DNA of 64,000 nucleotides from a virus. A model generated the notes under the pieces. That model was not told the origin of the DNA and did no database searches. It saw only the letters and a list, made by a program, of their open reading frames with translations. The translations under genes were made by a program, and so were the position numbers. The stretch lies in IMG/VR virus record IMGVR_UViG_3300045988_184227. One strand, 5' to 3'. The stretch's first letter is position 1, and every line of letters starts with the position of its first letter. Below are positions 1 to 64,000 of this stretch, in pieces.

Positions 1-331
1 TAGTTGCCAACTTTACAAGCAAAGCTTGACGGTAATGGTATCACCGTTGGTTTAACGTTACCTAACGAAACAGTTTAGTTGTCCTATTTAGGACGGTTAA
101 AGGAGCGTACCCTTTAACCCTTACAGTCGCCAACTGTAAATTTTCTCTAAAATGTCTCAACTTCGTTTTACCCAACGAACGTTTTGCTAATAGTGTAATT
201 TCCGTGGAGACTTCGGGTACGTATTACAAAATTAGCACGGCTATTATGTATTTCCCCCGCAATAATAGTTATTAGATTGGTTTAAAACCAATCTCAAATA
301 CCACTTCCTTAACGAATAAGGCTTTGGGCTA

Positions 332-405
332 TCGAAGTTAAAGGATTTGAACCTCTGACCCTCCGCTTATCAAGCGAACGCTCTACCAGACTGAGCTAAA
401 CTTCG
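332..405 (-). tRNA. tRNA-Ile (anticodon GAU)
   Basis: Minus-strand cloverleaf. T-loop GGTTCAAATCC. Acceptor CGAAGTT/AACTTCG. Anticodon loop TTGATAA. Confidence 0.8.
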
Positions 406-450
406 TTTGTTGTTTCGGTTTGAACCGAAACAAATAGTTAATTACTAGGA

Positions 451-714
451 TTAATCATCCCAATAATCGTTCCAGTAATAATCGTCCCAATCATCATCAG
501 AACAGGTGCAACCACAACAGGTGCAACAGCCACAGTCGTAACTATCGCTCCAGTAATCGTCGTCATCATCCTGATCACCATCGTCGTCAGTATCATCATC
601 ATAAATAGGCTCGAAAGTTTCATCGTCCGGATCGAACGAATAATTACAACCACAAAATTCTGATGTACCGCATTCAAGACAAATTTCGTCTTTATCATTT
701 TCAAAATTATTCAA
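451..714 (-). CDS. Small, very acidic Cys/Asp/Trp/Tyr-rich protein of about 87 aa. The tail reads DCGCCTCCGCTCSDDDWDDYYWNDYWDD.
   Basis: GGAGGTGG lies 8 nt upstream of an in-frame TTG. The composition is extreme. The reading frame overlapping a tRNA was trimmed. Confidence 0.35.
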   Translation of the reverse strand: MNNFENDKDEICLECGTSEFCGCNYSFDPDDETFEPIYDDDTDDDGDQDDDDDYWSDSYDCGCCTCCGCTCSDDDWDDYYWNDYWDD

Positions 715-765
715 TATATCCACCTCCAATATATTAACACAATGATGGATATTGAAATATTGAAA

Positions 766-839
766 TCGGGAATGTGGGGTTCGAACCCACAACCTTTTGC
801 GTATGAGGCAAGTGCTCCACCAATTGAGCTAACTCCCAA
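766..839 (-). tRNA. tRNA-Met/fMet/Ile2 (anticodon CAU), copy 1
   Basis: T-loop GGTTCGAACCC. Anticodon loop CTCATAC. 1-72 U.G wobble. Confidence 0.75.
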
Positions 840-1172
840 AGTTGTAGCCGGAAGGTATTGCGCCCCACCTTCACACTTTTCACAGCCGCTCCGCAGCCAT
901 ACTACAATATATTCTTTGATAAACTATTTCTAGCATTACCAAAAAGATAAGCAGACGCCACCCTGCTTCAAGTGGCCGTTCTCTCGGTTATCCAATCCCA
1001 TAAGGATCCGAGCGTCTTGGCATTAGGCGGATTTATTGATTCAAGATTTTCACTTTTGGGCGCCCACAAACGCCCCTCTCTGTCGATCTATGGGCTAGAC
1101 CAGCGACCTTTGTTACAACTCTGGTAGATCGCCTAGAGTTTGTTTTTGGCGTGGAACAAACTTAACCAGAAA

Positions 1173-1247
1173 TCGGAGTTACAGGATTCGAACCTACGAC
1201 CCCTCGCTCCCAAAGCGAGTGCTCTCCCAAACTGAGCTAAACTCCGT
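1173..1247 (-). tRNA. tRNA-Pro (UGG)
   Basis: Acceptor CGGAGTT/AACTCCG. Anticodon loop TTTGGGA. T-loop GGTTCGAATCC. Confidence 0.85.
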
Positions 1248-1268
1248 AAAATTTTTATTGACTATATA

Positions 1269-1700
1269 TCAAAGATCCTTTAAGTCATAAGAAATATTGC
1301 TTCTAAAACCATAAATATATTTTTTGTTATTTTTCCAAAAATTGTTATCGAAACTTTTCTTAATCAGATCATTCAATTTGTAATCAAGATATTCAACAAT
1401 GAGGTTATCTAAGACAGATAATTCATCTGTATATTCGAATTTGCCAATGATTGGTGCAGATCTAAAAATTTTAAATCTATCATAATGACCTTTTGTGCTA
1501 GGGCCGTAAGCCCATACAAGAAACTGATCATCGTAAATTTCTCTTAAAGTTTTGTAAGATAATATATCTTTATCTCGAGATTCCTTCAAAACAAAGTACA
1601 TAACTTTTTGAAGTTTTAAATTATTTATAGATTTTTGATTTTTTTGAGCTACTGATAAAATATGATCAGCTAACAAATTCATTGACATTTTCATAATCAA
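1269..1700 (-). CDS. Panacea/DUF4065-domain protein (GepA/SocA-antitoxin-like)
   Basis: Contains the LKLQKVMYF...WAYGPS motif typical of DUF4065. The CTGAATTTATTTCAG palindrome sits in its leader. It is embedded between tRNA-Pro and tRNA-Ala. Confidence 0.5.
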   Translation of the reverse strand: MIMKMSMNLLADHILSVAQKNQKSINNLKLQKVMYFVLKESRDKDILSYKTLREIYDDQFLVWAYGPSTKGHYDRFKIFRSAPIIGKFEYTDELSVLDNLIVEYLDYKLNDLIKKSFDNNFWKNNKKYIYGFRSNISYDLKDL

Positions 1701-1769
1701 ATAAACCCATTGAAATACTTTCTATCTGAAATAAATTCAGCATTTTTATTTTCTGTTTTTATTTCAGAA

Positions 1770-1843
1770 TGGAGCTTACAGGGTTCGAACCTGCGACCTT
1801 TTGCGTGCAAGGCAAACGCTCTCCCAATTGAGCTAAAGCCCCA
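1770..1843 (-). tRNA. tRNA-Ala (UGC)
   Basis: 5' GGGGCTT with G3.U70. Anticodon loop CTTGCAC. T-loop GGTTCGAACCC. Confidence 0.85.
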
Positions 1844-1998
1844 ACTAGAGTTCACCAAACTCTGCGATCCGACGGATACCTACTAAAAAGTAGGGATTCT
1901 GGTGTTTACACCTATCTTCTATTAGCTCCGGAACAGCTTTGGGCGAATGCCCTGTTATTTTTAAAGAGGATAGAATCCCCGGGTAAATAACTGACCCA

Positions 1999-2072
1999 AT
2001 GGACCTTGCAGGACTTGAACCTACGACCACTCGGTTATGAGCCGAGAGCTCTGACCAACTGAGCTAAAGGTC
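1999..2072 (-). tRNA. tRNA-Met (CAU), copy 2
   Basis: Acceptor GGACCTT/AAGGTCC. Anticodon loop CTCATAA. T-loop GGTTCAAGTCC. Confidence 0.8.
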
Positions 2073-2195
2073 CTTTTATCAGAGGAACGTTTTACTTCGT
2101 TGTAACAAATTTGTGATACGTACTGTTGTTAGGCTTTCTTGCCCGCACCACACAATTTATCTTAACCAACAAAACCATTCCTCTTGTAACATCTT

Positions 2196-2269
2196 ATAGC
2201 CTCTACCGGGTTCGAACCGATGACTTCTTCCTTGTAAGGGAAGCACTCTCCCAACTGAGTTAAGAGGCT
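2196..2269 (-). tRNA. tRNA-Val (UAC)
   Basis: Acceptor AGCCTCT/AGAGGCT. Anticodon loop CTTACAA. T-loop GGTTCGAACCC. Confidence 0.8.
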
Positions 2270-2441
2270 ATTTTTGTATGAATGATACCCCTTTGCAGAC
2301 TAACCAATGTCTGCTAGTTAGGTATCACTCTTACATAAAAGGTTAGCTAATACCGAAGAAGTATTAGTTATGACTTACTACACCTATTCGAAATAGTAAG
2401 CCGAGTTGCATTGAATTATTTCAAATGCAATCTTTTCGACA

Positions 2442-2515
2442 ATGGATCTTGTAGGGCTCGAACCTACGACCCACAGATTAAGAGTCTGTTGCTCTGCCAA
2501 CTGAGCTAAAGATCC
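2442..2515 (-). tRNA. tRNA-Lys (CUU)
   Basis: Acceptor GGATCTT/AAGATCC. Anticodon stem ACAGA/TCTGT with loop CTCTTAA. T-loop GGTTCGAGCCC. Confidence 0.75.
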
Positions 2516-2560
2516 AAATATCAACTTGGTCATTTTAATATTTTTATTTTCAATAAACCT

Positions 2561-2589
2561 ATTATAGCGCATTAATATTCAGATGTCAA
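2561..2589 (-). promoter_or_regulatory. Sigma-70-like promoter (TTGACA, 17 bp, TATAAT) for tRNA transcription, with an upstream A-tract UP-like element
   Basis: Minus-strand reading is TTGACATCTGAATATTAATGCGCTATAAT. It is preceded by AAAAAAATAAAAAAAC and GTTATAATAGTTTA, as in the second copy at 6086-6160. Confidence 0.7.
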
Positions 2590-2645
2590 CTAGTAAATCA
2601 ATGTTTTTTTATTTTTTTATCTATAAACTATTATAACATCAAATT

Positions 2646-2672
2646 CAAATAAAAAAGGGGACGTTAATCCCC
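2646..2672 (-). terminator. Rho-independent terminator after the SPFH gene
   Basis: GGGGATTAACGTCCCC hairpin followed by a T-run on the minus strand. Confidence 0.7.
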
Positions 2673-2678
2673 TTGATA

Positions 2679-3530
2679 TTATTCTTGTTTTGTGATAACA
2701 CCGTTAGCGCCATTAACTGTAACCCAACCGTGTTTTTCACGGGCTTCGGCTTCTTTCATCCGAATAAGGTTATCCGTGATAGAGTCTGACTTAATCTTAT
2801 TAGATTTAGCTTCCCCTTCAGCTTTGATGATTGCTGTATCAGCTTCAGCTTGAGCTTGAACTTTTTTAGTTTCAGCCTCAACCTTAGATTTCTCCTGCTC
2901 TTGTTTAGCAGTGTCGATTTCTTTTTGTTTAACCGACTCATTCTTAATAGCAGCTTCGATTTCATCACCAGCGTCCTGATCCGTAATCGTGAATGATACG
3001 AACTCAAGACTATAAGACTCGAATTTTTCTTTCAAAGCCTTGTCAATTGCCTCGTAAACTTCTGTACGTTTAGCACCGAGGATATCGTAGATATCATAGT
3101 TACCAGTTACAGATTCGATAGCACGTTGAACTGCTGGCGAAATGACATTATTATTAACGTTCTCAAGATCTGTATAGTTTGAGAATACTGTCATAGCTTT
3201 CTCTTTGTTGATCTTGTACTTAACGTCAATGTTAGTGTTAAGCCACTGACCATCCTTAGTTTGAGTGGTCAATTTCTCCATTGTTTTTGTCTGAACTGAC
3301 GTTGGCAATGTATACACCTTGTCGGCGAACGGAACCAAGAAATGATATCCGGTTTGGAGAGTTGTCTCCTGAACGCCACTAAAGGCGCTAACCTTAACTC
3401 CAACTGTGTTAGCCGGGATACGTTTTACAGCTGTAACACGTACAAGCACTGCCCCCAAAAAAGCAAGAAAAAGAATAATGGCGATTTTCACACCTTTGGA
3501 AATTTCGAATTTTTTTAAGTCTTCTACCAT
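2679..3530 (-). CDS. SPFH/band-7 (prohibitin/HflC-like) membrane protein
   Basis: N-terminal TM helix, SPFH-like core and an Ala/Glu/Lys-rich coiled-coil tail. The promoter and GAGTCTTTTGACTC palindrome plus SD lie at 3545-3586. Confidence 0.65.
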   Translation of the reverse strand: MVEDLKKFEISKGVKIAIILFLAFLGAVLVRVTAVKRIPANTVGVKVSAFSGVQETTLQTGYHFLVPFADKVYTLPTSVQTKTMEKLTTQTKDGQWLNTNIDVKYKINKEKAMTVFSNYTDLENVNNNVISPAVQRAIESVTGNYDIYDILGAKRTEVYEAIDKALKEKFESYSLEFVSFTITDQDAGDEIEAAIKNESVKQKEIDTAKQEQEKSKVEAETKKVQAQAEADTAIIKAEGEAKSNKIKSDSITDNLIRMKEAEAREKHGWVTVNGANGVITKQE

Positions 3531-3679
3531 ATAAGACTACCTTCTTTCTATGAGTCTTTTGACTCGATTTTTATTTAAATTATAGTAATTTTTATAAATT
3601 TTGGATAATAAAAAAATAAAAGCGATACTGTTATTTATAATTTTATTGAAAAGTTAAAAAATAAGAAAGAAGGTTAATA

Positions 3680-3997
3680 ATGAAAATTAAAGATTTATTA
3701 AAAGATTATCTTTGTGAAAGTTGTGATATCTTAGTTCAATTTGAAATTTATCAATTTGATGATATTTTTGGTTCCTGGGAAGTAGATTTACAAGAAACGT
3801 ACAAACTATCAGAGCTTTTGGGCGATACTGTTAAAAATAGCTTGATTCGTTCCGAAGTACGTGAAATATTAGACTCTAATATCATAGATTACTTTTCAAA
3901 AGATAACTCTGATGATCTTACGATTTGTATCAATGAGAATTTTGAATATTTTGGAAGAGAAGTTCAAGGGATCAAAATTACAAAATATGATAATTAA
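3680..3997 (+). CDS. Hypothetical protein
   Basis: RBS AGAAAGAAGG. TATAATTTTATTGAAAAG motif upstream. Terminator hairpin at 4027-4060. Confidence 0.5.
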   Translation: MKIKDLLKDYLCESCDILVQFEIYQFDDIFGSWEVDLQETYKLSELLGDTVKNSLIRSEVREILDSNIIDYFSKDNSDDLTICINENFEYFGREVQGIKITKYDN

Positions 3998-4658
3998 AAT
4001 CAATAAATAAGTTTTTAAGATAAAAAAAGAGCCCGAAATTATCGGGCTCTTTTATGTTTTTAAGCTACTTCTTCTTCACTCGAAGGAAAACAAAATTTTT
4101 AAACCAAAAATTTCAAAACCCCAACCTATTCCCGCTAACGGGCTGTCTCAATTCAGGAGGTTACCCCCAGCCTATATTATTCACGTTGGTTATAGGCAAC
4201 CCTACCGTTTCGGCTTTAGGAACGGAAAACCCTAGTCCAGTTTCTCTGGCATATCCATCCACCCAAAAGGTACAATGTAAGCTTTTATTACCTGTCGACT
4301 TCCGACTTGCTAAAAGGCTTTTTGTTACATACATTATATTAATCCTTTTCGTGTTTTTAAAGTACGATGGCAACTTTCAAATACCCCAACCCATTTTAGA
4401 GTAATTGAGTTAAACTTCTATCGAAACTTTCCTTTTGAGATAGCAATACTCGGATTATTACGATTAAAATTTTAACTTGTTTTTGGTTTGAATCAAACCG
4501 GGAAACTCCTTTCGGATAAAGCAAATAGAAATTCCTTCTTTGGATTTTTTTTTGCTTTGGAATCAATTATAGATTCTTTTAAAAATGAAAACAAAAAAAA
4601 TCGAAACAAAGTTCGAAAGTTTTTTCGTATCAACAAACTGAAATAAATACAGGTAAAA

Positions 4659-4733
4659 TAGCTCCTACTGGATTTGAACCAGTGACATCTTCCTTGTAAG
4701 AGAAGCGCTCTACCAACTGAGCTAAGAAACTAA
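4659..4733 (-). tRNA. tRNA-Val (UAC), copy 2
   Basis: Anticodon loop CTTACAA. Acceptor has two G.U pairs. T-loop GGTTCAAATCC. Confidence 0.7.
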
Positions 4734-4781
4734 AAAAATACCCCGATGGTCAAAAGAAGGAAAGAATGACCATCAGGGCGA

Positions 4782-4853
4782 CAGACGATACCGGACTTGA
4801 ACCAGTGACATCGGTTTTGGAGACCGACATTTTGCCAGTTAAACTAATCGCCT
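4782..4853 (-). tRNA. tRNA-Trp (CCA)
   Basis: Anticodon stem TCGGT/ACCGA with loop CTCCAAA. Acceptor AGGCGAT/ATCGTCT. T-loop GGTTCAAGTCC. Confidence 0.75.
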
Positions 4854-4892
4854 ATAAAACGGCTCCCAAAAGAAGGAAAGAATGAGAGCCTA

Positions 4893-4966
4893 AAGGGATG
4901 GTGGGAATTGAACCCGACGAATGTAGGCGTGAAAAGCCTATGCCTTAGCCACTTGGCGACACCCCC
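4893..4966 (-). tRNA. tRNA-Glu (UUC) candidate with a weak T-stem
   Basis: Anticodon stem TAGGC/GCCTA with loop TTTTCAC. Acceptor pairs with two G.U. The T-stem has only 3 clean base pairs. Confidence 0.5.
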
Positions 4967-5268
4967 TTAATAATCTCACCAAATAACTACCATCCGCAAC
5001 AAATCAAGGGCTGATAATTTAAATATATAGTGAGAATTTTAGTTTTTATAGGTTTAAAAAACTAAACATTATAATAATTTTTATATCCCCATTAATAAAC
5101 AGTGAAATGGGGAATCGAACCGTCAGTCAAAAATGCGAAAAATAACACAATTGACATTCCCATCTTGAGCCAAATTTCGCAGAAGCTACTATTTGTTTGA
5201 TATACTCATAAATTTTCAGGGCGTGTAGATTTAAGTGGTTCGGCTTTACGGCTGACCTACCACTAAAA

Positions 5269-5341
5269 CGGTGATACGGAGAATCGAACTCCGGTCTCTC
5301 GGTAGACAGCCGAGCGCACTAACCACTGTACTATACCACCA
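5269..5341 (-). tRNA. tRNA-Asp (GUC)
   Basis: Anticodon stem CTCGG/CCGAG with loop CTGTCTA. Acceptor GGTGGTA/TATCACC. T-loop GAGTTCGATTCTC. Confidence 0.8.
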
Positions 5342-5384
5342 TAAACCCGGCAACCAAAAGAAGGAAAGAATGGCTGCGGGCAAC

Positions 5385-5456
5385 CGGGCGGGTAGGACTT
5401 GAACCTACGACACAGGGATCTTCAATCCCCTGCTCTACCAACTGAGCTACCACCCT
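5385..5456 (-). tRNA. tRNA-Phe (GAA)
   Basis: Anticodon loop TTGAAGA. D-arm AGCTCAGTTGGTAGAGC. T-loop GGTTCAAGTCC. Confidence 0.8.
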
Positions 5457-5987
5457 TGAAACACCAGGATGTTTTTCCTACTCGACTTAGCGCTGCAAAC
5501 TATTAAGGTTACACGCTGACTAGGAATGGCCCCGGTTTGCAACTCCGGTTGACCTAGCCTTTTTAAAGCGTGGGAAGTATCAACAACCCCAACTCAAACA
5601 AGCACCACATAATAGATTTTTTTACCCATACGTAAACGTTATATCCAACGTAGATTTTGCCTGAGTGCCTCCGAAAATCTTATAGTTACGTTACCGCAAC
5701 ATCAACTACAATCGCATTGTTCGACACACAACTTTGGTTCCCTAAGTGTCACCTCAGATTCACTGTTGCGGCCAGCTATAGGACGAATCCCGTTCACTGA
5801 CACTTGTTGCGACGATTCGCAGAGCACCTTGTTTTTCGCACCGTCTCGCAAATTATCTCAGCCTGAACCATTTCACCGGTCTCCACTCTGGAACAATAAT
5901 AGTAAAGGTATCCCTATACCACAATTGCAGGTCTTAACAAGATAACCCAGGCACCACTTGCTAAGTGGAATTATGCCCTTTGGTGTA

Positions 5988-6062
5988 TTCGGGGAGTAGG
6001 ATTCGAACCTACGGCCTTTGGAGAATGAGTCCAACGAGCTGACCAGACTGCTCTATCCCCGG
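5988..6062 (-). tRNA. tRNA-Met (CAU), copy 3. It starts with C1-G72.
   Basis: Acceptor CCGGGGA/TCCCCGG. Anticodon loop CTCATTC. T-loop GGTTCGAATCC. Confidence 0.8.
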
Positions 6063-6085
6063 ATAATATTATAAAACTATCAAAT

Positions 6086-6114
6086 AGTATAAACTATTAT
6101 TTGAAATATGTCAA
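6086..6114 (-). promoter_or_regulatory. Sigma-70-like promoter (TTGACA, 17 bp, TATACT) upstream of tRNA-Met copy 3
   Basis: Minus-strand reading is TTGACATATTTCAAATAATAGTTTATACT. It is preceded by AAAAAAATAAAAAAAC and GTTATAATAGTTGAG. Confidence 0.65.
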
Positions 6115-6182
6115 TAGTTTTTTTATTTTTTTCTACTCAACTATTATAACGTATTTTTCTACAAGAAATAGTTGAGAAAAAG

Positions 6183-6272
6183 GATAGGGTGGGATTCGAA
6201 CCCACGGGTGACTTATTAGGCCACTGAACTGCTTTCAAAACAGCCTGCTTTTGACCGCTTGCATACCTATCC
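6183..6272 (-). tRNA. tRNA-Ser (UGA), long variable arm
   Basis: Anticodon loop TTTGAAA. 90 nt long with a long variable arm. T-loop GGTTCGAATCC. Confidence 0.8.
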
Positions 6273-6484
6273 ATTAACGGTGGTTTTATTTGGGATTCGG
6301 TCTCACTTCTCAACCACCAACCAATTTATTTGGCATATTGCACGGAAAACCCAACTTCCCTGTGCGCCAATTTCAGAACCTATGGGCGAACCATTCAACT
6401 AGTATAGTTCTGAAATTAAGATAGAGGGTGCGAGCCCACGACTTTAATAATTAAAGTCTGTTCTTCTAATCGAACATATCCCAG

Positions 6485-6574
6485 ACGGAGCAAGTAGGAT
6501 TCGAACCTACGCACGACATCTCTGCCGCCTAATTGTTTTCGAAACAAGCCTCTTAACCACTTGAGTATTGCTCC
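6485..6574 (-). tRNA. tRNA-Ser (CGA), long variable arm
   Basis: Acceptor GGAGCAA/TTGCTCC. Anticodon loop TTCGAAA. Near-identical backbone to the tRNA at 7937-8026. Confidence 0.7.
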
Positions 6575-6953
6575 TAACTTAAACTCCTAAAACTTTTAAA
6601 TTGCCACGCCCCTCGGCAATTTGGTCAAACCAATTTCACCGGTTTTTTAACGTGGTTGATGACATCCACAGGGCGTATCGCAGACCTAAATCCACGATGA
6701 TAAGTTGTACGGAGTGAGCGTGATCAGGGCTCACTAGACAAACTCGCTTTCACGAGAAACAACCTTTCATTATTGACGATCTTGGGCACGTAGTCGCAAC
6801 TGAAACAATCACGTAACTTCGGGGTTGATAGTCCCTACTGAAATTATTTCAGCTGAGTTGGAACTTTTACAGTTCCAGTAAAAGGGTGAGGATGATCAGC
6901 TCTCACTAGGAAAACTCGTTTGCACGAGAAACAATAATCGATCATCAATAATG

Positions 6954-7026
6954 AAGCGCAGTACGGGAATCGAACCCGTGTCATCAGTTTGGAAGACTGA
7001 GGTTTTACCATTAAACTAACCACGCA
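6954..7026 (-). tRNA. tRNA-Gly (UCC)
   Basis: Anticodon stem TCAGT/ACTGA with loop CTTCCAA. T-loop GGTTCGATTCC. Confidence 0.8.
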
Positions 7027-7139
7027 GATCGCTGTCGTCACAGCGTTATCAAAATTTTTATACAATCATTAGGATAAAAATTTTCAGCAACTACAACTCT
7101 TTCAAGCTGAGTAGTTAACGTGAGCTGAAACATATCCTA

Positions 7140-7220
7140 TCCCCAGCGCAGGACTTGAACCTGCACGATAAAAATCGCAGAGGCTTAAACTCTGTGTGTC
7201 TGCCATTCCACCAGCCAGGG
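7140..7220 (-). tRNA. tRNA-Leu (UAA), long variable arm
   Basis: Anticodon stem CAGAG/CTCTG with loop TTTAAGC. Variable arm CGAT/ATCG. T-loop GGTTCAAGTCC. Confidence 0.75.
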
Positions 7221-7222
7221 TA

Positions 7223-7297
7223 CTGAGAGAGTGGGACTCGAACCCACAGCCTTCCGGTTAACAGCCGGGCGCTCCACCATTGAGCTATCCCCCATCA
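7223..7297 (-). tRNA. tRNA-Asn (GUU)
   Basis: Anticodon stem CCGG/CCGG with loop CTGTTAA. T-loop GGTTCGAGTCC. Confidence 0.75.
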
Positions 7298-7305
7298 GTA
7301 TGAAA

Positions 7306-7390
7306 ATGGAAGCGGTAGGATTCGAACCTACGAACTCGAAAGAGAGCAGGGTTACAGCCTGCCGTGTTTAACCAGCTTCACTACACTTCC
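7306..7390 (-). tRNA. tRNA-Tyr (GUA), long variable arm
   Basis: Acceptor GGAAGTG/CGCTTCC. Anticodon stem GCAGG/CCTGC with loop CTGTAAC. Confidence 0.8.
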
Positions 7391-7441
7391 AAAATATTCT
7401 TTTACTATTATAGCACTTTTTTTATCAAATGCAAGATAGTA

Positions 7442-7516
7442 ATTCTCAGAACAGGGTTCGAACCTGTGCGTTACTGGATTCAAAGTCCAGTGCCTTACCA
7501 ACTTGGCTATCTGAGA
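7442..7516 (-). tRNA. tRNA-Gln (UUG)
   Basis: U1-A72 acceptor TCTCAGA/TCTGAGA. Anticodon loop CTTTGAA. T-loop GGTTCGAACCC. Confidence 0.85.
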
Positions 7517-7520
7517 TTAA

Positions 7521-7595
7521 ACGCACCCTGAAGGAATTGAACCCACAACCTTTCGGTTCGTAGCCGAACGCTCTATCCTGTTGAGCTAAGAGTGC
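7521..7595 (-). tRNA. tRNA-Arg (ACG)
   Basis: Anticodon stem TTCGG/CCGAA with loop CTACGAA. Acceptor GCACTCT/AGGGTGC. Confidence 0.75.
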
Positions 7596-7634
7596 TTATA
7601 TATTTTATTATACATCTTTTTATAAGAAGAGTAG

Positions 7635-7710
7635 GGCGATCGACAGGACTCGAACCTGCAATAGACGGATTCACAGTCCGTTGCGTTTTTCCGTTTTCGC
7701 CACGAACGCC
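7635..7710 (-). tRNA. tRNA-His (GUG) with genome-encoded G-1
   Basis: Anticodon stem ACGGA/TCCGT with loop CTGTGAA. An extra 5' G pairs with discriminator C73. Confidence 0.75.
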
Positions 7711-7936
7711 AAAATGATTTTGAAATTTGTGTGGAGTACGATTCCACGATGTTCCCGGCGATCACTCTAGTATGATCTCTATCGATTCATCCAAACGGGA
7801 ACTGTCACCAAGTAAGCGAAGATGAATTTCACATACATCTCAACCAAAAATTTCAAAAAATATACGTCGGAGTCCGCAGTTGCAACCGTAAGCGGATACT
7901 CCAGTAACCCCTCGATCACTGTCCACGATTTCGGAC

Positions 7937-8026
7937 TACGGAGAGAATAGGATTCGAACCTACGCACGACATTTCTGCCGCCTATATGTTTTCCAAACAT
8001 ACCTCTTAACCACTTGAGTACCTCTC
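7937..8026 (-). tRNA. tRNA-Ser (GGA), long variable arm
   Basis: Acceptor GGAGAGG/TCTCTCC. Anticodon stem TATGT/ACATA with loop TTGGAAA. Confidence 0.75.
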
Positions 8027-8201
8027 CAAAGTAAAGGTTTGCCACATCACTATATACTATTATATAGCAATATAATCCGTGGCAAACCCTTTAAAATAAT
8101 GCAAGCTATAAAAATTCAAAAATGCAATTATCAATTTGCCGTTTGACAATAACAAGTCTATCACAATATTTTTAGCTTGTCAATACTTTTTTAAAAATTT
8201 T

Positions 8202-11200
8202 TTAATTTTTATCGAAAAGATGTGCTACTGGATCTTTTTCAGATAGAGTTTTGTACTCATCTTCGCTAATTTGAGTCATTAAGAATACTGGTGATACTGG
8301 GCGTGTATTACCATCACGATCCTTATAGTATTTCAATCCAGTTCCATAACCAGCCTGGATGTAGATGTAGCTTCCATCAGGGACAGACTCTTCAAGCAAT
8401 AAATCCGTCAATCTATTTTCGATTTCCGACACAATATTACGTTCAACTGGACGACCACCAAGATCTAAGTTTTGATTTGATAAATACCAAGGGCTTGATA
8501 ACAACCAAGCTACGTCCAATTCTGGTGGTTCAGCTTCACGGAAAACTTCGTGTGTTTTTTCAGAAAAAACTAACTTGATATTTCGTGATTCTTCTAATCG
8601 TTTTGCTAAAGATCTAAGTTTCAAGTTGGCAATCATTTCCAATTGATGACGTTGAAGTTTATAGAATGTGATAATGCCGCTCAAACGGTTTACAAATTCT
8701 GGACGGAATCCCTTACCACCACGTTCGGGGTCGTGGTTTTTTAATTGTGAAACGATTTGTTCCATTATATTTTTAGGTAATTCACCACTTTCTGGATCAC
8801 CGTTACGCAAAATCATTTGCGAAGCAATATTTGAGGTTAGGATGATAATTGTATTTCTGAAGTTTACAACTTCCCCCCGTGCGTCTGCAACCTCACCTTC
8901 ATCTAATACAGAAAGAAGTGTATCCCAAATACCGGGAAATCCCTTTTCACACTCGTCGAATAGTAATACTGAATAAGGATGTTTTTTTACAAACTCAGTC
9001 ATTTCTCCACCAGCGTCAAGATCGTTACTCTCACCTGGAGGTGAACCGATAAGACGTGCAACTGATGATGGAGCTTGTAATTCCCCACAGTCAAAACGTT
9101 TCATCGCACCCTCATCACCGAACATAACTTCAGCAATAGCTTTAACCAACTCTGTATTGTGTGTAACCACATAATTTGTTCCGGCTAGGAATAGGTGTTC
9201 TTCGTTGTCTACAAGAATACAGATAGCTTCCTCTGAATTTAATTCAGGAATAATGCTTGTAATCTCTAGGAATTTAATACTATCCTTATAAGGTGAAATT
9301 CTTGGAATTTTTACAAAAACCTCATCTTTTTTAACCTTTTTGCCAAAAAGATCAAAGACCTGTTCTCTTGACTCGTAAAAGACTTCTAGTGTGAACTTGT
9401 CCAATTGTTTTGTTGAAATTCCCATCGAAAACAACATTTCACGAACATCAGAAACAAGCTGTTCTTTTTCATTTGCTATAAACAATAGCTTCTCTGGATT
9501 GTTTTCATCGAAGGTTCCGTAATGATCAAATGCACCTCGAATAATATCTCTTCGTTGACTAAGATTTGTAGTTTTCAACGCTTTTGTGATATGCTCAGTT
9601 CTACTTCCAATAGCAAAGTATAGAGATTCCACATCTTTCATAGTACCATCATCAAACTCAACCGCACCATTGTTTGGTATAAAGAATTTTGCGTTTGGAT
9701 CTTTATCCTGTTCTTCAAGAATTTCAGCTACGGTTAGATTTTCGATATCGGAATAATCCGAAGAATTTGATCTGACCACACCGAAAATATGTTCTTTATC
9801 GGCAGGAAGCGATCTTCCGTCTGAAATATTTACAGAAAAGAAATTCCGTTGTCCTTGCGGGAATACACCCTCGATAGTTGTAGGTTTACCAGTTCTATCG
9901 AATACACGATCACCAACTTTTAATTTATAAAGTGGAACAAACCCCCTATCTGGTGTTGGAATCAACTCAGAAGCTCTGAGAGCCTTACCCACCCCTGAAG
10001 GCCCAAGGAAAATAAAAGAACCGATAGGTTGTTTTGGATTTGAAATTCCCAAACGGGAACGTTTGATTGCATAAGTAACAGCTTCAATTGCGTGTTTTTG
10101 ACCAATTACACGTTTTGATAGTTTTGAACTCATTGATCGCAACCGCTCAATCTCACTTTTTCCGATTTCTGAAACCGGGATACCGGTTGTTGCTTCAATT
10201 GTTTTTTGAATTTGACCGGAATCAACCACATCCTTAATCATCAAGTTTGGTTGATTGTAGTATGTATCCTTGAATTTCTCTAAATCAACTTCAAATTGGG
10301 CAATACTTTTTGCTAATTTTGATATCCTTGACTGATCAGCGTGCTCTCCTTTACTTTCTTCAGTAGCTAACTGGTTCTCTAATTGTAACAGTTGTGAGCG
10401 TTTTTTTCTTAGGAACTCTAAAGCCTCTTTTTGAACTTCCCAAATTTTCACTTGTTTTTCAAAAAATGGTTTTTTAAAGTTCAGTTCACTCTCTAGTTCA
10501 GAACGGATTTCAGGATCCGTTTCTAACTCATAATCTTTTTCCAATACAAAAATTTCACCCTGCAACAACACCAAATCTTTTGGCATAGCGTCAATTTCCA
10601 AACGTGTCATAGCACAAGCCTTGTCTAGAATATCAATAGACTTATCCGGATTTCGTCTGCTAGGTAAGTATCGAATACCTAAATCAACTGCTGCTTCAAT
10701 TGCTTTATTATCTACAGTAACACCGTGGAAAACTTCCAGGCTACGTTTACGTGATTTTAAAATACGAATTGTAGAATCACGCTTCAATTCATTAACAGTT
10801 ACACGTTGAAAACGGCGAACAAGTGCCTTGTCACGTTCAATATACGTGTGATACTCTATATCTGTCGTAGACCCAATCATTCTAAGTTTACCACGTGCAA
10901 GAGCCGGTTTCAATAAGTCACCAACATCAAGTTCGCTCTTTTTATTCAAAATAACGTGAGTTTCATCTACGAACAGAATAATTTTACCATCATTCTCAAC
11001 TTCTTCGATAATTTTTTTCACTCGATAACGATAACCACCGTCACTTTCGTCCTTACTTGATAAACTAGGAATGTCCAATTCCCACAACGAAAATCCTTTT
11101 AATGATGGAGGTACAATATTTAAGGCAAGAGCCTGTGCGAGCCCTTCTACAATTGCGGTTTTACCGGTTCCGGCTTCACCAACAAGAATACAGTTATTCT

Positions 11201-11396
11201 TGAATTTTTGTACAATAATAGACAACAGATCACGTGTTTCACTGTCACGTTCGAGAATGGGTGAGAAATCATCACTTGCTCTATATCGTGCCGTGATATC
11301 AAAGGCAAATTTGCTAAGAAATTCCTTACCTTTATCTGAATCAACTGCTGTATTATTTTTAGTTATATTTTTCATCTCTTTATTTAATTCAGGCAA
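8202..11396 (-). CDS. clpB: ClpB-like two-domain AAA+ chaperone carrying an intein in NBD2
   Basis: Walker A GEAGTGKTAIVEGLAQ in NBD1. RGKLRMIGSTT and ALVRRFQ motifs. NBD2 reads GPSGVGK-[276 aa]-TELVKAIAE. SVARLIGSPPG, YSVLLFDECEK and GFRPEFVNRL motifs present. Confidence 0.85.
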   Translation of the reverse strand: MPELNKEMKNITKNNTAVDSDKGKEFLSKFAFDITARYRASDDFSPILERDSETRDLLSIIVQKFKNNCILVGEAGTGKTAIVEGLAQALALNIVPPSLKGFSLWELDIPSLSSKDESDGGYRYRVKKIIEEVENDGKIILFVDETHVILNKKSELDVGDLLKPALARGKLRMIGSTTDIEYHTYIERDKALVRRFQRVTVNELKRDSTIRILKSRKRSLEVFHGVTVDNKAIEAAVDLGIRYLPSRRNPDKSIDILDKACAMTRLEIDAMPKDLVLLQGEIFVLEKDYELETDPEIRSELESELNFKKPFFEKQVKIWEVQKEALEFLRKKRSQLLQLENQLATEESKGEHADQSRISKLAKSIAQFEVDLEKFKDTYYNQPNLMIKDVVDSGQIQKTIEATTGIPVSEIGKSEIERLRSMSSKLSKRVIGQKHAIEAVTYAIKRSRLGISNPKQPIGSFIFLGPSGVGKALRASELIPTPDRGFVPLYKLKVGDRVFDRTGKPTTIEGVFPQGQRNFFSVNISDGRSLPADKEHIFGVVRSNSSDYSDIENLTVAEILEEQDKDPNAKFFIPNNGAVEFDDGTMKDVESLYFAIGSRTEHITKALKTTNLSQRRDIIRGAFDHYGTFDENNPEKLLFIANEKEQLVSDVREMLFSMGISTKQLDKFTLEVFYESREQVFDLFGKKVKKDEVFVKIPRISPYKDSIKFLEITSIIPELNSEEAICILVDNEEHLFLAGTNYVVTHNTELVKAIAEVMFGDEGAMKRFDCGELQAPSSVARLIGSPPGESNDLDAGGEMTEFVKKHPYSVLLFDECEKGFPGIWDTLLSVLDEGEVADARGEVVNFRNTIIILTSNIASQMILRNGDPESGELPKNIMEQIVSQLKNHDPERGGKGFRPEFVNRLSGIITFYKLQRHQLEMIANLKLRSLAKRLEESRNIKLVFSEKTHEVFREAEPPELDVAWLLSSPWYLSNQNLDLGGRPVERNIVSEIENRLTDLLLEESVPDGSYIYIQAGYGTGLKYYKDRDGNTRPVSPVFLMTQISEDEYKTLSEKDPVAHLFDKN
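9156..9983 (-). other. Intein of 276 aa (Ala1, C-terminal THN, +1 Thr) splitting the ClpB NBD2 P-loop
   Basis: N-terminal ALRASELIPTPDRGFVPLYKL aligns to Hint block A. C-terminal ICILVDNEEHLFLAGTNYVVTHN followed by T. Excision restores GVGKTELVKAIAE. Confidence 0.7.
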
Positions 11397-11417
11397 AATA
11401 TTCTCCTTTTTATTTTT

Positions 11418-12083
11418 TTAATAAAACTCACCACGTCTAGCGTATTCAATGATGTTATCCACATCTGCGGTATTACCACCAAAAAATAGGTCGTTAGTAT
11501 CAAAAATAATGTGATGATTATAAAAGGTACCGTTTGCTGGCAACATTTCTGGTGCGAGATCAACCGGGTGTAATAACACACCTTCGTTACCCATAACTTC
11601 CGGTCTGAACAAATAAAAATCATTTGTCGTTCTAAAAAGCTGCATTAATTCAATCATACCAGCTAAATATAGGATATAAGACTCACGATCCGGCTTAAAC
11701 AACAAGAATTTCCAATCATCTTGTTCTTTACCCAAGTCGTATAAAACACCAAACCATCTTTCTCCGTTAGAATCAAAGCCAAATTGGTATGGCAATGCAA
11801 GTTCAACCCCGGTTTTATTTTGGCTATGCAATCTAGGTAGGGTTCTCTTTACATAAACACGAGATCTCTGTATATCTGAAAATGTTTTTCCTTGAAATAT
11901 TGCAGAAAAGAAATCATCCCAACTATTCACAATGCGATTCTTTTGCTCTTGAGGAACATTATACCCCGTTCTTCTTACACCACTAACATTATTACGTCTA
12001 CGGAACATATCCTCTGATAAATTTTCCAAAATTAAGACCTCCATTTTGTTTGTATCTCTGTCTATTTTAGAGCAAAAATTCAT
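11418..12083 (-). CDS. Hypothetical protein
   Basis: ORF with SD-like sequence upstream. A 21-bp direct repeat lies in its upstream region. Confidence 0.55.
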   Translation of the reverse strand: MNFCSKIDRDTNKMEVLILENLSEDMFRRRNNVSGVRRTGYNVPQEQKNRIVNSWDDFFSAIFQGKTFSDIQRSRVYVKRTLPRLHSQNKTGVELALPYQFGFDSNGERWFGVLYDLGKEQDDWKFLLFKPDRESYILYLAGMIELMQLFRTTNDFYLFRPEVMGNEGVLLHPVDLAPEMLPANGTFYNHHIIFDTNDLFFGGNTADVDNIIEYARRGEFY

Positions 12084-12109
12084 TTCTAATTTTAGAGAAT
12101 AAGGGCAGA

Positions 12110-12158
12110 ATGTCTATTAGAACGGAAAATTTTAAAAATGTCTGTTACAACGGAAAAT
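12110..12158. repeat. Two 21-bp direct repeats ATGTCT(A/G)TTA(G/C)AACGGAAAAT spaced 28 bp apart
   Basis: Copies at 12110-12130 and 12138-12158 with 18 of 21 positions identical. They lie between the SSB terminator and the start of gene 11418-12083. Confidence 0.6.
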
Positions 12159-12195
12159 AAAAAAAGAACCACGAAGGGTTCTTTTATCTATTTAA

Positions 12196-12696
12196 TTAGA
12201 ATGGAAGGTCATCGTCGGAAATATCCATTGGTTTTCCTTCACTCTTCTTTGCGTCTGATTTGCGTAAAGGAGCTTCAGCACCACCACCGTTGTTCTTAGG
12301 TTCACCGATGTATTCACGTGCACCACGAAGTTCAAGGTAAAGTTTTCCTTCGTACTCACGAGAGTAAAGCACAACAGGAATATCGATATTAGCACCTTTT
12401 GCTGCTTTTGCAAGAACTGACTCTGCTTCTTCTTTTGTGTTGAAGAAAAGAGAAAGGTTTGCAGGTACTGTTCCGTATTCTTCGTTTTCAATAAAGTCAG
12501 TTCCAAGAGCGTCATTGATTGCGTCAACTGAGTTGGCAATATTTACGAAGTTGCGTACAACCCAAGAGTTTTTAGCTTGAGCCATTGTAGTTTCTCCCGC
12601 CAAAAATCCACGGAAGTGTGCACGAACTTCACGTCCACGTTTTGATTCATAAGGTGTCCCAAAGTCTTGAAGTGATACAAATTCTGTTTTAGCCAA
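12196..12696 (-). CDS. ssb: SSB-like protein with acidic C-terminal tail DDDLPF (TTG start)
   Basis: C-terminal DISDDDLPF matches the SSB protein-interaction tail. The Gly-rich linker precedes it. Terminator hairpin at 12150-12182. Confidence 0.5.
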   Translation of the reverse strand: MAKTEFVSLQDFGTPYESKRGREVRAHFRGFLAGETTMAQAKNSWVVRNFVNIANSVDAINDALGTDFIENEEYGTVPANLSLFFNTKEEAESVLAKAAKGANIDIPVVLYSREYEGKLYLELRGAREYIGEPKNNGGGAEAPLRKSDAKKSEGKPMDISDDDLPF

Positions 12697-12823
12697 ATTA
12701 ATAATCCTCGTTTCTTAATTATTTTTTAATATTTTGTAGTCCTTTACTTGTCTACTCTCTAATTATAACTCTTTTTAGTTTTTAAGTCAAGAGTTTTTAA
12801 ATAAAAAACTTTATTTTTTTCTA

Positions 12824-12979
12824 TTATTTTTCGCCACGTTCTTTACGACATTTAGAGCAGTGGCAGGCGTAACCGCCCCAAATATCAATAGCTGCTTCGA
12901 AGCCATTCATCTTATCCGGTCTCTTGATCTTATCCTTTTGACATTCTGATTCTGGGAAGCCAATAAGTCCTTCCATCAT
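12824..12979 (-). CDS. 51-aa zinc-ribbon-like protein (C-x21-CHCSKC)
   Basis: Not in the ORF track. Hand translation is MMEGLIGFPESECQKDK...GGYACHCSKCRKERGEK. It has its own TTGACA-17-TAATAT promoter at 13013-13041. Confidence 0.45.
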   Translation of the reverse strand: MMEGLIGFPESECQKDKIKRPDKMNGFEAAIDIWGGYACHCSKCRKERGEK

Positions 12980-13096
12980 ATTGCTTACGTTCCTTTCTAT
13001 CTTTATAAGAATATATTACCAAAATTTTATACCCGTGTCAAGCAAAAACAAAAATAAAAAAACGCATTAAAGCGTTTTTATTTAATAACCCAAAGA

Positions 13097-13417
13097 TTAT
13101 TTACTATCACTTTTATTTGTGACATCTTCTTCAGCAAAAACGTCAGCTTCTTTAACTTTTTCAGGATCAATCTTGTCCTCTTCTTTTACAATTTCAGCGT
13201 CTTTATTGTTATCCGTATTAGGAATATCTTGATTCATAACAGCTATAACAATTGCCAAGAAAATGTATAGAAGTAGAGAACCACTCGCACTATAAAAGAA
13301 TGAACATATAAATCCTAGTCTGACGATATCGACATTCCAATCAAAAGTTTCTGCTATTGAAGAGCAAACTCCAAGAAGTTTAGAATCTTTTTGGTTTGGT
13401 TTTTTAAAATGAATCAT
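13097..13417 (-). CDS. PspC-domain membrane protein
   Basis: KLLGVCSSIAETFDWNVDIVRLGFI followed by a TM helix matches the PspC domain. Acidic tail. Confidence 0.6.
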   Translation of the reverse strand: MIHFKKPNQKDSKLLGVCSSIAETFDWNVDIVRLGFICSFFYSASGSLLLYIFLAIVIAVMNQDIPNTDNNKDAEIVKEEDKIDPEKVKEADVFAEEDVTNKSDSK

Positions 13418-13433
13418 CTAAATTTGTCTCCAA

Positions 13434-13796
13434 TTAATATAAAATATATTGAATAGATTTGAATAAAATCACCCCTATCGTTATTGTTAAAAGTATAGTT
13501 TCCAGATATTTACTAATTGAAATTTTTTCGATTTTGACATCCTCTATAAATACCAAAATAAAATATAGAAATATCACCAAGAAAATCAGAATCTCAATAT
13601 ACAATATTGTTTTACTTTCATACTTAGATAAAAGCAAAAAGAATATTGACAAACCAATAAAAACCCCGGTTATGACTCTATTCAAATTAACTAGAAGGGA
13701 AAATTCCCTGTCTCCGGTAACAAAAAGAACTCTCAACAAGGAATAGAGGCACGAAACTGTGCCTCCTAATAAACCCCAAAATGCAAAATTTAACAT
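13434..13796 (-). CDS. Small multi-pass membrane protein
   Basis: Three to four hydrophobic helices. Confidence 0.5.
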   Translation of the reverse strand: MLNFAFWGLLGGTVSCLYSLLRVLFVTGDREFSLLVNLNRVITGVFIGLSIFFLLLSKYESKTILYIEILIFLVIFLYFILVFIEDVKIEKISISKYLETILLTITIGVILFKSIQYILY

Positions 13797-13815
13797 CAGG
13801 ACTCACCCCTCGTCT

Positions 13816-14061
13816 TTATTCTTTATCTGAAAATAGCTCCGGATGATCCTCGTGGTATTGTAAAAGTCCTAACGCTGTAGTAAAAGATAAATTTTCTAAT
13901 TTAGATCTACGCTCAGATACGTTCTGGACGCTCATCACATTAACGCCGGTTTCAATACCAACTCGATAGGCTGTAATTTTGCCTTTTTGTATAGCTAAAA
14001 TTACTTCCTTTGCTTTTTTAAACAAATGTTCTTGATTTAAAATCTTACCGTCTTTCTTCAC
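13816..14061 (-). CDS. Hypothetical protein
   Basis: ORF in an operon-like minus-strand block. Confidence 0.5.
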   Translation of the reverse strand: MKKDGKILNQEHLFKKAKEVILAIQKGKITAYRVGIETGVNVMSVQNVSERRSKLENLSFTTALGLLQYHEDHPELFSDKE

Positions 14062-14078
14062 ATTAACTCCTAACGTTA

Positions 14079-15215
14079 TTAATTAACATATTCTCTGAAT
14101 GTATTCCAGTTTATATCCTTTTCTGTTGCACTTCCAGTGTCGATACCTGCCTTACGCATTTCACGAACTGGTCTAACACGCTGATCTTCTGCAAAAATTT
14201 CAGTGTAGTACAACCCGTAAATTGACAATCGACCATTTTGGTCTTCTGTTACAACTCCCAATACATCACGATCGTTACTCAAATCCTTCAAATAAACTTC
14301 GTAAACTGAATTTATATTTTTGATTGAGTTCCAAGCGTCTAAAGTTGCATTTTTATAAGTTGTTTCGATATTGATTTTTTTTGAATTTTGAACAACATCA
14401 TCGTAATTCTTGAATTGTTTGGATCCTATAAATTGAGCTTGACCAACTATTGCAGTCGAAATATCATCCTCAACTAGAGCTTCCAAACCGGATGTCGAAA
14501 GATTACTTGCGATAGCGATACCGGAATATGGTGTTGCAACACGCCCTTTAAACTTACTTGCAAAACGTCTTTCTAACTCCAATCGTCCAGAAGTGGAAGT
14601 ATCTTCAGTATCTTTTAGATAGTTGTAAAACAATGTTGCGTCACGACCGATACCGACTGCAATTATATTATCATCAGTTGTAAATTTATAGTTCGACGCA
14701 TTTCTCGCATAAAGAGCGGCCGCTGAGTTTACATCACCTACATCTTTCGTTGTTAATAATGTTATCATATTTTTGATGAAATTGGAAGACCCAATGAACT
14801 CATCTTTATTTTTTTGTTCAAAGGCCTCGATTCCTGTTGCAATTGGAGACTCAAATAGATACTTAAATCCACGGTCATTAGATTTGCTTCCGTCTGCCTG
14901 AACCGCCAGAACATCCTTCGCTCTTACATCACGACCACGTTTATCTTTTGCATTATCCTGGCTGGTTACAACAGTATCACCGTTACCAATTGGCTTTGTA
15001 TTTTCATAGTGGTTATAAAAGAAAATACCACCTAAAATAACACTCGCTATACCAACTCCGTAAACAATCTTCCCCTTTGTGGTTTTAAGAAATTTAACAC
15101 TTTTTTCCTTTAACTGTTTAAGGGTTGATGTTTCTTCTGTGTTATTCTTAACGTCATCATTCTGATTAACAAAGTTAACAACGTTTTTATCTTTTATATC
15201 TTCGTTTTTTTTCAT
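14079..15215 (-). CDS. Membrane-anchored hypothetical protein
   Basis: Single N-terminal TM helix (IVYGVGIASVILGGIFFY). ATGA overlap with the upstream gene. Confidence 0.55.
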   Translation of the reverse strand: MKKNEDIKDKNVVNFVNQNDDVKNNTEETSTLKQLKEKSVKFLKTTKGKIVYGVGIASVILGGIFFYNHYENTKPIGNGDTVVTSQDNAKDKRGRDVRAKDVLAVQADGSKSNDRGFKYLFESPIATGIEAFEQKNKDEFIGSSNFIKNMITLLTTKDVGDVNSAAALYARNASNYKFTTDDNIIAVGIGRDATLFYNYLKDTEDTSTSGRLELERRFASKFKGRVATPYSGIAIASNLSTSGLEALVEDDISTAIVGQAQFIGSKQFKNYDDVVQNSKKINIETTYKNATLDAWNSIKNINSVYEVYLKDLSNDRDVLGVVTEDQNGRLSIYGLYYTEIFAEDQRVRPVREMRKAGIDTGSATEKDINWNTFREYVN

Positions 15216-15634
15216 TTACCCCCATCCTTATCCGGGAGAGTGTATTCCCCCAAACCCAACTGTCCTTTGAGAGCTTCATAAACATCCTTAAAAGTATAGT
15301 CCGATTGCATAATTTGTTGAGCAATACTCCAAACCTGATCATCTGATAATTCAATCACATTCTCAGGTGGTCTAGGTGAATATTTTCGCCCACCAAACAT
15401 TTTTTTCTTTGTTCTAAATACATACCAGAGCTTATTATTTCTAACATTAGTAGGGACCGATACGCAATGGAAATCGGAATTAACCAAATACCAAAGATTT
15501 GTGTATTTATCGTAAAGGAATGTAATATTACCGATTTCTTTTATAAAACCACGACTAATTAATAACTTGAAATTATCTGGATGTAAAACTAATATATTAA
15601 ATCGGTCATTTCCCCTTTCTTTTAATTCTTGCAA
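15212..15634 (-). CDS. Hypothetical protein
   Basis: ORF translationally coupled to 14079-15215. Confidence 0.5.
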   Translation of the reverse strand: MQELKERGNDRFNILVLHPDNFKLLISRGFIKEIGNITFLYDKYTNLWYLVNSDFHCVSVPTNVRNNKLWYVFRTKKKMFGGRKYSPRPPENVIELSDDQVWSIAQQIMQSDYTFKDVYEALKGQLGLGEYTLPDKDGGK

Positions 15635-15733
15635 TTTATCTCTCCTTTTAGACTTTTTCTCTTATTTTAGTATATTATAGACTTGTAAAAAGTCAAGAAA
15701 AAGCACTCATCATTTTGAGTGCCTTATTTCATC

Positions 15734-16708
15734 TTATAAAAGAATTTTATTTTCAGCAATTCCAACTTGAACGTTTTTAATACCCAAATTAGGATCTTCG
15801 TTAGTTCGAATTACAAACAATCGACTTCCAGCAAAGCCTTTTGCAACTAGCTCATCGTATCCGATAATGATACACTGAGTTCCCGCATAGTCTGTTGTTC
15901 TACCAACAACTTCTGCTGTACGCTTGATGTGTGCAGTATCAGTTGACGTTTGCGCAATAACCATCAAGATTGGTAATGTTTGTTGGCCTAGTGGGTAGTA
16001 CTTAAGACCCGCTTTTGTTTCGTTGAATACACTATTAACTTTGCGTAGACGATCTGATAAATTAAGATCTTCGTATCCATTTTCAGAAATGAATCCAATA
16101 AAGTTAAGAGGTAAACTTCCCTCGTCTGGTTGAGCTAAAGAGAAACTAAAGTCTGTATCAACTTCAGTCTGACCGATACGAAATTCCGGATTTTCTTTGT
16201 ATTCACGAATACGAAGTTGTCTAAGATTACGAAACGCAATAACAACTTCACCTTGAACCAAGTTATTACGAACCACACGTGAAGATTTGAAGTAATCTGT
16301 GTATCTCCAGTTAGAAGTATCAACACCCTCGTAGTTCAATACGTAAATCCCAGCAAAATCAAGAACATAAATTTTCAGATCACTTTCTTTTGCAGAATAG
16401 TGTTCTTCCTGAAATTCTCCCAGTGTAAATACATTAAGATATTTCAATCTAACGAGTTCATCAATTGTTTTGTCAGAAACTTCCTTACCAATTCCACGAG
16501 AAATTTGATCGTGTGTTGCGAATCGAACCTGAAATACAAATTTAATCAACTCAACAACGTCACGACTGATTTTTCCGTCTTGCATTTTTCTTGCAATATC
16601 CACGTTTGCAACAGAACGGAATGAAAATCCTGGATTTTTAAATGTTTGAAATAGATTATCTTTGATTTTGAAATAATCAAGATTAATCTCAGATGTTTTA
16701 ATAGCCAA
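15734..16708 (-). CDS. Hypothetical protein
   Basis: Long ORF, no recognisable motif. Confidence 0.55.
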   Translation of the reverse strand: MAIKTSEINLDYFKIKDNLFQTFKNPGFSFRSVANVDIARKMQDGKISRDVVELIKFVFQVRFATHDQISRGIGKEVSDKTIDELVRLKYLNVFTLGEFQEEHYSAKESDLKIYVLDFAGIYVLNYEGVDTSNWRYTDYFKSSRVVRNNLVQGEVVIAFRNLRQLRIREYKENPEFRIGQTEVDTDFSFSLAQPDEGSLPLNFIGFISENGYEDLNLSDRLRKVNSVFNETKAGLKYYPLGQQTLPILMVIAQTSTDTAHIKRTAEVVGRTTDYAGTQCIIIGYDELVAKGFAGSRLFVIRTNEDPNLGIKNVQVGIAENKILL

Positions 16709-16709
16709 A

Positions 16710-17726
16710 TTATGCCTCCCCTTCTAACTCAATTTGTTCTTTTTCTAAAGCCTGAAGTCTATTCAATTCATATTCAACATCTGAGCGGAATTGAATAATA
16801 GCGTCATCGATGTAGTGAGAAAATACTGAAACGATATATCCAGTGATAATAACCTTATTCTTTTTCTCATTCTTAAATACTTTTTTAATCTTAACCCTAA
16901 CAATCTGATCTTCGAAAACTTGATCCTTGATGGCAGGATGTGGAAACTTCGATTTAACGATAATTTCATATTTACTTCTACCATCTTCACCAGAGTTTCT
17001 GCCGATTTTGATTTTAATTTCTTGTTCGTTACGTTCTGTAACTACACCAGTAAACTCATCGTCTTCTTTAATTTCAGATTCGTTAAATTCTTTTGTATAA
17101 ACAGGATCGTTCAGCTTATTAACAGCTACAACTTGAATAAGTTTTCCATTTTTGGCAACTTTCTTTAATCTAACTGGTAATTTATCACCAGTTTGAATTA
17201 AGAGATTTACATTAATAGTATTACCTTTACCAACAATGTCCTTATTGAATAATTCAAATCGAATACCTTTCCAAAAAAGAATTACAGAGTAGTCCGTAAA
17301 GCCAATCACTTCTGCAACAACTGTATCTTTTTCTTTTAACTCTTCGATAAGCTTTTCTCTGGATCGTTTTTCATACTCTTTTGTACTAAAAACTGCAATT
17401 TTTTCAGTTGTACCATCTTCGTATTCCACAGGAATGATTTCTTTTAAGTATCCTGACAAAACCTTTCCTAGAATACGATGATTCAATTTCTTCACAACAG
17501 AAAATTCTTTTGCTGGAACAATAGCTTGCCCACCATCTGTATCAATAACAGCTACAACTTCACCCTCTTCAACAATTCCAGGGATTGAAAAATTCATTGT
17601 TACGATATCTTGAAATAATAGTTTAAAATAATAATCTTCCTTTCTGTGTTCATTCTTTTCAATTAACCAAAAAGGAAGGGTTTTTGATAGTCCTTCTCTA
17701 TTTCCCTTAGCTGTCAAAAAGACCAC
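16710..17726 (-). CDS. Hypothetical protein
   Basis: Long ORF immediately upstream of 15734-16708. Confidence 0.55.
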   Translation of the reverse strand: MVFLTAKGNREGLSKTLPFWLIEKNEHRKEDYYFKLLFQDIVTMNFSIPGIVEEGEVVAVIDTDGGQAIVPAKEFSVVKKLNHRILGKVLSGYLKEIIPVEYEDGTTEKIAVFSTKEYEKRSREKLIEELKEKDTVVAEVIGFTDYSVILFWKGIRFELFNKDIVGKGNTINVNLLIQTGDKLPVRLKKVAKNGKLIQVVAVNKLNDPVYTKEFNESEIKEDDEFTGVVTERNEQEIKIKIGRNSGEDGRSKYEIIVKSKFPHPAIKDQVFEDQIVRVKIKKVFKNEKKNKVIITGYIVSVFSHYIDDAIIQFRSDVEYELNRLQALEKEQIELEGEA

Positions 17727-17731
17727 CTCCT

Positions 17732-18886
17732 TTAGTTAGTGCGGAACATTGAAGGAATGCTATCCTCGAATGTTGGAAAATCATCTTCATTTGAACCTGT
17801 GTTGTTGCTTGATTCAGAATCAATATCTACAAATGTTGGAAGTTCATCTTCTTGTTTTGAATCTGTTTTTTCTGGCGTAGTCACATCAACAAATGTTGGA
17901 AAATCGTTAGATTGCTCTTGTTCTGAAGAATTGATTGTTTCATCCACAAAAGTTGGGGCTTCTTCAGCAATGTCTTTGGGTTTTTCCTCTTTTGCGATTG
18001 AAGCGCCTAGTCTATTTGTTCCAATTTTTGTTGCTTTCACAGGTTTACTTGTGTTTTGCTTAACTGTAGCCTTTTTTTCACTCTTTGTAGCTGCTGGGCG
18101 AAGCATATCTTTTTCGAAATATTTTTGATTTGGTGGTGTCATACGATCCTTTTCCTCGGAAACGATATATTTCGCAGGAACTGGTTCCTTAACAACTGTA
18201 AATGTATCACGAAGAACTTTACGTCCAGTTTCAACACCATCAGTATAAGTGATTTCGACTTTACGAACAGCCTTACCAGGAATACCTTCAGAAAGAAGTT
18301 GTTCTTGTACACCTTCCAATTCAGTATCTACAAGATGTTTTCTTTTTGGCTTAATAACCACTTCTTCTTCAATAGTTTCTTTTTTAATTTCTGGCTCTTT
18401 TTTAGTCGGAATATCTTTTTCTACCTTTTTTACAGGATCTTTTTTTGCAACAGGTTTAGATTTCACTTTTTTGTTGTTTTCTTCAATAGTTACATTTTTA
18501 TTTTCTGTAATATTAACAGCAGAAGCCGAAGGAACTTCACCTTTGTTCCCAGAACCAACAAAAGCGGCATTTAAGAGGTTACTTTGGTCGTGTAAATAAG
18601 CACCCAAACGAGGTCGACCTAGAACCTTAATGAATAAGTATGCAAGATCTAAATTTTCAACACCACCATTTTTACCAAGATCAATTAGAGTTGTTTGTTC
18701 AGGGAATTTTTTTCTAACGTTTGAATTTACAGTTTCTCCATTAGCAAGAAGAACTACATCTTCTGACTGGACAATTCTGTAATCCGTTAATTCCTTAACA
18801 CTTCTTGAATAAACAATTGAAAGTTCATCAACGAATGGTAGGGTTTTATTTAAAATATCTTTATTTTCTGTAATAATAAAAAGCAC
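17732..18886 (-). CDS. Hypothetical Lys/Glu-rich protein with an acidic tail carrying four copies of a (F/L/A)PTF(V/E)D motif
   Basis: The C-terminus contains APTFVDE, FPTFVDV, LPTFVDI and FPTFEDS. Confidence 0.55.
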   Translation of the reverse strand: MLFIITENKDILNKTLPFVDELSIVYSRSVKELTDYRIVQSEDVVLLANGETVNSNVRKKFPEQTTLIDLGKNGGVENLDLAYLFIKVLGRPRLGAYLHDQSNLLNAAFVGSGNKGEVPSASAVNITENKNVTIEENNKKVKSKPVAKKDPVKKVEKDIPTKKEPEIKKETIEEEVVIKPKRKHLVDTELEGVQEQLLSEGIPGKAVRKVEITYTDGVETGRKVLRDTFTVVKEPVPAKYIVSEEKDRMTPPNQKYFEKDMLRPAATKSEKKATVKQNTSKPVKATKIGTNRLGASIAKEEKPKDIAEEAPTFVDETINSSEQEQSNDFPTFVDVTTPEKTDSKQEDELPTFVDIDSESSNNTGSNEDDFPTFEDSIPSMFRTN

Positions 18887-18948
18887 TTAATTTTCTCCTT
18901 GTTTTTGGATTTTATTCTCTGATTCTATTGTACGTTATTTTTAAAAAA

Positions 18949-20919
18949 TTATTGATATAACTTTTCATCAAAGAAGATAGCTTGTCTATCATCTGTACGA
19001 GAACCCATCATTTTTTCAACGATATCATAACATTCTTCGATGTTATCATCATCTATCTGGAACTGAATCAGTCTTCTTGTCGCTGGATTTAAGATAGCAG
19101 AATCAACTTCTTCATCAAATAGTTCTCCAAGCCCCTTGTTTCGGCTTGTACCAACAACATTTTTCTTGTTTTTAGCTTTAGATAAGAACTCTTCTTGTTC
19201 TTTATTTGAGTAAGTGTAGTGAACATCACCGTTTTTAAGTTTATTAACAAAAAGTGGTGTGAGAACTCGATAAACGTGCCCTTGTTTGATTAATTCCGGA
19301 GTAAATTTCAATATTAATGAAAGGATTAAGCAACTGATCGCAGCACCGTCTGCGTCCTGGTCAGTTGCAATAATGATTCTATCATAATTTAACTTCTTAA
19401 TGTCAAATTTAGCATTAATCCCACAACCCAGAGCTTTGAAAATTGCTGCAAACTCGTTGTTAGCGAAAACTTTTTCCGGTGTTGCCTTGATAACATTGAT
19501 AATCTTGCCACGAATAGGCAGCATTGCCTGAAAAGTTGGATCCTTACGTTCTTTTATAGATCCTCCAGCAGAGTCTCCTTCAACTATAAAAAATTCAGAA
19601 TTTTTTCCGTAACCCTTAACATCACAATCGGAAAGTTTCTTCAAAACCATTCGATTTACTTCTTTACCTTTAAGCTCGTAGTTATCTTCCTGAAGTCTCT
19701 TTCGCTCATTTGCTCTCTTCAAAGCTAAAGTTGCAACATCACGAATACCATCAATATTTCTATCTATAACCGCTTGAGAATCAACAAAAACGATTGAAGA
19801 CAAGGCAGTAAGTGCGTCACTCGATGTGATTTCCTTTTTGGCTTGACCGTCAAATTTGGGTGATGGGTGTGTCAATGAGATAACAAGAACCAATCCCGGA
19901 ATAACATCACGTCCCTCAAGATTTTCTTTTGTAATATTCAAATCATTTGCATATTTATTAATCAAATTAACAAAACCTTTGTGTGCACCAACAATCGGTG
20001 TTCCACCAAGAGGGTTTGGAACGTTGTTTGTAAATAACAAATCATTCTTAATAGTATTGTCACTCCAAGCAAAGGCCACTTCCGCCTTAATAACAGACTC
20101 AGTTTTTTTCTTACCATTTGATTGAGAGACATACATTCCTTTAAAAAGATAAACCGGTGTAATCAAATTAGAGTCTGCGCTCTTAGCCAAATCTTCTACT
20201 AAAGATGTAATACCACCCAGTTCAAGATAATCCTTCTTGGAATCCCGATCTTCGTCAACAACAGTTAGTTTTAATCCCGGATTTAAATATGCAAGTCGGT
20301 GCGCAAGTTCTTCAACCCGCTTTTTATTAACAGATATTTTATCGAACACTTCTAGAGAAGGTTTCCATCTAACGATTGTTCCGTGTTCTGGCTCTCCTTT
20401 CTGAATTTTTTTCAGAGGAAGTGAGCCATTTTTGTTTAGTTTTATAACTGGAACTCCTGGATTATCTCCTTGCAGCTCGTAACGATCAATTGCGGTTTTA
20501 CCTTTTCTGAAAGATTGCACTTCAAACCAATCTGAGGTTGCAACAACCGCCTTCATACCAACACCGTGCTGGGATGATCCGTCATTGTGCCCAGCGAACG
20601 CCTTACCTGTATTTGGTAAAGTAAAAAGCGCTCGCATTGTTGGTTGCTTATATTTTTCAGAATATTCGTATGGGATACCACGCCCATCATCTTGAACTGA
20701 AAACGAATCGTCCGAGTGGAATGTAATGATAATGTGTTCAGCAACACCAATTTTTGCCTCATCGATAGAGTTCATCAATGCTTCCTCAATTGTGTGTTGA
20801 GGAGTCTCTGTGCTTCCCAAATACATTGTCGGTTTATAAAAAATGTGTTTTAGGGGCTCTAAGTGATTCGTGTCCTTATCTGAATAGGAATTAATAAGCT
20901 CCTGTTTTGTTTTTTTCAT
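18949..20919 (-). CDS. Type II topoisomerase ATPase+Toprim subunit (GyrB/ParE/T4 gp39-like)
   Basis: GHKL ATPase motifs (IDEAKIG, DDGRGIP, SQHGVGMKAV). Toprim motifs FIVEGDSAGGS and IIIATDQDADG. Confidence 0.85.
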   Translation of the reverse strand: MKKTKQELINSYSDKDTNHLEPLKHIFYKPTMYLGSTETPQHTIEEALMNSIDEAKIGVAEHIIITFHSDDSFSVQDDGRGIPYEYSEKYKQPTMRALFTLPNTGKAFAGHNDGSSQHGVGMKAVVATSDWFEVQSFRKGKTAIDRYELQGDNPGVPVIKLNKNGSLPLKKIQKGEPEHGTIVRWKPSLEVFDKISVNKKRVEELAHRLAYLNPGLKLTVVDEDRDSKKDYLELGGITSLVEDLAKSADSNLITPVYLFKGMYVSQSNGKKKTESVIKAEVAFAWSDNTIKNDLLFTNNVPNPLGGTPIVGAHKGFVNLINKYANDLNITKENLEGRDVIPGLVLVISLTHPSPKFDGQAKKEITSSDALTALSSIVFVDSQAVIDRNIDGIRDVATLALKRANERKRLQEDNYELKGKEVNRMVLKKLSDCDVKGYGKNSEFFIVEGDSAGGSIKERKDPTFQAMLPIRGKIINVIKATPEKVFANNEFAAIFKALGCGINAKFDIKKLNYDRIIIATDQDADGAAISCLILSLILKFTPELIKQGHVYRVLTPLFVNKLKNGDVHYTYSNKEQEEFLSKAKNKKNVVGTSRNKGLGELFDEEVDSAILNPATRRLIQFQIDDDNIEECYDIVEKMMGSRTDDRQAIFFDEKLYQ

Positions 20920-21028
20920 CTATTAGATTCTCCTTGAGTAAAAAAGAATAAGTTTTCTAACTAATTTTATTGCAAAAAAGAAAAGGGAGTCCCTTTTCTT
21001 TAATTCTATATATTTATATTTTTCTAGT

Positions 21029-21766
21029 TTATTCTTTATTGATCCACATAATAGTCTCAATTTCTTTTATCTGATCAACTGTCAATTCACCATCATTTTC
21101 TCTGTTGGCAAAAGTATTTTTATATCTTTCCAAATTAGCTTTTAGATAACTTTGAGCAACCTGACCGTATGCAATCGGATCTGAAAACATTTTTTCACCA
21201 ACATTGTCTTGAATATATTGACCCAACGCACCTTTTTTAGCTTGTTCTTGGGTCAATTCCTCAATCGAGTAATTCAGTTTTTCTAGAAGTGCATAGTATT
21301 TTTCTAAAGCGACAAGAACGTTAGCGTCGTTTGCGTTCGGCTCTTTGTCAACTGGTAAATAACCTTCTCGTGCCGATTTAACTTGTTTCATCAAACTTGA
21401 AGTGTAGTTTTGAAGATCGCCTTTACGCTCAGAAAAAATGTAATAACTAGAATAATCTTTTTGAACAACAATACCAAATTCTTGGATCATATCAGGCAAA
21501 TATTTTTTAGGATAATCCCTCTGAATAGCTCTTGTATATTCTTCTGGATTTTCCTTTTCTTTTGGATAACTAGAGTACAAAGTGTCATTAGCTTTTTCCA
21601 AAGCGTCGTATGCCTTGGCCCAAGAATAATATCTTTCAATTGTATAAGGTGCAACTTGACTATCTAAAATTTGTTGGTGCTCAATAATTTTAGGAGCTGC
21701 AATTGCTAAAGCAGATCCTCCTAGAACACCAAGGATGACGAGAATTGTTATAAATACTTTTTTCAA
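21029..21766 (-). CDS. Secreted hypothetical protein (signal peptide)
   Basis: N-terminal MKKVFITILVILGVLGGSALAIA. Terminator at 20975-20998. Confidence 0.5.
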   Translation of the reverse strand: MKKVFITILVILGVLGGSALAIAAPKIIEHQQILDSQVAPYTIERYYSWAKAYDALEKANDTLYSSYPKEKENPEEYTRAIQRDYPKKYLPDMIQEFGIVVQKDYSSYYIFSERKGDLQNYTSSLMKQVKSAREGYLPVDKEPNANDANVLVALEKYYALLEKLNYSIEELTQEQAKKGALGQYIQDNVGEKMFSDPIAYGQVAQSYLKANLERYKNTFANRENDGELTVDQIKEIETIMWINKE

Positions 21767-22777
21767 TTATTCGCCCCCCTTGATATTAAACTCTTTCTTA
21801 AGTTGTTCTTTTTGAAAGTTTTCACCGGCTTTGAGATCCTCTTGTTCTTGGAAGTTACGGTTAACAACTTTCGCAATTGGAGCAATCAATTTATCTTGAA
21901 CATCATTATACTTTTCATTTAAGTTATTTGCTAAAACTGCGGTGTTGATTTGCACATCTCGTCCCTGACGAACACCAGCAGAATAAAGTCTGATTGTATT
22001 CAAAGTATCAATGATCTCAGAATAATAACTCAAAGTCGAATTAATAGCAGCGTCTTTATCGTATGCTGCTAACAATTGTAAATAACTGTATTTGTTATAG
22101 GAAAATGGCAAAGATACAGTCTTAACAGCATTCATAGCAGAAAAACTCTTCTCTGTATTTCCGTAATAAAGCAATTCTATACCAGCCATCAAATCATTTT
22201 CTACCTCTGTCAATTTTTTTTCCTTGACGGCAGTTGAATAAGATGGATTTTCTTTTATAGAATTGATTAGATCCACATAATCAAAAAAGTTAAGTTTGTC
22301 CTTTTCTGTAAATTCTTTGATATCACCTTGAGCAGGATCGATCTTCTGATATTTCAATCCGTTAGTGAAGAAAAACTGGTAATATCGAACTTGTTCGGCT
22401 AATTCGATTTTACTAGGCTCTGTAATAGGTTTTTTGATAGAGTTTACATCAATCTTACCATCTTCATTGATTCCCTCTTTGTTATCTTTGTTAACTGATG
22501 GGTAACCCACATCTGCGTAATTTTTGTGAAGTTTTTCTGCAATCTCAGTCTTTTTGTAAACTTCGTTAGTTAGAGGCAACAAACCATCCAACTGTTTAGC
22601 AACCGCTCTGATAATAGCGTCTTTTTTGGAACTGTCATCAACCTTGCTTGTTTCAAATGCAGGGCTCGGTCCGATGGCGTAAGCTGTTTGCACCGTTGAA
22701 TTACAATGCTGAAGCAATATCAGAGAAGATCCCAAGACTCCAATTATTCTAGCAAGATTCTTTTTATTCTTTTTCAA
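21767..22777 (-). CDS. Secreted hypothetical protein (signal peptide)
   Basis: N-terminal hydrophobic signal-like segment. Confidence 0.5.
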   Translation of the reverse strand: MKKNKKNLARIIGVLGSSLILLQHCNSTVQTAYAIGPSPAFETSKVDDSSKKDAIIRAVAKQLDGLLPLTNEVYKKTEIAEKLHKNYADVGYPSVNKDNKEGINEDGKIDVNSIKKPITEPSKIELAEQVRYYQFFFTNGLKYQKIDPAQGDIKEFTEKDKLNFFDYVDLINSIKENPSYSTAVKEKKLTEVENDLMAGIELLYYGNTEKSFSAMNAVKTVSLPFSYNKYSYLQLLAAYDKDAAINSTLSYYSEIIDTLNTIRLYSAGVRQGRDVQINTAVLANNLNEKYNDVQDKLIAPIAKVVNRNFQEQEDLKAGENFQKEQLKKEFNIKGGE

Positions 22778-23182
22778 TTTCAGGCTGAATACCCCCTTTT
22801 ATTTTTCTGCGTCATTCTTTCTTTATTTTACCATCTTTATTTTTAAAAATTTTGAGTTGAATTTTCCAAAAAACAAAGGTCAAAAATGCAAATATATTAA
22901 AGTGGATGGTTACAAATGAGTCTTTGAGCTCATTGTATTAAAACACGAATGTATTTTACAGTGCACATCATAAATGTTCGACTTTATTTAATTATTTGGG
23001 TTATTGTTGAGTTTTTATAATTCGATCCGGTTAAGGGGAATGTTACTACTAAAAAAATGTAATTATTTTATTCGAGATATTAATATACATATCGCTAAAA
23101 GTCTTGATACACAAGGGTTTCAGCGTTGTGTTTTTAGCTAGAATTTATTTCAAAAAAGGATGTTATAATAGTTACGTGATAA

Positions 23183-23622
23183 AAAATCTTTGAGTTTTTT
23201 AAACCAAGATTTTTATGTTTTTCAAATATTCTAGACTTTGATTATATTTCAAAGTCTATTAGAAATAGATATTAAAGTGCACATTGAAAATTGAATATGG
23301 TTTTAGATCAACAACAAGAATACTTAAAATATTTTTTTATACAAAATAATAATATTAAGAAAGTATTTGGATGAATGGTTTGCTTACACAAACCATTGCG
23401 AATTATCGAAGATAATTCGCAGTTTGATAAGGTTTTTGGAGTTTATATTTGGATTTTTAAAAAAACTAAAAATATTATTATCAGACTGATCCAAAAATAA
23501 TCTAGTTCTTAAAAGTTTTATAAAAAAAATTAAGATATTAATTTTAAAACACGTCCTAAAAAGTGTTATTTCGCAAACTATTTGGATGATTTTTTAAACC
23601 GAGATTTTTGAGAAAAATCTCA
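23183..23622. repeat. Two copies of a TTTTTTAAACC(A/G)AGATTTTT element, each inside a 9-bp-arm inverted repeat (AAAAATCT/AGATTTTT)
   Basis: Copies at 23192-23217 and 23588-23613. Palindrome GAGATTTTTGAGAAAAATCTC at 23601-23621. Confidence 0.55.
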
Positions 23623-23995
23623 GTTTTTGATAAAAAACAAAGTATTGATTACTTATTTTCGCATTAAGTTCGGAAAATGCGAACAATGTACCAGAGTAAG
23701 TGAACCTATCTGTCGAAAAAATAAAGGAGCCGAAGGCGACTTCCAACAAGGCGAAGCCGATTATTCTAGAGCGACCGAAGGGAGCCTTCTCTATTACAGT
23801 AAAAGTAATCTAATACTATTATTATTACAGTATATATAATATTCTTTAATTAATTAAGGGTATATATTATTCTTTAATTATTTAAGTATATATAATATAT
23901 AACTATATTTATTACAGAGTAATAATATATATAACTATTTGTTTATTTAAAGTACCTATATGTAGTACTGATGTGAAGGGGGTTGTTTTTATTTA

Positions 23996-24024
23996 TTGAC
24001 TTAGTTGTTTTGTTGTGGTATAAT
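23996..24024 (+). promoter_or_regulatory. Sigma-70 promoter (TTGACT, 17 bp, TGgTATAAT) for the helicase gene
   Basis: TTGACT at 23996-24001 and TATAAT at 24019-24024 with an extended -10 TG. Confidence 0.7.
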
Positions 24025-24117
24025 GATTGCTGATAACAAATAACGACAATATTTGCGTCATTTTACGTTGTTTTTTTGTTTTAGCTAAAATACTTGTAAA
24101 AGAAGGTGGTGAAGTAA

Positions 24118-26493
24118 TTGAAAAAGGGTACTGTTTACAGTAATAAAGCGATTTTCGTTGAAGATTTTGATAGACATCAAAAAATTGAATTGAAATTTAA
24201 AATTGAAAAGGTCTTGTTCCAAAAAGACACTTTCGCAATTGTTAACGTTGATGTTACCTGGAATGATAAACGTGTTCTCTTTCCTCAAAACAGAACCACC
24301 ATTTTGGGTTCGTTCTTGGATCCACGTATTGGAGATGTGTTTACAGGAACTGGAATTATTCAGCACGATAAGCGTTACGGTTATTCTGTAAAACTAAAAA
24401 CAACACCTCAAGTCTACACTCCAAGGACAAAGGTTGAAATCGTCGATTTTCTCAGTTCTCAAATTGATGGAATCGGAAAGATTAAGGCCGAAAGGATTTT
24501 TGATTATTTTGGTGAGGATACAATTCAAATTCTCCAAGGAAATCCTGAGTTAGTCAAAAAAGTTGGAGTTCCTATCACAAGCAAAACGATGGAATGTATA
24601 AAGTCTAGACTTGTAGATGGTGGAGTTCTAAACAAGATATTCACAGTTCTTAATTTAATGCAGCTTCGGGAAAATTTGGCTATTAAAATTTACGACAAAT
24701 ACGGTGCTAAATCATACGATGAACTATTAGCAAATCCGTATATTATTGCAGAGGTTAGTCCGTTACATTGGAGAGCGGCGGATGAATTTTACTATCGTCA
24801 ATTAAAAGAAAACAAGGATTTACCAAGCTTGTTAGATTTTTCTGCAAACCCACTACGATTTCGTACAGCAATCAAGTACTTCCTAAAGTTAAAAGTTGAA
24901 TTATCGGGGTCTCTAGCATACCCTCTGAAAGAATTACAGGATAATTTTTTAGATACAAAATTCTGGGAACGAATGTCAAGGTTCGGATCTCAGGGTGCTA
25001 GATTGACCAAGACCCAATTAACAATTTTATTAGGGGAATTGGAAAAAGAGGGCGAAATCTATCAAACAAAATCAAAAACAAGTGGTGAATATTATCTATA
25101 TTTGCAAAATTCATTTTTGGCAGAAACAAATATCGTTCAGTTAATTAAATCGTTTAATCGAAATAGTTACTCAAAATCTTCTGAGGATGATGTTCACGAA
25201 TTTATCGAGGAATATCAGAAAAAGTATGGATTTAAACTAGCAGATAATCAAAAACAAGCTGTGGATTTATTGGCAAACAATAAGATTTCTATTTTGACAG
25301 GTGGTCCTGGATCCGGAAAGACAACAACCGTTAAGGCCGTGAAAGAGTTTATCGATTTCCTTTCTGAAAAAGGTAAAATTAATGACTCGAGTGTTGTGTT
25401 GTTGGCCCCTACAGGTAAAGCCGCTAAACGTCTCGCTGAGGTTTTAGGATTCCCCGCTTCCACAATTCACCGAAAACTACATCTTCAGGGGTTTGGTAGA
25501 GAAGAAAATATTAAGAAAATCGAGGAGCATTTTGTAATTGTAGATGAATCCTCAATGATTGATGTTTACTTATTTTCTCAACTTTTAAGCGCATTGTCGC
25601 CAAATTCAAACCTTTTGCTTGTTGGTGATGAGAACCAATTACCTTCCGTTGGGGCAGGTTTAATTCTGAGAGATTTGATTGAATCTAAAAAAGTAGAAAC
25701 TGTTATCTTAAACAAAGTTTTTCGTCAAGCTGACGGTTCAAGATTGGTTAGCAATGCGCACCTTATGAAATCTGGTGTCGGTTACAACAAGGGAAACCCA
25801 AACGGGCTTGTTTTTAACGAAAAGAGAAGTGATGGTGGACTTTCAGACTCTTACTTTATCAATACACAAAATACACAAGAGGGTATTGACGCACTGATTA
25901 AATCGTACAAACGATTTTTAAAACTTGGATTTGAACATAGTGATATTTTAATCCTATCAGCTCAAAAGAAAGGCGAATTGGGAACTTTGAATATCAATCG
26001 TGAAATCCAGAGGACGTTTGAACACCCCGAAGATGAGCCGGTTATTATTCGTAAGGAAGACAATTCTGCGTTTTATGTTGGAGATCCAATTATTCAAATG
26101 GTGAACGACTATGATAATTTTGTCTTTAATGGAGAAACCGGGATTGTGACTGACATTATTATTAGAGATAATGAAAAAAAGGTTTTAGAAGTAACATTCG
26201 AGGGTGATACTGTCGACGAAAATAGGGTTGTTGAGTATTCCGGATACAGTATTTACGATATCAATATTGCATACGCAATAACTTGCCATAAATCGCAAGG
26301 TAGCGAGGCTAAGGTTGTTATTCAGATTGTAGACAAGACACAACGAAGAACTTTGAACAGATCGCTTGTTTACACTGGATATACAAGGACACGAGAAGTT
26401 AATGTTATCATCGGTCAAGTAGAAACTCTTAATGAGGCACTATCAGACGTGTCTAATCTGGAACGAGTTAGTTTGATTAAAGAGCGTCTGTAA
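24118..26493 (+). CDS. RecD2/Dda-like SF1 helicase (TTG start)
   Basis: Walker A ILTGGPGSGKTTT. Motifs VVLLAPTGKAAKRL, VIVDESSMID, LLLVGDENQLPSVGAG and ITCHKSQGSE. Confidence 0.8.
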   Translation: MKKGTVYSNKAIFVEDFDRHQKIELKFKIEKVLFQKDTFAIVNVDVTWNDKRVLFPQNRTTILGSFLDPRIGDVFTGTGIIQHDKRYGYSVKLKTTPQVYTPRTKVEIVDFLSSQIDGIGKIKAERIFDYFGEDTIQILQGNPELVKKVGVPITSKTMECIKSRLVDGGVLNKIFTVLNLMQLRENLAIKIYDKYGAKSYDELLANPYIIAEVSPLHWRAADEFYYRQLKENKDLPSLLDFSANPLRFRTAIKYFLKLKVELSGSLAYPLKELQDNFLDTKFWERMSRFGSQGARLTKTQLTILLGELEKEGEIYQTKSKTSGEYYLYLQNSFLAETNIVQLIKSFNRNSYSKSSEDDVHEFIEEYQKKYGFKLADNQKQAVDLLANNKISILTGGPGSGKTTTVKAVKEFIDFLSEKGKINDSSVVLLAPTGKAAKRLAEVLGFPASTIHRKLHLQGFGREENIKKIEEHFVIVDESSMIDVYLFSQLLSALSPNSNLLLVGDENQLPSVGAGLILRDLIESKKVETVILNKVFRQADGSRLVSNAHLMKSGVGYNKGNPNGLVFNEKRSDGGLSDSYFINTQNTQEGIDALIKSYKRFLKLGFEHSDILILSAQKKGELGTLNINREIQRTFEHPEDEPVIIRKEDNSAFYVGDPIIQMVNDYDNFVFNGETGIVTDIIIRDNEKKVLEVTFEGDTVDENRVVEYSGYSIYDINIAYAITCHKSQGSEAKVVIQIVDKTQRRTLNRSLVYTGYTRTREVNVIIGQVETLNEALSDVSNLERVSLIKERL

Positions 26494-26515
26494 TTAAGAA
26501 AGGATAATTTTAAAA

Positions 26516-27466
26516 ATGGTATTGACAAAAGAATTGGCTATTTACTTGGATAAATTGTTAAAAATTAATGATATTTATAGTTCCAAACTAAAGGAAAATC
26601 ATAGTAATGTTGGGGCTCAGTTTTCAACTGGGGAGACAAATATTTTTATTAACATTTCTGATGGTAAAGTGAAATTAGAGCTTGAGGATAGTGGATCTAC
26701 AATTTCAACGGCACCGGGAAATCGTATGAAAGTCTTAAAAGACAACGAAGGCGATACTTTATTAAATCAAGAAAAAATCCCTTCTACTGAGCTTTATTTC
26801 AATCAAGCACAGAAACTTTCTGAATTTATTTCAGTAGAAGAGTATGAAGTTGTTATTAGTAAATTGGTCGATTTTGCAAACGATTCAACAAAGTCCAGAA
26901 TTGCAGATAACAATTTTGTAGATATTGAAAAGATTGACAACGTTTTTGATCCAAAACTGGAAGAGGTTTTAAAAAATCTTTCCTGGTACAAAGGTTATGA
27001 TCTCGAGTCTTACTTAACCTTGTTGGATAAGCGTTCTTGGGAGATTAATTTCTTCAAGCACGCAAAAGAAAAAATGTTTTTCCCGGTTATACCAACACCC
27101 TTTGCGGTTGTTTTTGGGATCGGTATTGGAATTATTATGCTATCCGAAGAAATGTTCTTCTATTATGGTTTAGGTAGTATATCTTTCTTTTTGATTTATG
27201 AGTTTTTCTTATTTAAGAAATGTAAATTTTGCAGAAAAGTTTCAGAAATGTCTGAAGAACAAGGTTTTTCTGTTAGGTCTGTAAAAGACATTTTATCTAT
27301 TAATGAAATTAAGATTGGTGGGTTAACGAACCTTATTTTTTCAGATTATCTTTTGGAGAAGATGAAATTCTGGATTAATGATAGAAAGTATAAATACAAA
27401 TGGTCAGCCTTTAGTGGCGATTATAAACCAAGTTACGAAAGTTTACAAGAATATTATTCACTGTAA
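26516..27466 (+). CDS. Hypothetical membrane protein
   Basis: Two hydrophobic helices near residues 205-235. Terminator at 27476-27504. Confidence 0.5.
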   Translation: MVLTKELAIYLDKLLKINDIYSSKLKENHSNVGAQFSTGETNIFINISDGKVKLELEDSGSTISTAPGNRMKVLKDNEGDTLLNQEKIPSTELYFNQAQKLSEFISVEEYEVVISKLVDFANDSTKSRIADNNFVDIEKIDNVFDPKLEEVLKNLSWYKGYDLESYLTLLDKRSWEINFFKHAKEKMFFPVIPTPFAVVFGIGIGIIMLSEEMFFYYGLGSISFFLIYEFFLFKKCKFCRKVSEMSEEQGFSVRSVKDILSINEIKIGGLTNLIFSDYLLEKMKFWINDRKYKYKWSAFSGDYKPSYESLQEYYSL

Positions 27467-27527
27467 TAAAATATAGGAATATCAAGTTTGATATTCCTTT
27501 TTTAAATTTGATATATAGGCTTATTTC

Positions 27528-27582
27528 TGATATAATATAAGAAAGAATTAAATGCTGAATTAAATTCAGTTGAAAGAAAGGA
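27528..27582 (+). promoter_or_regulatory. Cassette leader: TGaTATAATATAAGAAAG promoter, CTGAATTAAATTCAG palindrome, SD
   Basis: TATAAT at 27531-27536. Palindrome at 27554-27568. GAAAGAAAGGA at 27572-27582. ATG at 27593. Confidence 0.6.
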
Positions 27583-27592
27583 ATTTAAAATA

Positions 27593-28597
27593 ATGGTTAA
27601 AAAGTCTAATGAAATTAAGGATCCTAAAATTGATGTTTTTAAACAATTGCAAACTTTTTCAAAAAAATCTGTTAGTGATGTGGCAACAATTTTGGAAAAC
27701 GACGAATCTTTTATGGGGGCGTTAAATACCTTAATTAAAAATTGTTCTTATTTTTTAAATCTCAAAAACGTTGATACTCAAGAAGGAAAATTGCTTGTTG
27801 AAAATTTAAATTTAGTTCCTGAACTAGAAAAAGCAATTGGTGAAATTACAATTTCATTTGATGAGCGGTTTGTGACAAGAAATAATTTTTACGTTCACGA
27901 AATTAAAAATTTAAAAATCAACATTCCCCAAAATACAAATCCCAATATCAAAACAATAATTACTGAAAGATTTTCAAAAGTAAAAGGTGATCTCTTAGAA
28001 ATTAATGTTTACGATATAAAAAAAAGCCCTTCACAACGAGCAAAAAAAAGTGAAATTGAAAATTTTTTACTTAAGAAAATTAAAAGAGGATTATATCCTT
28101 TTAATATTATTTTCCGTGATAAGTGGATTGAAACAACCACAAAACTTATTCCACTTTTGATTGACAATGATGGACAGCTTTACACAGATAAGAGTTATAA
28201 ATTTCAAAAGGAATGTATTAAATTCGGAAATTTACAAATTGGACTAAATACTTTAGGAACTTACTCTTCAAAATCAAACGGGCTGTTCTTTAATTATTTA
28301 TGTAATAATCTTGATCTTAATAAAAAACTCTTATTAGAATTTTATGCCGAAAAGATAATCAAATACGCAGTTAAAAAAGCCTCGGAAGTTTTAATTTTGA
28401 ACGATCCCTTTACAATTGATGATGTTCGAAAGGGTAACGCTAAACTTGAATTGATTTCTGATGAGAAAATAAAAGAGCGTCTTAAATTTAATCATAACGT
28501 ATTAGGTCTCAAAGATTTCATCAAAAATGAAAAAGATCCAAAACAAATCGAACGATTTGCTGAAATTATTGCAGAGTTGTTAAAGGGTAACGCCTAA
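27593..28597 (+). CDS. Paralog family A member 1 (unknown function)
   Basis: Shares NTNP, YPFNIIF, LLIDNDGQL and C-terminal DPKQIERFAEIIAELL motifs with 29921, 30878, 31944 and 33028. Confidence 0.6.
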   Translation: MVKKSNEIKDPKIDVFKQLQTFSKKSVSDVATILENDESFMGALNTLIKNCSYFLNLKNVDTQEGKLLVENLNLVPELEKAIGEITISFDERFVTRNNFYVHEIKNLKINIPQNTNPNIKTIITERFSKVKGDLLEINVYDIKKSPSQRAKKSEIENFLLKKIKRGLYPFNIIFRDKWIETTTKLIPLLIDNDGQLYTDKSYKFQKECIKFGNLQIGLNTLGTYSSKSNGLFFNYLCNNLDLNKKLLLEFYAEKIIKYAVKKASEVLILNDPFTIDDVRKGNAKLELISDEKIKERLKFNHNVLGLKDFIKNEKDPKQIERFAEIIAELLKGNA

Positions 28598-28680
28598 GAA
28601 AACTGAATTAATTCAGTTTTCTTTTTTTATAATTTTAAAAATAAATTACTGAGCAAGCTCAGAGAAAGAAGGAACCAACA

Positions 28681-29226
28681 ATGACAAAACAATTTAAAGC
28701 TCAAAAGAAATCTATCGAAACATTCGCTCTCCAATATGATGGTCATAACACTGAATTGGTATTGGATTTGTTAAATAAAAACAAATCAGAACCGGCTATT
28801 CTCGAAGAAAAATCAAAAACCATTTTGATTACTAAAACTTTTGGGGATAAAAAACAACCAATTTCATTACCGGTGAATAATTGGATTTTATTAGATGTTG
28901 ACGGAGTATCTTACTGGTCTGTCGATCCTGAAATTTTCTCTAAAACATACGAAAAAGTTGAGGGAGATACTTACAAAAAAGTACCAATTCAGATCGATGT
29001 GATTGAATTTTCTTCTTTAAAAGATGAAGACATCCAGGATGTTCTGAATTTCATTGGAGAAGCAACTCAAACGACTGAATCAGTCAAAGAAGTGGGGTAT
29101 ATTTCAATTGACACTCTAGAAGGCAAGGAAAATATGTTTCAAACAGATATTCTTGCTCGTGGGGTAAAGGGCGAACTTTACCCAATTAAAAAAGAAAACT
29201 TCGATATCATTTTTGAAGTTTTGTAA
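28681..29226 (+). CDS. Hypothetical protein
   Basis: Own leader with CTGAGCAAGCTCAG palindrome plus SD. Terminator at 29238-29268. Confidence 0.5.
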   Translation: MTKQFKAQKKSIETFALQYDGHNTELVLDLLNKNKSEPAILEEKSKTILITKTFGDKKQPISLPVNNWILLDVDGVSYWSVDPEIFSKTYEKVEGDTYKKVPIQIDVIEFSSLKDEDIQDVLNFIGEATQTTESVKEVGYISIDTLEGKENMFQTDILARGVKGELYPIKKENFDIIFEVL

Positions 29227-29328
29227 ATAAAATTGAAGGGCACACGAGTGTCCTTTTATTTTTATTCTATAATTAATTCAGAATTAAAATAAATCCGATC
29301 AACTTAATCGGGGAAAGAAGGAAATAAT

Positions 29329-29826
29329 ATGACAAATTTTGACAAAAAAGCAGCTGTTGATATGCTAAAAAAATCAACATCAGTTCGCAAGTCTATTATG
29401 GCTATGCGTAACCGTGTGGTAAACATCACTAATGATTTTAATAAATCGAAAGTGGTGAAAAATCACACAAACTCACCAATGTTTATCGTCGGTTCTGCCG
29501 CAACCGACACTAATTTTAACATTGGTGAAGATCTTTTAGCAAAAGCGCTAAAAGACTCCAAAGGTTCTCTTGGAACTACAAAGACATTATTTTTAATGTC
29601 TGTTAATGGAGTGATTAAACCAATCACAAATCCATTCTTTGGAGTGGTTCGTGATGGCGATGTTGTTAACCGCCTTCACCCACTACTCGGATCTATTGTT
29701 GTCGACTTCGATAACAAAGATCATTCAAAATTGTTCATCGATTTTGCGTTCAACAAAAACGGAGTTGGTTTCAACGATGTTATTGACGCATTGGCTGACG
29801 ATGTTGTCAAGTTGATGAATAAATAA
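29329..29826 (+). CDS. Hypothetical protein
   Basis: Leader CCGATCAACTTAATCGG palindrome plus SD. Terminator at 29829-29856. Confidence 0.5.
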   Translation: MTNFDKKAAVDMLKKSTSVRKSIMAMRNRVVNITNDFNKSKVVKNHTNSPMFIVGSAATDTNFNIGEDLLAKALKDSKGSLGTTKTLFLMSVNGVIKPITNPFFGVVRDGDVVNRLHPLLGSIVVDFDNKDHSKLFIDFAFNKNGVGFNDVIDALADDVVKLMNK

Positions 29827-29920
29827 AAAACGAGGGGCGGCACCCTCTTTTTTTATTGAAAAAAAGTACGAATTTTGATATAATAAATTAAAAGAATAAA
29901 AAAAGAAAGAAGGTTTTACA

Positions 29921-30787
29921 ATGACAGCAAAACTTAATAAAAAGCTAGAATTTTTACGTAGCGGAAGCGAGCAGGATCTCCTGAAAGAGTTCAAGAAGAA
30001 CAAAGCTCTTATCAAACGCTTGGGTACTGTTAGACAAAAATTCGATGAGGTTTTTGAAGAGGCTAAAGAGCGTGCCCGGTTAGATAACAGTCGAAAGGGA
30101 GATAATGGAATTATTATGTTCCACGACAATCCGGAATTGATTTTTGAATTTCTTGAAACTATCCAAAAAATGAAAATTGAAGTTGATTACCAAAAGGACG
30201 AATTGGTTCTTGGTATGTTTGATACATTCGGATTTAAATCAGAACCAAAAACAAAACACACATCAAACGATTTTGAAATGGAATTTCCCGGATATAGAAT
30301 CAAAAACATAATGATTACATTCCCTGAAAACACAAATCCGAAAATTTCTGACTACATCATCAATATTTCAAAAAATCTTGATGATATTGAAGAAAATTTC
30401 ATTATGGAAGATCGAACTTTTTATTATTCTCCTTTTGAGAAGGATGAAAAAAAACGGGTTTGTGATTCTATTCGATCAATGATTAACAATCAGGGTAATA
30501 TAACATCTTTACTTTACAAATATCGTCCAAGTATTGTAACAGTTAGAATTACTTTATCTGTAGATAAAGATGGTAAATTATTTGTTACAAATAATAAAAA
30601 TCGAACTACTATTTTGGATTTTAATTTGTTTGTCGTGAGTAACGCACCTCATTTTATAGTAAATGCAATCGACCCAGATATCAACAATGATTTCTTTGAC
30701 TATACTTTTAGAAAAATTTCAGAAGATGATTTCTTGTTGAAGTTAATAAAAATCTTCAAAAAAGAAGCTAAAAAAGCTCTCTTCTAA
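29921..30787 (+). CDS. Paralog family A member 2 (divergent, shorter)
   Basis: DNPELIFEFLETIQKMKIEVDY and FPENTNPKISD motifs align to the other family A members. Confidence 0.55.
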   Translation: MTAKLNKKLEFLRSGSEQDLLKEFKKNKALIKRLGTVRQKFDEVFEEAKERARLDNSRKGDNGIIMFHDNPELIFEFLETIQKMKIEVDYQKDELVLGMFDTFGFKSEPKTKHTSNDFEMEFPGYRIKNIMITFPENTNPKISDYIINISKNLDDIEENFIMEDRTFYYSPFEKDEKKRVCDSIRSMINNQGNITSLLYKYRPSIVTVRITLSVDKDGKLFVTNNKNRTTILDFNLFVVSNAPHFIVNAIDPDINNDFFDYTFRKISEDDFLLKLIKIFKKEAKKALF

Positions 30788-30877
30788 GAAGTAGACGCAG
30801 AGATTGAGAGAGTTGATTTTTGTAATCAATTCTCTTTTATAATTAAAGAAAAATATATAGAGAAAGAAGGTGCTCGA

Positions 30878-31837
30878 ATGAAAAGTTCGAAAGATAATAA
30901 CAATGAAGTTTTAGATTTATCTTTGTCACTTAAGAATATTGCAAAAATGAGTGATGAGGATATTTTATCAAAAATAGGTGAGGCTAAAATTGTAAAAGAA
31001 ATCTATGATGAATTTGCAGATTTGTACGCACGATTGAATTACACTGATGATTTTGCAAAGATGTTTGCTGAAAAACCGGAATTAATCTTTGAGTATGAGA
31101 AAGCGATTAAGGATTTAAAATTTGATTTTAATATCGTCGAAAACTCAAGCAATACTTTTGAAGTTGGCAAGTATGTTTCTGTAATATTTCCAGAAAAGAT
31201 TCGTAGAGAATTTAAGGATAAAATTAATACTAAAGTTAAGGAAATTTCCAATGGTTTTAGTTGGGAACATTTTACAGTTTCATTTCGTGTGAACTCGAAA
31301 TATGACTCTGAAGATAAAGTCGTAACCTCTTTATCTAAGTATTTGAAAGAAAAATTATCCTTTACTAACCACATCTATCATTCTGAAAAATCGTCACATC
31401 ACTATCTTAAAACAACTACTGTTTATCTTGATAAAAATAAAATTTTATCTTTGGACTTCAAACATCATCTTATTGTTTTATTAAATTTGAAGATTGGCGT
31501 TAACGATAAAAACAATTTTTTATCTCGTGATAATAAGTTATTTTTAAAAGCGTTTATTAACGATGAAGATGATGGAATTTTATTAAAAGATTATTGTGAT
31601 AAAGTTAGAAAAAAGGCTCTAGAATTAAGCGCAAAATTTTTAATTGAAGAGGATATCTTTTCCTTTAAAGATTTAGAAGCTAGAACAGCCTCATTAGACT
31701 ATTTCACTGATAAAAAAATAAAAAGCGAATTGCGTTACAATAATAACTTCTGTGCTATTAAAGAACTTTTGTATAACGAATCAAAAGAAAATAAAAAACG
31801 TTTCGCTGATATTATTACAGAATTATTGTTAGAATAG
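30878..31837 (+). CDS. Paralog family A member 3
   Basis: EKPELIFEYEKAIKDLKFDF and C-terminal KKRFADIITELLLE. Terminator at 31860-31890. Confidence 0.6.
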   Translation: MKSSKDNNNEVLDLSLSLKNIAKMSDEDILSKIGEAKIVKEIYDEFADLYARLNYTDDFAKMFAEKPELIFEYEKAIKDLKFDFNIVENSSNTFEVGKYVSVIFPEKIRREFKDKINTKVKEISNGFSWEHFTVSFRVNSKYDSEDKVVTSLSKYLKEKLSFTNHIYHSEKSSHHYLKTTTVYLDKNKILSLDFKHHLIVLLNLKIGVNDKNNFLSRDNKLFLKAFINDEDDGILLKDYCDKVRKKALELSAKFLIEEDIFSFKDLEARTASLDYFTDKKIKSELRYNNNFCAIKELLYNESKENKKRFADIITELLLE

Positions 31838-31886
31838 CTGTATTACTTTAAGTTTTTAACAGACCGACATTAATGTCGGTCTGTTC

Positions 31887-31935
31887 TGTTATAATTTAAG
31901 AAATATTTGAAAACTGTAATAGTTTTAGAAAGAAG
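31887..31935 (+). promoter_or_regulatory. Cassette leader: TGtTATAATTTAAGAAAT promoter, AAAACTGTAATAGTTTT palindrome, AGAAAGAAGG SD
   Basis: TATAAT at 31890-31895 with an extended TG. Palindrome at 31909-31925. SD at 31926-31935. ATG at 31944. Confidence 0.6.
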
Positions 31936-31943
31936 GTGAAAAA

Positions 31944-32963
31944 ATGGTAAAGACTACCAAAGATGAAACAAACTTTATCAATTTAGTTAATAGGATGAAG
32001 GTTCTTGCTAATAAGAGTGTTGAAGAAATTTACGAAGACTTACTTGATAACGATCCGTTCAACAATGCTATTGATTATATTTTGACTTGTTTGCGCTCAT
32101 CTTTAAAATCAAATTCAAAAGATAGGGATATTCGTTTATTAGCTAACAATCCTCATCTTATATTAGAATATGACAAGATTGTAAGTGAACTTGAAATTTC
32201 TTGTGATTTTGAAGACGGGCCTTATTCTATCATATCATCTCCCTGGAGTAATGATACTTACGAGACAATTTTAATTAAAAATCTTTTAGTAAGTGATATT
32301 CCATCTGATATCAATAAGAAGATGAGTTTATCGCTAGAAAAACGGATTCAAATTGCAAAGAGAAAGGTTTCTCTTATAAAGAAAATAGATCTCAACATTG
32401 ATCCATATAATAGTGAGACTCCAGAAGAAGTAACCCACAATGACGTTATTTCTAAGGTATCAAAAATGATGAAGGAAGAGTTATCTCCATTCAATATATT
32501 TCTCGGTATTGAAAGGTTTTCTAAACATATTTCTTTATTTGTTGATAGTGATGGCAATTTAGGCAATGTTTTCGAATCCAACACACAAGATTACACAAGG
32601 TTTTGTGATGTTGATGTCTATTTATACCCAAGAAGTCCAGATCTTTTAAAAACATCTTACATCAAAATGTTGGAAGATAGATATGGAGATTCTTATGATG
32701 ACATTGTTATATATTATGCAAAAATAATCAAACTAGAAGCTGAGATGTACCTATCCAAACTTTTGCTTGGTGGTAATAAATTTACTCTTGACAATGTTAA
32801 AACCGGGCAGTACGGGCTTGGTATTCTAAGCGAAGGAAGAATTGAGGATGAGATTCGCAATCGTGTTGCATTTAAACAGCTAAAATCTCTAATCCAGTAC
32901 GAAAATGATCCTGAACAGAGAAAAAGATTTGCAGAGGCTGTCTCCAGATTATTACAAGAATAG
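31944..32963 (+). CDS. Paralog family A member 4
   Basis: NNPHLILEYDKIV, SPFNIFLGI, LFVDSDGNL and DPEQRKRFAEAVSRLLQE. Confidence 0.6.
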   Translation: MVKTTKDETNFINLVNRMKVLANKSVEEIYEDLLDNDPFNNAIDYILTCLRSSLKSNSKDRDIRLLANNPHLILEYDKIVSELEISCDFEDGPYSIISSPWSNDTYETILIKNLLVSDIPSDINKKMSLSLEKRIQIAKRKVSLIKKIDLNIDPYNSETPEEVTHNDVISKVSKMMKEELSPFNIFLGIERFSKHISLFVDSDGNLGNVFESNTQDYTRFCDVDVYLYPRSPDLLKTSYIKMLEDRYGDSYDDIVIYYAKIIKLEAEMYLSKLLLGGNKFTLDNVKTGQYGLGILSEGRIEDEIRNRVAFKQLKSLIQYENDPEQRKRFAEAVSRLLQE

Positions 32964-33027
32964 AGAGGTACCTCTCTATTCTTTTCTTATAATTTAAAAA
33001 AATAAAAATTTTAGAAAGAAGGAAAAA

Positions 33028-34071
33028 ATGGTAATTAAAACAAAAGAAGATGATGATAATCAATTTATTAATCTAATGAATGCTGCAAAAAATCTAGCAA
33101 AAATAGATACATCTGAAATTGTTAAAGTTTTAAGGAAAAATAGAGCATTTAACTTAAAAATGGAAGATATTTTATGCAAAATTAAATCAAATTTCAAAAC
33201 TAATAGTAATGATCGAGATATTCGTTTGTTCGCAAACAATCCTCATCTCATCATTCAGCACGATGAAATAGTAGAAAATTTAGTTTTTGATATTGATTAT
33301 AGATTCTTTGATTCAAAGACAAATTTCAAACCTGGCGGTAAACTTGGTAGAGATCATAGATATCTATTGGAAATTACAAAATTAAATATTACAGGAGTTC
33401 CTGATGATATTAATAAAAAAATGTATCTTTTTTTAACAAAAAACATTAAGAAGCTTGAGGTTGAGACGGCATATATTTTTAATAATCTTATTAACACCAG
33501 AAATCCTAGTGTTGAACTTGATAGAGAAGAAACTATAAATAGAATTTCAAAATATCTTGCAAAAAAACTATCAGTTTTCAATCAATTTAATTTTGATTCA
33601 AATTTAGGTTCTTATACAATAGAATTTTATATTGATTCAAATGGTGAACTATCACTCTATCATACAACTGACTCCTCCAAAGTTGGTCATCACAAAATAA
33701 AGTTATCAACTAAGGATTTTTCAACAAGCTGGATGAATAAAAATTTAATTCAGATGTTAATCGACCCTCGTGGTGAAGGTTATGAAAATATTTTAGAATA
33801 TTATGCGAAAAAAGCAAAGGAAGATTTTGAGGATTATTATAAAAAAATTCTACTTTCCGAAGATTGTTTTGAATTTAAAGACTTTCTATCCCAAAAGCAG
33901 CCGATTTGGCTTATAAGTGATGAGGAATTAAAATCTGGATTGATAGATAATGATTCGATGATGAAATTAATAAATATGTTTCAATTCAAATGTGATCCTG
34001 AACAAAAGAAGAGGGTTATTCGGATTGTCTCTGAAATTTTAGAAGATATGGATAGTATTCTTCCGTTTTAA
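33028..34071 (+). CDS. Paralog family A member 5
   Basis: NNPHLIIQHDEIV, FYIDSNGEL and DPEQKKRVIRIVSEILE. Confidence 0.6.
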   Translation: MVIKTKEDDDNQFINLMNAAKNLAKIDTSEIVKVLRKNRAFNLKMEDILCKIKSNFKTNSNDRDIRLFANNPHLIIQHDEIVENLVFDIDYRFFDSKTNFKPGGKLGRDHRYLLEITKLNITGVPDDINKKMYLFLTKNIKKLEVETAYIFNNLINTRNPSVELDREETINRISKYLAKKLSVFNQFNFDSNLGSYTIEFYIDSNGELSLYHTTDSSKVGHHKIKLSTKDFSTSWMNKNLIQMLIDPRGEGYENILEYYAKKAKEDFEDYYKKILLSEDCFEFKDFLSQKQPIWLISDEELKSGLIDNDSMMKLINMFQFKCDPEQKKRVIRIVSEILEDMDSILPF

Positions 34072-34167
34072 AAGAGAATAGAGAGTTATACCTCTATTCT
34101 TTTTATTTTTCTTATAATTTAATAAAAAATTCCTAGCAAAGCTAGAGATAGAAAGAAGGTAGCTATT

Positions 34168-36162
34168 ATGGCTAAAGATATTAACAAACCAATTGTTTTT
34201 GTAGATATCATTCTACTGAAACATCATACAGTCGCAACATTTTCTGAACTTGATTCAGATGAGAAGTATGTGTCTGTAATTGGTGGAAAAATTAAACAAG
34301 CGGAGATTTACAAGAACGGAGCTAAATATTTAGATTCCAAAGCCTTGTACAATTACCTGTACAACAAACGTGTAATTTTTTGGAACGGTAAGTTTCTAGA
34401 TTCTTACATTTTACCACTTGTTTCTCAAGGGAAAAATCAAAGTGATATTGATTGGTTGCACGAACAGCTTACTGTTAAACGTGTAAAACCTTGGAAACTA
34501 ACACCAGCTCCAAAACAAACATACGGCTTCTTTGATATTGCAAACTTATTGCAACAAGGAACAACCTTAGAGGAAGTTGCCGGACGTATGGGCTTATCAA
34601 TTTCTGAGCCGGATGTGTATTTAAAAACAAAGAAAAAGTTGAGTGAAGAAAAACTTTTGAAAGTTGTTATTTATTCAATGAATCGTTCTTCAAATATGAA
34701 GGTTGTGTTTAAACATCCTTATATTACGGCTGGTTACAAACAACATCTTGCAATGATTGATCGATATCTTGACGGGAAAGAACATCTCTTTTCCAAAACA
34801 GGTGCGCAATTAGCAACTGATGGTATCACACGCAACGGGCAATTCAAAAACCACAAGGATAAAAAGTTCGACTGGAAATTTAATGGTCGTAACGTATTGG
34901 ATTTTATTCCTGACGGGTGGAAAGAAGAACTGAAACGTTATCAGGCTGAAATGGAAGCTGCGATGGATAAGTACTTGGAAATTATTGCTTCAGGCGGTCA
35001 TATCTTTGAAGCCGAAAAGGTGTTCAAAGAAGTTTCTTTCCCAAGCTATAAATTTACAATTGATAATAAATTGGAAATTTCATCCTCTGGTGGTGGTTTG
35101 CATACTAAACGACTAGATACGGTTTGTGTCCGGAAAGAAAATGTTCACCACGATGATGTGGAAGGTGCTTACACTGAAATTATTCTAGCGAAGGACATCT
35201 TTAGTCCCGAAATCGCCGGAATTTACCGTGGGTACAAAGAGGACAAGTTTGCTTACAAAAAAGCAAAGAAACTTATCGAAAAAGCAAACAATGAAGGTTT
35301 CCTTGATTTGTTTGAGCTTAAAGAGCAGATCAAAGAGTTTGGAATTGATATCGATGATGAAGTCAAATCTATTTCAGATCTTGTGACTGTAATTACGGAA
35401 GGTGTTGAGGCTAGTAAATTAGCGACTAATGAACCTACCGGGAATGCAGACCGGAACGGAACACCAATCTACAACCCAATTGGTATGATCCAAGGCCGTA
35501 TCATCCTTCAAATTCTTCTATTCAACCTTGTTACACGTATCTTGCGTGCAGGTGGTGAAGTTTGGAGTGCAAATACTGATGGAGTGTTTTGGACTTCAGA
35601 TAAGGACATCACAAGTGTTGTTCGTGAATGGGAAGAGTTCTGGGGTATGAAAATCGGATCTGAGATGATTGATTTGTATATTGCAAAATCAGATAACGAT
35701 CGTATCCTAGTAAATGACGGTGTATTAGTTGAGGCTAAAGGTGATGATCTCGTTCACCATCAACTTTCAAACCTCAAAAAGCTCGGAACAAAACCTCGAG
35801 TTGTTGATAAAGTTATTTTACAAAAACTTTTGAATCCGGAGGAAGAATTGCTTGATTTGTTAGATAAAGAAATCAAATCTGGAAATGTTTCAGAGTTTGC
35901 ATTTGTATCAAAAGCACAACGAGAAACAAGAACTGTTTTTGATTTGAAGTTAGCTCCTCGTATCAATCGATTCTTGCTGACCGAATCCGGAGAGCGTGTT
36001 CAGAGTTACAGTATGAAAACTGGTCAACTTGGCAAGGTAACAAACGTACCTGAATCTCCGGTTACACTCTATAACGATAAACTTCCAGAAGAACTACCAA
36101 AGAATCTCAACAAACAGGCTTACCTGGATTTGATTAAGAATGTATATTCTCACTGGATTTAA
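34168..36162 (+). CDS. Putative primase-polymerase / replication protein (AEP-like motifs)
   Basis: SSGGGLHTKRL resembles AEP motif II (sGxGxH). SANTDGVFW resembles a catalytic D motif. It sits in the replication-gene neighbourhood. Assignment is tentative. Confidence 0.4.
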   Translation: MAKDINKPIVFVDIILLKHHTVATFSELDSDEKYVSVIGGKIKQAEIYKNGAKYLDSKALYNYLYNKRVIFWNGKFLDSYILPLVSQGKNQSDIDWLHEQLTVKRVKPWKLTPAPKQTYGFFDIANLLQQGTTLEEVAGRMGLSISEPDVYLKTKKKLSEEKLLKVVIYSMNRSSNMKVVFKHPYITAGYKQHLAMIDRYLDGKEHLFSKTGAQLATDGITRNGQFKNHKDKKFDWKFNGRNVLDFIPDGWKEELKRYQAEMEAAMDKYLEIIASGGHIFEAEKVFKEVSFPSYKFTIDNKLEISSSGGGLHTKRLDTVCVRKENVHHDDVEGAYTEIILAKDIFSPEIAGIYRGYKEDKFAYKKAKKLIEKANNEGFLDLFELKEQIKEFGIDIDDEVKSISDLVTVITEGVEASKLATNEPTGNADRNGTPIYNPIGMIQGRIILQILLFNLVTRILRAGGEVWSANTDGVFWTSDKDITSVVREWEEFWGMKIGSEMIDLYIAKSDNDRILVNDGVLVEAKGDDLVHHQLSNLKKLGTKPRVVDKVILQKLLNPEEELLDLLDKEIKSGNVSEFAFVSKAQRETRTVFDLKLAPRINRFLLTESGERVQSYSMKTGQLGKVTNVPESPVTLYNDKLPEELPKNLNKQAYLDLIKNVYSHWI

Positions 36163-36171
36163 TAAAGAAAA

Positions 36172-36205
36172 AGGGGTTCTAAAACTCCTTTTTTATTTTC
36201 AATAA
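36172..36205 (+). terminator. Rho-independent terminator after the primase-polymerase candidate
   Basis: GGGGTTCTAAAACTCC hairpin followed by TTTTTTATTTT. Confidence 0.6.
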
Positions 36206-36265
36206 AAGTAAAAAAATAACCCCTAACCCAGGGATTATTTTTTGATCTTGCAAGATTTAGTAATC

Positions 36266-36640
36266 TTATGAGAAGATTACTTGTGGGAAGTAGTCCCCAG
36301 TGGCACGATCAAAGTGCCACAATGTAAGGGGAATCCCTTTGTGTGCAGCAAGTTTGATTACTGCCGCAGTCAAGGAAGTCAAACCTGTAACGTACAGGTC
36401 GATTCCCTTGTCGGACTCCCAAACAACTTGGTCGCCCATTGATAGTTCTGCATTAGCCAATGTAGTTTTTGCTACTCGTTCAAAACTGAGTAGTGGCAAG
36501 ATGGCCTCTGCTGCCATCTTATCCATAGCTTTGACGTCTGTTACGTCGTTTATGTTAGATGGAAATACAAATCCATCCATCGCAGGCATTCCTTCTCCTG
36601 CGTGACGGTCTGTAAGACCGAGTTTGATAAATTGTTTCAT
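36266..36640 (-). CDS. Hypothetical protein, GC-rich relative to its surroundings
   Basis: About 48% GC locally versus about 33% in flanking sequence. No confident motif. Confidence 0.5.
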   Translation of the reverse strand: MKQFIKLGLTDRHAGEGMPAMDGFVFPSNINDVTDVKAMDKMAAEAILPLLSFERVAKTTLANAELSMGDQVVWESDKGIDLYVTGLTSLTAAVIKLAAHKGIPLTLWHFDRATGDYFPQVIFS

Positions 36641-36759
36641 TTTATTTCTCCTTCTTTACCAGACTTGTCTGGATTTTTTTTAATTATTTGTAAAAATTAT
36701 AGAATCTAAAAGTTAGAGAAAAAAATAAAAAGAGGATCAAACCTCTTTTTATGCTTTCA

Positions 36760-38208
36760 TCAACTTTCAAGCCTTGAAATCTCATCTCGAAGATCATCAA
36801 TTTCTTGGTTCAAAGAATCAATCTCATCATCTTTGTATTGAATTGTGCGTTCAAGATCTTCACGTTCTAAAGAAAAATCTTTTTCTAAATCCTCTCGCAA
36901 GTCAGACTTAGCTTCCTCGATAATTCCATCGATCGTATCTCTAAGAGAATTATGATCATACTTATAAAGGAAAAAGTCAATATCTTCATTAGAAATCAAT
37001 TTGTAATATTTCATTAAGACGTCCGAAAATTTAGCTCCTTCACCCTTGAGTTTTGATAAAATTTTCTCCTTAAGATATACTTCAGCAAGAGCCCCGCTTT
37101 CGTTTAACAGATTTCCATCTTCATAATCAAAGGTTACACTAAAAATCTTTTTCTTGTGTAATTCAAGGAGTGATAATGATTTATTTTCTTTGCTGAAATA
37201 ATCATAACATCTAATACTGCGAGTTTTTCCCAAAATTTTCTTTTCCTCCTTGAAGAACTTATAGAAAATATCCGGTAACTCATCTCTCTTATTAAACATT
37301 GTGTAAATATCACTGCGACAGAATGGTGATTCTTTCAAAAAGTTATAATCCATCAACTCGTATCTCTCAACTGTACTGATATACTTGGTAGCTTTCTCTA
37401 TTGAGATAATACGTTCCGGATTATTAGAAAAATATTTCTTCTTCAAATATCCAAGTCGTGCCATCTCCTTCAAGATAAAGTGAAGGAGAATATCGATACC
37501 AAACCAATCGCTTTCCAAAAGTGTTTTGATACCGGATTTCTCAACAAACTCAGCTACTTCGTCTGACAAATTACCATTCATAATATCATCAATCTCAAAC
37601 AAAATTAAGATAGATGGAAAAAAGAATTTATTATCTAAAGGATTTTCTTTTAAATAATCAAATTGTTCTAGAGTAACTTTTTGTAAATATTTCATAAAGT
37701 TCTCACTTTTTCGAACATCTTTTGCTTTCAATCCGAGTTCTAATAAGAACAAAATTGACTTGTATCCCTCATCACCTTTAATATTTATTGATTTTAGGTA
37801 ATTTTTTACAAAAGGAACAAAGTCGTCCTTTTTTAAATTATCAGATAAGGTTGAATCTTCAAAATCTTTTCTAATAGAATCAAACAGTAATCGTTTTAAT
37901 TCATCCTCATTTTGATTAATCTTAACTGAAGCAGTTACAGGAATTAGATTGTAAATATTCAGTGGTTTTTCAATTTTTTCTTTCATCATCTTTATAGTAA
38001 TTAGATTGATTCCACCATCGGATGATTCGATTAAGTAAATTGTTTTTGTGGTATCATCGTAATAAGCGATACGAGAATTGAATAAAGATCCACCTAAATC
38101 AACAACCGAGATATCTTCCGGCTTTTCAGATAAAAGTTTAGCTACTGTTTTTAAATAAAACTTACCTTCCAAAGATTTGCTCTTTGTTGGCTCATCAGTT
38201 CTTTTCAT
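36760..38208 (-). CDS. Hypothetical protein with an N-terminal VVDLGGSLFNS...LIESSDGG segment and a C-terminal coiled coil
   Basis: The N-terminal motifs are reminiscent of actin/ParM/Hsp70 phosphate loops. The C-terminal heptad-rich tail is acidic. Confidence 0.45.
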   Translation of the reverse strand: MKRTDEPTKSKSLEGKFYLKTVAKLLSEKPEDISVVDLGGSLFNSRIAYYDDTTKTIYLIESSDGGINLITIKMMKEKIEKPLNIYNLIPVTASVKINQNEDELKRLLFDSIRKDFEDSTLSDNLKKDDFVPFVKNYLKSINIKGDEGYKSILFLLELGLKAKDVRKSENFMKYLQKVTLEQFDYLKENPLDNKFFFPSILILFEIDDIMNGNLSDEVAEFVEKSGIKTLLESDWFGIDILLHFILKEMARLGYLKKKYFSNNPERIISIEKATKYISTVERYELMDYNFLKESPFCRSDIYTMFNKRDELPDIFYKFFKEEKKILGKTRSIRCYDYFSKENKSLSLLELHKKKIFSVTFDYEDGNLLNESGALAEVYLKEKILSKLKGEGAKFSDVLMKYYKLISNEDIDFFLYKYDHNSLRDTIDGIIEEAKSDLREDLEKDFSLEREDLERTIQYKDDEIDSLNQEIDDLRDEISRLES

Positions 38209-38298
38209 TATAAAAATCCTTCTTTTCTAACTGAAATTAATTCAGTAAAATATTTTTCTTAAATTATAAAAGAAGAGTGAATATCTCACTCTTCTTTT

Positions 38299-38925
38299 TT
38301 AGATATTGTACGTTTCATCCAAAAATTCAACAAATCGTTCAACGTTGCCTTCAAGTGACACGTCAGGAAGAACGTTGAAAACTGGCAAACAGAACAAATC
38401 TTGAATAGTTGATACACGTTCTTGTTCGAGTTGAACTCGATCGATACGTCCGTTGATTTGTTCTTCGTCACCACCACGAGATTTGATACGCTCGATAGCA
38501 ACATCAATAGGTAGATTCAAAATCACAGGATATACCTTTACACGTAAACCACCATACTCGTAATACAGGTCACCCTGATCTTGGAATACGTGTGAGTAGA
38601 AGTTCGTATCTGCAACTAATACAGCGTGATTGGTGAAATTATCAGTTTTCGAGACAACCTCATCTTTCGTAACGCCGTAAAGATTTTCTTGGAATTTTGT
38701 TTCCTCAAAAACTGAGTTTGATTCGGACAATTCATTGGCTTGTGCCTCTGAAAGAAAATAATAATCAACTCCATCTACCTCCCCAGGCCGTGGGGGTCGT
38801 GTGGTATACGAAATCAATGTGTGCTCATCGTCGAAAATTTTAGATAGAGTTGTTTTCCCAGAACCTGAAATTCCGGTAATCACCACAATACCAGCTTGAC
38901 GCTTTTCTTGGTTTTCGATAATCAT
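38299..38925 (-). CDS. gmk: Guanylate kinase
   Basis: P-loop ITGISGSGKTTL. YTTRPPRPGEVDGVDYYF matches the GMP-binding signature. Confidence 0.8.
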   Translation of the reverse strand: MIIENQEKRQAGIVVITGISGSGKTTLSKIFDDEHTLISYTTRPPRPGEVDGVDYYFLSEAQANELSESNSVFEETKFQENLYGVTKDEVVSKTDNFTNHAVLVADTNFYSHVFQDQGDLYYEYGGLRVKVYPVILNLPIDVAIERIKSRGGDEEQINGRIDRVQLEQERVSTIQDLFCLPVFNVLPDVSLEGNVERFVEFLDETYNI

Positions 38926-38967
38926 AATTTGATTACCTCCCTTCTTTCTATATTATTTTTACTTTCC

Positions 38968-39525
38968 TTAATTATAAGGAATATATTTCTTCAAAATATC
39001 TTTTGAATTGTTTGAGTTCTTCGGATCTAAGTAATCTTCTGACAATTCATCAAAAATGTTATCCATTCTCATTTTAACAAATTTCTTTAAAGAGTCCAAC
39101 TGATAAATGGTCATAATTGGATAATTTTTATCTGATAACGGGAGATGTACTGGGCAAACCCCAAGAACGATCTCGTTAGAAGAACTCTTCAATTTTGATA
39201 CTGTTAATTTTAGTCCATAAGTTGATGATAAAAGCCCATTGTGAAAGAATGGCTTTAATTCAACTCTTAATTTTTGTTTATTCTTTGGGTGATATGTAAA
39301 TAAAAAAATAAACATAGATAAGTCTTCTCTTTGAGCATTCTTCATCATTTTTTTATTTTCTTCCATCAGATTCTTTGCAATCTTTTCCCAAGTGGAATAA
39401 CGTCGATTAAAATTCTGAATTAAATTCAGGATATCATCTTTCTGAGATAATTCCAGAAGTTCTTTCAGACGTTCTTTAAAAACAACATCTTTTTCTTGAG
39501 ATAAAATCTCAGACTTTAAAACCAT
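38968..39525 (-). CDS. Hypothetical protein
   Basis: ORF with promoter-SD leader at 39526-39600. Confidence 0.5.
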   Translation of the reverse strand: MVLKSEILSQEKDVVFKERLKELLELSQKDDILNLIQNFNRRYSTWEKIAKNLMEENKKMMKNAQREDLSMFIFLFTYHPKNKQKLRVELKPFFHNGLLSSTYGLKLTVSKLKSSSNEIVLGVCPVHLPLSDKNYPIMTIYQLDSLKKFVKMRMDNIFDELSEDYLDPKNSNNSKDILKKYIPYN

Positions 39526-39589
39526 TTTAATTCCTTCTTTCTATATTTTTGTTTCTTATATTATATCAAAAATGTCAGTTTTCTGCAAC

Positions 39590-41160
39590 AAAAAAGAGGG
39601 TTTTAAATCCCTCCAAACCGGTTTTCCCCTACGAGGTGTTCACCGGAAACTATTATAAGACTGGTGGGGTATTCTTCGGGCGATACCTCACATCAACGCC
39701 TAAATATAGGTTTAAATGGTTTATACAAATGTATCATTTGTTATCATTTGTATCATTTAATTTTTAACATTCCACAATGACTTTTAACTCATCGTTTATG
39801 TTAAAGGCAACCTACATCACCTCTATAAGCCCTCTTTGGTGAATACCAAATACGGGTTTACGTGTATTTTTCTATTAACTTTTTATTAGACAATATATTA
39901 TAACCAGTCAAACTTCTTGTATGAAATGATACATTATTTCTGTTGAGACAAATACCAAATTTACTCAAACCCTTACTCAGGATGTTATATGATCCATTAA
40001 TATCAGCATTAATAAGTTTTCCGTTCTTAGATTTATACAAACCTCTTTTTACACGTTTTCCAGAAAATGTATATTTTTTACCATCGTTTTTCCAAACCGG
40101 AATTACATCAGAGTCTATAAAGCTAGCTTTTGATGTGTAAGATTCTTCCTGCTCTACAACTTCTATTCCTCGTAACTGACATTTGTACTTTAGCTGAGAA
40201 ATAAATTTATTATAGGGAATTTGAACAAAATTTTGATTCCCCTTTTTACCAATAGAAATACCAGACTTTAAACCAACATTTTTACCAATAAAAACCTTTT
40301 CAAGTGCCATCTCGTCGAAAAATTCTGCTAAAAATCCTGTGATTTTATGAAATTCTGATTGCAATTTCATCTCACGATTTCTAAAAAGACGGTGGATGTG
40401 CTTACTTGTTTTTTGATTATTTGGTAATTTAGATTGATATTTAGATATCAGGCGATTATACCCTTGATTGATATATTTAACATTCAACCCCTTAATCAAA
40501 AGCGGGTTCGTTCCATCAGAAAATGTAACCGCAGCCAAATTATCAACGCCGAGGTCAATTGAAGCGTATTTATGAGTTTTTCTTAAAGGTTTTTCTTTAA
40601 CCTCGTAAATAACATCAATAAAAAAATAACCATTTCTTGGAATTATCTTGACACATTTTGGGTTGTCAACTTTTGTTGGAATTGAGATCCTCAGATCTTT
40701 TGGGCATAAGATAAGTTCGTTATTTCCCCCACGCTTTTTAGCGAAAGTTTGGTTTGTGAACTCAACCGCATACCTACCTTCTGTCTTGTGTAGATATCCT
40801 GGGATCTTTGGTTTGTTAGTTATTTTCTTATTTGACTTGTCATTGTAACCTTTTAAAACCTGATAATATGAACTGATATTACCACCCAACATTTTTATGA
40901 TATTGGTTGAAACCTTAGATGGCAATGCTTTCATATCGTTCTGGTCTTGTTTCCTAAATTCAGAAACTAATTGTGACCAGCTTAGTACTGGTTTTTTATT
41001 TTCTTTATCAGACTTTTCTCGTTCAAATATTGATTGACGGATTTGATACAATCCAGCATTATAAAGATTCTTAGATTTAAATGTTAAATCATCACAAATT
41101 TTGTATAAATCATTGCTAGGTTTGATTAGATGTCTTTCTACTTGTCTCACTACTGCCTCC
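39590..41160 (-). mobile_element. IS605/IS1341-type element remnant: tnpB-like gene plus downstream structured non-coding right-end region. No tnpA.
   Basis: TnpB RuvC motifs. GC-rich 270-nt non-coding tail with hairpins at 39590-39857. Confidence 0.55.
39858..41150 (-). CDS. tnpB: TnpB-like RuvC nuclease lacking the CxxC...CxxC zinc finger
   Basis: RuvC-I IDLGVDNLAAVTFSDG. RuvC-II EESYTSK. RuvC-III INADINGSYNIL. No Cys between RuvC-II and RuvC-III. Confidence 0.75.
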   Translation of the reverse strand: MRQVERHLIKPSNDLYKICDDLTFKSKNLYNAGLYQIRQSIFEREKSDKENKKPVLSWSQLVSEFRKQDQNDMKALPSKVSTNIIKMLGGNISSYYQVLKGYNDKSNKKITNKPKIPGYLHKTEGRYAVEFTNQTFAKKRGGNNELILCPKDLRISIPTKVDNPKCVKIIPRNGYFFIDVIYEVKEKPLRKTHKYASIDLGVDNLAAVTFSDGTNPLLIKGLNVKYINQGYNRLISKYQSKLPNNQKTSKHIHRLFRNREMKLQSEFHKITGFLAEFFDEMALEKVFIGKNVGLKSGISIGKKGNQNFVQIPYNKFISQLKYKCQLRGIEVVEQEESYTSKASFIDSDVIPVWKNDGKKYTFSGKRVKRGLYKSKNGKLINADINGSYNILSKGLSKFGICLNRNNVSFHTRSLTGYNILSNKKLIEKYT

Positions 41161-41444
41161 TTTTCTAAAATTTTTTATCAACTTATTATATCATAAAATA
41201 TTTAAAATAACAAATTCAATTCAAAATTGAATCAAAAAATATACAAAAATAAATAAAAATATAAATAACGAATTAACCTTAAATAATACTCTGAAATAAT
41301 TCCGTGATAACATTTTTGATAAATATATAACTCATCAAATCTATTTTAGCTTATTTATTATCAATAAAAAGTTATTAACTTTTTATTAATTGGAAATGTT
41401 ATATAATAGTTAAAGAAATAATAAAAAAAGGAATGGTATAGATT

Positions 41445-43271
41445 TTGAATAAAAAATTATCATCAATCATTGCTTCCGGAGCTATTTTGTTAACAGTTGC
41501 ACCAGCAGTTGGTACACTTGTTCAAGTTGGAAGCAACGTTGTTCACGCAGAAGCGTTTAAAGCTGGAGCTCAAGCAACCCGAACATTAAAATTTAATGTA
41601 AAAGCTGATGAAAAAATTAATACAAAAACTGAAACCGTTGGGGAACCTGTTGACTTAATTATGATTGTTGACGGTTCAGGATCTCAAATCGAACAATTTA
41701 ATAGTGGTGACAACCCAAGTCGACGTAAAGTTAACGTTGCGCTTGGTGACGCATTAAAACTTGTAGAATCACTCCCTGAAGGATCACAGGTTATGATTGC
41801 TTCTTATGACACTAACACAGTTGATTCTTATGCCAAAAAAGGAATTACAAAATTAATTCCTAAAGCAGACGCAATTAAAGTATTGAATGATGTTAAAGAC
41901 TCATCACCAGAATCAAAATACCAATTGGAATGGTATCGTGTTTGGGAGAAATACCTAAATAACGCTGGAGATAAAATCTACGATAAGTCATCAACAGACA
42001 GACCATTTGAAGAAGCTTATGAAAAAGATCCTGCTAAGAAAAACAAATACGTATCTGTAATTCAATTTACGGATGAGTGGGTCCAAGATGAGGCAATTGA
42101 CAGCTCATTTGCAGACTGGTCAAAAGCTAAAGCTAAAACATTTATGAGTGTTCTTTATCCTAAAGCAGATGGAAACCTTCGTTCTGAAACAATGATGAAG
42201 GCGGTTGGACACCCTAACATCTACAATTCTCGTGGAAAGAGTGACGCTGCTCGTCAAAAGGATATCATCGAAAAATTCAAAGAAACAGCAATCAAGACAA
42301 CAACTACAAAAACTCGAGTTTCACCAGAGGGAACTGTAACTGTTTCAGCAGAGAAAGATGTAAATCTTTCAGAAGTTGAGTTGATTTCACCAAAGGGTAC
42401 TAAAACAAAACTTGAAGTCAAAGATGGAAAGGCTACTTGGTCTGGAAAATTTGATGAAGACGGCGAATACAAAGTGAATTACAAATTTACTGGAACACCT
42501 TCTGAAATTAAAAAAGTAACCGGTGATGTTCAAGTTTCAGGCAAATCAGTAGTTAACGCTGTTGATACGATTGAGCCAAACAAATCTTCTGCTGTTGATA
42601 CAGCCAAAGAGGACATCCCTTTCAAAACCATTGAAGAAAAGGATCCAACACTTCCATTTGGTGAACGTAAGGTTAAGGTTAAAGGGGTTCTTGGTGAACG
42701 CACAATTACAAAAACATACGATGTTCTTAATGGTAAACGTGTAGGAGAACCTAAAGTTGATACAAAAGTTACAAAAGAACCGGTTGATGAAGTGGTCCTA
42801 GTTGGTACTAAAGTAGACGAAAAAGTAACTTACAAGACAATCCACAAAGGTGACGATGGTAAGGTTCTTAAAGAGGAAAATACCGCAGCTGAAAAGTCAG
42901 AGTTTGATGGTTACAAATACGTTAAAACCGAAGCTGATAATTCTGACAAACTAAACGTAGTGACAACCCATTACTACCATAAACTTATTACAACCTATAA
43001 AGGTGTAGACGCAAACGGTAAAGAAGTTGTACTAGAAAAAGTTGACGGAACTAAGAACAAGAAAGACTTTAAGGGTTACATCTTCGAGAAAACAGAAAAA
43101 TTAGATAACGGTGACGTGGTTCATCACTACAAAGCTAAAAAGGCTGATGAAAAGAAAAAACCAGTAGAGACCGGAGCTAATGCTTCTTCTGCTATTATGC
43201 CATTAATTGGTATTTCTAGTGGGCTTGGAGTTCTAGGTGCTGCTGCATACATCGTTAAACGTAAAAAATAA
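41445..43271 (+). CDS. VWA-domain plus G5-like-domain surface protein with C-terminal PVETG-hydrophobic-KRKK anchor (TTG start)
   Basis: Signal peptide. MIDAS motif DLIMIVDGSGS. G5-like GERKVKVKGVLGERTITKTY...VDEVVLVGTK. C-terminal KKPVETGA, a hydrophobic segment, then KRKK. Confidence 0.7.
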   Translation: MNKKLSSIIASGAILLTVAPAVGTLVQVGSNVVHAEAFKAGAQATRTLKFNVKADEKINTKTETVGEPVDLIMIVDGSGSQIEQFNSGDNPSRRKVNVALGDALKLVESLPEGSQVMIASYDTNTVDSYAKKGITKLIPKADAIKVLNDVKDSSPESKYQLEWYRVWEKYLNNAGDKIYDKSSTDRPFEEAYEKDPAKKNKYVSVIQFTDEWVQDEAIDSSFADWSKAKAKTFMSVLYPKADGNLRSETMMKAVGHPNIYNSRGKSDAARQKDIIEKFKETAIKTTTTKTRVSPEGTVTVSAEKDVNLSEVELISPKGTKTKLEVKDGKATWSGKFDEDGEYKVNYKFTGTPSEIKKVTGDVQVSGKSVVNAVDTIEPNKSSAVDTAKEDIPFKTIEEKDPTLPFGERKVKVKGVLGERTITKTYDVLNGKRVGEPKVDTKVTKEPVDEVVLVGTKVDEKVTYKTIHKGDDGKVLKEENTAAEKSEFDGYKYVKTEADNSDKLNVVTTHYYHKLITTYKGVDANGKEVVLEKVDGTKNKKDFKGYIFEKTEKLDNGDVVHHYKAKKADEKKKPVETGANASSAIMPLIGISSGLGVLGAAAYIVKRKK

Positions 43272-43366
43272 AATATTTTTATAAAGTCGGGTGGGTGATT
43301 CCCATCCGCTTTTATAATTTTAGAAAAAAAACAAACTTTAACAGTTTTAGAAAGAGGGTGCTTGTT

Positions 43367-44149
43367 TTGATTACAACAAACCAAAATCACAATTTGCTTT
43401 TAGAATTAGAAAAACACATTCTTAAGGTTCTAGATCAATATTCAAAATCTGGAGACCAATTTCTTAATTTTCCAGAAAAGGGTGTATTCCCCCCTAATAA
43501 AATGAGAATCGGGGTTGGACATAGAAGCTCCAAAATTGTATTCTGCATTTTTAATGATAAGTTCTACTGTGTAAACTCGGGAGAAATGTTGCCAATTGAT
43601 CAGTTTGTAACGCTTTACGATTCTAGCATTGACTTTCAAAAAGAGATGACAGATATCGTAGTAAACGCCGATGAGTTTGCAAAGATTCTTGTTAATCGTG
43701 TGGCAAATTACAATTTTAATACATTTTATTACGACAAAATATATGGATTTCTTTATGAATATATGATTAAAGGAGAAGCCTCCAAGCGTGAGGCACGTGA
43801 ATTTCTGTATAGATTTTACGAACTTTCAAACGAAGACAGTGCTTACAAACATAGCTTGCAAGATTTCGTCTATAACCTACTTTTCAAAGGATCTGATAGC
43901 CTTGCTGTAAAACATCTGAAATCTAAGCCATACTCTCAGACTTTGAATAAAAATTCAAACTCTGATTTTTCAAAAGTCTTATCTGATTTTGTTACAGATG
44001 AAAATAAACTCCTGGAATTTCTTCAGAGTTTAGGTAAGTCAACTTTTGGGGATTGGGCCTTTGATTACCTGGAAAAAGAATGGGACAATCTATTTGATTT
44101 TGATAAAGAAAAATTCAAAAAATTATTGTCAGATAACAATATCGAATAA
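43367..44149 (+). CDS. Paralog family B member 1 (TTG start)
   Basis: LLLELEKHILKVL...IVFCIFNDKFYCVNSGEMLPIDQFVTLYD aligns with 44245 and 51762. Confidence 0.55.
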   Translation: MITTNQNHNLLLELEKHILKVLDQYSKSGDQFLNFPEKGVFPPNKMRIGVGHRSSKIVFCIFNDKFYCVNSGEMLPIDQFVTLYDSSIDFQKEMTDIVVNADEFAKILVNRVANYNFNTFYYDKIYGFLYEYMIKGEASKREAREFLYRFYELSNEDSAYKHSLQDFVYNLLFKGSDSLAVKHLKSKPYSQTLNKNSNSDFSKVLSDFVTDENKLLEFLQSLGKSTFGDWAFDYLEKEWDNLFDFDKEKFKKLLSDNNIE

Positions 44150-44244
44150 TTCTTTGCGAGAAAATTGGAGGTTTCTTGAAACTTCCAATTTTTATTTTTT
44201 GTGGTATAATTTTTAAAAAAAGAATAAAGAAAGAAGGATTGTTT

Positions 44245-45492
44245 ATGATTCAAACTAATAGTGGTGGTCTTCTGCTGAGATTAGAACAGAAGATTTTGGA
44301 GTCAATTAATCTATACGTCGATTCTGGAGAACAGTTTTTAAATATTCCTGATCGTGAAGTATTCGATGATGAATTTATCAAATTTAAAGCAAAGAATATT
44401 AAAAAAGTAGTATTCTGCTTAGACAACAATAAATTTTATCTTTTATCAAATGGAGGAGCTCTTCCGAGGGATAAGTTTGTTGTGCTTTTTGATGAGGAGA
44501 AATACGGATATGAGATTCCGGACACATTAACCTCAGAACTAATGAAAAATATTTTATTAACGAGATTCTCAAAAGGAAAATTCGGAATTTTTTCTTGTGA
44601 TGATTTTTATCAGTTGCTTTTCAAATATCACAAGTATTGTGATTCGAAGAACTCTGATTTAGATTTGGATGAAAGCAACTTTAGGACAGCTTTGAGACGA
44701 TATAAGTTTTCAAACACAAATAGTGACTTTGAGGTTGAACTCAAGGATTTTGTTTTTGATGTATTTTTTAAAAGTGAAAATAAGTATGCAATTGTCTCTT
44801 TTGAAAAGGGTTATTTGACCACTCAGTTAGAAGATTTTTTCTTCAATTTTATAAATAGTGAAGATAAGTTGTTATTTTTCTTCAAGAATTTAACAAAACC
44901 ACTTGGTAGATCTGAAAAGAAACTTCTATTTTCAATTTCAAAGAAAATTCCTGATTTTAGTTTGTTAAACTTTTACAAAAACTTATTATTAGACTACAAC
45001 GAAATATCTGTTGCGGATTTAATTTCAATTGCTAATGAATTGTGTGATGATTTTTTTAAGTTATTCGAAGATTCAAACTTAAATATTAAGGTAACACCGA
45101 GATTTAACGAGGCTTATTTTGAAAATAATAAGGATGAAAGTTTCGAAATTAATTTTGGGAAACTTGTGGAAGATAAAAGGATTCAGATGATTGGCCTTGA
45201 AAGTTTAGTGAGTAAAATAGAGGATCGATCTAAATATTTAAAAGAATACAGAGATTCTTTACAAAAAAGATTAGATAGAGGTAATCTTGATACATCGAAA
45301 TTTAAGGATGATTTTTCTAGATTTAATACAGAATACATTGAATTTAATGTTGGGTTAAAAACTTTAATTCTATTTAAGAAGCAATTATCCGACAAGGAAA
45401 GTGAATCTTTAGTTGAATCGTTAAAAAAAATTAGTGTGAATCTGGCTGGAACTGGGTTTTCAGGCCAATTTGCTCAAATTCACGAAAATTAA
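44245..45492 (+). CDS. Paralog family B member 2
   Basis: LLLRLEQKILESI...VVFCLDNNKFYLLSNGGALPRDKFVVLFDEE. RBS AGAAAGAAGG. Start refined from the ORF track. Confidence 0.6.
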   Translation: MIQTNSGGLLLRLEQKILESINLYVDSGEQFLNIPDREVFDDEFIKFKAKNIKKVVFCLDNNKFYLLSNGGALPRDKFVVLFDEEKYGYEIPDTLTSELMKNILLTRFSKGKFGIFSCDDFYQLLFKYHKYCDSKNSDLDLDESNFRTALRRYKFSNTNSDFEVELKDFVFDVFFKSENKYAIVSFEKGYLTTQLEDFFFNFINSEDKLLFFFKNLTKPLGRSEKKLLFSISKKIPDFSLLNFYKNLLLDYNEISVADLISIANELCDDFFKLFEDSNLNIKVTPRFNEAYFENNKDESFEINFGKLVEDKRIQMIGLESLVSKIEDRSKYLKEYRDSLQKRLDRGNLDTSKFKDDFSRFNTEYIEFNVGLKTLILFKKQLSDKESESLVESLKKISVNLAGTGFSGQFAQIHEN

Positions 45493-45493
45493 A

Positions 45494-45521
45494 AAAGAGG
45501 TTTTAAAGCCTCTTTTTTGTT
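45494..45521. terminator. Bidirectional terminator between convergent genes
   Basis: AAAAGAGGTTTTAAAGCCTCTTTT palindromic hairpin with A/T runs on both sides. Confidence 0.65.
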
Positions 45522-47258
45522 TTAGATTTTTGCAAGATAGATTTTTAGGATTGTCTTCAAAACTGAAATTGATTCAAACTCGTCGTACAGACCAGACTCG
45601 ATACTTTCGCTGAATAAGCCAATCTTCTTCTTAAATTGTTCAGCTGTCTCACCGTCTGGAATTAGAACAGTCAGATCATCCTTGTATTGATTCAGAAAAT
45701 GTTCGAATAGTTTAACACGATCATCGGTTTCGTCGACTTTTACAGTGATTAGATTTATCAAATCTTCAAATTTGAATCCAAAAACTACAGGTTCTGAGAA
45801 AGACAATTCCTTGCCGAAATTAATCATCTGAAGTATGCGTTTTTCATAATCATCAAATTTCTTGATAAGAATTGTTGATTCGTACTTCAAATTTTTTTCA
45901 ACCTTAAATCTGCTCACAACCTTCAAAGACTCGTCCTTGTATCTTGATTTGATTTTGATAACAAATAAATCACCGAGATCAACACTTTTAGAACTGTAGT
46001 AGTAGTATCGTTCTTTTTCTTTAGTGGCTGAACCTTCCTCAAACGCAATATATTCTGATAGAAGATCATCACGATTGTCAATTTTCGATTCAATGAAATC
46101 TAGTACGTGATTAGAAATCTTGTTGAATGATGATTTTAGTAATGATTCTGGACCAACAGTACAATAAAAACTTCTAGATTTTTTAGATGTGTGATTCGAT
46201 AGATGATGATAACCATTGTCAAGGATATACAATAAAAACTTCATACCGTACCCAGGACTACGTTTTGACAGTTCCTTGAATAAATACAGAATGAAATTAT
46301 CAGTATCTTCCAACACCTCTTCAAATTGCATACCGAGAGATTCCAGTTTTTGATTTAACTTTTCTTCATCATCAAAGCTGTCGTAAAGATCTTGTTTTGT
46401 ATACAAACTATACAAATATTTAGAAATATAGTTCAATCTCAACTTTGAGTTGTTATATTTATCTTTGGAATCGATTTCAGGAATCAAATTATCAATAAAG
46501 TTATCCCGTTCGTTCTTTACGAAAGATTTTACGTACTCTTCAAAAGGTTTTGTGTAAGAGAGAAGATTCTGATTCATTATTTCAAAACCATCTACTGATA
46601 ATTTTAAAGCGTGTGTCCACTCTTCTGAAGTAGATTCAGTGAAAATTAGAGTTTTAAGGGCCTCATCACGCTCACTTTCGCTAAGAATGCAAAGCGGAAC
46701 TGGGAATCTACCTGAACGAACCCAGTGTTCAGTTGGTTTATCTAAGAAATTATTAGAATAGGTAGACTCGTACTCTAGTAATTGTTGGTAAAGTTCTTTT
46801 AGGTTTTTTACCACAAATTTTTTAGCCGCACTCTCAACAAACTTTTTCAATGCGTCCTTATCATCAATCTTTGGCTCAATATATCCAAAATTATTTTTGT
46901 ATAAAGACAAACCAAAAGCGTCTTTCAATAAGGATGAACCTTTATTTTTGTTGAAGTTTATAGTACCAATCAGAATAGCTTGTTGCTCTAACTTACAACG
47001 TGAAATACCATTCATCCTAAATATAAATTTTTCCGTATCAAACAAGTACCAAACGTCGATCTTTTTGAACATTAACGTTTTCAAAGATCCTTCTTCCTTG
47101 TTAAGATAGTTACCCTCATCTTTGAAATTGTAGATTGCAAAGCATAGATCATCTACATTTTCTTTGCTAAATTTGAAGTCAGATTTTGATACACGCTCAA
47201 AAGCACTCTTAATCTTTTTAATAGTCTCCATCTTGCTGGATCCTGATGTTTTAATCAT
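45522..47258 (-). CDS. Paralog family C member 1
   Basis: VWYLFDTEKF near the N-terminus. C-terminal IESGLYDEFESIS. CTATTTAAATAG palindrome plus SD leader. Confidence 0.6.
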   Translation of the reverse strand: MIKTSGSSKMETIKKIKSAFERVSKSDFKFSKENVDDLCFAIYNFKDEGNYLNKEEGSLKTLMFKKIDVWYLFDTEKFIFRMNGISRCKLEQQAILIGTINFNKNKGSSLLKDAFGLSLYKNNFGYIEPKIDDKDALKKFVESAAKKFVVKNLKELYQQLLEYESTYSNNFLDKPTEHWVRSGRFPVPLCILSESERDEALKTLIFTESTSEEWTHALKLSVDGFEIMNQNLLSYTKPFEEYVKSFVKNERDNFIDNLIPEIDSKDKYNNSKLRLNYISKYLYSLYTKQDLYDSFDDEEKLNQKLESLGMQFEEVLEDTDNFILYLFKELSKRSPGYGMKFLLYILDNGYHHLSNHTSKKSRSFYCTVGPESLLKSSFNKISNHVLDFIESKIDNRDDLLSEYIAFEEGSATKEKERYYYYSSKSVDLGDLFVIKIKSRYKDESLKVVSRFKVEKNLKYESTILIKKFDDYEKRILQMINFGKELSFSEPVVFGFKFEDLINLITVKVDETDDRVKLFEHFLNQYKDDLTVLIPDGETAEQFKKKIGLFSESIESGLYDEFESISVLKTILKIYLAKI

Positions 47259-47369
47259 TTTATTTTCCTTCTTTCTATTTAAATAGTTTTATTTTTATTC
47301 TCTTAAATTATAACAGATTAGATAATAAAATCTTTAATAAAAAAAGAAGAGTTTGAACTCTCCCTTTTA

Positions 47370-47900
47370 CTATCGAGTAATAATATTTGGAAACTCACCG
47401 TTATTCAAAAAATTCTGATAAATTGACAACAACTTTTTCTTAATAAAACTTTTAAACTTGTAATTTATAAATCTATCAAGATAATAATCGTTAACTTCCA
47501 ACTTTCGATTTTCTGATCCGCTTAACAGGCTTTTTCCAAAAATCGCTCTAAACTGTCGAGTTTCACGACTTGAATTTAAGTGCAACTCACCCAATAAAAT
47601 AGGTTGACTCACACACAAATCTTCAGTAAATTTTGGAAGATAATCAATATCGTATTTGGAGAAGATTTCAAATGTGTTTGTTTCACAGAAGTAATAAATA
47701 AGAAAAACAGGAAGCTTCAATTCACTTACAGATCCAGCAGTAACACATACATAAGGATATTGATTTAGCTTCTTAATAGATAATCTAACAACATCCATAA
47801 ATTGTTCTGAAAGTGGATATTCTCCTTTTTGGATAATATCTTTTATTTGCTTCATCTGTTCAAACTGAGAAGATTCTTCTGTTTTTGTGTTTAAAACCAT
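47370..47900 (-). CDS. Hypothetical protein
   Basis: Leader CTGAATTTATTTCAG plus SD at 47901-47930. Confidence 0.5.
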   Translation of the reverse strand: MVLNTKTEESSQFEQMKQIKDIIQKGEYPLSEQFMDVVRLSIKKLNQYPYVCVTAGSVSELKLPVFLIYYFCETNTFEIFSKYDIDYLPKFTEDLCVSQPILLGELHLNSSRETRQFRAIFGKSLLSGSENRKLEVNDYYLDRFINYKFKSFIKKKLLSIYQNFLNNGEFPNIITR

Positions 47901-47975
47901 ATTTCCCTCTTTCTACTGAAATAAATTCAGATTTTTTAATTTCTTAAATTATAAAAGAGGAGGGAGGATACCCCC

Positions 47976-49781
47976 TCAGTTTTTCATCAATTCTAAAACA
48001 AGGTTTACAAATTCAAGTAAAATTTTAGGTTTTTCAAACTCGTCATAAATTCCATTCTCGATTCCGATCCTCAAATAATCAATCTGTTTTGAAAACAATT
48101 CTGGTTCTGAATTTTCAAGAATAACTTTCACTTTTCCAGGATTATTATCTTTAATTTCTTTGATTATTTTGATGTGATCCATAGTAGATTGATAATTAAA
48201 ATCAACTTCGTCAATTAACAACTTAAGGATTGTTTCAAACTCAAGTCTTATAAAAAGAGAACCACCTATCTTAACCGGAATATTATTGGATATGGATTTT
48301 AAAATCGCAAGATCCACGGTTGAGTGACCAAACGTAATAGAATTATTTTTACTTGTAAGGTTATACACCAAATCAATGTCAAGGTTAAATTCGCTTAATT
48401 TATCTAGCTCTTTATCCTTGATAAATAAGTCCAGCTCTTCCAAAATCAACTTTTTATTGTATGCGTCGCCAAGAAATACAGAACCTCTCCCAACCTTACC
48501 AATAGTAAGCCCATTTTGAAAATCATAAACTAAACGTTCAAGTTCTTTTTTGTTGAAATCTTTTGTTGCGGATTCAAGTAGCTTACTGAATAAAAGCTGA
48601 ACAAATTTTCCTTTCGTTCCTGTAGAGAAAAAGAATGATGTTGACAAATTTAAAGTACTCATTGTCGAGTTCATAAATCGTCCACCTGCAAGTTCACCTG
48701 TAATTTCCGCCAATCCTAAAACAACATTTTCTGCATTACTATTGAATGAAGATCTAGCTATCTCTCCTAATAATTCAATAAAAGCAGTTTGATTAGAATA
48801 ATACTTGCTATCTTCAAAATAAAGATTTTCACAACATACACTAGAACCTTTTAGGTAGAAAACACCAGCTTTTTCAGTAAAGAAATATTTTCTAAACCAA
48901 TTACAGATAAGTCCTAGAAGTTCACTTCGTGTAGACATAGTTTTTAAGCCGGTGTAACTATTTGCTTGAACAAACATATTAACGATATCAGTTTTAATAT
49001 CCGATAAATATTGGTTAAATTCTTCACGAAAAGTTGAGAGATAATCCCAAGACTCAAATTCAACAACCTTTACTTCTCCGTCATAGTCAGATGTTGATTT
49101 CAACGGGTCTGCTGTTTCAAAAAATAAATATCTATACATCCACTCTCGTTCGTTCTTTTTTAGCAACGATAATGGTGTATTAAAAATAAATTTAATATCT
49201 CTTTTAGGTGATGTAAGTAAACCTTCAGTACCTAGAACACCACTATGAAGAAAAGTTTCATCTTCTAAAACCAGTCGTTCGCAAACTAATTTAAGTTTTT
49301 CACGAACTCTTTTTGTCAAATATTCAACTATAAATTTCTTAGCTGAATCCTCATCGGTTAATTGAAGACCCTTCTTTTTCATACCCCAAGAATCATTGTA
49401 TTCGATTAATGAATAGCACTCTATAAGTTTTTTAGATTTTCTAGATTGATTTAGATTGAAAGTACCTAAATATAGGACATCTTTATCTAAAATGTTCTGA
49501 TGTTTAATATCATCCAACCTTTCACCTTTGATTAAAATGATCTTATCTTCTAAGAAACTATACCAAATTTGAAATTTGCTAAAATTAACTCCATCTAGTG
49601 AATTTTCGCTTGGATACCAAGGGGAAGTGAATCCTTTTAGTAATTTAAGTGAAAAATCTATATTATCTTCAGATACTGTAATGTTTTTGCCCTTAATCAA
49701 GGATTTGATTTTATCAATTCTTTCCCAACGAACCGGTTCCAATTCTCGTTCTGTTGAAATCGAATTACTTTTTACTACCAT
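47976..49781 (-). CDS. Paralog family C member 2
   Basis: IWYSFLEDKI. C-terminal IGIENGIYDEFEKPK. Leader CTGAATTTAATTCAG plus SD at 49782-49815. Confidence 0.6.
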   Translation of the reverse strand: MVVKSNSISTERELEPVRWERIDKIKSLIKGKNITVSEDNIDFSLKLLKGFTSPWYPSENSLDGVNFSKFQIWYSFLEDKIILIKGERLDDIKHQNILDKDVLYLGTFNLNQSRKSKKLIECYSLIEYNDSWGMKKKGLQLTDEDSAKKFIVEYLTKRVREKLKLVCERLVLEDETFLHSGVLGTEGLLTSPKRDIKFIFNTPLSLLKKNEREWMYRYLFFETADPLKSTSDYDGEVKVVEFESWDYLSTFREEFNQYLSDIKTDIVNMFVQANSYTGLKTMSTRSELLGLICNWFRKYFFTEKAGVFYLKGSSVCCENLYFEDSKYYSNQTAFIELLGEIARSSFNSNAENVVLGLAEITGELAGGRFMNSTMSTLNLSTSFFFSTGTKGKFVQLLFSKLLESATKDFNKKELERLVYDFQNGLTIGKVGRGSVFLGDAYNKKLILEELDLFIKDKELDKLSEFNLDIDLVYNLTSKNNSITFGHSTVDLAILKSISNNIPVKIGGSLFIRLEFETILKLLIDEVDFNYQSTMDHIKIIKEIKDNNPGKVKVILENSEPELFSKQIDYLRIGIENGIYDEFEKPKILLEFVNLVLELMKN

Positions 49782-49885
49782 TATTTTTCCTTCTTTCTAA
49801 CTGAATTAAATTCAGAATTATTATTTCTTAAATTATAATAGCAAGAAGTTGTCTCCTGAAATAAAAAAAGTAAAAGGAAAACCTT

Positions 49886-51631
49886 TTACTTTTTAAGATG
49901 ATCCGCCATTTTGACGATGAAATTGGAAAGGTATTTTGCATTAGGAAAGTTAGATAATGCTCCATTTTCAATACCGTATTTAAAAAACTCAAATACTTTT
50001 TGATAATCACCATCCTCTTCTTCTGTGAAGTTGATATCTAGATCATCAAAATTGTTTTTTGTTACTGCCGCAAAAGTTTCTAAACATTTTTGGCTCTGTC
50101 TAAAACGAAAATCTGATGTATCAAATAAAATAGATGTAAAACCAGATATGGATAAAGAAACCTTCTGTTTTTCTTTGAATTTGATATTCTGCCCCAACTC
50201 TTTTGCAAAACAAATTGCCCACTCATCGATTCTAGAAGATAAACTACTCACATTAAGAAATTCAAATTCAATCACGCCAATGTAATTTAAGGCTTTTAGA
50301 GGTAAACCGACCCTTTTGTGAAGAGTCCCCTTAATCATTTTGAACGTTTCAATATTTCTATTGACATAAAAACCAAATGATGTGCTCTCTTTATCAAAAA
50401 TGCAAATCTCATTCAAAAATTCTTCTTTATTAGATTCAATTAATTTTCCAAAAAACAAATCTATAAAATGTTCTGTTATAAACATTTTAAGTTTTTCTCG
50501 AATAGATTCCATCTCGGAGGTTAAATTATTAGCCTTAATATCCAATATTTTTGAAGCAAGCACATTCATCGTAGATTCATCAAAATTCTCGGATAAGAAT
50601 TTCATTAACGTATATAACAACGTTCCCCGATTTTTATCGAAATTGTGTGATCCAATCTGTTTCAAAAAATCAGTAAACAATAACAACTGATCAGAAAGAT
50701 GTTCATCTTTAATATCGTTCTTAATTTTAAAAACGGAATCATCCTGACAATATTCCATTACTTTAGAATTTAAAAATAATTCTTCGTAAGTATTAAAGAT
50801 AAAGTCTTTTGTTATTTTTAACAAAGAAAATTTGTCATTATACCCTTTACCATCATCAACAAAAGAATCAATCATTGTTGAACGAATAGTTTCTAAGAAA
50901 GTATCAACTTCTTCCTGAAATGAAGAGGTGTAATTTCTGTCTTCTGTATAGGATAAACTAAATTTTCCGCCAAACTGCAATTTATTAATATTTTTCCTTA
51001 TTAATAAATTGTAAACAGATTCACGTTCTTCCTTAGTCATTAAAATTAGTGGAGTATTATATAAATAATAGACGCTGGTGCCACCCAAGTTGTATATTTC
51101 TTTTAAAGGAACTAGCGTTCTTTCCTCATTCAATTCGGAATAGAATGTTGAGTTCTCCAATAATAACTTTTGAGACAAATCTTTCAACTGTTTTGTTGTA
51201 AAAGTAATAAGAAGTTTTTGTACATACTTCTCAACTAGCTCTTCATCTTTAACAAATAAAGTGTAGTCTTTAATTTCATAAAGTTCAACGAAACCCTTAT
51301 TGTTTCTTTTGCCATCGATTTCTAATTTCCCAATCATTAAAAGATCCAAAGATAAATACTTAGGGTCGGGATAAGAATAACCGTAACAATCCTCTGCGAA
51401 AACAAAAAACTTCTTCTCCTTAAAAGAGTACCAAACGTAATGAGTTTTAAATCTAATATTCCGGCACGGGTAAGTATAAGGTCCACTAGATACCTTTTGA
51501 TTAAACCGTTTAACCAAATTTTCGACACATTCCTGGTCAAAATTGTAATTCTTATCTTTAAGCAATTTAGACAACTCTTTAATCGCAAGAACACGGCGAT
51601 CATCTTTGATTAAAGTTGAATTTACTACCAT
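49886..51631 (-). CDS. Paralog family C member 3
   Basis: VWYSFKEKKF. C-terminal YGIENGALSNF. Confidence 0.6.
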   Translation of the reverse strand: MVVNSTLIKDDRRVLAIKELSKLLKDKNYNFDQECVENLVKRFNQKVSSGPYTYPCRNIRFKTHYVWYSFKEKKFFVFAEDCYGYSYPDPKYLSLDLLMIGKLEIDGKRNNKGFVELYEIKDYTLFVKDEELVEKYVQKLLITFTTKQLKDLSQKLLLENSTFYSELNEERTLVPLKEIYNLGGTSVYYLYNTPLILMTKEERESVYNLLIRKNINKLQFGGKFSLSYTEDRNYTSSFQEEVDTFLETIRSTMIDSFVDDGKGYNDKFSLLKITKDFIFNTYEELFLNSKVMEYCQDDSVFKIKNDIKDEHLSDQLLLFTDFLKQIGSHNFDKNRGTLLYTLMKFLSENFDESTMNVLASKILDIKANNLTSEMESIREKLKMFITEHFIDLFFGKLIESNKEEFLNEICIFDKESTSFGFYVNRNIETFKMIKGTLHKRVGLPLKALNYIGVIEFEFLNVSSLSSRIDEWAICFAKELGQNIKFKEKQKVSLSISGFTSILFDTSDFRFRQSQKCLETFAAVTKNNFDDLDINFTEEEDGDYQKVFEFFKYGIENGALSNFPNAKYLSNFIVKMADHLKK

Positions 51632-51761
51632 TTTTTCCTTCTTTCTAGCTGTAATAATAACAGCGAAATATTATTTCTTTAATTATAACAGACTTGAATT
51701 TGCTTTTATAATTAAAGAAATAATAAATCTGAATTTATTTCAGTAGAAAGAAGGTATTAAA

Positions 51762-53057
51762 ATGAAAGAAACAGGAAATTTACTGTTGGAAATAGACAAG
51801 ATGGTTCTTGACGCTGTTAACAATGGCGCAAAACTATTGCTACCAACAGAAAATCTCTTTCCAAAATCAATAGTAGAGGCTGGCGTTGGCGGAAATTCAA
51901 CAATTATTTTATTTTGTTTTGTAGACAATAATTTCTATCTAACATCAAGTAGTTTTGATTATCCGCTTGATAGATTCGTTGCGGTTGCCTACGGTAACAG
52001 TGTTGATGATGTACTATATAATAGCACACACGTATCCATCGAAACTCTTCGTGTTGAATTGAATTATCGAGCTACATCCTTGGATTCTGTTGTAGACGAA
52101 CACGCCTTTAATCTTATGAACATTTTTAAAAACTCACCTCAAAGTGATGAGGGTAATAAAAAGCGCATTAAGATTCTGGAGATAATTCCCTTATCCGACG
52201 AAGAAAATTATAAATATCCATACAATAAGGATATTCGTAAAAAATTCGTAGATCATTTTACAAAATTTTTCTTGGATGAATGCGCAGACGAATTTTACGG
52301 AGCTCTCAGCTGGTATTATAACAATGCAGAAACCAAAAACTTTTCTTTGACAGGTTTAACATTGGAATTGTTGCAAAATGAAAAAAATTGGGATTCGTTT
52401 TTCTGTAAAATTGGATATCCAATCGATGATCTTGTTATTGAGGGAATATTGATGAATTTATTTGAAACAAGAGATGATGTTTGCAATTTTTTAAATAAAT
52501 TTATTGATTACCACAAAAGAAAGGGTTTTACTCCAACATTCAACGCATTCAATTTCTCTCTTTTTGTTGATTATCTATCTGTTTATTTTTCAGATGATAA
52601 ATACTATCTGGATTTGTTTAAGAAAAATAGTTTTAAACTCATTCTAGACTTTGTTTTGAAGAATCATTACGACAAAAATAATGATTTTATTTACGAAAAA
52701 ATAACTGAATATAACAAAAATATTGATGTGAGCCTTTGGACTGAATTTATTGAAGAAGGTATCCTGGAAATAAAAGGTCTTTCGGAAGAACTGGCTTATT
52801 TATCAGATAGAAAAATAGAAGATTTTTATGTTAAAATTTTTGGAAAGGTTGATAAAGTACTCTGTTCAAAAGAACTTTTGAATTATTATATTTTTCTAAA
52901 AATTTACAAAGGTATCAACGATTTAGTTGATAAAGACAAATCAATAGAACAACAAATCAAGGACAAGAAAAATAGAGCTATTTTGAGTAAAAAAATAAAA
53001 TCTATTAACGACATTCTTGCCGGCTTGAAATTCTTGGAAAAGAAAAATTTTATCTAA
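51762..53057 (+). CDS. Paralog family B member 3
   Basis: LLLEIDKMVLDAV...IILFCFVDNNFYLTSSSFDYPLDRFVAVAYG. Leader CTGAATTTATTTCAG plus SD at 51729-51752. Confidence 0.6.
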   Translation: MKETGNLLLEIDKMVLDAVNNGAKLLLPTENLFPKSIVEAGVGGNSTIILFCFVDNNFYLTSSSFDYPLDRFVAVAYGNSVDDVLYNSTHVSIETLRVELNYRATSLDSVVDEHAFNLMNIFKNSPQSDEGNKKRIKILEIIPLSDEENYKYPYNKDIRKKFVDHFTKFFLDECADEFYGALSWYYNNAETKNFSLTGLTLELLQNEKNWDSFFCKIGYPIDDLVIEGILMNLFETRDDVCNFLNKFIDYHKRKGFTPTFNAFNFSLFVDYLSVYFSDDKYYLDLFKKNSFKLILDFVLKNHYDKNNDFIYEKITEYNKNIDVSLWTEFIEEGILEIKGLSEELAYLSDRKIEDFYVKIFGKVDKVLCSKELLNYYIFLKIYKGINDLVDKDKSIEQQIKDKKNRAILSKKIKSINDILAGLKFLEKKNFI

Positions 53058-53059
53058 AT

Positions 53060-53090
53060 AAAAAACAGCTTAAAAGCTGTTTTTTTGTTT
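53060..53090. terminator. Bidirectional terminator between convergent genes
   Basis: AAACAGCTTAAAAGCTGTTT hairpin flanked by A and T runs. Confidence 0.65.
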
Positions 53091-54649
53091 TAAAAGGTGA
53101 TTTTATTGAATGTCGACTCTTCCTTAACCATCCAATAATCATCATCCCAGTCAAGATCATCCTCATTCAAAGAGAAACCTGAATCATCTAAAACCTTAGA
53201 AAATTCAATTTTTGGTTCTAACTTTCCATAATCAGATTTCGCCATAAGTTCCATCTTTTTAATTAGAAATTCAATATCCATTTTGTATATTTGGAGATCG
53301 ATAGAATCTTCTGAAACTAATTGAGAAAATAACTCACAAGACTTTTGATGTTCAAGTAAGAAATTCTTTGCTGTTTCTGATTCAGAATAGAAACGGAGCT
53401 CATTATTGATTTTTGATAATCCCTCTTCTCCACTTCGACCAAAAGTTTTAAGAGTGAAAACATCGACTAACGAAAAGTTCTTATAAGCAAATTTAACATC
53501 ATCCTTGATTTCAAGGAGTTTTTCTAAAAATTTATTATAAATCTTTAGACTGACAAGTGTTTTTCTTAAATCATCAAGAGTCGAGCTTGAATGATAACCT
53601 GTAAACTTATGAGCCCAATCCTTCGACAATTCCCCAGAAAAATCCTGGAACAAACAGATAGGTTTATTCTTTTCGCTGAGAACTTTTTTAAGCGCAATAA
53701 CTAGTCTGCTGATCAAATCATCCAAAAAGTCTTCGTCCACCCCATACGTTGAATTTGGTTTAAATTCAACAAAATTCAACAATCTAATTAATTCTGCATT
53801 AAAGCGGAGATATTTATCATCTTCGATGTTTGAATCTGATATTAGAGAGTTTGCGTATTTATAAAAGCAAAAGTCTAAAAGTTCTTCAAATTCATCTTGG
53901 TGATTCTTTTTAAATTGACAAAAAGATTTGATATATTTTAATATATAAACAATATCACTATCTCTGTAACGAACGTCTTCGACAAAATCGATTTTGACAT
54001 ATTCACGTATAGAGTCGATAATCGTATCCTTTCCAAAGAAAGATAGTAGAACCTTAGAGCTGTAATTAATTTCGTGCTCATTTTTTTGATTTTTTAAAAT
54101 ATTAGACCAAGAGGCGGCTGGAGATGAAACCAAAACACTCTTTAGCTTGTCTACTAGGATTTTTTCAAGCCCTGAAGTATCATCAGAATTGATAATTGAA
54201 TCAATTGATTGAAATTTAGTAACATAATCAATATAGTTAATTTCATTGCTGATCGTGCTATACTGCTTATTCAATCCTTCATTGTTAAATTTAGTACCAT
54301 CATCATAAACATTTGATAACTCCTCAATCAAAATGCTCTTTAATTTTGAAATCCGATTTTCCTTATTGTTATTACCGGATAAATCAGCGATGACACTTAG
54401 ACCAGTAGATATAGATTCTAAACCATCAGGTCTATACTTTGTATTGTAAAAATTATTTTGTTGGGCGTTTGCGATTTCAATTTTTTTTGATTTTTCATTA
54501 ATGAAATACAACTTTTTCTTGTTGCCATCATCAATAACATCGATATCGCCAATGACAAACTCCCAATCGCTAGGATTACCTAACATCACAACCAAATCTC
54601 TAATATGCTGGAGATATAGAGATAAAACGCTGTTTTTACTTTGTTTCAT
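53090..54649 (-). CDS. Paralog family D member 1
   Basis: WEFVIGDIDVIDDGNKKKLYF aligns with CKFIFGDLEILKDGGGEDLISV of 56706-57968. Confidence 0.55.
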   Translation of the reverse strand: MKQSKNSVLSLYLQHIRDLVVMLGNPSDWEFVIGDIDVIDDGNKKKLYFINEKSKKIEIANAQQNNFYNTKYRPDGLESISTGLSVIADLSGNNNKENRISKLKSILIEELSNVYDDGTKFNNEGLNKQYSTISNEINYIDYVTKFQSIDSIINSDDTSGLEKILVDKLKSVLVSSPAASWSNILKNQKNEHEINYSSKVLLSFFGKDTIIDSIREYVKIDFVEDVRYRDSDIVYILKYIKSFCQFKKNHQDEFEELLDFCFYKYANSLISDSNIEDDKYLRFNAELIRLLNFVEFKPNSTYGVDEDFLDDLISRLVIALKKVLSEKNKPICLFQDFSGELSKDWAHKFTGYHSSSTLDDLRKTLVSLKIYNKFLEKLLEIKDDVKFAYKNFSLVDVFTLKTFGRSGEEGLSKINNELRFYSESETAKNFLLEHQKSCELFSQLVSEDSIDLQIYKMDIEFLIKKMELMAKSDYGKLEPKIEFSKVLDDSGFSLNEDDLDWDDDYWMVKEESTFNKITF

Positions 54650-54777
54650 TATTACCTTCTTTCTGTAACTTTTAAAGTTACTATTTTTTCTTTAATTATA
54701 ACAGTCTTGTTTATTCTTCTATAATTTTAAAAATATTGATATTGAGTGTATACCGCACTCTAGAAAGAGGGAATGAA

Positions 54778-55767
54778 ATGGTAAAAACAAAGAAAGTATT
54801 TTCAAAAACGTTAGCTGCACTTGACATCCTTGGAGTTCCTTATATTGTAAAAGGACGAAATGCTCAGTTAGTTGATCACGATTCGCTTCAAATTACCCTT
54901 GAGGGTGAATACAAAGACGCTTGGTTCCGATGGTCAACAAAAGAAGGTGGCCGTGGGGTCGATACTCTTGTAACCTATTTGATGAAACAGGGGATCGTTG
55001 ACAAAAAAGCAGCGCTTAATTTCTTAGGCGGAAAGACCAACGGAAAGTCTTACAAACTTAAAGAGGTTGATCTAAAAATTGCAGAAGATTCCAACTTCGA
55101 CGAGATTGTGTATGACCCGAACGCTTGGCAAACTAAAGAGTATCTGATTGATGAACGCAAACTAAATGAAATGTTAGTAGATGTTGTATTCAAACGAGGA
55201 CTTATTTTAGAAAACGCCTCTGGAAACTTAGTCTTTTTGCAGCTGGATAAGGACGGAAATCGTATCGGAGCTGAGGTTATCGGGACACATCCTGACAAAG
55301 ATGGTAATCGTATTCGATTAAATATGCCAGGATCTAAAGGGTTCTTTTATATCCTTGGAAAGGACTGTGATTCTCTTAAAGATGTAGAACGGATTGTCTT
55401 TTGCGAGGGTGTTATCGACCTCTTATCATACGTGGAACTAATCGGTTATTCTGATTCTGTACGAGATAAGATTCCTTACAGCATTCCAAAATCAGAATCT
55501 AAGACTATGTATGTTGCAATTGGTGGATCATTAACAAAGGTTGAGCGAATCATCGAACAACTAACTACTGGATTTGGTTTGAATCTCAAGGAGTTACACC
55601 TTATCATTGCAACTGACAACGATGAGGCAGGAAATAAAGCTTATGACTTATTTAAGGAACATTTTCCTAACTCTATCAGAGAAAAACCGGATTCACGGAC
55701 TGTACCTGTAAAAGATTGGAATGATTTGCTTAAACTGATTAAGAAGGGAAGTGATTCTGATGAGTAA
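54778..55767 (+). CDS. Toprim-domain protein (DnaG/TraC-like primase fold). Start refined to the MVKTKK Met.
   Basis: IVFCEGVIDLLSY (Toprim Glu) and IIATDNDEAGNKA (DxD). Leader GAGTGTATACCGCACTC palindrome plus SD. Confidence 0.6.
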   Translation: MVKTKKVFSKTLAALDILGVPYIVKGRNAQLVDHDSLQITLEGEYKDAWFRWSTKEGGRGVDTLVTYLMKQGIVDKKAALNFLGGKTNGKSYKLKEVDLKIAEDSNFDEIVYDPNAWQTKEYLIDERKLNEMLVDVVFKRGLILENASGNLVFLQLDKDGNRIGAEVIGTHPDKDGNRIRLNMPGSKGFFYILGKDCDSLKDVERIVFCEGVIDLLSYVELIGYSDSVRDKIPYSIPKSESKTMYVAIGGSLTKVERIIEQLTTGFGLNLKELHLIIATDNDEAGNKAYDLFKEHFPNSIREKPDSRTVPVKDWNDLLKLIKKGSDSDE

Positions 55768-56665
55768 AACAGAAGAGAAGAAACTATCCCAGAACATTAA
55801 GAAAGAAATCAATCGATACACGGTTAAAAAGATTTTTACAACTGAAACTGCAAAGGATTTGGCTGAAAAGTTGTTTATTCTTGCGGGTGGCGATCAGGAA
55901 CCTTACAAACTTAAAACTGGAAAGAATAAAGGTTTGTTCCGGATTCCAAAGGCTCAAGCATACGATATCATTATCGAATATTGGGATTATAACATTGCAC
56001 TCCAGTTTGCACGAAATGAACTGATGACAGTATTACCTAACGGTAAGTATAAGTACGATAAGTACAATCAGTATCGAACGGCGGAGCGCAATTATCGTCT
56101 AGAATCACAACAGGAAAATTTCTGGGCCAATCGTCAAGGTAACTTAGACCAAACCATTCAACAAATTAACCGTCGCTACTGTATCTCACGTCGAACACGT
56201 GAGAAACTGGTAGTAGAGATGGCGCTTAATCAACTTAGCGTGACACACTTCAATGCACTACGAAATGATTTTATCGAGTATGAGATTTTTAAAAACAATT
56301 CGGAAGTGTTCCCAACGTTGAAACATAGTGCCGGTTTGGACTATTTTGTTGATGGCGTACCATACGATCAGAAAGTTTCTCGTAGCCTCGGTGCTATGTT
56401 TGAAAAGGATTACGATTCGCACGATGAGGCAGTAAAAGCAGCTCGAAATAATCCTAGCAAACTTGCACAAAGTCTATTTGAAAATCAGGATGTTTACCGA
56501 CTTGAAAAGGGTGATATCTGTAACCGACTTTACGTTGTTTACTTGGATGAGAGTAGCTTTGAAAACATCAAGTTTAGCACACGAAGGATTACAAACAAGG
56601 AGGTGACAATGGTTCACTTCCCGGACAAACCGGATTGCTACAAGGCAATGGTGGTTTTCGTCTAA
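55760..56665 (+). CDS. Hypothetical protein
   Basis: Overlaps the stop of the upstream gene. Start ambiguous between 55751 and 55760. Confidence 0.5.
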   Translation: MSKTEEKKLSQNIKKEINRYTVKKIFTTETAKDLAEKLFILAGGDQEPYKLKTGKNKGLFRIPKAQAYDIIIEYWDYNIALQFARNELMTVLPNGKYKYDKYNQYRTAERNYRLESQQENFWANRQGNLDQTIQQINRRYCISRRTREKLVVEMALNQLSVTHFNALRNDFIEYEIFKNNSEVFPTLKHSAGLDYFVDGVPYDQKVSRSLGAMFEKDYDSHDEAVKAARNNPSKLAQSLFENQDVYRLEKGDICNRLYVVYLDESSFENIKFSTRRITNKEVTMVHFPDKPDCYKAMVVFV

Positions 56666-56705
56666 AACACAAAAAAGAAAAGAGGTTTTGCCCCTTTTCT
56701 TTTTT

Positions 56706-57968
56706 TTATTTTAATTTTAATAAAGCCTCGATTGCGTTGATAATCTTATCGTAATTCTCATCTTTAACAATTAAAGAATCATAATCAATAATTGCTGTAT
56801 AAAATTCAGATAGGAAATCAAACAAGCGGTTCGTCCCTTCAATCAAATCAAAGAACTTTTTACTTTCGAGTTGAATCAACGTATCTGTTGCTTTTACCAA
56901 TCCAATCATAAATTTAGTTCTACTATTTTTTGATTTTGCTTTGGATAATTCTCTAAACTCTACGGTATCAAGATCAACTTGCTTTTTAACTCCAAATTCG
57001 TTTTCAATATCGATAATCAAATAAACGAAATCATCTTTATTTTCAGAATTTGCATAGTAGAAGTCGTGAATAAAAGAGTGTTGTCGTTTCATTTGGAATT
57101 TTTTCCAAAACTCATCGGTGGCACATTCAAATCCGTGATACTTATATATCAACTGAACTAATCCGTAATCCAATTGAAGCTTGGAAGCATATTCAGGCTT
57201 TAGAATATTATCTCGAATATAATCTTTGGGTAGATTTTTGATTCCATTTTCGTAATCCATCCAATCAGTCGGATAGTAAGATTGTGGAGTAATAATCGTT
57301 TTAGAAATTTCGTACTCAAAATTCTTAATCGAATTATTTTTAACCCAATCAAGATAGTCTGTATCAATAAATAGATTGTTTTTTTCAAAACGTTCAGATT
57401 TTGATAGTAGACTTAAATAGCTGGATAATTTATAGTGTTTACTATCACTAAGACCCCTTAACCATTCCAAAAAACGACTGTTCGCTTTTAAAATTTCATC
57501 TACAAACTCATCATCCTCAAGCTCCACCGACCTATCTGTTCGCTTTTGAATAACGAATTGTAAATCATCCTTGTCCGCTTCAAGAAAGATGGTATCAATA
57601 ACATCCTTTGTTAATTGATTTAAGGTGAAATATTTCAAGGTTTTCTTTAAATAGTTATTTAGAATCTCCTTTTTCTTATCAATAGGATGATTGACATAAA
57701 ACTCGATATCTAAATATAAACCCAAAGGTGTACAATCCGAATTTAATCTGTTGATATATTTATCAATCGGATCACTGCTATTTTTATATCCGTTTTCGTT
57801 TTTAAACAAATAAGAGTTTAAAACTCGAGAGTAGTGGACGGAAATGAGATCTTCGCCACCGCCGTCTTTCAAAATCTCTAAATCGCCAAAAATAAATTTG
57901 CAATCATCAATGGCTTTTTCAGCTTGATTTAGGATAAAGAAATTATTATCCTTCGTGTTTTTTACCAT
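56706..57968 (-). CDS. Paralog family D member 2. Start refined to MVKNTKD.
   Basis: RBS AGAAAGAAGG 8 nt upstream of the Met at 57968. N-terminal FGDLEILKDGGG motif. Confidence 0.55.
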   Translation of the reverse strand: MVKNTKDNNFFILNQAEKAIDDCKFIFGDLEILKDGGGEDLISVHYSRVLNSYLFKNENGYKNSSDPIDKYINRLNSDCTPLGLYLDIEFYVNHPIDKKKEILNNYLKKTLKYFTLNQLTKDVIDTIFLEADKDDLQFVIQKRTDRSVELEDDEFVDEILKANSRFLEWLRGLSDSKHYKLSSYLSLLSKSERFEKNNLFIDTDYLDWVKNNSIKNFEYEISKTIITPQSYYPTDWMDYENGIKNLPKDYIRDNILKPEYASKLQLDYGLVQLIYKYHGFECATDEFWKKFQMKRQHSFIHDFYYANSENKDDFVYLIIDIENEFGVKKQVDLDTVEFRELSKAKSKNSRTKFMIGLVKATDTLIQLESKKFFDLIEGTNRLFDFLSEFYTAIIDYDSLIVKDENYDKIINAIEALLKLK

Positions 57969-58020
57969 TATTTTCCTTCTTTCTAAAAGTATTAAACTTA
58001 TTTTCTTCAATTATAAGAGA

Positions 58021-58050
58021 AAAAAAGAGAACCCGTTTGGATTCTCTTAA
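58021..58050 (-). terminator. Rho-independent terminator downstream of the flotillin-like gene
   Basis: AAGAGAATCCAAACGGGTTCTCTT hairpin followed by a T-run on the minus strand. Confidence 0.65.
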
Positions 58051-58055
58051 TTCTA

Positions 58056-59540
58056 CTATTCTGAAATAACTTCAGGAGTTGCTGGAACTTCTTCAACTGT
58101 TGCAAATTTGATTTGTCGTCCAATCGCATTTCCAGTGATATTAGCTCCAACCAATCCACTTAGAAGTTGGCGGATGTCCATTCCAGAACCTTCGTTGATT
58201 GTGCTGATACTTGTCATAATATCACCAATCATCTTAGAGTTGTTACCATCTCCGTACATTGTGATACTATCAACATTAGCAAGTGGTTGAGTTGCTGCCG
58301 CAACAACTTGAGGTAGAACCTCAAAGTACATTTGAGCGATACCAGCTTGATCCATTTTAGCAAGGGCTTCTGCTTTCTTCTCCAAACCTTCAGCTTCAGC
58401 TTCTAGGCGAAGACGAATTGCTTCCGCTTCTGCACGTCCTTTAGCTTCGATACCCTTAGCTTCTTCTTCTGCTTGACGGCGGTTAGATTCAGCACGGCGT
58501 TCTTGAGCTTCAGATTCTTTTTGTACACGGTACAATTCAGCTTCAGCTTCACGTTGGCTAAGTGTAAGTTGGGCTTCAGCTTCACGTTCTTTCTTGTATT
58601 TTTCTGCGTCAGCTTTAGCTTTGATCTCAGCAGCCAAACGTTGACGTTGAACTTCAACGCCTTTTTCAGCGATAAGTGCTTCTTGTTCTTGTTTCGTGAT
58701 ATCAGCTTGCGAACGCTCAAACTCGATAGTTTTACGTTGACGCTCTGTCTCAATTTCAAGAACAGCTCCGCTCTTAGCAATTTCAGCGTCTGATTTGGCT
58801 TGAAGTTCGGCTTGTTTAATGGTCAATTCAGTCTGACGTTGTGAAATTTCAAGGTCAGCAGCTACACGAGCTTCGTTAGCGAGACGATCTTGTTCAGCTT
58901 TAGTTTCTTTTTCTTCACGTTCTGCAATAGCACGAGCGATTGCAGCGTCTTTCTTGATCGCAACAATATTATCAACACCGAGGTCGAGAATTACGTTATT
59001 TTGATCTTCGAAACTTTGAACCGTGAAGGCGATAACTTCGATACCCATCTTAGCAAGGTCGGGACTAACGTTTTCTTGTACTTTACCAGCAAATTCTTGA
59101 CGGTTGTTTACCATTTCACGCAAGTTCATCTGACCGATGATCTCACGAAGATTACCTTCAAGAACGTCTGTTACTTGTGCAGAGATATCATCTGTGTTCC
59201 AGTTCAAGAAGTTTTCAGCAGCTGCGGCAAGCATTTCTTTTGATGTTCCGATTTTAAGAGTTACAGCAGCGTCAGCTTTAACGTTGATGAAATCTTTCGT
59301 AGGAACAAAGTTTGACGTTTTTACATCAGTTTTGAATTGCTCTACCGAGATGTAATTTCGTGTAGAGAGAAATGGAATCATCCATCCTGCTTCACCAAGT
59401 AGTACTCGCTGTTTTCCTCCACCGGTAATAACAACGGCTTGGTTAGGTGGCGCAATTACGTACCCTGCGTAAAACAATGATAAGAGCACAAGGAATCCAA
59501 CTAATCCCCCAACAATCCAAAAAATAATACCTAAGTCCAA
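58056..59540 (-). CDS. Flotillin-like SPFH protein (FloA/YqiK family), TTG start
   Basis: N-terminal TM helix. SPFH core. Long Ala/Glu/Arg/Lys coiled-coil repeats (EAEAQ, EAEAE). TGATATAAT extended -10 upstream. Confidence 0.7.
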   Translation of the reverse strand: MDLGIIFWIVGGLVGFLVLLSLFYAGYVIAPPNQAVVITGGGKQRVLLGEAGWMIPFLSTRNYISVEQFKTDVKTSNFVPTKDFINVKADAAVTLKIGTSKEMLAAAAENFLNWNTDDISAQVTDVLEGNLREIIGQMNLREMVNNRQEFAGKVQENVSPDLAKMGIEVIAFTVQSFEDQNNVILDLGVDNIVAIKKDAAIARAIAEREEKETKAEQDRLANEARVAADLEISQRQTELTIKQAELQAKSDAEIAKSGAVLEIETERQRKTIEFERSQADITKQEQEALIAEKGVEVQRQRLAAEIKAKADAEKYKKEREAEAQLTLSQREAEAELYRVQKESEAQERRAESNRRQAEEEAKGIEAKGRAEAEAIRLRLEAEAEGLEKKAEALAKMDQAGIAQMYFEVLPQVVAAATQPLANVDSITMYGDGNNSKMIGDIMTSISTINEGSGMDIRQLLSGLVGANITGNAIGRQIKFATVEEVPATPEVISE

Positions 59541-59656
59541 ATATGACTTCCTCCTATATTTGTGATAGGAACATTATATCAAATAAAATAATTAAAAGCA
59601 ATAGTTTTTTTATAAAAAAAGAAGATTTTTTTAATCCTCTTTTTAAATATTTTTAT

Positions 59657-60271
59657 TTAAGAAAATCTATCATCATAGTAAACTTTATCGACTTTTTTAA
59701 GCAAATCAAATACCTCATCTTCGCCACAATATTCAAAGCAACATTCCATCGCCCTATGGTTATTAGACCAATATTTCAGATCTACGAGTATATCTAGAGT
59801 TTCGATTACATCTGTGTTTTTCATCCACTTCAACCACAAATAAAAAATTGGATAATCATCGTCTTCATCCTTTACAAATAGAATATTTTTATCATTTTCT
59901 TTAACTGCTTTTTCATAAAGATGGAGTGATTCCTCATTATCACATTCAACTACAAAATTCTTTAAAAACTCATCACGGTCAAAAGGCTCAATACCAGACA
60001 ACCTCATTTCATCAAAATCAAAAATAATTTCTTCTCCATTGGTAAAGAAAAAAATATTGTCGCACAATTCAAATAAACCAATTAACCCATCAACACCCTC
60101 TTCTTCATAAACTTCCAGCGCTTCTTCTTCACTAAATGCAGGACAACAAGAAGGATCAAACTTTCCAGAATTAAATTCTCTTAAGAAATCTAAAGCGTCA
60201 TTTTCTTCACCAAACAATAAAACAGAACCTGTAAGCTCGTCCCAATAAACATCAAGATTTTTGTATTTCAC
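59657..60271 (-). CDS. Hypothetical acidic protein (GTG start)
   Basis: AGAAAGAAGG lies 8 nt upstream of GTG. Confidence 0.5.
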   Translation of the reverse strand: MKYKNLDVYWDELTGSVLLFGEENDALDFLREFNSGKFDPSCCPAFSEEEALEVYEEEGVDGLIGLFELCDNIFFFTNGEEIIFDFDEMRLSGIEPFDRDEFLKNFVVECDNEESLHLYEKAVKENDKNILFVKDEDDDYPIFYLWLKWMKNTDVIETLDILVDLKYWSNNHRAMECCFEYCGEDEVFDLLKKVDKVYYDDRFS

Positions 60272-60399
60272 GGTTAAAACCTTCTTTCTTTTTTATATCT
60301 TATATTAAATATTATAACAAATAAAAGCGTTTTTGTCAAAGTTAAACAGAATATAAACAAAAAAGCACTGCAATCATTTCAGCGGTGCTTTTTCTGTTT

Positions 60400-61008
60400 T
60401 TAATTCAGCAATTCAAGAATCTTCTCTGCATTAACTTCAGGATCGTCAAATCCGGAAAGGATCAGGAAGTCACAAGGGAAGTCTTCCGAGAGATTCAAGA
60501 ACTCATCTCGAATTTGATAATGAAACTCAAGTGGTTTCGAATCAATAGCGTCACACTCCCGGCCATTTTCAGCTAGTCGTTCTTGAACAGCACGAGGATC
60601 AGCGTCGATCAATACACACAAATCCGGTAGTGCCATATTCTCATCTTCTTGCAAATTGATATCGATGATTTCATTACGAGTTAGATGTGTTCCTGTCAGT
60701 TGATAAACCAAGTTCGAAATGATAGAACGGTCAAAAATGACAATTTTTCCATCATTGATTGCCGGAATAACAACCTGATTGTTTAGCTCCGCACGTGATT
60801 TTGCCATAAGTTCAGTCTGTTCAATCTCATCCAAATCCAATTCACCTTTCCGCCAACGAATGATGTCACCAGCGACTGAGGACTTCTCGTAAGGTTCCTT
60901 CACAAATAGAGTCGTTTCCGGATCAAGATTTTTCTTGAGGATGTTTAAGACCGTTGATTTACCAACGCCTTCTCCCCCTTCAATTGCAATACGATTGTAT
61001 TTTTTCAT
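60400..61008 (-). CDS. tmk: Thymidylate kinase
   Basis: P-loop IAIEGGEGVGKST. DRS..SNLVYQ motif. Typical length of about 200 aa. Confidence 0.75.
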   Translation of the reverse strand: MKKYNRIAIEGGEGVGKSTVLNILKKNLDPETTLFVKEPYEKSSVAGDIIRWRKGELDLDEIEQTELMAKSRAELNNQVVIPAINDGKIVIFDRSIISNLVYQLTGTHLTRNEIIDINLQEDENMALPDLCVLIDADPRAVQERLAENGRECDAIDSKPLEFHYQIRDEFLNLSEDFPCDFLILSGFDDPEVNAEKILELLN

Positions 61009-61135
61009 TAATATAATACCTTCTTTCTTAATATAAAATATCTTTCTAAAATTATAAAAGAAAATAAAAAATTCTGTTATAATTTTAGAGAAGACAAAAA
61101 CTAAATGAATTTAAGAAGGGGAAAGAAGGAGAAAA

Positions 61136-61696
61136 ATGATTAAACTTGCAAACAATTCTAATGAATTTATTGGTTTAGAATCACTATTAAAAGATATTGA
61201 TTCTATTTCAGAAGAGACTATTTTTAGTATTGATTCGGATGAATCATCGTTTTTGTATTATGATTCGTCAAGTAACATTAATGGAATCGAAAACTTAAAA
61301 CTTCCAGCTGATGACAAACTGGATCTTTATTACATCCCGAGCAAAAGGTGCTTCGTCATCAAGAATAAATATTCTGTTTTAGAAACTGAGAGTTCTGATT
61401 TATTGTTTAGAACTGGTATCTCTTTTTCTGTACCAGGATTTGATTCCGGGGATAATTCCTTACTTTTTAGAAATATGAGAGTTGCCTCACAAATCTTGAT
61501 AAAGAAATTTATTAAGGGAGATTTATCTAAGGCAGATGTTGAAACTGTGCGAACTTTGATGTTTGTGATCAACTACGATGAATGTGGAGTTATCAACAAT
61601 ACGATCTCTAATACAAAAATTCTATTTGATGAATTTCAAGCTGAATTATTTATAGATCAAATGAAATCTTATTGTTTGACACAAAACCAAATTTAG
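61136..61696 (+). CDS. Hypothetical protein
   Basis: RBS GGGGAAAGAAGGAG. Terminator at 61700-61730. Confidence 0.5.
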   Translation: MIKLANNSNEFIGLESLLKDIDSISEETIFSIDSDESSFLYYDSSSNINGIENLKLPADDKLDLYYIPSKRCFVIKNKYSVLETESSDLLFRTGISFSVPGFDSGDNSLLFRNMRVASQILIKKFIKGDLSKADVETVRTLMFVINYDECGVINNTISNTKILFDEFQAELFIDQMKSYCLTQNQI

Positions 61697-61975
61697 ATAA
61701 CAAAAAGACCTATTGGGTCTTTTTTATTTATGTTGAAAATTTTTTGTTCGTTTAAGAATCATTAATTGATAATATTTTAGACGTTATTGAAATAAAAAAA
61801 GAGGCTGCATAACAACCTCTTTAATATAAATGTAAGAGACGTAGTGATGTATGGTAGTCATCACAACTTTACTAGAAAAAACCCTCTTTGAATTTTTTGT
61901 AGCGAAGGGCGTTTTATCGCTACTATTAGTTTATCAAATTTTTATTCGTTCGTCAATTACTTTTTTTAGAAATAA

Positions 61976-63802
61976 TTATTTTCTTTTAGATTTAAACTTA
62001 GCAACTCCTAGAAGAGCAACGGAAGCCCCGAGTGCTCCGATTGGAAGTAACATTGATCCAGCTGAAGCTCCAGTTTCTACTGGTTTTTTCTTCTCATCAG
62101 CTTTTTTAGCCTTGTAGTGATGAACAACATCACCGTTATCTAATTTTTCTGTCTTTTCGAAGATGTAACCCTTAAAGTCTTTCTTGTCCTTAGTTCCGTC
62201 AACTTTTTCTAAAACAACTTCCTTACCGTTTTCATCCACACCCTTATAGGTAGTGATGAGCTTATGGTAGTAGTGAGTTGTCACAACGTTCAACTTATCT
62301 GAATTATCAGATTCTGTTTTAACGTACTTGTATCCTTCGAACTCGGATTTTTCAGCAGCAGTATTTTCTTCCTTGAGAACCTTACCATCATCACCTTTGT
62401 GGATTGTCTTGTAAGTTACTTTCTCTTCTACCTTAGTACCAACGAGAACAACCTCATCAACTGGTTCTTTTGTAACTTTGGTATCAACTTTAGGTTCACC
62501 CACACGTTTTCCATTTATCATATTGTAAGTTTTAGTGGTAGATTTCTTACCTAGCTCACCCTTAACTTTAACCTTACGTTCTCCTAACGGAAGTGTAGGA
62601 TCCTTTTCTTCAATTGTTTTGAAAGGAATATCCTCTTCTGATGTATCTACAGAACTTGACTTATTAGGCTCGATTGTATCAACTGCTTTTGCAACTTCTT
62701 TATTTGATACTTGAATAGTACCTGTAATTGTTTTAGTCTCTGAAGGAGTTCCCGTAAACTTGTAGTTTAGAGTGTATTCACCATCCTCCTCAAATTTACC
62801 CTTCCAAGACCAAAATGTTGCTTCACCGGAGTTTTTTTCTAGTTTTTTCTTCACTCCAGTAGGAGATACTAGCTCAACTTCAGTTAAATCTACACCATCT
62901 TCTGCTTTAACAGACACAACCCCGTCAGGAGAAATACGATCCTTAGTAACAGTTGTTTTTAAGCCAGAGCTTTTGAATTTTTCAATAATATCTTTTTGTC
63001 GTACTGCGTCAGTTTTTCCACGAGCGTTGTAAATGTTAGGATGTCCGATTTTTTTCATCTGCTCTTCAGACTTTGTAGTTCCACTGATTTTTGTGTAAAT
63101 CACACTCATAAATGTTTTAGCATTCTTCTTAGACCACTCAGCAAAAGAAGTGTCGATGTCTTCGTTCTGAATCCACTCATCCGTGAATTGAACAACAGAT
63201 ACGTATTTGTTCTTTTTAGCTATGCTCTTTTCGTATGCTTCTTCGTATGGAAGAGTTTCAGAATTTTTATTGTAAATTTTTGAATCTACAGTCTTAAGAT
63301 AATTTTCCCAAGTTGTATACCAGTCAAAATCAGACAGTTTTGATTTATCCTTAACATCATTAAGGACTTTAATAGCGTCAGCCTTTGGAATCAAATTACT
63401 AACGCCTTTTGCAGCATAAGAATCTGTTGTGTTCCAAGTGTAAGAGGCAATCATAACTTGCGATCCTTCAGGAAGAGATTCTACAAGCTTCAAAGCGTCA
63501 CTTAATGCAACGTTTACTTTTTGTCTATGTGGATTATCTCCACTGTCGAAAGGAACAACAAAAGACCCTGATCCGTCGATAATCATAATTAAATCAACTG
63601 GTTCAGCTACAGTCTCAGTTTTCGTATTCACCTTTTCTTCAGCCTTAACATTAAATTTTAGCGTTCTTGATCCAGTAGATCCAGCTTTAAAGGCTTCTGC
63701 GTGTACGATATTACCGCCAACCTGAACAAAAGTCCCAAGTGCTGGTGATACAGTAACCATCAATGCACCAGTAGCCAAGATAGATGATAATTTTTTATTC
63801 AA
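61976..63802 (-). CDS. VWA plus G5-like anchored surface protein, paralog 2. TTG start aligned to paralog 1.
   Basis: MIDAS DLIMIIDGSGS. The C-terminal half is over 90% identical to 41445-43271, including KKPVETGA, a hydrophobic segment, then KRK. Confidence 0.7.
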   Translation of the reverse strand: MNKKLSSILATGALMVTVSPALGTFVQVGGNIVHAEAFKAGSTGSRTLKFNVKAEEKVNTKTETVAEPVDLIMIIDGSGSFVVPFDSGDNPHRQKVNVALSDALKLVESLPEGSQVMIASYTWNTTDSYAAKGVSNLIPKADAIKVLNDVKDKSKLSDFDWYTTWENYLKTVDSKIYNKNSETLPYEEAYEKSIAKKNKYVSVVQFTDEWIQNEDIDTSFAEWSKKNAKTFMSVIYTKISGTTKSEEQMKKIGHPNIYNARGKTDAVRQKDIIEKFKSSGLKTTVTKDRISPDGVVSVKAEDGVDLTEVELVSPTGVKKKLEKNSGEATFWSWKGKFEEDGEYTLNYKFTGTPSETKTITGTIQVSNKEVAKAVDTIEPNKSSSVDTSEEDIPFKTIEEKDPTLPLGERKVKVKGELGKKSTTKTYNMINGKRVGEPKVDTKVTKEPVDEVVLVGTKVEEKVTYKTIHKGDDGKVLKEENTAAEKSEFEGYKYVKTESDNSDKLNVVTTHYYHKLITTYKGVDENGKEVVLEKVDGTKDKKDFKGYIFEKTEKLDNGDVVHHYKAKKADEKKKPVETGASAGSMLLPIGALGASVALLGVAKFKSKRK

Positions 63803-63928
63803 AATAAGTACCAATCCTTTTTTATTTCTTTATCTATTATAGGTTAACGTATCAAGATATTTTGGGCGATTTTGAAAATTAAAAAAGATATCCAACTTGG
63901 ATACCTTTTCATAACTTAAACTTAGTTT

Positions 63929-64000
63929 TTATTTTCTTTTAGATTTAAACTTAGCGATACCAACAAGAGCAACGGAAGCCCCGAGTGCTCCGATTGGAAG
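63929..64000 (-). CDS. Third VWA/G5 anchored-protein paralog, C-terminal end only (truncated by the window edge)
   Basis: 63941-64000 is near-identical to 61990-62050. Translation is LPIGALGASVALVGIAKFKSKRK followed by a stop. Confidence 0.6.
   Translation of the reverse strand, partial: LPIGALGASVALVGIAKFKSKRK

Follow-up and report, generated by a model that had tools for sequence, protein, structure and literature searches.

An element-wide CTG-N9-CAG dyad motif and its leader palindromes as candidate sites of a symmetric DNA-binding protein

Background

Why should one 15-bp palindrome, CTGAAT-WWW-ATTCAG, recur directly in front of unrelated genes? The question is raised by a 64-kb stretch of DNA (the window), which probably belongs to an 'Inocle'-type giant plasmid-like element of oral Streptococcus. 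An earlier note had proposed the palindrome as a candidate operator of a dimeric regulator, either a translational repressor occluding the SD or a transcription factor, or else as a mobile hairpin module.

Motif occurrence in the window

The palindrome was confirmed to lie far above chance. Four exact matches (9233, 27555, 39415, and 49801) were found against 0.00 expected from 100 shuffles of the window, and at no more than one mismatch there were 13 matches in the window against a mean of 0.36 for 180 equal-composition palindromes. The one-off copies start at 1726, 38231, 47916, 51729, 20401, 26820, 34244, 46625, and 56795. Most positions listed earlier were recovered, with 27554 corrected to 27555 and 39420 to 39415, and the exact copy at 9233 had been missed. 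CTGAA-N5-TTCAG occurs 14 times in the window against 0.23 expected, with all other spacings giving at most one copy, and CTG-N9-CAG occurs at 60 sites against 4.82 in shuffles. Other in-phase spacings gave 10-18 sites in the window; on that basis about 12 would be expected, so part of the 60 is background. The leader palindrome is real and is the most perfect, fully symmetric form of an element-wide CTG-N9-CAG dyad motif, the extended consensus of which is tCTGaAat-w-atTtCAGa.

The sites lie in genes, leaders, terminator tips, and tRNA flanks. The palindrome had been described as mostly flush against ribosome-binding sites; this did not hold, since 8 of the 14 CTGAA-N5-TTCAG copies and about 46 of the 60 CTG-N9-CAG sites are inside ORFs, in the latter case in all three frames. 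The genes that carry intragenic sites are unrelated (topoisomerase II, a RecD-like gene, DNA polymerase, and a Lon-like gene). The full set and the copies outside leaders are as follows, with strand given where assigned.

1726-63612: full CTG-N9-CAG set, 60 sites
Further site starts, part 1: 2834, 4638, 4668, 6229, 7200, 8228, 9821, 14095, 14123, 14189 (4668 and 7200 within tRNA genes)
Further site starts, part 2: 16153, 16409, 17036, 17393, 17537, 18505, 19057, 19350, 22709, 24925
Further site starts, part 3: 28560, 31179, 31806, 34930, 35879, 37926, 38610, 42334, 42589, 43983
Further site starts, part 4: 44012, 44275, 45656, 52579, 53371, 54172, 56795, 59168, 62638, 63598
6838-6852: CTGAAATTATTTCAG, between tRNA genes
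9233-9247: exact palindrome within the 1064-aa AAA/Lon-like ORF 8202-11396, reading P-E-L-N-S-E
20401-20415: intragenic CTGAATTTTTTTCAG, topoisomerase II gene 18949-20919
26820-26834: intragenic CTGAATTTATTTCAG, ORF 26516-27466; absent from L037
28596-28623, plus strand: intrinsic terminator of gene 27593-28597, 12-bp stem, tip formed by the 14-bp variant CTGAATTAATTCAG (28603-28616)
34244-34258: intragenic CTGAACTTGATTCAG, DNA-polymerase-like gene 34168-36162
39415-39456: exact palindrome (39415-39429) and a second site (39442-39456), 27 bp apart, in ORF 38968-39525; the 39415 site is CTGGAT in L092
46625-46639: intragenic CTGAAGTAGATTCAG, gene 45522-47258
58061-58075: CTGAAATAACTTCAG, final codons of flotillin-like gene 58056-59540
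60368-60440: array of three CTG-N9-CAG sites (60368, 60394, and 60426) spaced 26 and 32 bp

The terminator, already recognized as holding a copy of the palindrome, is followed by a T-run and the TATAAT of the next cassette; in L037 its tip reads CCGAAT..ATTCGG, a compensatory change by which structure is kept and sequence is not. Array site 60368 likewise caps a terminator-like hairpin, located at the 3' end of the thymidylate-kinase gene.

Conservation and phasing in related elements

The relatives were related saliva-metagenome contigs gathered with the cassette pattern, covering only a fraction of each 250-390 kb element. In the 1.02 Mb of window and relatives, 987 CTG-N9-CAG sites were counted against 148-275 at other in-phase spacings (control about 185), the contigs being phylogenetically related and the counts non-independent events. 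Density was about 1 site per kb, evenly spread within genes, with about 750 sites intragenic in the relatives. CAG-N9-CTG, CTG-N9-CTG, single-base variants, and the inner TGAA-N5-TTCA lacking the outer C/G were not enriched in window and relatives. The enrichment is present in all three reading frames, and the signal sits at the nucleotide level, not the protein level. The excess was found in 48 of 48 related loci of at least 9 kb, and none was found in six unrelated loci or in Streptococcus phage SM1 (10 sites vs 5.95); it is clade-specific.

All six core bases were kept in 75.6% of orthologous comparisons (34-58% for control spacings), and the third-codon positions T2 and A14 in 89.5% and 90.8% (49-79% for controls). 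Silent-site identity between orthologues was 0.85-0.92 at motif positions 2, 5, 8, 11, and 14 and 0.65-0.75 (about 0.70) just outside the 15 bp, the control spacing being flat. By these sequence comparisons, the CTG-N9-CAG sites are under purifying selection. The central position is constrained as much as the arms, which is more readily explained by read-out of an AT-rich centre than by a hairpin loop. Symmetric positions of intragenic copies show almost no covariation (pair 4-12: 293 Watson-Crick vs 229 expected, 63 G.U, and 73 A.C), half-sites in coding copies being independent of each other. As RNA, the palindrome folds weakly (-2.7 to -3.7 kcal/mol), and leader folds, with z-scores of -0.2 to -1.1, do not outdo shuffles. 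In these respects the sites resemble double-stranded DNA sites rather than hairpins. Neighbouring sites are phased with a period of about 29 bp, with start-to-start peaks at 27-33, 56-60, about 87, and about 117 bp, which do not run in multiples of 3.

Leader copies and the hairpin slot

Six palindrome copies lie, as had been described, 1-3 nt upstream of AGAAAGAAGG-like boxes of unrelated genes, namely 27593 and 51762 (plus strand) and 36760, 47370, 47976, and the Panacea gene 1269-1700 (minus strand); the boxes at 1726 (AGAAAGTATT) and 27555 (TTGAAAGAAAGG) are degenerate. The order of the conserved cassette around leader copies is TATAAT-TWAAGAAA, about 10 nt, palindrome, (T)TAGAAAGAAGG, and ATG.

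1726-1740, minus strand: sense CTGAATTTATTTCAG, between tRNA-Ala and Panacea-domain gene 1269-1700; degenerate box ATAGAAAGTATT next, no TATAAT upstream; partner site at 1753-1767, 27 bp away and 2 nt from the tRNA 3' end
27555-27569, plus strand: exact CTGAATTAAATTCAG, upstream of family-A gene 27593-28597; TATAATATAAGAAA (27531-27544) before, TTGAAAGAAAGG (27570-27581) after
38231-38245, minus strand: sense CTGAATTAATTTCAG, upstream of gene 36760-38208; flanked by TATAATTTAAGAAA (38268-38255) and TTAGAAAAGAAGG (38230-38218)
47916-47930, minus strand: sense CTGAATTTATTTCAG, upstream of gene 47370-47900; flanked by TATAATTTAAGAAA (47953-47940) and TAGAAAGAGGG (47915-47905)
49801-49815, minus strand: exact, sense CTGAATTTAATTCAG, upstream of gene 47976-49781; flanked by -10 plus TTAAGAAA (49837-49824) and by TTAGAAAGAAGG (49800-49789)
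51649-51663, minus strand: leader hairpin of gene 49886-51631, sense GCTGTTATTATTACAGC; CTG-N9-CAG with a different interior in the same slot
51729-51743, plus strand: CTGAATTTATTTCAG, upstream of family-C gene 51762-53057; flanked by TATAATTAAAGAAA (51707-51720) and TAGAAAGAAGG (51744-51754)

The leader palindrome had been set apart from the variable leader palindromes as conserved in sequence. This did not survive comparison: in relatives the slot is filled by CTGAA/TTCAG, CTGGA/TCCAG, unrelated hairpins, or nothing, even among orthologous leaders. The 27555 copy is kept in the L037 orthologue and missing from that of L066 by a clean indel, the 47916 orthologues differ at position 6 (CTGAAA..TTTCAG and CTGAAG..TTTCAG), and the 49801 slot holds an unrelated hairpin (ATCTC..GAGAT) in L109, L095, and L027.

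In a sample of 506 cassettes from related saliva-metagenome contigs, 312 (62%) carried a 13-19-nt hairpin, of many unrelated sequences, ending 0-2 nt before the SD-like box. The spacer from -10 to SD was bimodal, at about 18 or about 33 nt, and mean MFE in the slot was -3.0 against -0.55 for shuffled spacers. Dozens of unrelated stems, GC-rich ones included, occupy the slot, and CTG..CAG with A5/T11 is common to about 40% of slot hairpins. The hairpins fold equally well sense and antisense, and several score as terminators on the antisense strand. A CTG-N9-CAG site lay in the slot of about 15 nt in 135 of the 506 cassettes, an enrichment estimated at about 15-fold from this count and the element-wide density of about 1 site per kb. 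Genes with a CTG-class leader had fewer internal sites (0.47 per kb vs 0.68-0.91). The gap from leader site to SD-like box was 2 nt in 98 of 132 cases, and the distance from -10 spanned 16-20 nt. Stem position 4 covaried strongly among 68 distinct leader copies (GC 36, AU 27, GU 3, other 1).

Interpretation and alternatives

CTG-N9-CAG is read here, with a probability of roughly one half, as the site of a symmetric DNA-binding protein forming dimers and then higher oligomers, with the leader copies as its operators. The symmetric binder of the earlier proposal is supported by the AT-centred dyad, the independent half-sites, the silent conservation across 15 bp, and the phasing of about 29 bp; its leader position, 16-20 nt after -10, was upheld, and its restriction to leaders was not, the majority of sites being intragenic. 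A translational repressor occluding the SD would leave the approximately 750 intragenic sites of relatives unexplained. A layout of about one site per kb, with tandem arrays some three helical turns apart, is what would be expected of a nucleoid-associated or silencer-type protein wrapping or coating DNA, and points to a putative protein that marks or silences the whole element. A site 16-20 nt downstream of the -10 (TATAAT-TWAAGAAA) and 2 nt before the SD-like box would occupy a repressor-operator location; protein bound there would hinder promoter clearance or elongation, and the site would thereby act as an operator. The leader copies would be the best operators of the putative protein and weak RNA hairpins besides: the slot is free of coding constraint and already favours palindromes, so that a site placed there would also give a weak 5'-UTR hairpin beside the SD. 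The motif, its excess, its silent-site conservation, its phasing, and its location in the cassette are observations; that a protein binds it, that binding represses, and what the hairpin slot does are inferred from them.

Several results weigh against this reading. Within the DNA sampled, no gene for a candidate binder came to light: a small HTH or RNA-binding gene had been suggested as something to look for, but neither an HTH nor an Lrp-type protein occurs among the window ORFs, E. coli Lrp gave no homologue by tblastn in 1 Mb, and 85 conserved small proteins yielded only one HTH_17/MerR match. The binder may be encoded by the host. Orthologous leaders may lose the site or exchange it for another hairpin. 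Independent half-site recognition does not predict the leader covariation, which requires an extra assumption, either a slot hairpin requirement or two alleles spread by recombination. That the site keeps a stricter distance from the SD-like box than from the -10 points to a role in RNA or translation more than to an operator.

These last points are among the grounds for a purely RNA-level role in leaders, which we consider unlikely. The palindrome would be one allele of a generic 5'-UTR stem-loop abutting the SD-like box, its sequence incidental and the intragenic sites a separate matter; it could keep the SD exposed, stack on the SD/anti-SD helix, block 5'-exonuclease or endonuclease together with the bound ribosome, or terminate antisense transcripts. 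The bimodal spacer, the 312 hairpins abutting the box with their lower MFE, the accommodation of dozens of unrelated stems, their exchange or loss between orthologues, the stem covariation, the tight gap, and the antisense terminator scores all agree with it. Left unaccounted for, however, are the CTG..CAG with A5/T11 of about 40% of slot hairpins, and the 5-fold enrichment and silent-site conservation inside genes, where the 15-mer frame cannot fold. In addition, CTGAA-type hairpins are marginal and leader folds equal shuffles, equal sense and antisense folding gives no strand-specific RNA signal, and the lower internal density of genes with CTG-class leaders links the two populations of sites.

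Recognition by an enzyme, as a methyltransferase or other modification target, an entry point for nicking, topoisomerase, or primase, or a replication or repair signal about once per kb, would suit a bipartite palindrome with a fixed spacer, spread evenly within genes and conserved at silent sites; the window encodes topoisomerase II, a Toprim/DUF3991 primase-like protein, and a RecD-like helicase. We regard it as quite unlikely: restriction-modification targets in mobile DNA are normally depleted rather than enriched, known primase sites are trinucleotides needing no 15-bp frame, phasing at 29 bp and a constrained AT-rich centre typify cooperative binders and not enzymes that act and leave, and the concentration of sites in the promoter-proximal slot, estimated at roughly 15-fold, hints at a tie to expression. 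Improbable, finally, is that a mobile promoter/leader cassette of PeSL-like kind carries the palindrome as a passenger, which would recur in leaders by gene conversion or modular shuffling without selection on sequence. Cassette flanks are near-identical (TATAATTWAAGAAA and TAGAAAGAAGG) before proteins 23-31% identical or unrelated, the CTGAA and CTGGA alleles occur side by side in one element, mixed forms being few, and L066 has other sequence in place of a two-gene block (window 29258-30860), an exchange whose two breakpoints lie within cassettes and which has left a chimeric junction of cassette and gene. This replacement and the clean presence/absence indels lend the proposed mobile hairpin module indirect support only. 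The spacer directly upstream varies among copies while the palindrome is kept, so the palindrome is better conserved than its neighbourhood; intragenic sites and the silent-site footprint are beyond the reach of copying, and recombination would account for the dispersal of leader copies, not for the purpose of the motif.

Comparison with known systems

Cluster O mycobacteriophages carry 17-bp dyad repeats (TGTTCGG-NNN-CCGAACA) with invariant arms in 30-34 copies per 70 kb, intergenic and near gene starts with about one third intragenic and no tie to promoters, for which a dimeric DNA-binding protein was predicted by the authors (PMC4351075). The motif described here is likewise a short palindrome centred on 3 bp with many copies across a mobile genome. 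It differs in its unrelated sequence, with only CTG/CAG and A5/T11 fixed and the interior degenerate, and in its occurrence at about 1 per kb over 250-390 kb, in 29-bp-phased arrays and in about a quarter of cassette leaders. Cluster A mycobacteriophage stoperators are many repressor sites scattered genome-wide, also within transcription units and in some cases overlapping promoters, and are thought to silence through an elongation block. They are asymmetric 13-14-mers oriented with transcription, 20-35 per genome, in temperate phages with a known repressor. Many copies of one site, also within transcription units, are common to both; here the site is symmetric, its copies exceed stoperators by far in number, and the sampled DNA yielded no regulator gene.

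Sites of Lrp/AsnC (feast/famine) proteins, some of them global in action, are semi-palindromic, degenerate, and clustered, with an AT-rich centre and two major-groove half-sites, and neighbouring sites face the same side of the helix at intervals of two or three turns, the DNA being wrapped around an oligomer (PMC2995911). The AT-centred dyad, degenerate clustered sites, and helical phasing seen here are similar, whereas the DNA sampled yielded no Lrp/AsnC protein. We take E. coli Lrp to prefer YAG-N9-CTR and the FL11 consensus (TGAAAWWWTTTCA) to equal the inner 13 bp of the motif; the outer CTG/CAG, required here, is absent from both.

PeSL cassettes of T4-type phages place a promoter, stem-loop, and SD before many orphan genes, which are transcribed as separate units that each have a terminator, and mediate gene insertion, deletion, and replacement; in one subclass the stem-loop is downstream of the -10, and the stem-loop as a protein target was the authors' speculation (PMC2839356, PMC4122927). 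A conserved composite intergenic cassette and gene replacement at cassettes are shared. PeSLs, however, have full sigma-70 promoters (-35 and -10) in place of a -10 plus TWAAGAAA only, their stem-loops are G/C-rich terminators, and no genome-wide intragenic motif was described for them. The SAS of Cluster K mycobacteriophages is a conserved RBS-containing box that some genes carry a few bases ahead of their start codon, about half with an inverted repeat directly upstream (ESAS; 17 bp, sequence-conserved, 4-13-bp spacer, kept across orthologues), for which a link to translation was proposed (PMC3203893). The arrangement of an RBS box near the start codon with an inverted repeat immediately upstream is the same here; unlike ESAS, the slot is free in sequence and gained or lost between orthologues, and its commonest filler is the element-wide motif.

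Identity of the element

The window has a G+C content of about 33% and carries an array of 23 tRNA genes (332-8028, - strand), including three for tRNA-Met and four for tRNA-Ser, with small ORFs between them. Two domain-bearing genes lie within the array:

1269-1700, Panacea-domain gene
2679-3530, SPFH/Band-7 gene

Replication and repair genes comprised those for topoisomerase II, a RecD-like helicase, a DNA polymerase, a Lon-like AAA protein, a Toprim primase-like protein, thymidylate kinase, and guanylate kinase. SPFH/flotillin, PspC, G5/SSSPR surface-protein domains, and a TnpB-type transposase were also present, and the remainder was a long run of orphan genes in three very divergent paralogous families (23-31% identical). 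The TnpB/IS605-OrfB-type gene (39858-41150, - strand) is a multi-copy insertion sequence in the clade, and DNA matching it at 78-89% identity lies in at least seven other loci from related contigs (L022, L060, L067, L073, L075, L107, and L117). Two paralogues of about 610 aa and 74% identity (41445-43271, + strand; 61976-63814, - strand) are inverted and 19 kb apart, the latter with G5 and SSSPR-51 surface-protein domains.

DNA searches detected no DNA-level relatives of the window among GenBank phages and no close relatives in cultured phages or plasmids, the best protein identity being at most 37%, and an Rfam search of the window returned tRNAs only. The relatives of the window are metagenome contigs of 250-392 kb, of which the BNJS-BNJV contigs come from human saliva. 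They were gathered by a pattern search for the leader cassette (TATAAT-TWAAGAAA, an optional hairpin, an SD-like box, and the start codon), which yielded one IMG/VR contig and 119 metagenome stretches; ORFs were called mechanically, and coverage of any single element was about a quarter at most. A pattern search for prophage or host copies of the cassette among 185,579 species genomes gave five scattered MAG contigs, which is the chance level.

Inocles, described in 2025, are giant plasmid-like extrachromosomal elements of oral Streptococcus that are found in a large proportion of people; they are circular, approximately 250-370 kb long, about 32% G+C, and known from saliva, and they carry tRNAs, IS elements, and sortase/LPXTG-type genes; their description makes no mention of promoters or DNA motifs (PMC12340149). 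The window and its relatives matched this profile in size, G+C, habitat, tRNAs, insertion sequences, and sortase/LPXTG-type cell-wall genes, sortase and G5/SSSPR domains being present, and the element is probably an Inocle. The InoC marker gene (replication-relaxation domain) was absent among the annotated ORFs of the 64-kb window.

Recurrence of the palindrome and the element-wide motif

The 15-bp palindrome CTGAAT-WWW-ATTCAG, to which the earlier note had drawn attention, does recur beyond chance, with four exact copies (9233, 27555, 39415, and 49801) against 0.00 in shuffles and 13 copies with at most one mismatch, where the 180 palindromes of the same composition average 0.36. One exact copy, at 9233, had been overlooked, and two positions were corrected (27554 to 27555 and 39420 to 39415); the copy at 28603 is a 14-bp variant. 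Six copies lie, as had been claimed, 1-3 nt 5' of a AGAAAGAAGG-like box with unrelated genes downstream, and the box after the 1726 copy is degenerate with no -10 upstream.

Counts of 5-mers predict 0.23 copies of the form CTGAA-N5-TTCAG in the window, which has 14; at no other spacing between 0 and 30 do its two arms occur more than once. Eight of these copies were outside leaders, so that the view of the motif as a leader element had to be given up. The window has 60 occurrences of the core dyad CTG-N9-CAG, where shuffles give 4.82 and other in-phase spacings 10-18, and a pooled 1.02 Mb has 987, where the other in-phase spacings give 148-275; these pooled counts are not independent, the relatives being mutually related and fetched via the cassette pattern. 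Enrichment was found in every one of 48 related loci with a length of 9 kb or more and was absent in six unrelated loci and in Streptococcus phage SM1. No enrichment was seen for CAG-N9-CTG, CTG-N9-CTG, CAG-N9-CAG, and single-base variants, or for TGAA-N5-TTCA without the outer C/G, and a weak, approximately 2-fold enrichment was seen for CTG..AAG and CTT..CAG. By these comparisons the essential part of the motif is the outer CTG..CAG. Position weights from 713 non-leader sites gave tCTG-a-A-a-t-w-a-t-T-t-CAGa, with A at position 5 in 73%, T at position 11 in 69%, and a W-rich centre. A CodY box (AATTTTCWGAAAATT) was rejected because independent TTCWGAA cores would enrich all four CWG combinations, and CTG..CAG alone was enriched.

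The motif is also accommodated in 3' structures. The 28603 copy forms part of a stem-loop followed by a T-run at a gene end, a 12-bp stem (28596-28623) followed by TTTTTTATAAT that constitutes an intrinsic terminator, and its tip shows a compensatory change to CCGAAT..ATTCGG in the related locus L037. Tips of terminator hairpins formed by the palindrome or by a CTG-N9-CAG site, with differing outer stems, were observed at 28596-28623 and 60365-60393 in the window and in relatives (L026, 9775 and 10793; L031, 10538 and 11557; L087, 7215). CTG-N9-CAG sites also abut the 3' ends of tRNA-Ala (1753-1767) and tRNA-Val (4638-4652).

Sites within genes and their phasing

Approximately 46 of the 60 window sites were inside ORFs of all kinds and seven were in cassette leaders; positions within ORFs were flat, with no enrichment at gene ends. 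The commonest reading frame, nCT Gnn nnn nnn nCA Gnn, places motif positions 2, 5, 8, 11, and 14 at wobble, and the other two frames were enriched even more strongly relative to controls. Across alignments of relatives at 65-93% identity, all six core bases were retained in 75.6% of cases versus 34-58% at control spacings, and the third-codon bases T2 and A14 were retained in 89.5% and 90.8% versus 49-79% for controls. Wobble identity was 0.85-0.92 at the five motif positions and 0.65-0.75 outside the motif, with a flat profile at a control spacing; the silent-site footprint was exactly 15 bp, and the centre was constrained like the arms. Such conservation indicates that the intragenic sites are functional.

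Start-to-start distances between sites peaked at 27-33, 56-60, approximately 87, and approximately 117 bp, where about three pairs are expected per 3-bp bin, and this period of about 29 bp sets neighbouring sites on the same face of the helix. Phased pairs and arrays in the window were located at the following starts:

39415/39442
43983/44012
14095/14123
60368/60394/60426

Chance or codon usage as the origin of the intragenic copies was ruled out by the specificity for spacing 9 and for the order CTG..CAG, by occurrence in all frames, and by silent-site conservation. A peptide motif, for example S-E-x-x-S-E, was ruled out by the specificity of spacing and order, by the enrichment in the two other frames, and again by the silent sites; the array spacings are, moreover, not multiples of three.

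Bases 4 and 12 of the intragenic sites formed Watson-Crick pairs in 293 cases versus 229 expected, with almost no symmetric covariation, and many of these sites were unable to fold, from which they would act as double-stranded DNA rather than as a hairpin. The asymmetry of G.U and A.C pairs (6 versus 0 in leaders, 63 versus 73 in genes) did not separate RNA from DNA, the sense and antisense minimum free energies being equal. Internal sites numbered 0.47 per kb in genes with a leader site versus 0.68-0.91, counts to which orthologues contribute non-independently, and this scarcity under a leader site links the leader and intragenic populations.

Cassette leaders and the hairpin slot

The cassette runs in the order terminator, TATAAT-TWAAGAAA, about 10 nt, optional hairpin, (T)AGAAAGAAGG, 3-9 nt, and start codon. 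It has no -35 element, the terminator occupying that position; TWAAGAAA is missing from the canonical TTGACA-17-TATAAT promoters found in other parts of the window, and the "core" genes have ordinary AAGGAG/GGAGG ribosome-binding sites. The cassette therefore is a separate expression class, which hints at a sigma factor, RNA polymerase, or translation mode of its own. The two classes of expression signal occupy 27.5-61.7 kb (cassette genes) and 8-27 kb (core genes), canonical promoters being found, for example, upstream of 12196-12696 and 59657-60271, and the AGAAAGAAGG box of cassette genes has one mismatch to the usual anti-SD. The pattern search gave 506 distinct cassettes in the relatives; the window has at least 20, and neither Pfam nor PHROG matched most of the proteins behind them. 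Among cassette genes that are otherwise unrelated, many start with M-V-(V/K/L/I)-(K/N)-(S/T) (27593, 31944, 33028, 38968, 47370, 47976, 49886, and 56706) and others with MK(S/R/Q/E)(S/T), so that conservation seems to continue past the cassette and over the first codons.

The -10 and the box are separated by about 18 or about 33 nt, a bimodal spacing. A hairpin was present in 312 of 506 cassettes, 13-19 nt in size and most commonly 15 or 17 nt, with its 3' end 0-2 nt from the box, and spacers folded at -3.0 kcal/mol versus -0.55 kcal/mol in shuffles, equally on both strands. The stems are extremely diverse, some being G+C-rich, their sequences are unrelated, and they are gained and lost between orthologues: the 27555 copy is missing in L066 by a clean indel, and the 49801 copy is swapped for an unrelated hairpin in L109, L095, and L027. 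The contrast formerly drawn between this conserved palindrome and other, variable leader palindromes did not survive this comparison, since loss, swap, and compensatory change in orthologous leaders point to a slot selected for pairing rather than for one sequence.

CTG-N9-CAG nevertheless occupied the slot in 135 of 506 cassettes. Stem position 5 was A-T in 118 of these 135, whereas position 4 covaried (A-T 62, G-C 57), and a tool count over 68 distinct leader copies gave GC 36, AU 27, GU 3, and other 1 at position 4. Position 6 was mostly unpaired, giving an RNA form with a 5-bp stem and a 5-nt loop. This hairpin amounts to only -2.7 to -3.7 kcal/mol, and these leaders fold no better than shuffles. 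An N4-type hairpin promoter was rejected on the conserved -10 upstream and on a start 11 nt past the loop, which would cut the SD-like box; a boxB/nut-like antiterminator hairpin and a T-arm or anticodon-arm mimic were rejected for lack of conserved loop purines and of a TTC loop.

A second family of slot hairpins, NNNCTGTAATAGNNN, accounts for about 30 of the 312; it keeps a CT-GWAAT-AG core within a variable, covarying outer stem (AAG/CTT, GAA/TTC, TGA/TCA, AAA/TTT) and is exemplified by L026, L028, L051, L060, L117, and window 31920-31934. Read antisense, the slot hairpins at 29295-29311, 34132-34146, 36659-36672, and 28649-28662 precede a T-rich run that is complementary to the A-rich leader, and they score as intrinsic terminators, which could stop antisense transcription just before the promoter. 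In two places (38218-38290 and 47905-47975), the upstream terminator has a pyrimidine-rich 3' side and tail (CTCTTCTTT; CCTCCTCTTT) complementary to the downstream box of the same cassette (AAAGAAGG; AAAGAGGG), the variant base included; the tail could mask the SD-like box in read-through transcripts, or the match may be coincidence.

Interpretation

From the AT-centred bipartite symmetry, independent half-sites, 15-bp conservation, and helical phasing, a dimeric, oligomerising binder is expected, and given approximately one site per kb across the element, the most economical reading is that its role is architectural or silencing. On these sequence patterns, the probability that the motif is the site of such a protein, with the leader copies as its operators, was put at about one half. 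A protein bound at the leader site, which lies 16-20 nt past the -10, would hinder promoter clearance; the slot would need a palindrome for its own reason, at the level of RNA or single-stranded DNA, and, being free of coding constraint, would be the cheapest location for a perfect site. The operator for a dimeric regulator proposed in the earlier note is thereby retained as to the leader position and the phased, bipartite dyad, but it would be part of an element-wide system and not leader-specific. No candidate gene for the binder emerged from the window ORFs, from a tblastn search of 1 Mb with E. coli Lrp, or from 85 conserved small proteins of the relatives, in which the sole HTH was one HTH_17/MerR protein.

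Besides this negative search, the main reservations against a DNA-binding reader are that the covariation of the leader copies is unpredicted by half-site recognition and that the position of these copies varies less relative to the SD-like box than relative to the -10. That the leader copies serve an RNA role only was judged unlikely, and a target of an enzyme for modification, nicking, or priming was given a rather small chance. Passive spread with a mobile cassette was considered quite improbable as the explanation of the motif, but it has some backing as a mechanism of spread: L066 has a replacement for a two-gene block, both breakpoints of which fall within cassettes, and a chimeric cassette-gene junction was found. 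In this exchange (window 29258-30860 versus L066 3150-3530) genes 29329-29826 and 29921-30787 are replaced by one 100-aa gene, whose cassette matches that of window gene 29921 and whose first codons, MKSSKDN, match window gene 30878. A broader form of the DNA-binding reading, tentative and somewhat doubtful, is a self-encoded address code, in which a 15-bp dyad about once per kb at silent codon positions and in promoter-proximal leaders would let an oligomeric protein of the element or host wrap, silence, or mark as "self" the whole 250-390 kb replicon, the leader sites being both DNA operators and RNA hairpins. If true, this would amount to a "stealth" nucleoid protein system with sequence specificity, a type not known to have been described for Gram-positive plasmids or phages.

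For the control of the several hundred mostly orphan genes of Inocles, three handles are now available, namely the promoter/leader cassette, the hairpin slot adjacent to the ribosome-binding site, and an element-wide dyad under selection even at silent positions. The motif is a simple sequence signature for detecting such elements in short-read data and a bait for isolating its reader protein; if the reader is a silencer, it suggests how a 350-kb element limits host cost. It is also an unusually clear case of a candidate protein-binding code laid over coding sequence in a mobile element.

Comparison with known systems

A literature search for CTG-N9-CAG found nothing relevant. Two described systems come closest. 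The stoperators of Cluster A phages likewise form many sites genome-wide, inside transcription units and at promoters, but are asymmetric and transcription-oriented where the present motif is a palindrome; no repressor-like gene corresponding to a cognate immunity repressor was found in the window. The other system is the 17-bp dyad repeats of Cluster O mycobacteriophages, which have no assigned function (PMC4351075). In site architecture the nearest are Lrp-type arrays, which have semi-palindromic, AT-centred sites with phased neighbours (PMC2995911). Shared with Lrp/AsnC arrays are a 13-15-bp (semi)palindrome with an AT-rich centre and two half-sites, and degenerate sites that cluster with a phasing of two or three helical turns, whereas no protein of the Lrp/AsnC family (HTH plus RAM domain) was found in the sampled part of the elements.

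Nearest to the cassette and slot are the T4-type PeSL cassettes and the SAS/ESAS of Cluster K. PeSL cassettes are likewise conserved promoter, stem-loop, and SD composites before many orphan genes, but have a sigma-70 promoter with -35 and -10, the cassette here having -10 plus TWAAGAAA only; their recombination replaces genes, which the one two-gene replacement and one chimeric junction resemble. With SAS is shared a conserved box containing the ribosome-binding site before a subset of genes, (T)AGAAAGAAGG lying 3-9 nt from the start (SAS 3-8 nt), whereas ESAS are 17-bp sequence-conserved inverted repeats with a variable spacer, kept across orthologues as slot hairpins are not. The motif thus fails at least one defining feature of each compared family, and it may best be placed among repeated dyad protein-binding sites in mobile genomes, set apart by its density, degeneracy, silent-site footprint, and phased arrays.

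Follow-up and report, generated by a model that had tools for sequence, protein, structure and literature searches.

Large phages such as SPO1, T4 and T5 carry takeover modules (SPO1 host-takeover, T4/T5 early) in which rows of orphan genes, each flanked by a strong promoter and a terminator of its own, are individually non-essential; these early genes are mostly <200 aa, single-copy and virion-carried. The multigene families of giant viruses (ASFV MGF360/505, poxvirus, mimivirus) consist of tandem, diverged paralogs that are lineage-specific, variable in copy number and presumed to act in host interaction. In the leading region of conjugative plasmids, anti-defence islands group accessory genes, each under its own promoter, on a transmissible element. 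The mRNA stabilisers of Firmicutes (aprE leader, ermC, cryIIIA STAB-SD) combine a 5' stem-loop with a strong Shine-Dalgarno sequence. Inocles are giant extrachromosomal, plasmid-like elements of oral Streptococcus (Kiguchi et al., 2025; PMC12340149). They measure 352–395 kb (368 kb for Inocle-alpha; circular range ∼245–395 kb), have a GC content of ∼32% (alpha, beta, and gamma types), and contain tRNAs and insertion sequences. Their genes encode a RecD-like helicase, gyrase/topoisomerase, LPXTG-like proteins and "RpoS", and most have no database match. Inocles are intracellular, carry VirB4, VirD4, and sortase A, and occur in the human mouth while being absent from isolate genomes; their marker InoC is a single-copy protein of ∼454 aa with an N-terminal Replic_Relax domain (PF13814) (PMC12340149).

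We analyzed a 64-kb stretch of DNA (64,000 nucleotides; the window hereafter). Between 27.5 and 58 kb, genes without known function are interleaved with genes for RecD2, DNA polymerase, a Toprim/DUF3991 primase-like protein, and guanylate and thymidylate kinases. By sequence comparison, the true paralog families are three: A with five members, B with three, and C with three plus the short member Cs (Table 1). Identity between paralogs within a family is 20–33%. A1, A3, A4, and A5 gave mutual BLASTP matches (E 3e-5 to 9e-41). A2 was not picked up by BLASTP within the family; it matched an HMM of the remaining four members and their orthologs (E 1.4e-12), and it has the NPELIFE, NTNP, and VDKDGKL motifs in common with them while missing the C-terminal third. 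A DpnD/PcfM-type gene (PF23117) was seen within the family A array of relatives. B3 matches B1 and B2 solely via its N-terminal ∼85–90 residues (BLASTP E 8e-11 and 4e-6; residues 3–85). C2 and C3 matched each other over their full length (BLASTP E 5e-21). Cs, which the original prediction had not listed, was found by the family C HMM (E 3.7e-15) and aligns to residues 1–170 of the long members; it is kept in relatives at 85–92% identity with a dN/dS of 0.10.

The prediction had named four families. A, B, and C were borne out by BLASTP and HMM comparison, whereas the fourth, made of D1 and D2, was not: the two gave no BLASTP match, an HMM E value of 0.13, and an hhalign probability of 4.8% (E 0.008, N-terminal motif region only). 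They have just a short N-terminal motif in common. The predicted start coordinates were correct; those at 43367, 44245, and 57968 were set by conserved RBSs, the mechanical ORF starts being longer.

Table 1. Family genes, orphan genes, and intergenic regions in the window (positions counted from its first nucleotide; L numbers denote relatives).
Feature	Position	Strand	Length (aa)	Details
A1	27593..28597	+	334	Family A; pI 9.2; BLASTP to A3/A4/A5 E 9e-17 to 3e-12; positional orthologs in L003, L006, L008 at 82–99% identity, dN/dS 0.03–0.17
A2	29921..30787	+	288	Most divergent of family A; shorter C-terminally; orthologs 62–85% identical; no A2 in L007
A3	30878..31837	+	319	BLASTP E 9e-17 to 3e-5; orthologs 82–92% identical
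A4	31944..32963	+	339	Family A; AlphaFold2-modelled protein
A5	33028..34071	+	347	32% identity to A4; missing in L003, L004, L005
B1	43367..44149	+	260	BLASTP to B2 E 2e-24; start fixed by promoter at 43313 and RBS; missing, together with B2, in L003, L009, L010
B2	44245..45492	+	415	RBS 44228-44237
C1	45522..47258	-	578	BLASTP to C2, C3, Cs ∼E 1e-4 to 2e-5; grouped by family HMM
Cs	47370..47900	-	176	Short family C member, N-terminal domain only
Standard intergenic module, example	47901..47975	-		Read from sequence: terminator GAGGGGGTATCCTCCCTC, then TATAATTTAAGAAA, stem-loop CTGAAtttatTTCAG, AGAAAGAGGG, ATG
C2	47976..49781	-	601	Family C; AlphaFold2-modelled protein
C3	49886..51631	-	581	Family C
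Putative back-to-back divergent promoters, C3 (-) and B3 (+)	51632..51761	.		TATAATTAAAGAAA at 51674-51687 (-) and 51707-51720 (+)
B3	51762..53057	+	431	Orthologs 84–95% identical
D1	53090..54649	-	519	Orphan; L009 ortholog 50% identical
Putative divergent promoters, D1 (-) and Toprim/DUF3991 primase-like gene (+)	54650..54777	.		Sequence pattern
D2	56706..57968	-	420	Orphan; start fixed by RBS 57975-57984; orthologs 83–95% identical

The genes appear to be transcribed as separate units. In the cassette, a terminator hairpin is followed by TATAAT-TWAAGAAA without a −35 element, often by a small stem-loop, and then by the RBS AGAAAGAAGG and the start codon; the T-run of the terminator merges with a perfect TATAAT −10 box, and the conserved TWAAGAAA lies downstream. 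TATAATTWARRAAA occurs 23 times vs. 3.2 expected, the long Shine-Dalgarno sequence AGAAAGAAGG 19 times vs. 0.3 expected, and terminator-like hairpins 33 times vs. 7.9 expected (also 26 vs. 7.5). The promoters appear to lack a −35 element because two-hexamer sigma-70 sites were not enriched. The UTR hairpin of the example module has a z of −3.4, and both TATAATTAAAGAAA copies between C3 and B3 are followed by a hairpin and then an RBS. The claim that every gene has its own promoter and terminator holds at the level of sequence pattern (motif, RBS, and hairpin enrichment), and the genes appear real and individually expressed. However, the cassette is no hallmark of the families: the same module is used by single-copy genes in 27.5–61.7 kb, among them those for DNA polymerase and the guanylate/thymidylate kinases. 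Since housekeeping-type genes of the element use it too, the cassette is uninformative about the families specifically.

We compared the families across relatives. Gene order is the same in all of them, the families are multi-copy there rather than single-copy, and the duplications are old, given that every paralog has an ortholog at the corresponding position. To judge from their distribution, members are individually dispensable, and some alleles have diverged strongly or are mosaics: L003 lacks u181 and u165 besides A5; C3 is cut to 404 aa in L009 and has a TnpB insertion sequence in its place in L011 and L012; C1 shares just 39% identity with its ortholog in L009/L010 and is fragmentary in L011; and B2 is an intragenic mosaic relative to L012. 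Several family-gene orthologs are about 39–60% identical, vs. 80–87% for the neighboring enzymes. The dN/dS of family genes is 0.09–0.26 (except A1 vs. L008, 0.03), which is 3–10 times that of the neighboring enzymes; for RecD2, polymerase, kinase, and primase it is 0.01–0.08 in all but one near-identical comparison. By this measure the family genes are under purifying selection overall, without gene-wide positive selection, and under more relaxed constraint than the adjacent enzymes. Gene lengths are constant over dozens to hundreds of independent metagenome contigs. The accessory character proposed for these genes is supported by the missing, truncated, or IS-replaced members, the diverged orthologs, and the raised dN/dS. 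"Rapidly diversifying", in the sense of a recent expansion, does not fit paralogs at 20–33% identity with positional orthologs and a purifying dN/dS of ∼0.2; lineage-specific paralogs describe them better.

Searches of Pfam, PHROGs, and PDB sequences with the family proteins, as single sequences and as per-member scans, were empty, in line with the predicted lack of a database-recognizable motif; the one departure is a weak PADLOC match of D2 to PDC-M21C (E 2.9e-4 over 43 residues). PADLOC, Pfam, and PHROG models of defence or anti-defence families otherwise gave no significant match, and the known anti-defence families ArdA, ArdB, ArdC, KlcA, PsiB, and Ssb were not detected. A family A profile run against 1.84 billion cluster representatives recovered five full-length clusters only, namely its own five paralog lineages. 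No family relatives were present in GTDB (185,579 species genomes), IMG/VR, or phage and plasmid collections. The AlphaFold model of A4 is confident (pLDDT 87) and had no match in structural search, nor was a structural relative found in BFVD; structural searches assigned none of the proteins to virion or other ordinary proteins. The family proteins are predicted to be soluble and cytoplasmic and are mostly acidic; they have neither transmembrane segments nor signal peptides.

The host element is probably a roughly 330–390 kb low-GC Inocle of mouth streptococci, an identity that rests on resemblance to the published description. Identical or near-identical genes lie on metagenome contigs of 330,942 to 388,543 bp (one at 466,018 bp), and the 274 database relatives of B2, all unannotated, are on the same kind of contig. 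The contig size class is 330–388 kb here vs. 352–395 kb published, at a GC content of ∼32–33% (window 0.28–0.43 per 2 kb, mean ∼0.33). The window carries 23 tRNAs, TnpB (OrfB_IS605) insertion sequences, RecD2 (a RecD-like helicase), topoisomerase II, and LPXTG-type G5/SSSPR-51 surface proteins with a C-terminal PVETG-type anchor; a sigma-70 family gene, comparable to the RpoS-like sigma of Inocles, lies in the left flank of relatives, ∼11 kb left of the window. As in Inocles, most genes lack database matches, and the GTDB species genomes contain no relative. One contig name (ZHAN15-1_SAMEA2738046) and the run ERR589705 may point to the rheumatoid-arthritis cohort PRJEB6997, from which the Inocle study used saliva data. 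The PF13814 domain of InoC had no match among the larger ORFs of the window (Pfam scan). VirB4, VirD4, and sortase A are not in the window or the flanks obtained. The paralog families and the cassette are not described in the main text of the Inocle paper (PMC12340149).

What the family proteins do can be proposed at low confidence: our best guess is partly redundant, non-enzymatic proteins that mediate the interaction between element and host. Invariant columns within families are mostly L, F, Y, W, P, and G, and an N-terminal module is conserved while the C-terminal parts are divergent. Because conservation falls on a hydrophobic/aromatic core and not on a polar catalytic set, and because of the conserved N-terminal module, the proteins would be non-enzymatic binders with diversified specificities. 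They would act on host components, for instance in new-cell establishment, counter-defence, or modulation of host physiology, and would not be core replication machinery. Monocistronic cassettes with a consensus −10 and no −35 may give each gene strong, independently tunable expression, with transcription by host sigma-A or by the element's own sigma factor. As a whole, ancient lineage-restricted families on an Inocle-like element, encoding host-directed binding proteins expressed from separate cassettes, is a plausible but tentative explanation. Several points weigh against it: no member has a direct tie to a host target or to defence beyond the one partial PADLOC match, proteins of 260–600 aa exceed most known anti-defence proteins in size, and the promoter module serves housekeeping-type genes as well.

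Ancient duplications, synteny, and the lack of gene-wide positive selection suit a stable long-term cellular role equally with an arms race, and the location amid replication genes would also suit maintenance. In that case the proteins might, for example, organise the replisome, provide scaffolds for origin binding or partition, or associate with the nucleoid, and the need of a 370-kb replicon for several specialised copies would explain their multiplication. Family A is framed by RecD2 and DNA polymerase, all in one orientation, and adjoins a 1.3-kb AT-rich strand switch, possibly the origin; genes of B, C, and "D" are placed around the primase-like gene and the nucleotide kinases; and conserved order and purifying selection point the same way. 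We nevertheless consider such accessories unlikely, since single members are lost, truncated, or IS-replaced in otherwise intact relatives, some orthologs are only 39–50% identical where replication enzymes retain 80–87%, most members are acidic so that DNA binding is not obvious, and no winged-helix, ParA/ParB, or Rep-like signal appeared in sequence or fold searches. At the other extreme, the view that the ORFs are pseudogenes in decay or arose by chance in AT-rich DNA, for which only the missing annotation speaks, is effectively refuted by dN/dS of 0.03–0.26 in all comparisons, by the conserved lengths, by a consensus RBS and promoter on every gene, and by the confident family A model.

The original prediction placed the genes in a large phage. 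Host-takeover, anti-defence, or superinfection-exclusion early genes of a jumbo phage, with individual strong promoters, would agree with the large number of tRNAs, a DNA polymerase, topoisomerase, and kinases encoded by the element itself, and the monocistronic promoter-terminator units, all of which recall large-phage early regions. The window polymerase is also weakly similar to those of crAss-like and Leuconostoc phages, yet this was the only phage protein match: 50,697 phage genomes yielded neither DNA nor family-protein matches, IMG/VR and BFVD were equally empty, and the window and ∼40 kb of the relatives' flanks contained no capsid, portal, terminase, tail, or other gene for virions or packaging. 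PHROG "terminase" matches belong to a ClpB-type AAA+ protein and were rejected. With a published element of like size, GC, and gene content being intracellular, plasmid-like, and equipped with VirB4 and VirD4, a phage origin is very improbable. Hardly more probable are defence or exclusion proteins that shield both host and element from phages or rival plasmids. Diversified sensors would account for the allelic mosaics. Defence loci typically vary in presence and absence, have diverged alleles, and recombine within genes, as is seen here, and the PDC-M21C candidate match of D2 may be added. Against this, nuclease, NTPase, TIR, SIR2, and other effector domains were not detected, fold searches brought up no STAND- or Avs-type sensor, and the genes appear to be transcribed singly and not as a sensor-effector operon. 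Host-directed binding proteins on a plasmid-like element remain our preferred reading. A bolder version of it, which we regard as speculative and rather doubtful, is that A, B, and C are new folds confined to one Inocle lineage, forming an effector/adaptor toolkit for establishment and persistence in Streptococcus; the conserved N-terminal modules and the family A tail DPEQKKRFAE..LL might be docking or export signals for type IV secretion, and transcription from the standard promoter module might depend on the sigma factor that the element encodes. The toolkit might neutralise host restriction, CRISPR, or abortive-infection systems, or rewire host physiology.

Set beside known systems, the locus differs from the SPO1, T4, and T5 modules in its proteins of 260–600 aa, its old paralog families, and its plasmid-like setting without viral signal. 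The arrays of ASFV, poxviruses, and mimivirus belong to viruses of eukaryotes and are related to the present genes neither in sequence nor in fold; the likeness is an analogy of genome architecture only. In contrast to leading-region islands, the promoters here are of the ordinary double-stranded −10 type and not single-strand promoters, and no known anti-defence family was detected; the DpnD/PcfM-type gene in the relatives' family A array is a point of likeness. Finally, with 5' ends inferred from the −10 box alone, a short 5'UTR stem-loop directly before an extended Shine-Dalgarno sequence recalls the aprE, ermC, and cryIIIA stabilisers, but here the element is standard in ∼20 cassettes.

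Paralogy in the 27.5-58 kb region, where coding density is high, was examined by all-against-all BLASTP of every window ORF of at least 70 aa. Four of the genes that the original prediction had placed in family A, at 27593 (A1), 30878 (A3), 31944 (A4) and 33028 (A5), matched one another with E values from 3e-5 to 9e-41. The fifth, at 29921 (A2), lacks the C-terminal third of the other members in the alignment and was recovered at E 1.4e-12 by an HMM built without it, so that the predicted family of five stands. The three predicted members of family B were likewise upheld: 43367 (B1) and 44245 (B2) matched at E 2e-24, and 51762 (B3) was tied to the family in BLASTP by its N-terminal ∼85-90 residues only. 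The three predicted genes of family C were found again, with 47976 (C2) and 49886 (C3) matching over the full length at E 5e-21 and 45522 (C1) being more distant; their number rises to four, as the previously unlisted gene at 47370-47900 (176 aa) is the family C N-terminal domain standing alone (profile test, E 3.7e-15). A fourth predicted family, of genes 53090 (D1) and 56706 (D2), was rejected: the pair gave no BLASTP match, an HMM E value of 0.13 and an hhalign probability of 4.8%, and the likeness is limited to a short N-terminal motif. The hhalign profile-profile comparisons (B vs. C, C vs. D1, A vs. C) found the families mutually unrelated, and the idea of a single superfamily with a common N-terminal domain was therefore dropped. 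Judged by sequence, 12 of the genes form three families and not four, and the remaining two are orphans.

Database searches agreed with the earlier statement that these genes carry no database-recognisable motif. Tblastn with A4, B2, C2, D1 and D2 as queries found no match in collections of phages or plasmids. Single members searched against Pfam, PHROGs and PADLOC gave nothing except a weak match of D2 to PDC-M21C in PADLOC (E 2.9e-4); a Pfam scan of every member in three alignments, and PDB sequence-profile searches with families A, B and C, were also empty. No relative of family A was detected in GTDB species genomes or IMG/VR. In a HMMER search of 1.84 billion cluster representatives, the family A profile retrieved fragments and only five full-length clusters (338, 347, 334, 319, and 287 aa), which are its own five paralog lineages. 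Word-indexed searches with A, B and C found unannotated proteins only, all from the same contig class. A confidently predicted family model had no structural match in the libraries searched.

We compared the array with related loci on metagenome contigs (L003 and L006-L012). The paralogs are 20-33% identical and the array order is kept in the relatives, so the duplications are older than the sampled sub-lineages. Copy-number variation among related genomes, proposed earlier as a check, was indeed observed, with members lost, shortened or replaced by an insertion sequence: A5 and two small adjoining genes are missing in L003, A2 in L007, and B1 and B2 in L003, L009, and L010, while C3 is shortened in L009 and has a TnpB element in its place in L011 and L012. 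L011 has a fragmentary C1. The DpnD_N gene of three relatives is not present in the window, which has a 90-bp spacer (30788-30877) at that site. Identity to L003 was 87% for RecD2, 85% for the polymerase and 49% for A4; identity to L009/L010 was 80% for the primase-like gene, 39% for C1, 57% for C2, 59-63% for C3, and 50% for D1. By the Nei-Gojobori method, dN/dS of the family genes was 0.09-0.26 in all comparisons but A1 vs. L008 (0.03), and that of enzymes 0.01-0.08, except for one near-identical guanylate kinase pair with almost no substitutions. This indicates relaxed purifying selection; gene-wide positive selection was not seen. C2 and B2 are intragenic mosaics (N-terminal half about 90% identical, C-terminal half about 55-65%), which points to recombination between diverged alleles. 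The families are old, maintained, lineage-restricted and individually dispensable, and their genes are predicted to be individually transcribed. Two further orphan genes, 26516-27466 and 36760-38208, behave like the family genes, with 44 and 57% identity vs. 85-87% for the backbone.

All members are soluble, mostly acidic and without signal peptides or transmembrane segments. The columns that do not vary among paralogs consist mostly of L, F, Y, W, P, and G, which looks like a pattern of fold maintenance rather than a catalytic constellation. We tentatively favor non-enzymatic binding proteins with diversified specificities, which would act where the element meets its host; none of the homology searches linked the proteins to a target. 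The strongest of the rival explanations, a maintenance or replisome-accessory role, is in keeping with position and synteny, is at odds with dispensability and allele divergence, and seems rather improbable. A defence role is unlikely. Host takeover by a phage, as originally proposed, is more doubtful still because nothing viral was found: there was no phage DNA match, and family A is without an IMG/VR relative. Non-functional ORFs are excluded.

When the 130 nt before and the 90 nt after each gene were inspected, a uniform module emerged: a terminator hairpin whose T-run leads directly into an exact TATAAT, TWAAGAAA at once, 10-30 nt usually with a 5-7 bp stem-loop, then AGAAAGAAGG, 5-9 nt, and ATG. 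The motif TATAATTWARRAAA, with one mismatch allowed, was observed 23 times vs. 3.2 expected, AGAAAGAAGG 19 times vs. 0.3, and terminator-like sites 33 times vs. 7.9 (and 26 vs. 7.5). At the level of sequence patterns, these counts bear out the separate promoter and terminator predicted for each gene, and the start codons proposed at 43367, 44245, and 57968 are confirmed by the conserved ribosome-binding site. Classical two-hexamer promoters were not enriched (79 vs. 80); the putative cassette promoters are -35-less, with a TGn extension in roughly one of every three. Back-to-back divergent pairs occur in three intergenic regions. Single-copy genes, among them those for DNA polymerase, guanylate kinase and thymidylate kinase, are served by this module too; it is seldom seen in 1-27 kb, a stretch organised in operons. 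The module is a property of the 27.5-61.7 kb block and is not family-specific.

Stem-loops lie directly 5′ of the Shine-Dalgarno AGAAAGAAGG in about 20 intergenic regions in 27.5-61.1 kb (28642-28662, 47915-47930, and 51722-51744 among them). Their position in the 5′UTR is constant and their sequence variable, the stems differing by cassette (CTGAG/CTCAG, CCGAT/ATCGG, CTAGC/GCTAG, GTAAC/GTTAC, AGCTG/CAGCT); for 44 UTRs, taken from the window and from four of its relatives, the mean folding z-score was -2.5. They may be mRNA stabilisers or translational control elements. The conserved Shine-Dalgarno has a fixed mismatch, GAAGG instead of GGAGG. A divergent sigma-70 family protein of 367 aa with regions 2 and 4 is encoded on a related contig (L094 14599-15702), some 11 kb to the left of where the window begins; next come a bacterial-type topoisomerase (940 aa) and a further SSSPR-51 protein. 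The sigma-70 protein probably corresponds to 'RpoS' in the Inocle paper (PMC12340149) and is a candidate for recognising the TATAAT-TWAAGAAA promoters. The uniform cassette offers a handle for transcription-unit prediction across the element and makes testable whether an element-encoded sigma factor drives these units.

Other features of the window and its relatives (window coordinates unless a locus is named)
Feature	Coordinates	Strand	Remarks
tRNA genes, n = 23	332-8028	-	18 amino acids plus three tRNA-Met(CAT); short gaps, small ORFs between
ClpB-like AAA+ protein, 1064 aa	8202-11396	-	Two AAA+ modules; closest to ClpB, ClpV, ClpA
AT-rich gap, 1.3 kb	22778-24117		GC about 0.29; no genes; gene orientation switches; cumulative GC skew minimum
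Orphan gene, 316 aa	26516-27466	+	One hydrophobic segment; no paralog; strongly divergent among relatives
Orphan gene, 482 aa	36760-38208	-	Apparently heptad-like, coiled-coil-type C-terminal tail; no paralog; strongly divergent among relatives
Guanylate kinase	38299-38925	-	96-99% conserved among relatives
TnpB-only IS (OrfB_IS605/Cas12f-like)	39858-41150	-	Shared with L007, L011, L012; not in L003, L006, L008
Second TnpB-only IS	L011 8476-9699; L012 8424-9647		Occupies place of C3
Two G5/SSSPR-51 surface proteins	41445-43271; 61976-63814	+; -	Signal peptide and C-terminal PVETG-type (sortase-type) anchor
DpnD_N (PF23117) gene, 101 aa	L003 8604-8909; L006 8600-8905; L008 8250-8555		Between A2 and A3

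The window also encodes topoisomerase II, RecD2, thymidylate kinase, a Toprim/DUF3991 primase-like protein, two SPFH/flotillin proteins, and a DNA polymerase with only distant likeness to phage polymerases. The PHROGs 'terminase' label on parts of 8202-11396 is wrong, this AAA+ protein being nearest to ClpB/ClpV/ClpA. Guanylate kinase shares no more than 49% identity with any counterpart in 185,579 species genomes; it was therefore not recently captured from a host and is uninformative as a clue to one. The two G5/SSSPR-51 proteins are paralogs (74% identical, about 20 kb apart, opposite orientation), and relatives have a different second G5 gene at the B1/B2 position. The AT-rich gap may be a replication origin. 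It contains short AT-rich repeats such as TATATAATATTCTTTAATTA-like units at 23833-23950; a repeat search found no clear iterons in 22.8-24.1 kb. Rfam detected nothing but tRNAs across the window.

The large block adjoining the replication genes consists of three paralog families and is not a random orphan set. Large mobile elements are familiar carriers of arrays of paralogous orphan genes, Inocles are already known to be rich in unexplained genes, and interest would be modest if the function proves to be routine maintenance. Three results merit follow-up: the families' strict confinement to their lineage, a confident model that found no match in the structure libraries searched, and the uniform cassette including the 5′ stem-loop; none is yet surprising enough, or tied closely enough to a mechanism, to rank high. 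Families without relatives elsewhere, one with a confidently predicted fold unmatched among the solved structures searched, are concrete targets for studying the persistence of a 370-kb element in Streptococcus.

At the DNA level the window matched nothing in phage and plasmid collections. Exact-protein look-ups and profile searches traced genes of the window to many metagenome contigs, the largest clustered at 330-388 kb. A match in GCA_015473145.1 (contig BNJS01002068.1, 141 kb) has genes that are broken up and apparently frameshifted; judging by the accession series, it is probably a metagenome assembly and not an isolate genome. Inocles, first described in 2025 and reported in about three quarters of people, are circular elements of 352-395 kb (Inocle-alpha average 368 kb) with 32% GC, hosted by Streptococcus salivarius and not present in isolate genomes; nearly all their genes are unexplained and over half lack database matches (PMC12340149). 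They carry tRNAs, many insertion sequences, a RecD-like helicase, gyrase, LPXTG-like proteins and 'RpoS', and the main text of that paper makes no mention of paralogous families (PMC12340149). The marker gene InoC was not found within the window, and the assignment of the element to the Inocles, based on resemblance, is strong but not proven. The agreement covers the 330-388 kb contigs, the tRNAs, the insertion sequence, RecD2, the sortase-anchored proteins and the nearby sigma-70 gene.

What the first reader, a model, noticed from the sequence alone, without database searches (positions are those of the whole stretch)
39590..41150. TnpB-like nuclease without the zinc finger, plus a GC-rich structured tail. 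Candidate guide-RNA module.
The 430-aa protein has the TnpB N-terminal region and all three RuvC motifs: D in IDLGVDN, E in EESYTSK and D in INADINGSYNIL. The stretch between RuvC-II and RuvC-III, which normally holds CxxC...CxxC, has no cysteines at all. Downstream on the same strand, the 270 nt at 39590-39857 is non-coding. It is markedly GC-richer than the host DNA, full of hairpins and ends in a terminator. That is where an omega-RNA or reRNA would be. No tnpA is adjacent. A ZnF-less TnpB with an intact catalytic triad may be a distinct RNA-guided nuclease variant domesticated by the element.
Basis: partly seen in the sequence, partly recalled or inferred. Interest (0 to 1): 0.7.

Follow-up and report, generated by a model that had tools for sequence, protein, structure and literature searches.

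The report
Mobile TnpB insertion sequence with guide RNA

Summary
The 430-aa ORF (39858-41150, minus strand) is a genuine TnpB and has no CxxC…CxxC zinc finger. It is not a domesticated oddity. It sits in a 1580-bp insertion sequence (41285-39706). Near-identical relatives of the host replicon lack this element precisely (empty site …GAGTAT|ATTTAG…), and diverged copies occupy 14 different sites, 12 of them directly after 5'-GTAT. Relatives at 68% identity carry an overlapping serine-recombinase tnpA, so the family is IS607-type and this copy is non-autonomous.

The whole clade (150 representatives) lacks the zinc finger. It also has glycine at the canonical RuvC-II glutamate position. The invariant E336 in EESYTSK is the "alternative glutamate" already described for rearranged TnpBs and Fanzors.

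The omega-RNA scaffold is the AT-rich 157 nt at 39862-39706. It folds with z = -4.6, shows compensatory changes, and a covariance model built from it finds matches directly 3' of tnpB in 14 sources (the window plus 13 related loci).

The GC-rich hairpins and terminator (39590-39700) are also present in empty sites and fold no better than shuffles. Only the first ~20 nt (39705-39686) would serve as guide.

Verdict: a new member of a known kind, of modest interest.

The parts
41286..41289 (-). 5'-GTAT target / TAM-like motif directly 5' of the left end. It belongs to the target, not the element.
   Evidence: The empty site reads …CAGAGTAT|ATTTAGAC…. The 5' flank is GTAT at 12 of 14 independent insertion sites, GGAT at one and GAAT at one.
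41151..41285 (-). Left end (LE) of the insertion sequence. It contains a promoter-like site (-35 41213-41208 TTGTTA, TG-extended -10 41190-41185 TATAAT) and a GGAGG ribosome-binding site.
   Evidence: Conservation with copies in other contexts starts here. Boundary fixed by the empty-site comparison. Promoter scan.
39858..41150 (-). tnpB, 430 aa. RuvC-I D199; Gly289 at the canonical RuvC-II position; alternative Glu E336; RuvC-III D383 (NADxN); no C4 zinc finger.
   Evidence: AlphaFold2 pLDDT 89.4. Foldseek matches to AsCas12f, ISFba1 TnpB and ISDra2 TnpB. dN/dS 0.06-0.13 between the diverged copies.
39706..39862 (-). Right end (RE), the predicted omega-RNA (reRNA) scaffold. It starts at the stop codon and ends in …CAUUUAAACCUAU. 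Four helices. AT-rich (GC 0.30).
   Evidence: Fold of 39686-39870 gives z = -4.6. RNAalifold: 14 of 49 pairs with compensatory changes. Model R1 finds matches directly 3' of tnpB in 14 sources. 90.8% of cells paired against ~40% for slid controls. Conservation stops sharply at 39706 in every context.
39686..39705 (-). Predicted guide: ATTTAGGCGTTGATGTGAGG. This is host flank transcribed by read-through from the RE.
   Evidence: It lies directly 3' of the RE boundary. The same sequence follows GTAT in empty-site alleles, with one mismatch at position 7. The ~20-nt guide length is inferred from characterised TnpBs (PMC11061315).
39590..39685 (-). Host intergenic DNA, not part of the element. It is GC-rich and carries a terminator-like hairpin (39614-39595) that could end read-through transcripts.
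   Evidence: Present in seven empty-site loci. GC 0.485. Fold z = 0.07. Terminator scan.

Best explanation
Window 41285-39706 (minus strand) is a 1580-bp non-autonomous insertion sequence of the IS607 type, that is, one moved by a serine recombinase. It sits in a giant plasmid-like or phage-like replicon from the human oral/gut microbiome.

It carries one gene, tnpB, followed by a ~157-nt structured omega-RNA scaffold that forms the right end of the element.

Inferred mechanism, by analogy with characterised TnpB systems:
1. Transcription from the left-end promoter runs through tnpB and the scaffold into the flank.
2. TnpB binds the scaffold.
3. The first ~16-20 flank nucleotides (ATTTAGGCGTTGATGTGAGG) act as the guide.
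4. The complex cuts any copy of the site that lacks the element (5'-GTAT followed by the same sequence).
5. Recombinational repair from an occupied copy restores or spreads the element (homing).

Movement to new GTAT sites would need a serine-recombinase TnpA supplied in trans by autonomous relatives. The shared AT at both junctions is the likely crossover dinucleotide.

The nuclease belongs to a large clade with a rearranged RuvC site (Gly at the canonical Glu, alternative Glu E336) that has lost the C4 zinc finger.

Shown here: element boundaries, empty sites, target motif, RNA structure conservation, family membership, purifying selection.
Inferred, not shown: transcription, RNA processing, cleavage, homing, trans-mobilisation.
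For: Boundaries and mobility:
- Seven loci with the same flanking genes (identical 185-aa protein) lack the element and read …GAGTAT|ATTTAGAC….
- Copies with 82-89% nucleotide identity lie in unrelated contexts.
- 14 independent sites have G[T/G/A]AT 5' of the LE, 12 of them GTAT.
- One 338-kb contig (OEEJ01000006.1) carries two copies.

IS607 type:
- A 201-aa Resolvase-domain TnpA overlaps tnpB in L115-L122.
- Homologous tnpA lies directly upstream of tnpB in 19 of 80 IMG/VR loci, and a tnpA C-terminal remnant is present in L011-13.
- No target-site duplication was seen and no terminal inverted repeats.

Protein:
- family profiles; pLDDT 89.4; TnpB/Cas12f fold.
- D199, G289, E336 and D383 are each 100% conserved in 150 representatives.
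- dN/dS 0.06-0.13, and all copies are exactly 430 codons.

RNA:
-.
- Literature for the mechanism: PMC11061315 (IS607 TnpB activity and structure), PMC10691335 and PMC10711439 (alternative Glu, zinc-finger loss), PMC13565253 (homing).
Against: - No expression or cleavage data.
[quoted passage not shown] - The RNA matches no Rfam family, including RAGATH-18.
- No tnpA in the 64-kb window.
- Copies at different sites are diverged (dS 0.5-1.0), so most insertions are not recent.
- Empty alleles differ from the window's guide at position 7.
- The covariation count was made on an alignment fitted to the model.
Confidence: 0.8

Rival explanations
1. One reading: a zinc-finger-less TnpB domesticated by the host element, which uses the GC-rich structured tail (39590-39857) as its guide RNA.
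For: No tnpA in the window. No cysteines in the zinc-finger region. A terminator closes the tail.
Against: - The GC-rich part is present at empty sites and so is host DNA. It folds no better than shuffles.
- Conservation among copies stops at 39706.
- The gene shows presence/absence polymorphism and occupies 14 different sites.
- Relatives carry a transposase.
Confidence: 0.04
2. A nuclease-dead or regulatory TnpB (TldR-like RNA-guided repressor). The canonical RuvC-II glutamate is missing, so the protein would bind but not cut.
For: G289 replaces the canonical Glu in 150 of 150 representatives. The insertion lies in a promoter region between divergent genes.
Against: - D199, E336 and D383 are invariant.
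- E336 follows beta-5 exactly as in the alternative-Glu arrangement (PMC10691335). That arrangement is active in Fanzors (PMC10711439, PMC13565253).
- The element is mobile with varied neighbours, unlike the immobilised, exapted (domesticated) TnpBs described in PMC10691335.
- The protein is full length with RuvC-III intact.
Confidence: 0.08
3. An IS200/IS605-type element moved as single-stranded DNA by a Y1 HUH TnpA, not by a serine recombinase.
For: Insertion directly 3' of a fixed tetranucleotide (GTAT), with an RE that ends in the related CTAT, recalls the cleavage-site logic of IS608/ISDra2. Both ends contain hairpins. The AT-rich target is reported as typical of IS200/IS605, not IS607 (PMC13565253).
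Against: Every transposase found next to relatives is a serine recombinase: 8 metagenome loci and 19 IMG/VR loci, plus a remnant in L011-13. No Y1_Tnp family appeared among the 25 Pfam families listed for the window ORFs; 12 more families were not shown.
Confidence: 0.08

Closest known systems
IS607-family TnpB with its reRNA (ISFba1 TnpB, PDB 8IAZ; Ren et al. 2024, PMC11061315)
   Same: - Relatives have a serine-recombinase partner.
- The guide-RNA scaffold lies wholly downstream of the ORF.
- The TAM lies 5' of the LE.
- TnpB fold (Foldseek E 1.6e-14).
- No TIR and no target-site duplication seen.
   Different: - ISFba1 has its catalytic Glu (E290) 96 residues after D194, which is the canonical spacing by my arithmetic. 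Here that position is Gly and the Glu is relocated.
- TAM is AGGAG or GAGGG there, GTAT here.
- The RNA there is RAGATH-18; here there is no Rfam match.
- Reported IS607 ends are GG; here AT.
- No sequence-level hit to 8IAZ.
RuvC-II-rearranged TnpB clades (RIIr-5 and related branches of Altae-Tran et al. 2023, PMC10691335; 'Ealt' TnpBs with a D-hydrophobic-G motif of Yoon et al. 2023, PMC10711439)
   Same: - Canonical Glu replaced by Gly.
- Alternative Glu after beta-5, six residues before the zinc-finger position.
- NADxN RuvC-III motif.
- DLG RuvC-I motif.
- Mobile, with serine-recombinase associations.
- Zinc-finger loss noted for some large branches.
   Different: I could not place the protein on their tree, so the named branch is unknown. 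Yoon's search pattern required CxxC…CxxC, so zinc-finger-less members like this one fell outside that pattern search.
ISDra2 TnpB with omega-RNA (IS200/IS605; PDB 8H1J, 8EXA)
   Same: Overall fold (TM 0.72 normalised to the target). RNA derived from the RE, with the guide taken from the flank. The homing logic.
   Different: ISDra2 has the canonical Glu, a C4 zinc finger, a DRDxN motif, a Y1 transposase and an omega-RNA that overlaps the ORF.
Fanzor2 and pro-Fanzor TnpBs
   Same: Alternative Glu six residues before the zinc-finger position. IS607-type ancestry. Foldseek hit 9b0l.
   Different: Fanzors and pro-Fanzors have a DPG RuvC-I motif and keep the zinc finger. Here the motif is DLG and there is no zinc finger.

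Membership tests
TnpB (OMEGA RNA-guided nuclease superfamily) | Profile match above the curated cutoffs | tested here: met
   PF01385 58.8 bits (cutoff 30.5) and PF07282 43.6 bits (cutoff 26.3). NF040570 140.1 bits (cutoff 100).
TnpB (OMEGA RNA-guided nuclease superfamily) | RuvC-I Asp and RuvC-III Asp | tested here: met
   D199 and D383 are present in all 149 representatives that have a residue at those columns. They align to the GIDLG and DRD motifs of a canonical TnpB.
TnpB (OMEGA RNA-guided nuclease superfamily) | Canonical RuvC-II Glu at the end of beta-4 | tested here: not met
   G289 in 150 of 150. It aligns to the E of IAIENL and QMEDL. The alternative Glu E336 is invariant. Its place in the active site could not be measured because model coordinates are not exposed.
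TnpB (OMEGA RNA-guided nuclease superfamily) | C4 zinc finger between RuvC-II and RuvC-III | tested here: not met
   0 of 150 representatives have any CxxC in this segment. The query has no Cys there. The segment is still confidently modelled (pLDDT 82-94).
TnpB (OMEGA RNA-guided nuclease superfamily) | Conserved structured RNA at the 3' end with a sharp scaffold/guide boundary at the RE | tested here: met
   for structure. Boundary at 39706 in all contexts.
TnpB (OMEGA RNA-guided nuclease superfamily) | Fixed motif (TAM) 5' of the LE | tested here: met
   GTAT at 12 of 14 independent sites. Its use as a TAM by the protein was not tested.
TnpB (OMEGA RNA-guided nuclease superfamily) | RNA-guided DNA cleavage | not testable with these tools
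   Needs biochemistry.
IS607 family | Serine-recombinase TnpA (MerR-like HTH plus Resolvase domain) next to tnpB | tested here: inconclusive
   Absent from this copy and from the window. Present and overlapping tnpB in 68%-identical relatives and in 19 of 80 IMG/VR loci. The MerR-like reading of the N-terminus is my own reading of the sequence.
IS607 family | No terminal inverted repeats, no target-site duplication | tested here: met
   Filled against empty site: only a 3-nt TAT ambiguity. No terminal inverted repeat.
IS607 family | Ends in GG, inserts at GG, G-rich TAM (PMC13565253, PMC11061315) | tested here: not met
   The RE ends …CCTAT. The target is GTAT. The dinucleotide shared by both junctions is AT.
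IS607 family | RAGATH-18-type reRNA | tested here: not met
   No Rfam match at E up to 10 in the window region or at E up to 0.1 in 16 related loci.
IS200/IS605 family | Y1 HUH TnpA | tested here: not met
   None listed among the window ORFs (one search shows the top 25 of 37 families). Every transposase found next to relatives is a serine recombinase.
Domesticated TnpB (TldR and other exapted forms) | Immobile, fixed genomic neighbourhood, catalytic residues lost | tested here: not met
   Presence/absence polymorphism and 14 contexts. D199, E336 and D383 are invariant.
pro-Fanzor / Fanzor | DPG RuvC-I motif, alternative Glu and a zinc finger | tested here: not met
   The RuvC-I motif is DLG. 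The alternative Glu is present. No zinc finger.

The most novel reading that the evidence does not exclude
This clade combines five features: IS607-type mobility, Gly at the canonical RuvC-II position with a relocated Glu, no zinc finger, a 5'-GTAT TAM with an AT (not GG) crossover, and a ~157-nt omega-RNA that lies outside the ORF and is not RAGATH-18. If it is an active RNA-guided nuclease, I found no experimental work on this combination. It would show that zinc is dispensable for TnpB cleavage, would add an AT-rich-TAM compact editor, and would be a homing element that shapes giant extrachromosomal elements of oral streptococci.
Probability: 0.5. Interest if true: 0.45.

Novelty: new member of a known kind. 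Interest (0 to 1): 0.3.

Why it matters
It matters modestly.

- It corrects where the guide RNA lies: the AT-rich right end, not the GC-rich tail.
- It shows the gene is a live selfish element, not a host-adopted tool.
- The clade is very large. 4626 representative clusters score E ≤ 0.001, and it is common in large phage-like and plasmid-like contigs.
- Zinc-finger loss combined with the alternative glutamate has been catalogued, but I found no experimental test of it. A member with clean boundaries, a defined TAM candidate (GTAT), a scaffold separate from the ORF, and natural filled and empty alleles is a convenient test case.
- The GTAT target and AT junction depart from the GG rule reported for IS607. 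If confirmed, that would widen what is known of the target choice of these serine recombinases.

Tried and rejected
- Rfam at E up to 10 over 38900-41600 gave only chance snoRNA-like hits. Rfam on 16 related loci gave only tRNAs.
- Megablast against the plasmid and phage collections: no match.
- phmmer against PDB: no hit. A profile search reached Cas12f and an AI-designed nuclease, but not ISFba1 or ISDra2 TnpB. I therefore could not read off whether ISFba1 keeps a zinc finger.
- A single-sequence scan of GTDB genomes gave only 29-34% relatives. A single-sequence scan of IMG/VR gave none. The alignment-based scan worked.
- The P0121 context was too short to show a 3' flank.
- I considered RIIIr-4, the zinc-finger-less major clade of PMC10691335, and rejected it. 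That clade has His at RuvC-III; here Asp is invariant.
- I considered that the GC-rich flank is a riboswitch or small RNA of the TnpB module, and rejected it. It is present at empty sites and folds with z = 0.07.
- An internal promoter-like site at 39925-39897 is not conserved in L004 or L005 (my reading of the sequences), so I make no claim for it.

Full report
**1. What is at the coordinates**

The minus strand carries a 430-aa ORF (41150→39858) with a GTG start eight bases after AAAGGAGG. It matches Pfam OrfB_IS605 (7.7e-16) and Cas12f1-like_TNB (3.2e-11), and NCBIfam guided_TnpB (1.1e-40). All three are above their curated cutoffs.

An AlphaFold2 model built on 43 homologues is confident (mean pLDDT 89.4, pTM 0.83). 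Its best PDB matches are AsCas12f, ISFba1 TnpB (8IAZ), ISDra2 TnpB (8H1J, TM 0.72 normalised to the target) and Fanzor2. So the protein is a TnpB.

Between EESYTSK and INADING there is no cysteine.

**2. The element and its boundaries**

The protein has hundreds of close relatives (84-91% identity) on metagenome contigs of up to about 380 kb. Fetching their contexts showed unrelated neighbours. Nucleotide similarity to the window is confined to about 1.58 kb.

Looking up the neighbouring 185-aa protein gave ten loci that encode it identically:
- Seven have no tnpB between the 608-aa and 185-aa genes.
- Two carry the same element as the window.
- One (L024) carries a different TnpB element.

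The empty sites read …CCAGAGTAT|ATTTAGACGTTGATGTGAGG…. The window reads …CAGAGTAT[TATTTAAGGTTAATTCG … CATTTAAACCTAT]ATTTAGGCGTTGATGTGAGG…. The element is therefore 41285-39706, 1580 bp. No target-site duplication is visible, and only a 3-nt TAT is ambiguous between the two junctions. It has no terminal inverted repeats.

An exact-match scan of metagenome contigs with the LE start, added to the earlier loci, gives 14 independent insertion sites. The four bases 5' of the LE are GTAT at 12 sites, GGAT at one and GAAT at one. The RE always ends …CCTAT and the 3' flank is unrelated between sites. The boundaries of L035, L036, L037 and L115 are inferred from similarity to the LE start, not from empty sites. 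One 338-kb contig carries two copies. The window has a single copy of the LE, the RE and the RNA model hit.

**3. Which transposon family**

No tnpA lies in the window (tblastn; Pfam scan of 50 ORFs).

The 68%-identical relative P0117 is preceded by a 201-aa Resolvase-domain protein that overlaps it by 14 nt. That protein carries a YARVSS motif and, on my reading of the sequence, a MerR-like N-terminus.

tblastn with this protein gave three results:
- A homologue directly upstream of tnpB in 19 of the 80 IMG/VR loci.
- A C-terminal remnant upstream of tnpB in L011-L013.
- A fragment at the start of the short contig L034.

The clade is therefore of the IS607 type, and the window copy is a tnpA-less derivative.

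It departs from published IS607 rules: ends in GG, integration at GG, and AGGAG or GAGGG TAMs (PMC13565253, PMC11061315). Here the shared junction dinucleotide is AT and the target is GTAT.

**4. The catalytic site and the zinc finger**

In a MAFFT alignment of the query with 149 relatives, mostly 50%-identity cluster representatives at 35-59% identity, four positions are invariant: D199, G289, E336 and D383.

hhalign against a canonical TnpB (the 412-aa protein of L024, with CSNC…CVNC and DRDLN) gave these correspondences:
- D199 aligns with GIDLG.
- The IGKN segment (G289) aligns with IAIENL.
- TSKASFID…KSKNG aligns with SSKTCSNCG…HCVNC.
- NAD aligns with DRD.

HMMER against AsCas12f likewise puts viGkn opposite QMEDL. 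So the canonical RuvC-II glutamate is replaced by glycine. The invariant E336 sits just after the next strand (330-335 in the model), six residues before the first former zinc-finger cysteine.

This is the rearrangement described for RIIr clades ('glutamate … replaced with glycine … alternative glutamate', PMC10691335). It is also the 'Ealt' signature of Fanzors and related TnpBs (PMC10711439). With DLG at RuvC-I, the protein falls in the Ealt group that has a D-hydrophobic-G motif.

None of the 150 sequences has a CxxC between E336 and D383. The first cysteine survives in 58 of them. Cyanobacterial relatives at 29-34% identity show the same pattern.

[quoted passage not shown] Its named zinc-finger-less major clade, RIIIr-4, has His at RuvC-III, and that is not the case here.

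Copies at different sites have dN/dS of 0.06-0.13 at dS 0.5-1.0 or more, and all are exactly 430 codons. The protein is under purifying selection.

**5. The RNA**

| Part | GC | Fold z-score | Belongs to |
|---|---|---|---|
| 39706-39857 | 0.30 | -4.6 (measured on 39686-39870; 0 of 200 shuffles as stable) | the element (RE) |
| 39590-39705 | 0.45 (0.485 for 39600-39700) | 0.07 (measured on 39590-39700) | the host flank |

A MAFFT alignment of nine RE sequences (55-100% protein identity) gives a four-helix consensus. In it, 14 of 49 pairs have compensatory changes. Examples are GGUGA/UUGCC ↔ GGUCU/AGACC ↔ GGUAU/AUACC, and UUAAAUG/CAUUUAA ↔ UCAAAUG/CAUUUGA. The three core helices persist in a second, more diverse alignment.

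A covariance model built from this alignment (R1) was run over 403 kb of loci. It gave 14 hits at E ≤ 1 (the window plus 13 loci), every one on the tnpB strand and starting at or just after the end of the TnpB match. On the resulting alignment, 90.8% of cells pair against 35-46% when partners are slid, and 39 of 49 pairs show double changes. That alignment is fitted to the model, so this count leans towards the structure.

The last ~55 nt of the RE are almost invariant between copies whose synonymous sites are half saturated.

No Rfam family matches, including RAGATH-18, the reRNA of characterised IS607 TnpBs.

The scaffold begins at the stop codon, so it is separate from the ORF, as in ISFba1 (PMC11061315).

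**6. The GC-rich tail**

It is present, with a few SNPs, in all seven empty-site loci. It is therefore host intergenic DNA.

Only its first ~20 nt (39705-39686) would be read as guide. In the empty alleles that sequence follows GTAT, as a TnpB target should, with one difference at guide position 7 (A for G).

The terminator at 39614-39595 may simply end read-through transcripts.

**7. Mechanism**

Boundaries, target motif, RNA conservation and selection are shown. The rest is inferred from ISDra2 and ISFba1 work (PMC11061315, PMC13565253):
- Read-through transcription from the LE promoter (TTGTTA-17-TG-TATAAT).
- Binding of TnpB to the scaffold.
- GTAT- and guide-dependent cleavage of unoccupied sites.
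- Repair from an occupied copy (homing).
- Transposition proper would need a serine recombinase from an autonomous relative.

**8. Verdict**

The object is a new member of a known kind. Interest is modest. The clade is abundant and I found no experimental work on it, and this locus gives clean parts for a test. Nothing here is categorically new.

Noticed in passing
window 332-8028 (- strand): An array of 23 tRNA genes covering most amino acids. It is typical of huge phages or giant extrachromosomal elements.
   Followed up: partly
whole window; related contigs of 336-392 kb (L004, L014, L024-L033, L128-L140): The host replicon resembles the 'Inocle' giant plasmid-like elements of oral Streptococcus (PMC12340149). 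It comes from saliva, HMP and oral/gut metagenomes, on contigs of about 340-390 kb. It encodes a RecD-like helicase, G5-domain proteins, a surface protein with a C-terminal anchor-like tail, gyrB, Toprim+DUF3991, a ClpB-like AAA protein and nucleotide kinases. IMG/VR files similar large contigs as viral. Identity with Inocles was not tested by sequence, and that paper does not mention TnpB or transposases.
   Followed up: partly
L024:2171-4005 (same intergenic region as window 39526-41444): In one relative, a different TnpB insertion sequence sits 56 nt downstream of the window's insertion point. It is canonical: 412 aa, C4 zinc finger, IAIENL glutamate, DRDxN. The site of the window's element is empty in that locus. 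This intergenic region is hit by two unrelated TnpB elements.
   Followed up: partly
window 39590-39705 and 41286-41310; empty-site loci L025-L033:3790-3960: At the empty site a promoter-like TTACCA-16-TATATT straddles the insertion point. About 105 nt of GC-rich sequence and a terminator follow it. This could be a small RNA gene of the host replicon that the element split at its -10 or start. This is inference only; the fold is no better than shuffles (z = 0.07).
   Followed up: partly
window 39650-39710 and 41290-41310, compared with L025-L033: Filled and empty alleles differ by SNPs at -22, -9, +6, +24, +37, +38, +42 and +52 relative to the junction, with no other SNP within about 240 nt on the left or 400 nt on the right. 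The +6 change is guide position 7. This could be a co-conversion tract from homing, an escape variant, or plain linkage.
   Followed up: no
window 47885-47990(-), 49765-49870(-), 38205-38300(-), 51690-51770(+), 54640-54740(-): A shared promoter/leader motif upstream of at least five genes: TATAAT, then TTAAGAAA, then a small hairpin CTGAA-N5-TTCAG, then AGAAAGAAGG and the start codon. It also matches intergenic regions of related replicons.
   Followed up: partly
L125-L127 (LE region, about 1380-1500): A copy with 98% nucleotide identity to L004's tnpB whose left end is truncated. It lies next to a recJ-like gene, just after a terminator. It is probably immobilised, yet keeps an intact 430-codon tnpB and the full RE.
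   Followed up: no
L002:2422-2597 and 5464-5719; L014:about 4530-4600: Distant and close relatives of the element often lie next to tRNA genes (Rfam hits in L002; a tRNA-like sequence, read by eye, just 3' of the RE flank in L014).
   Followed up: no
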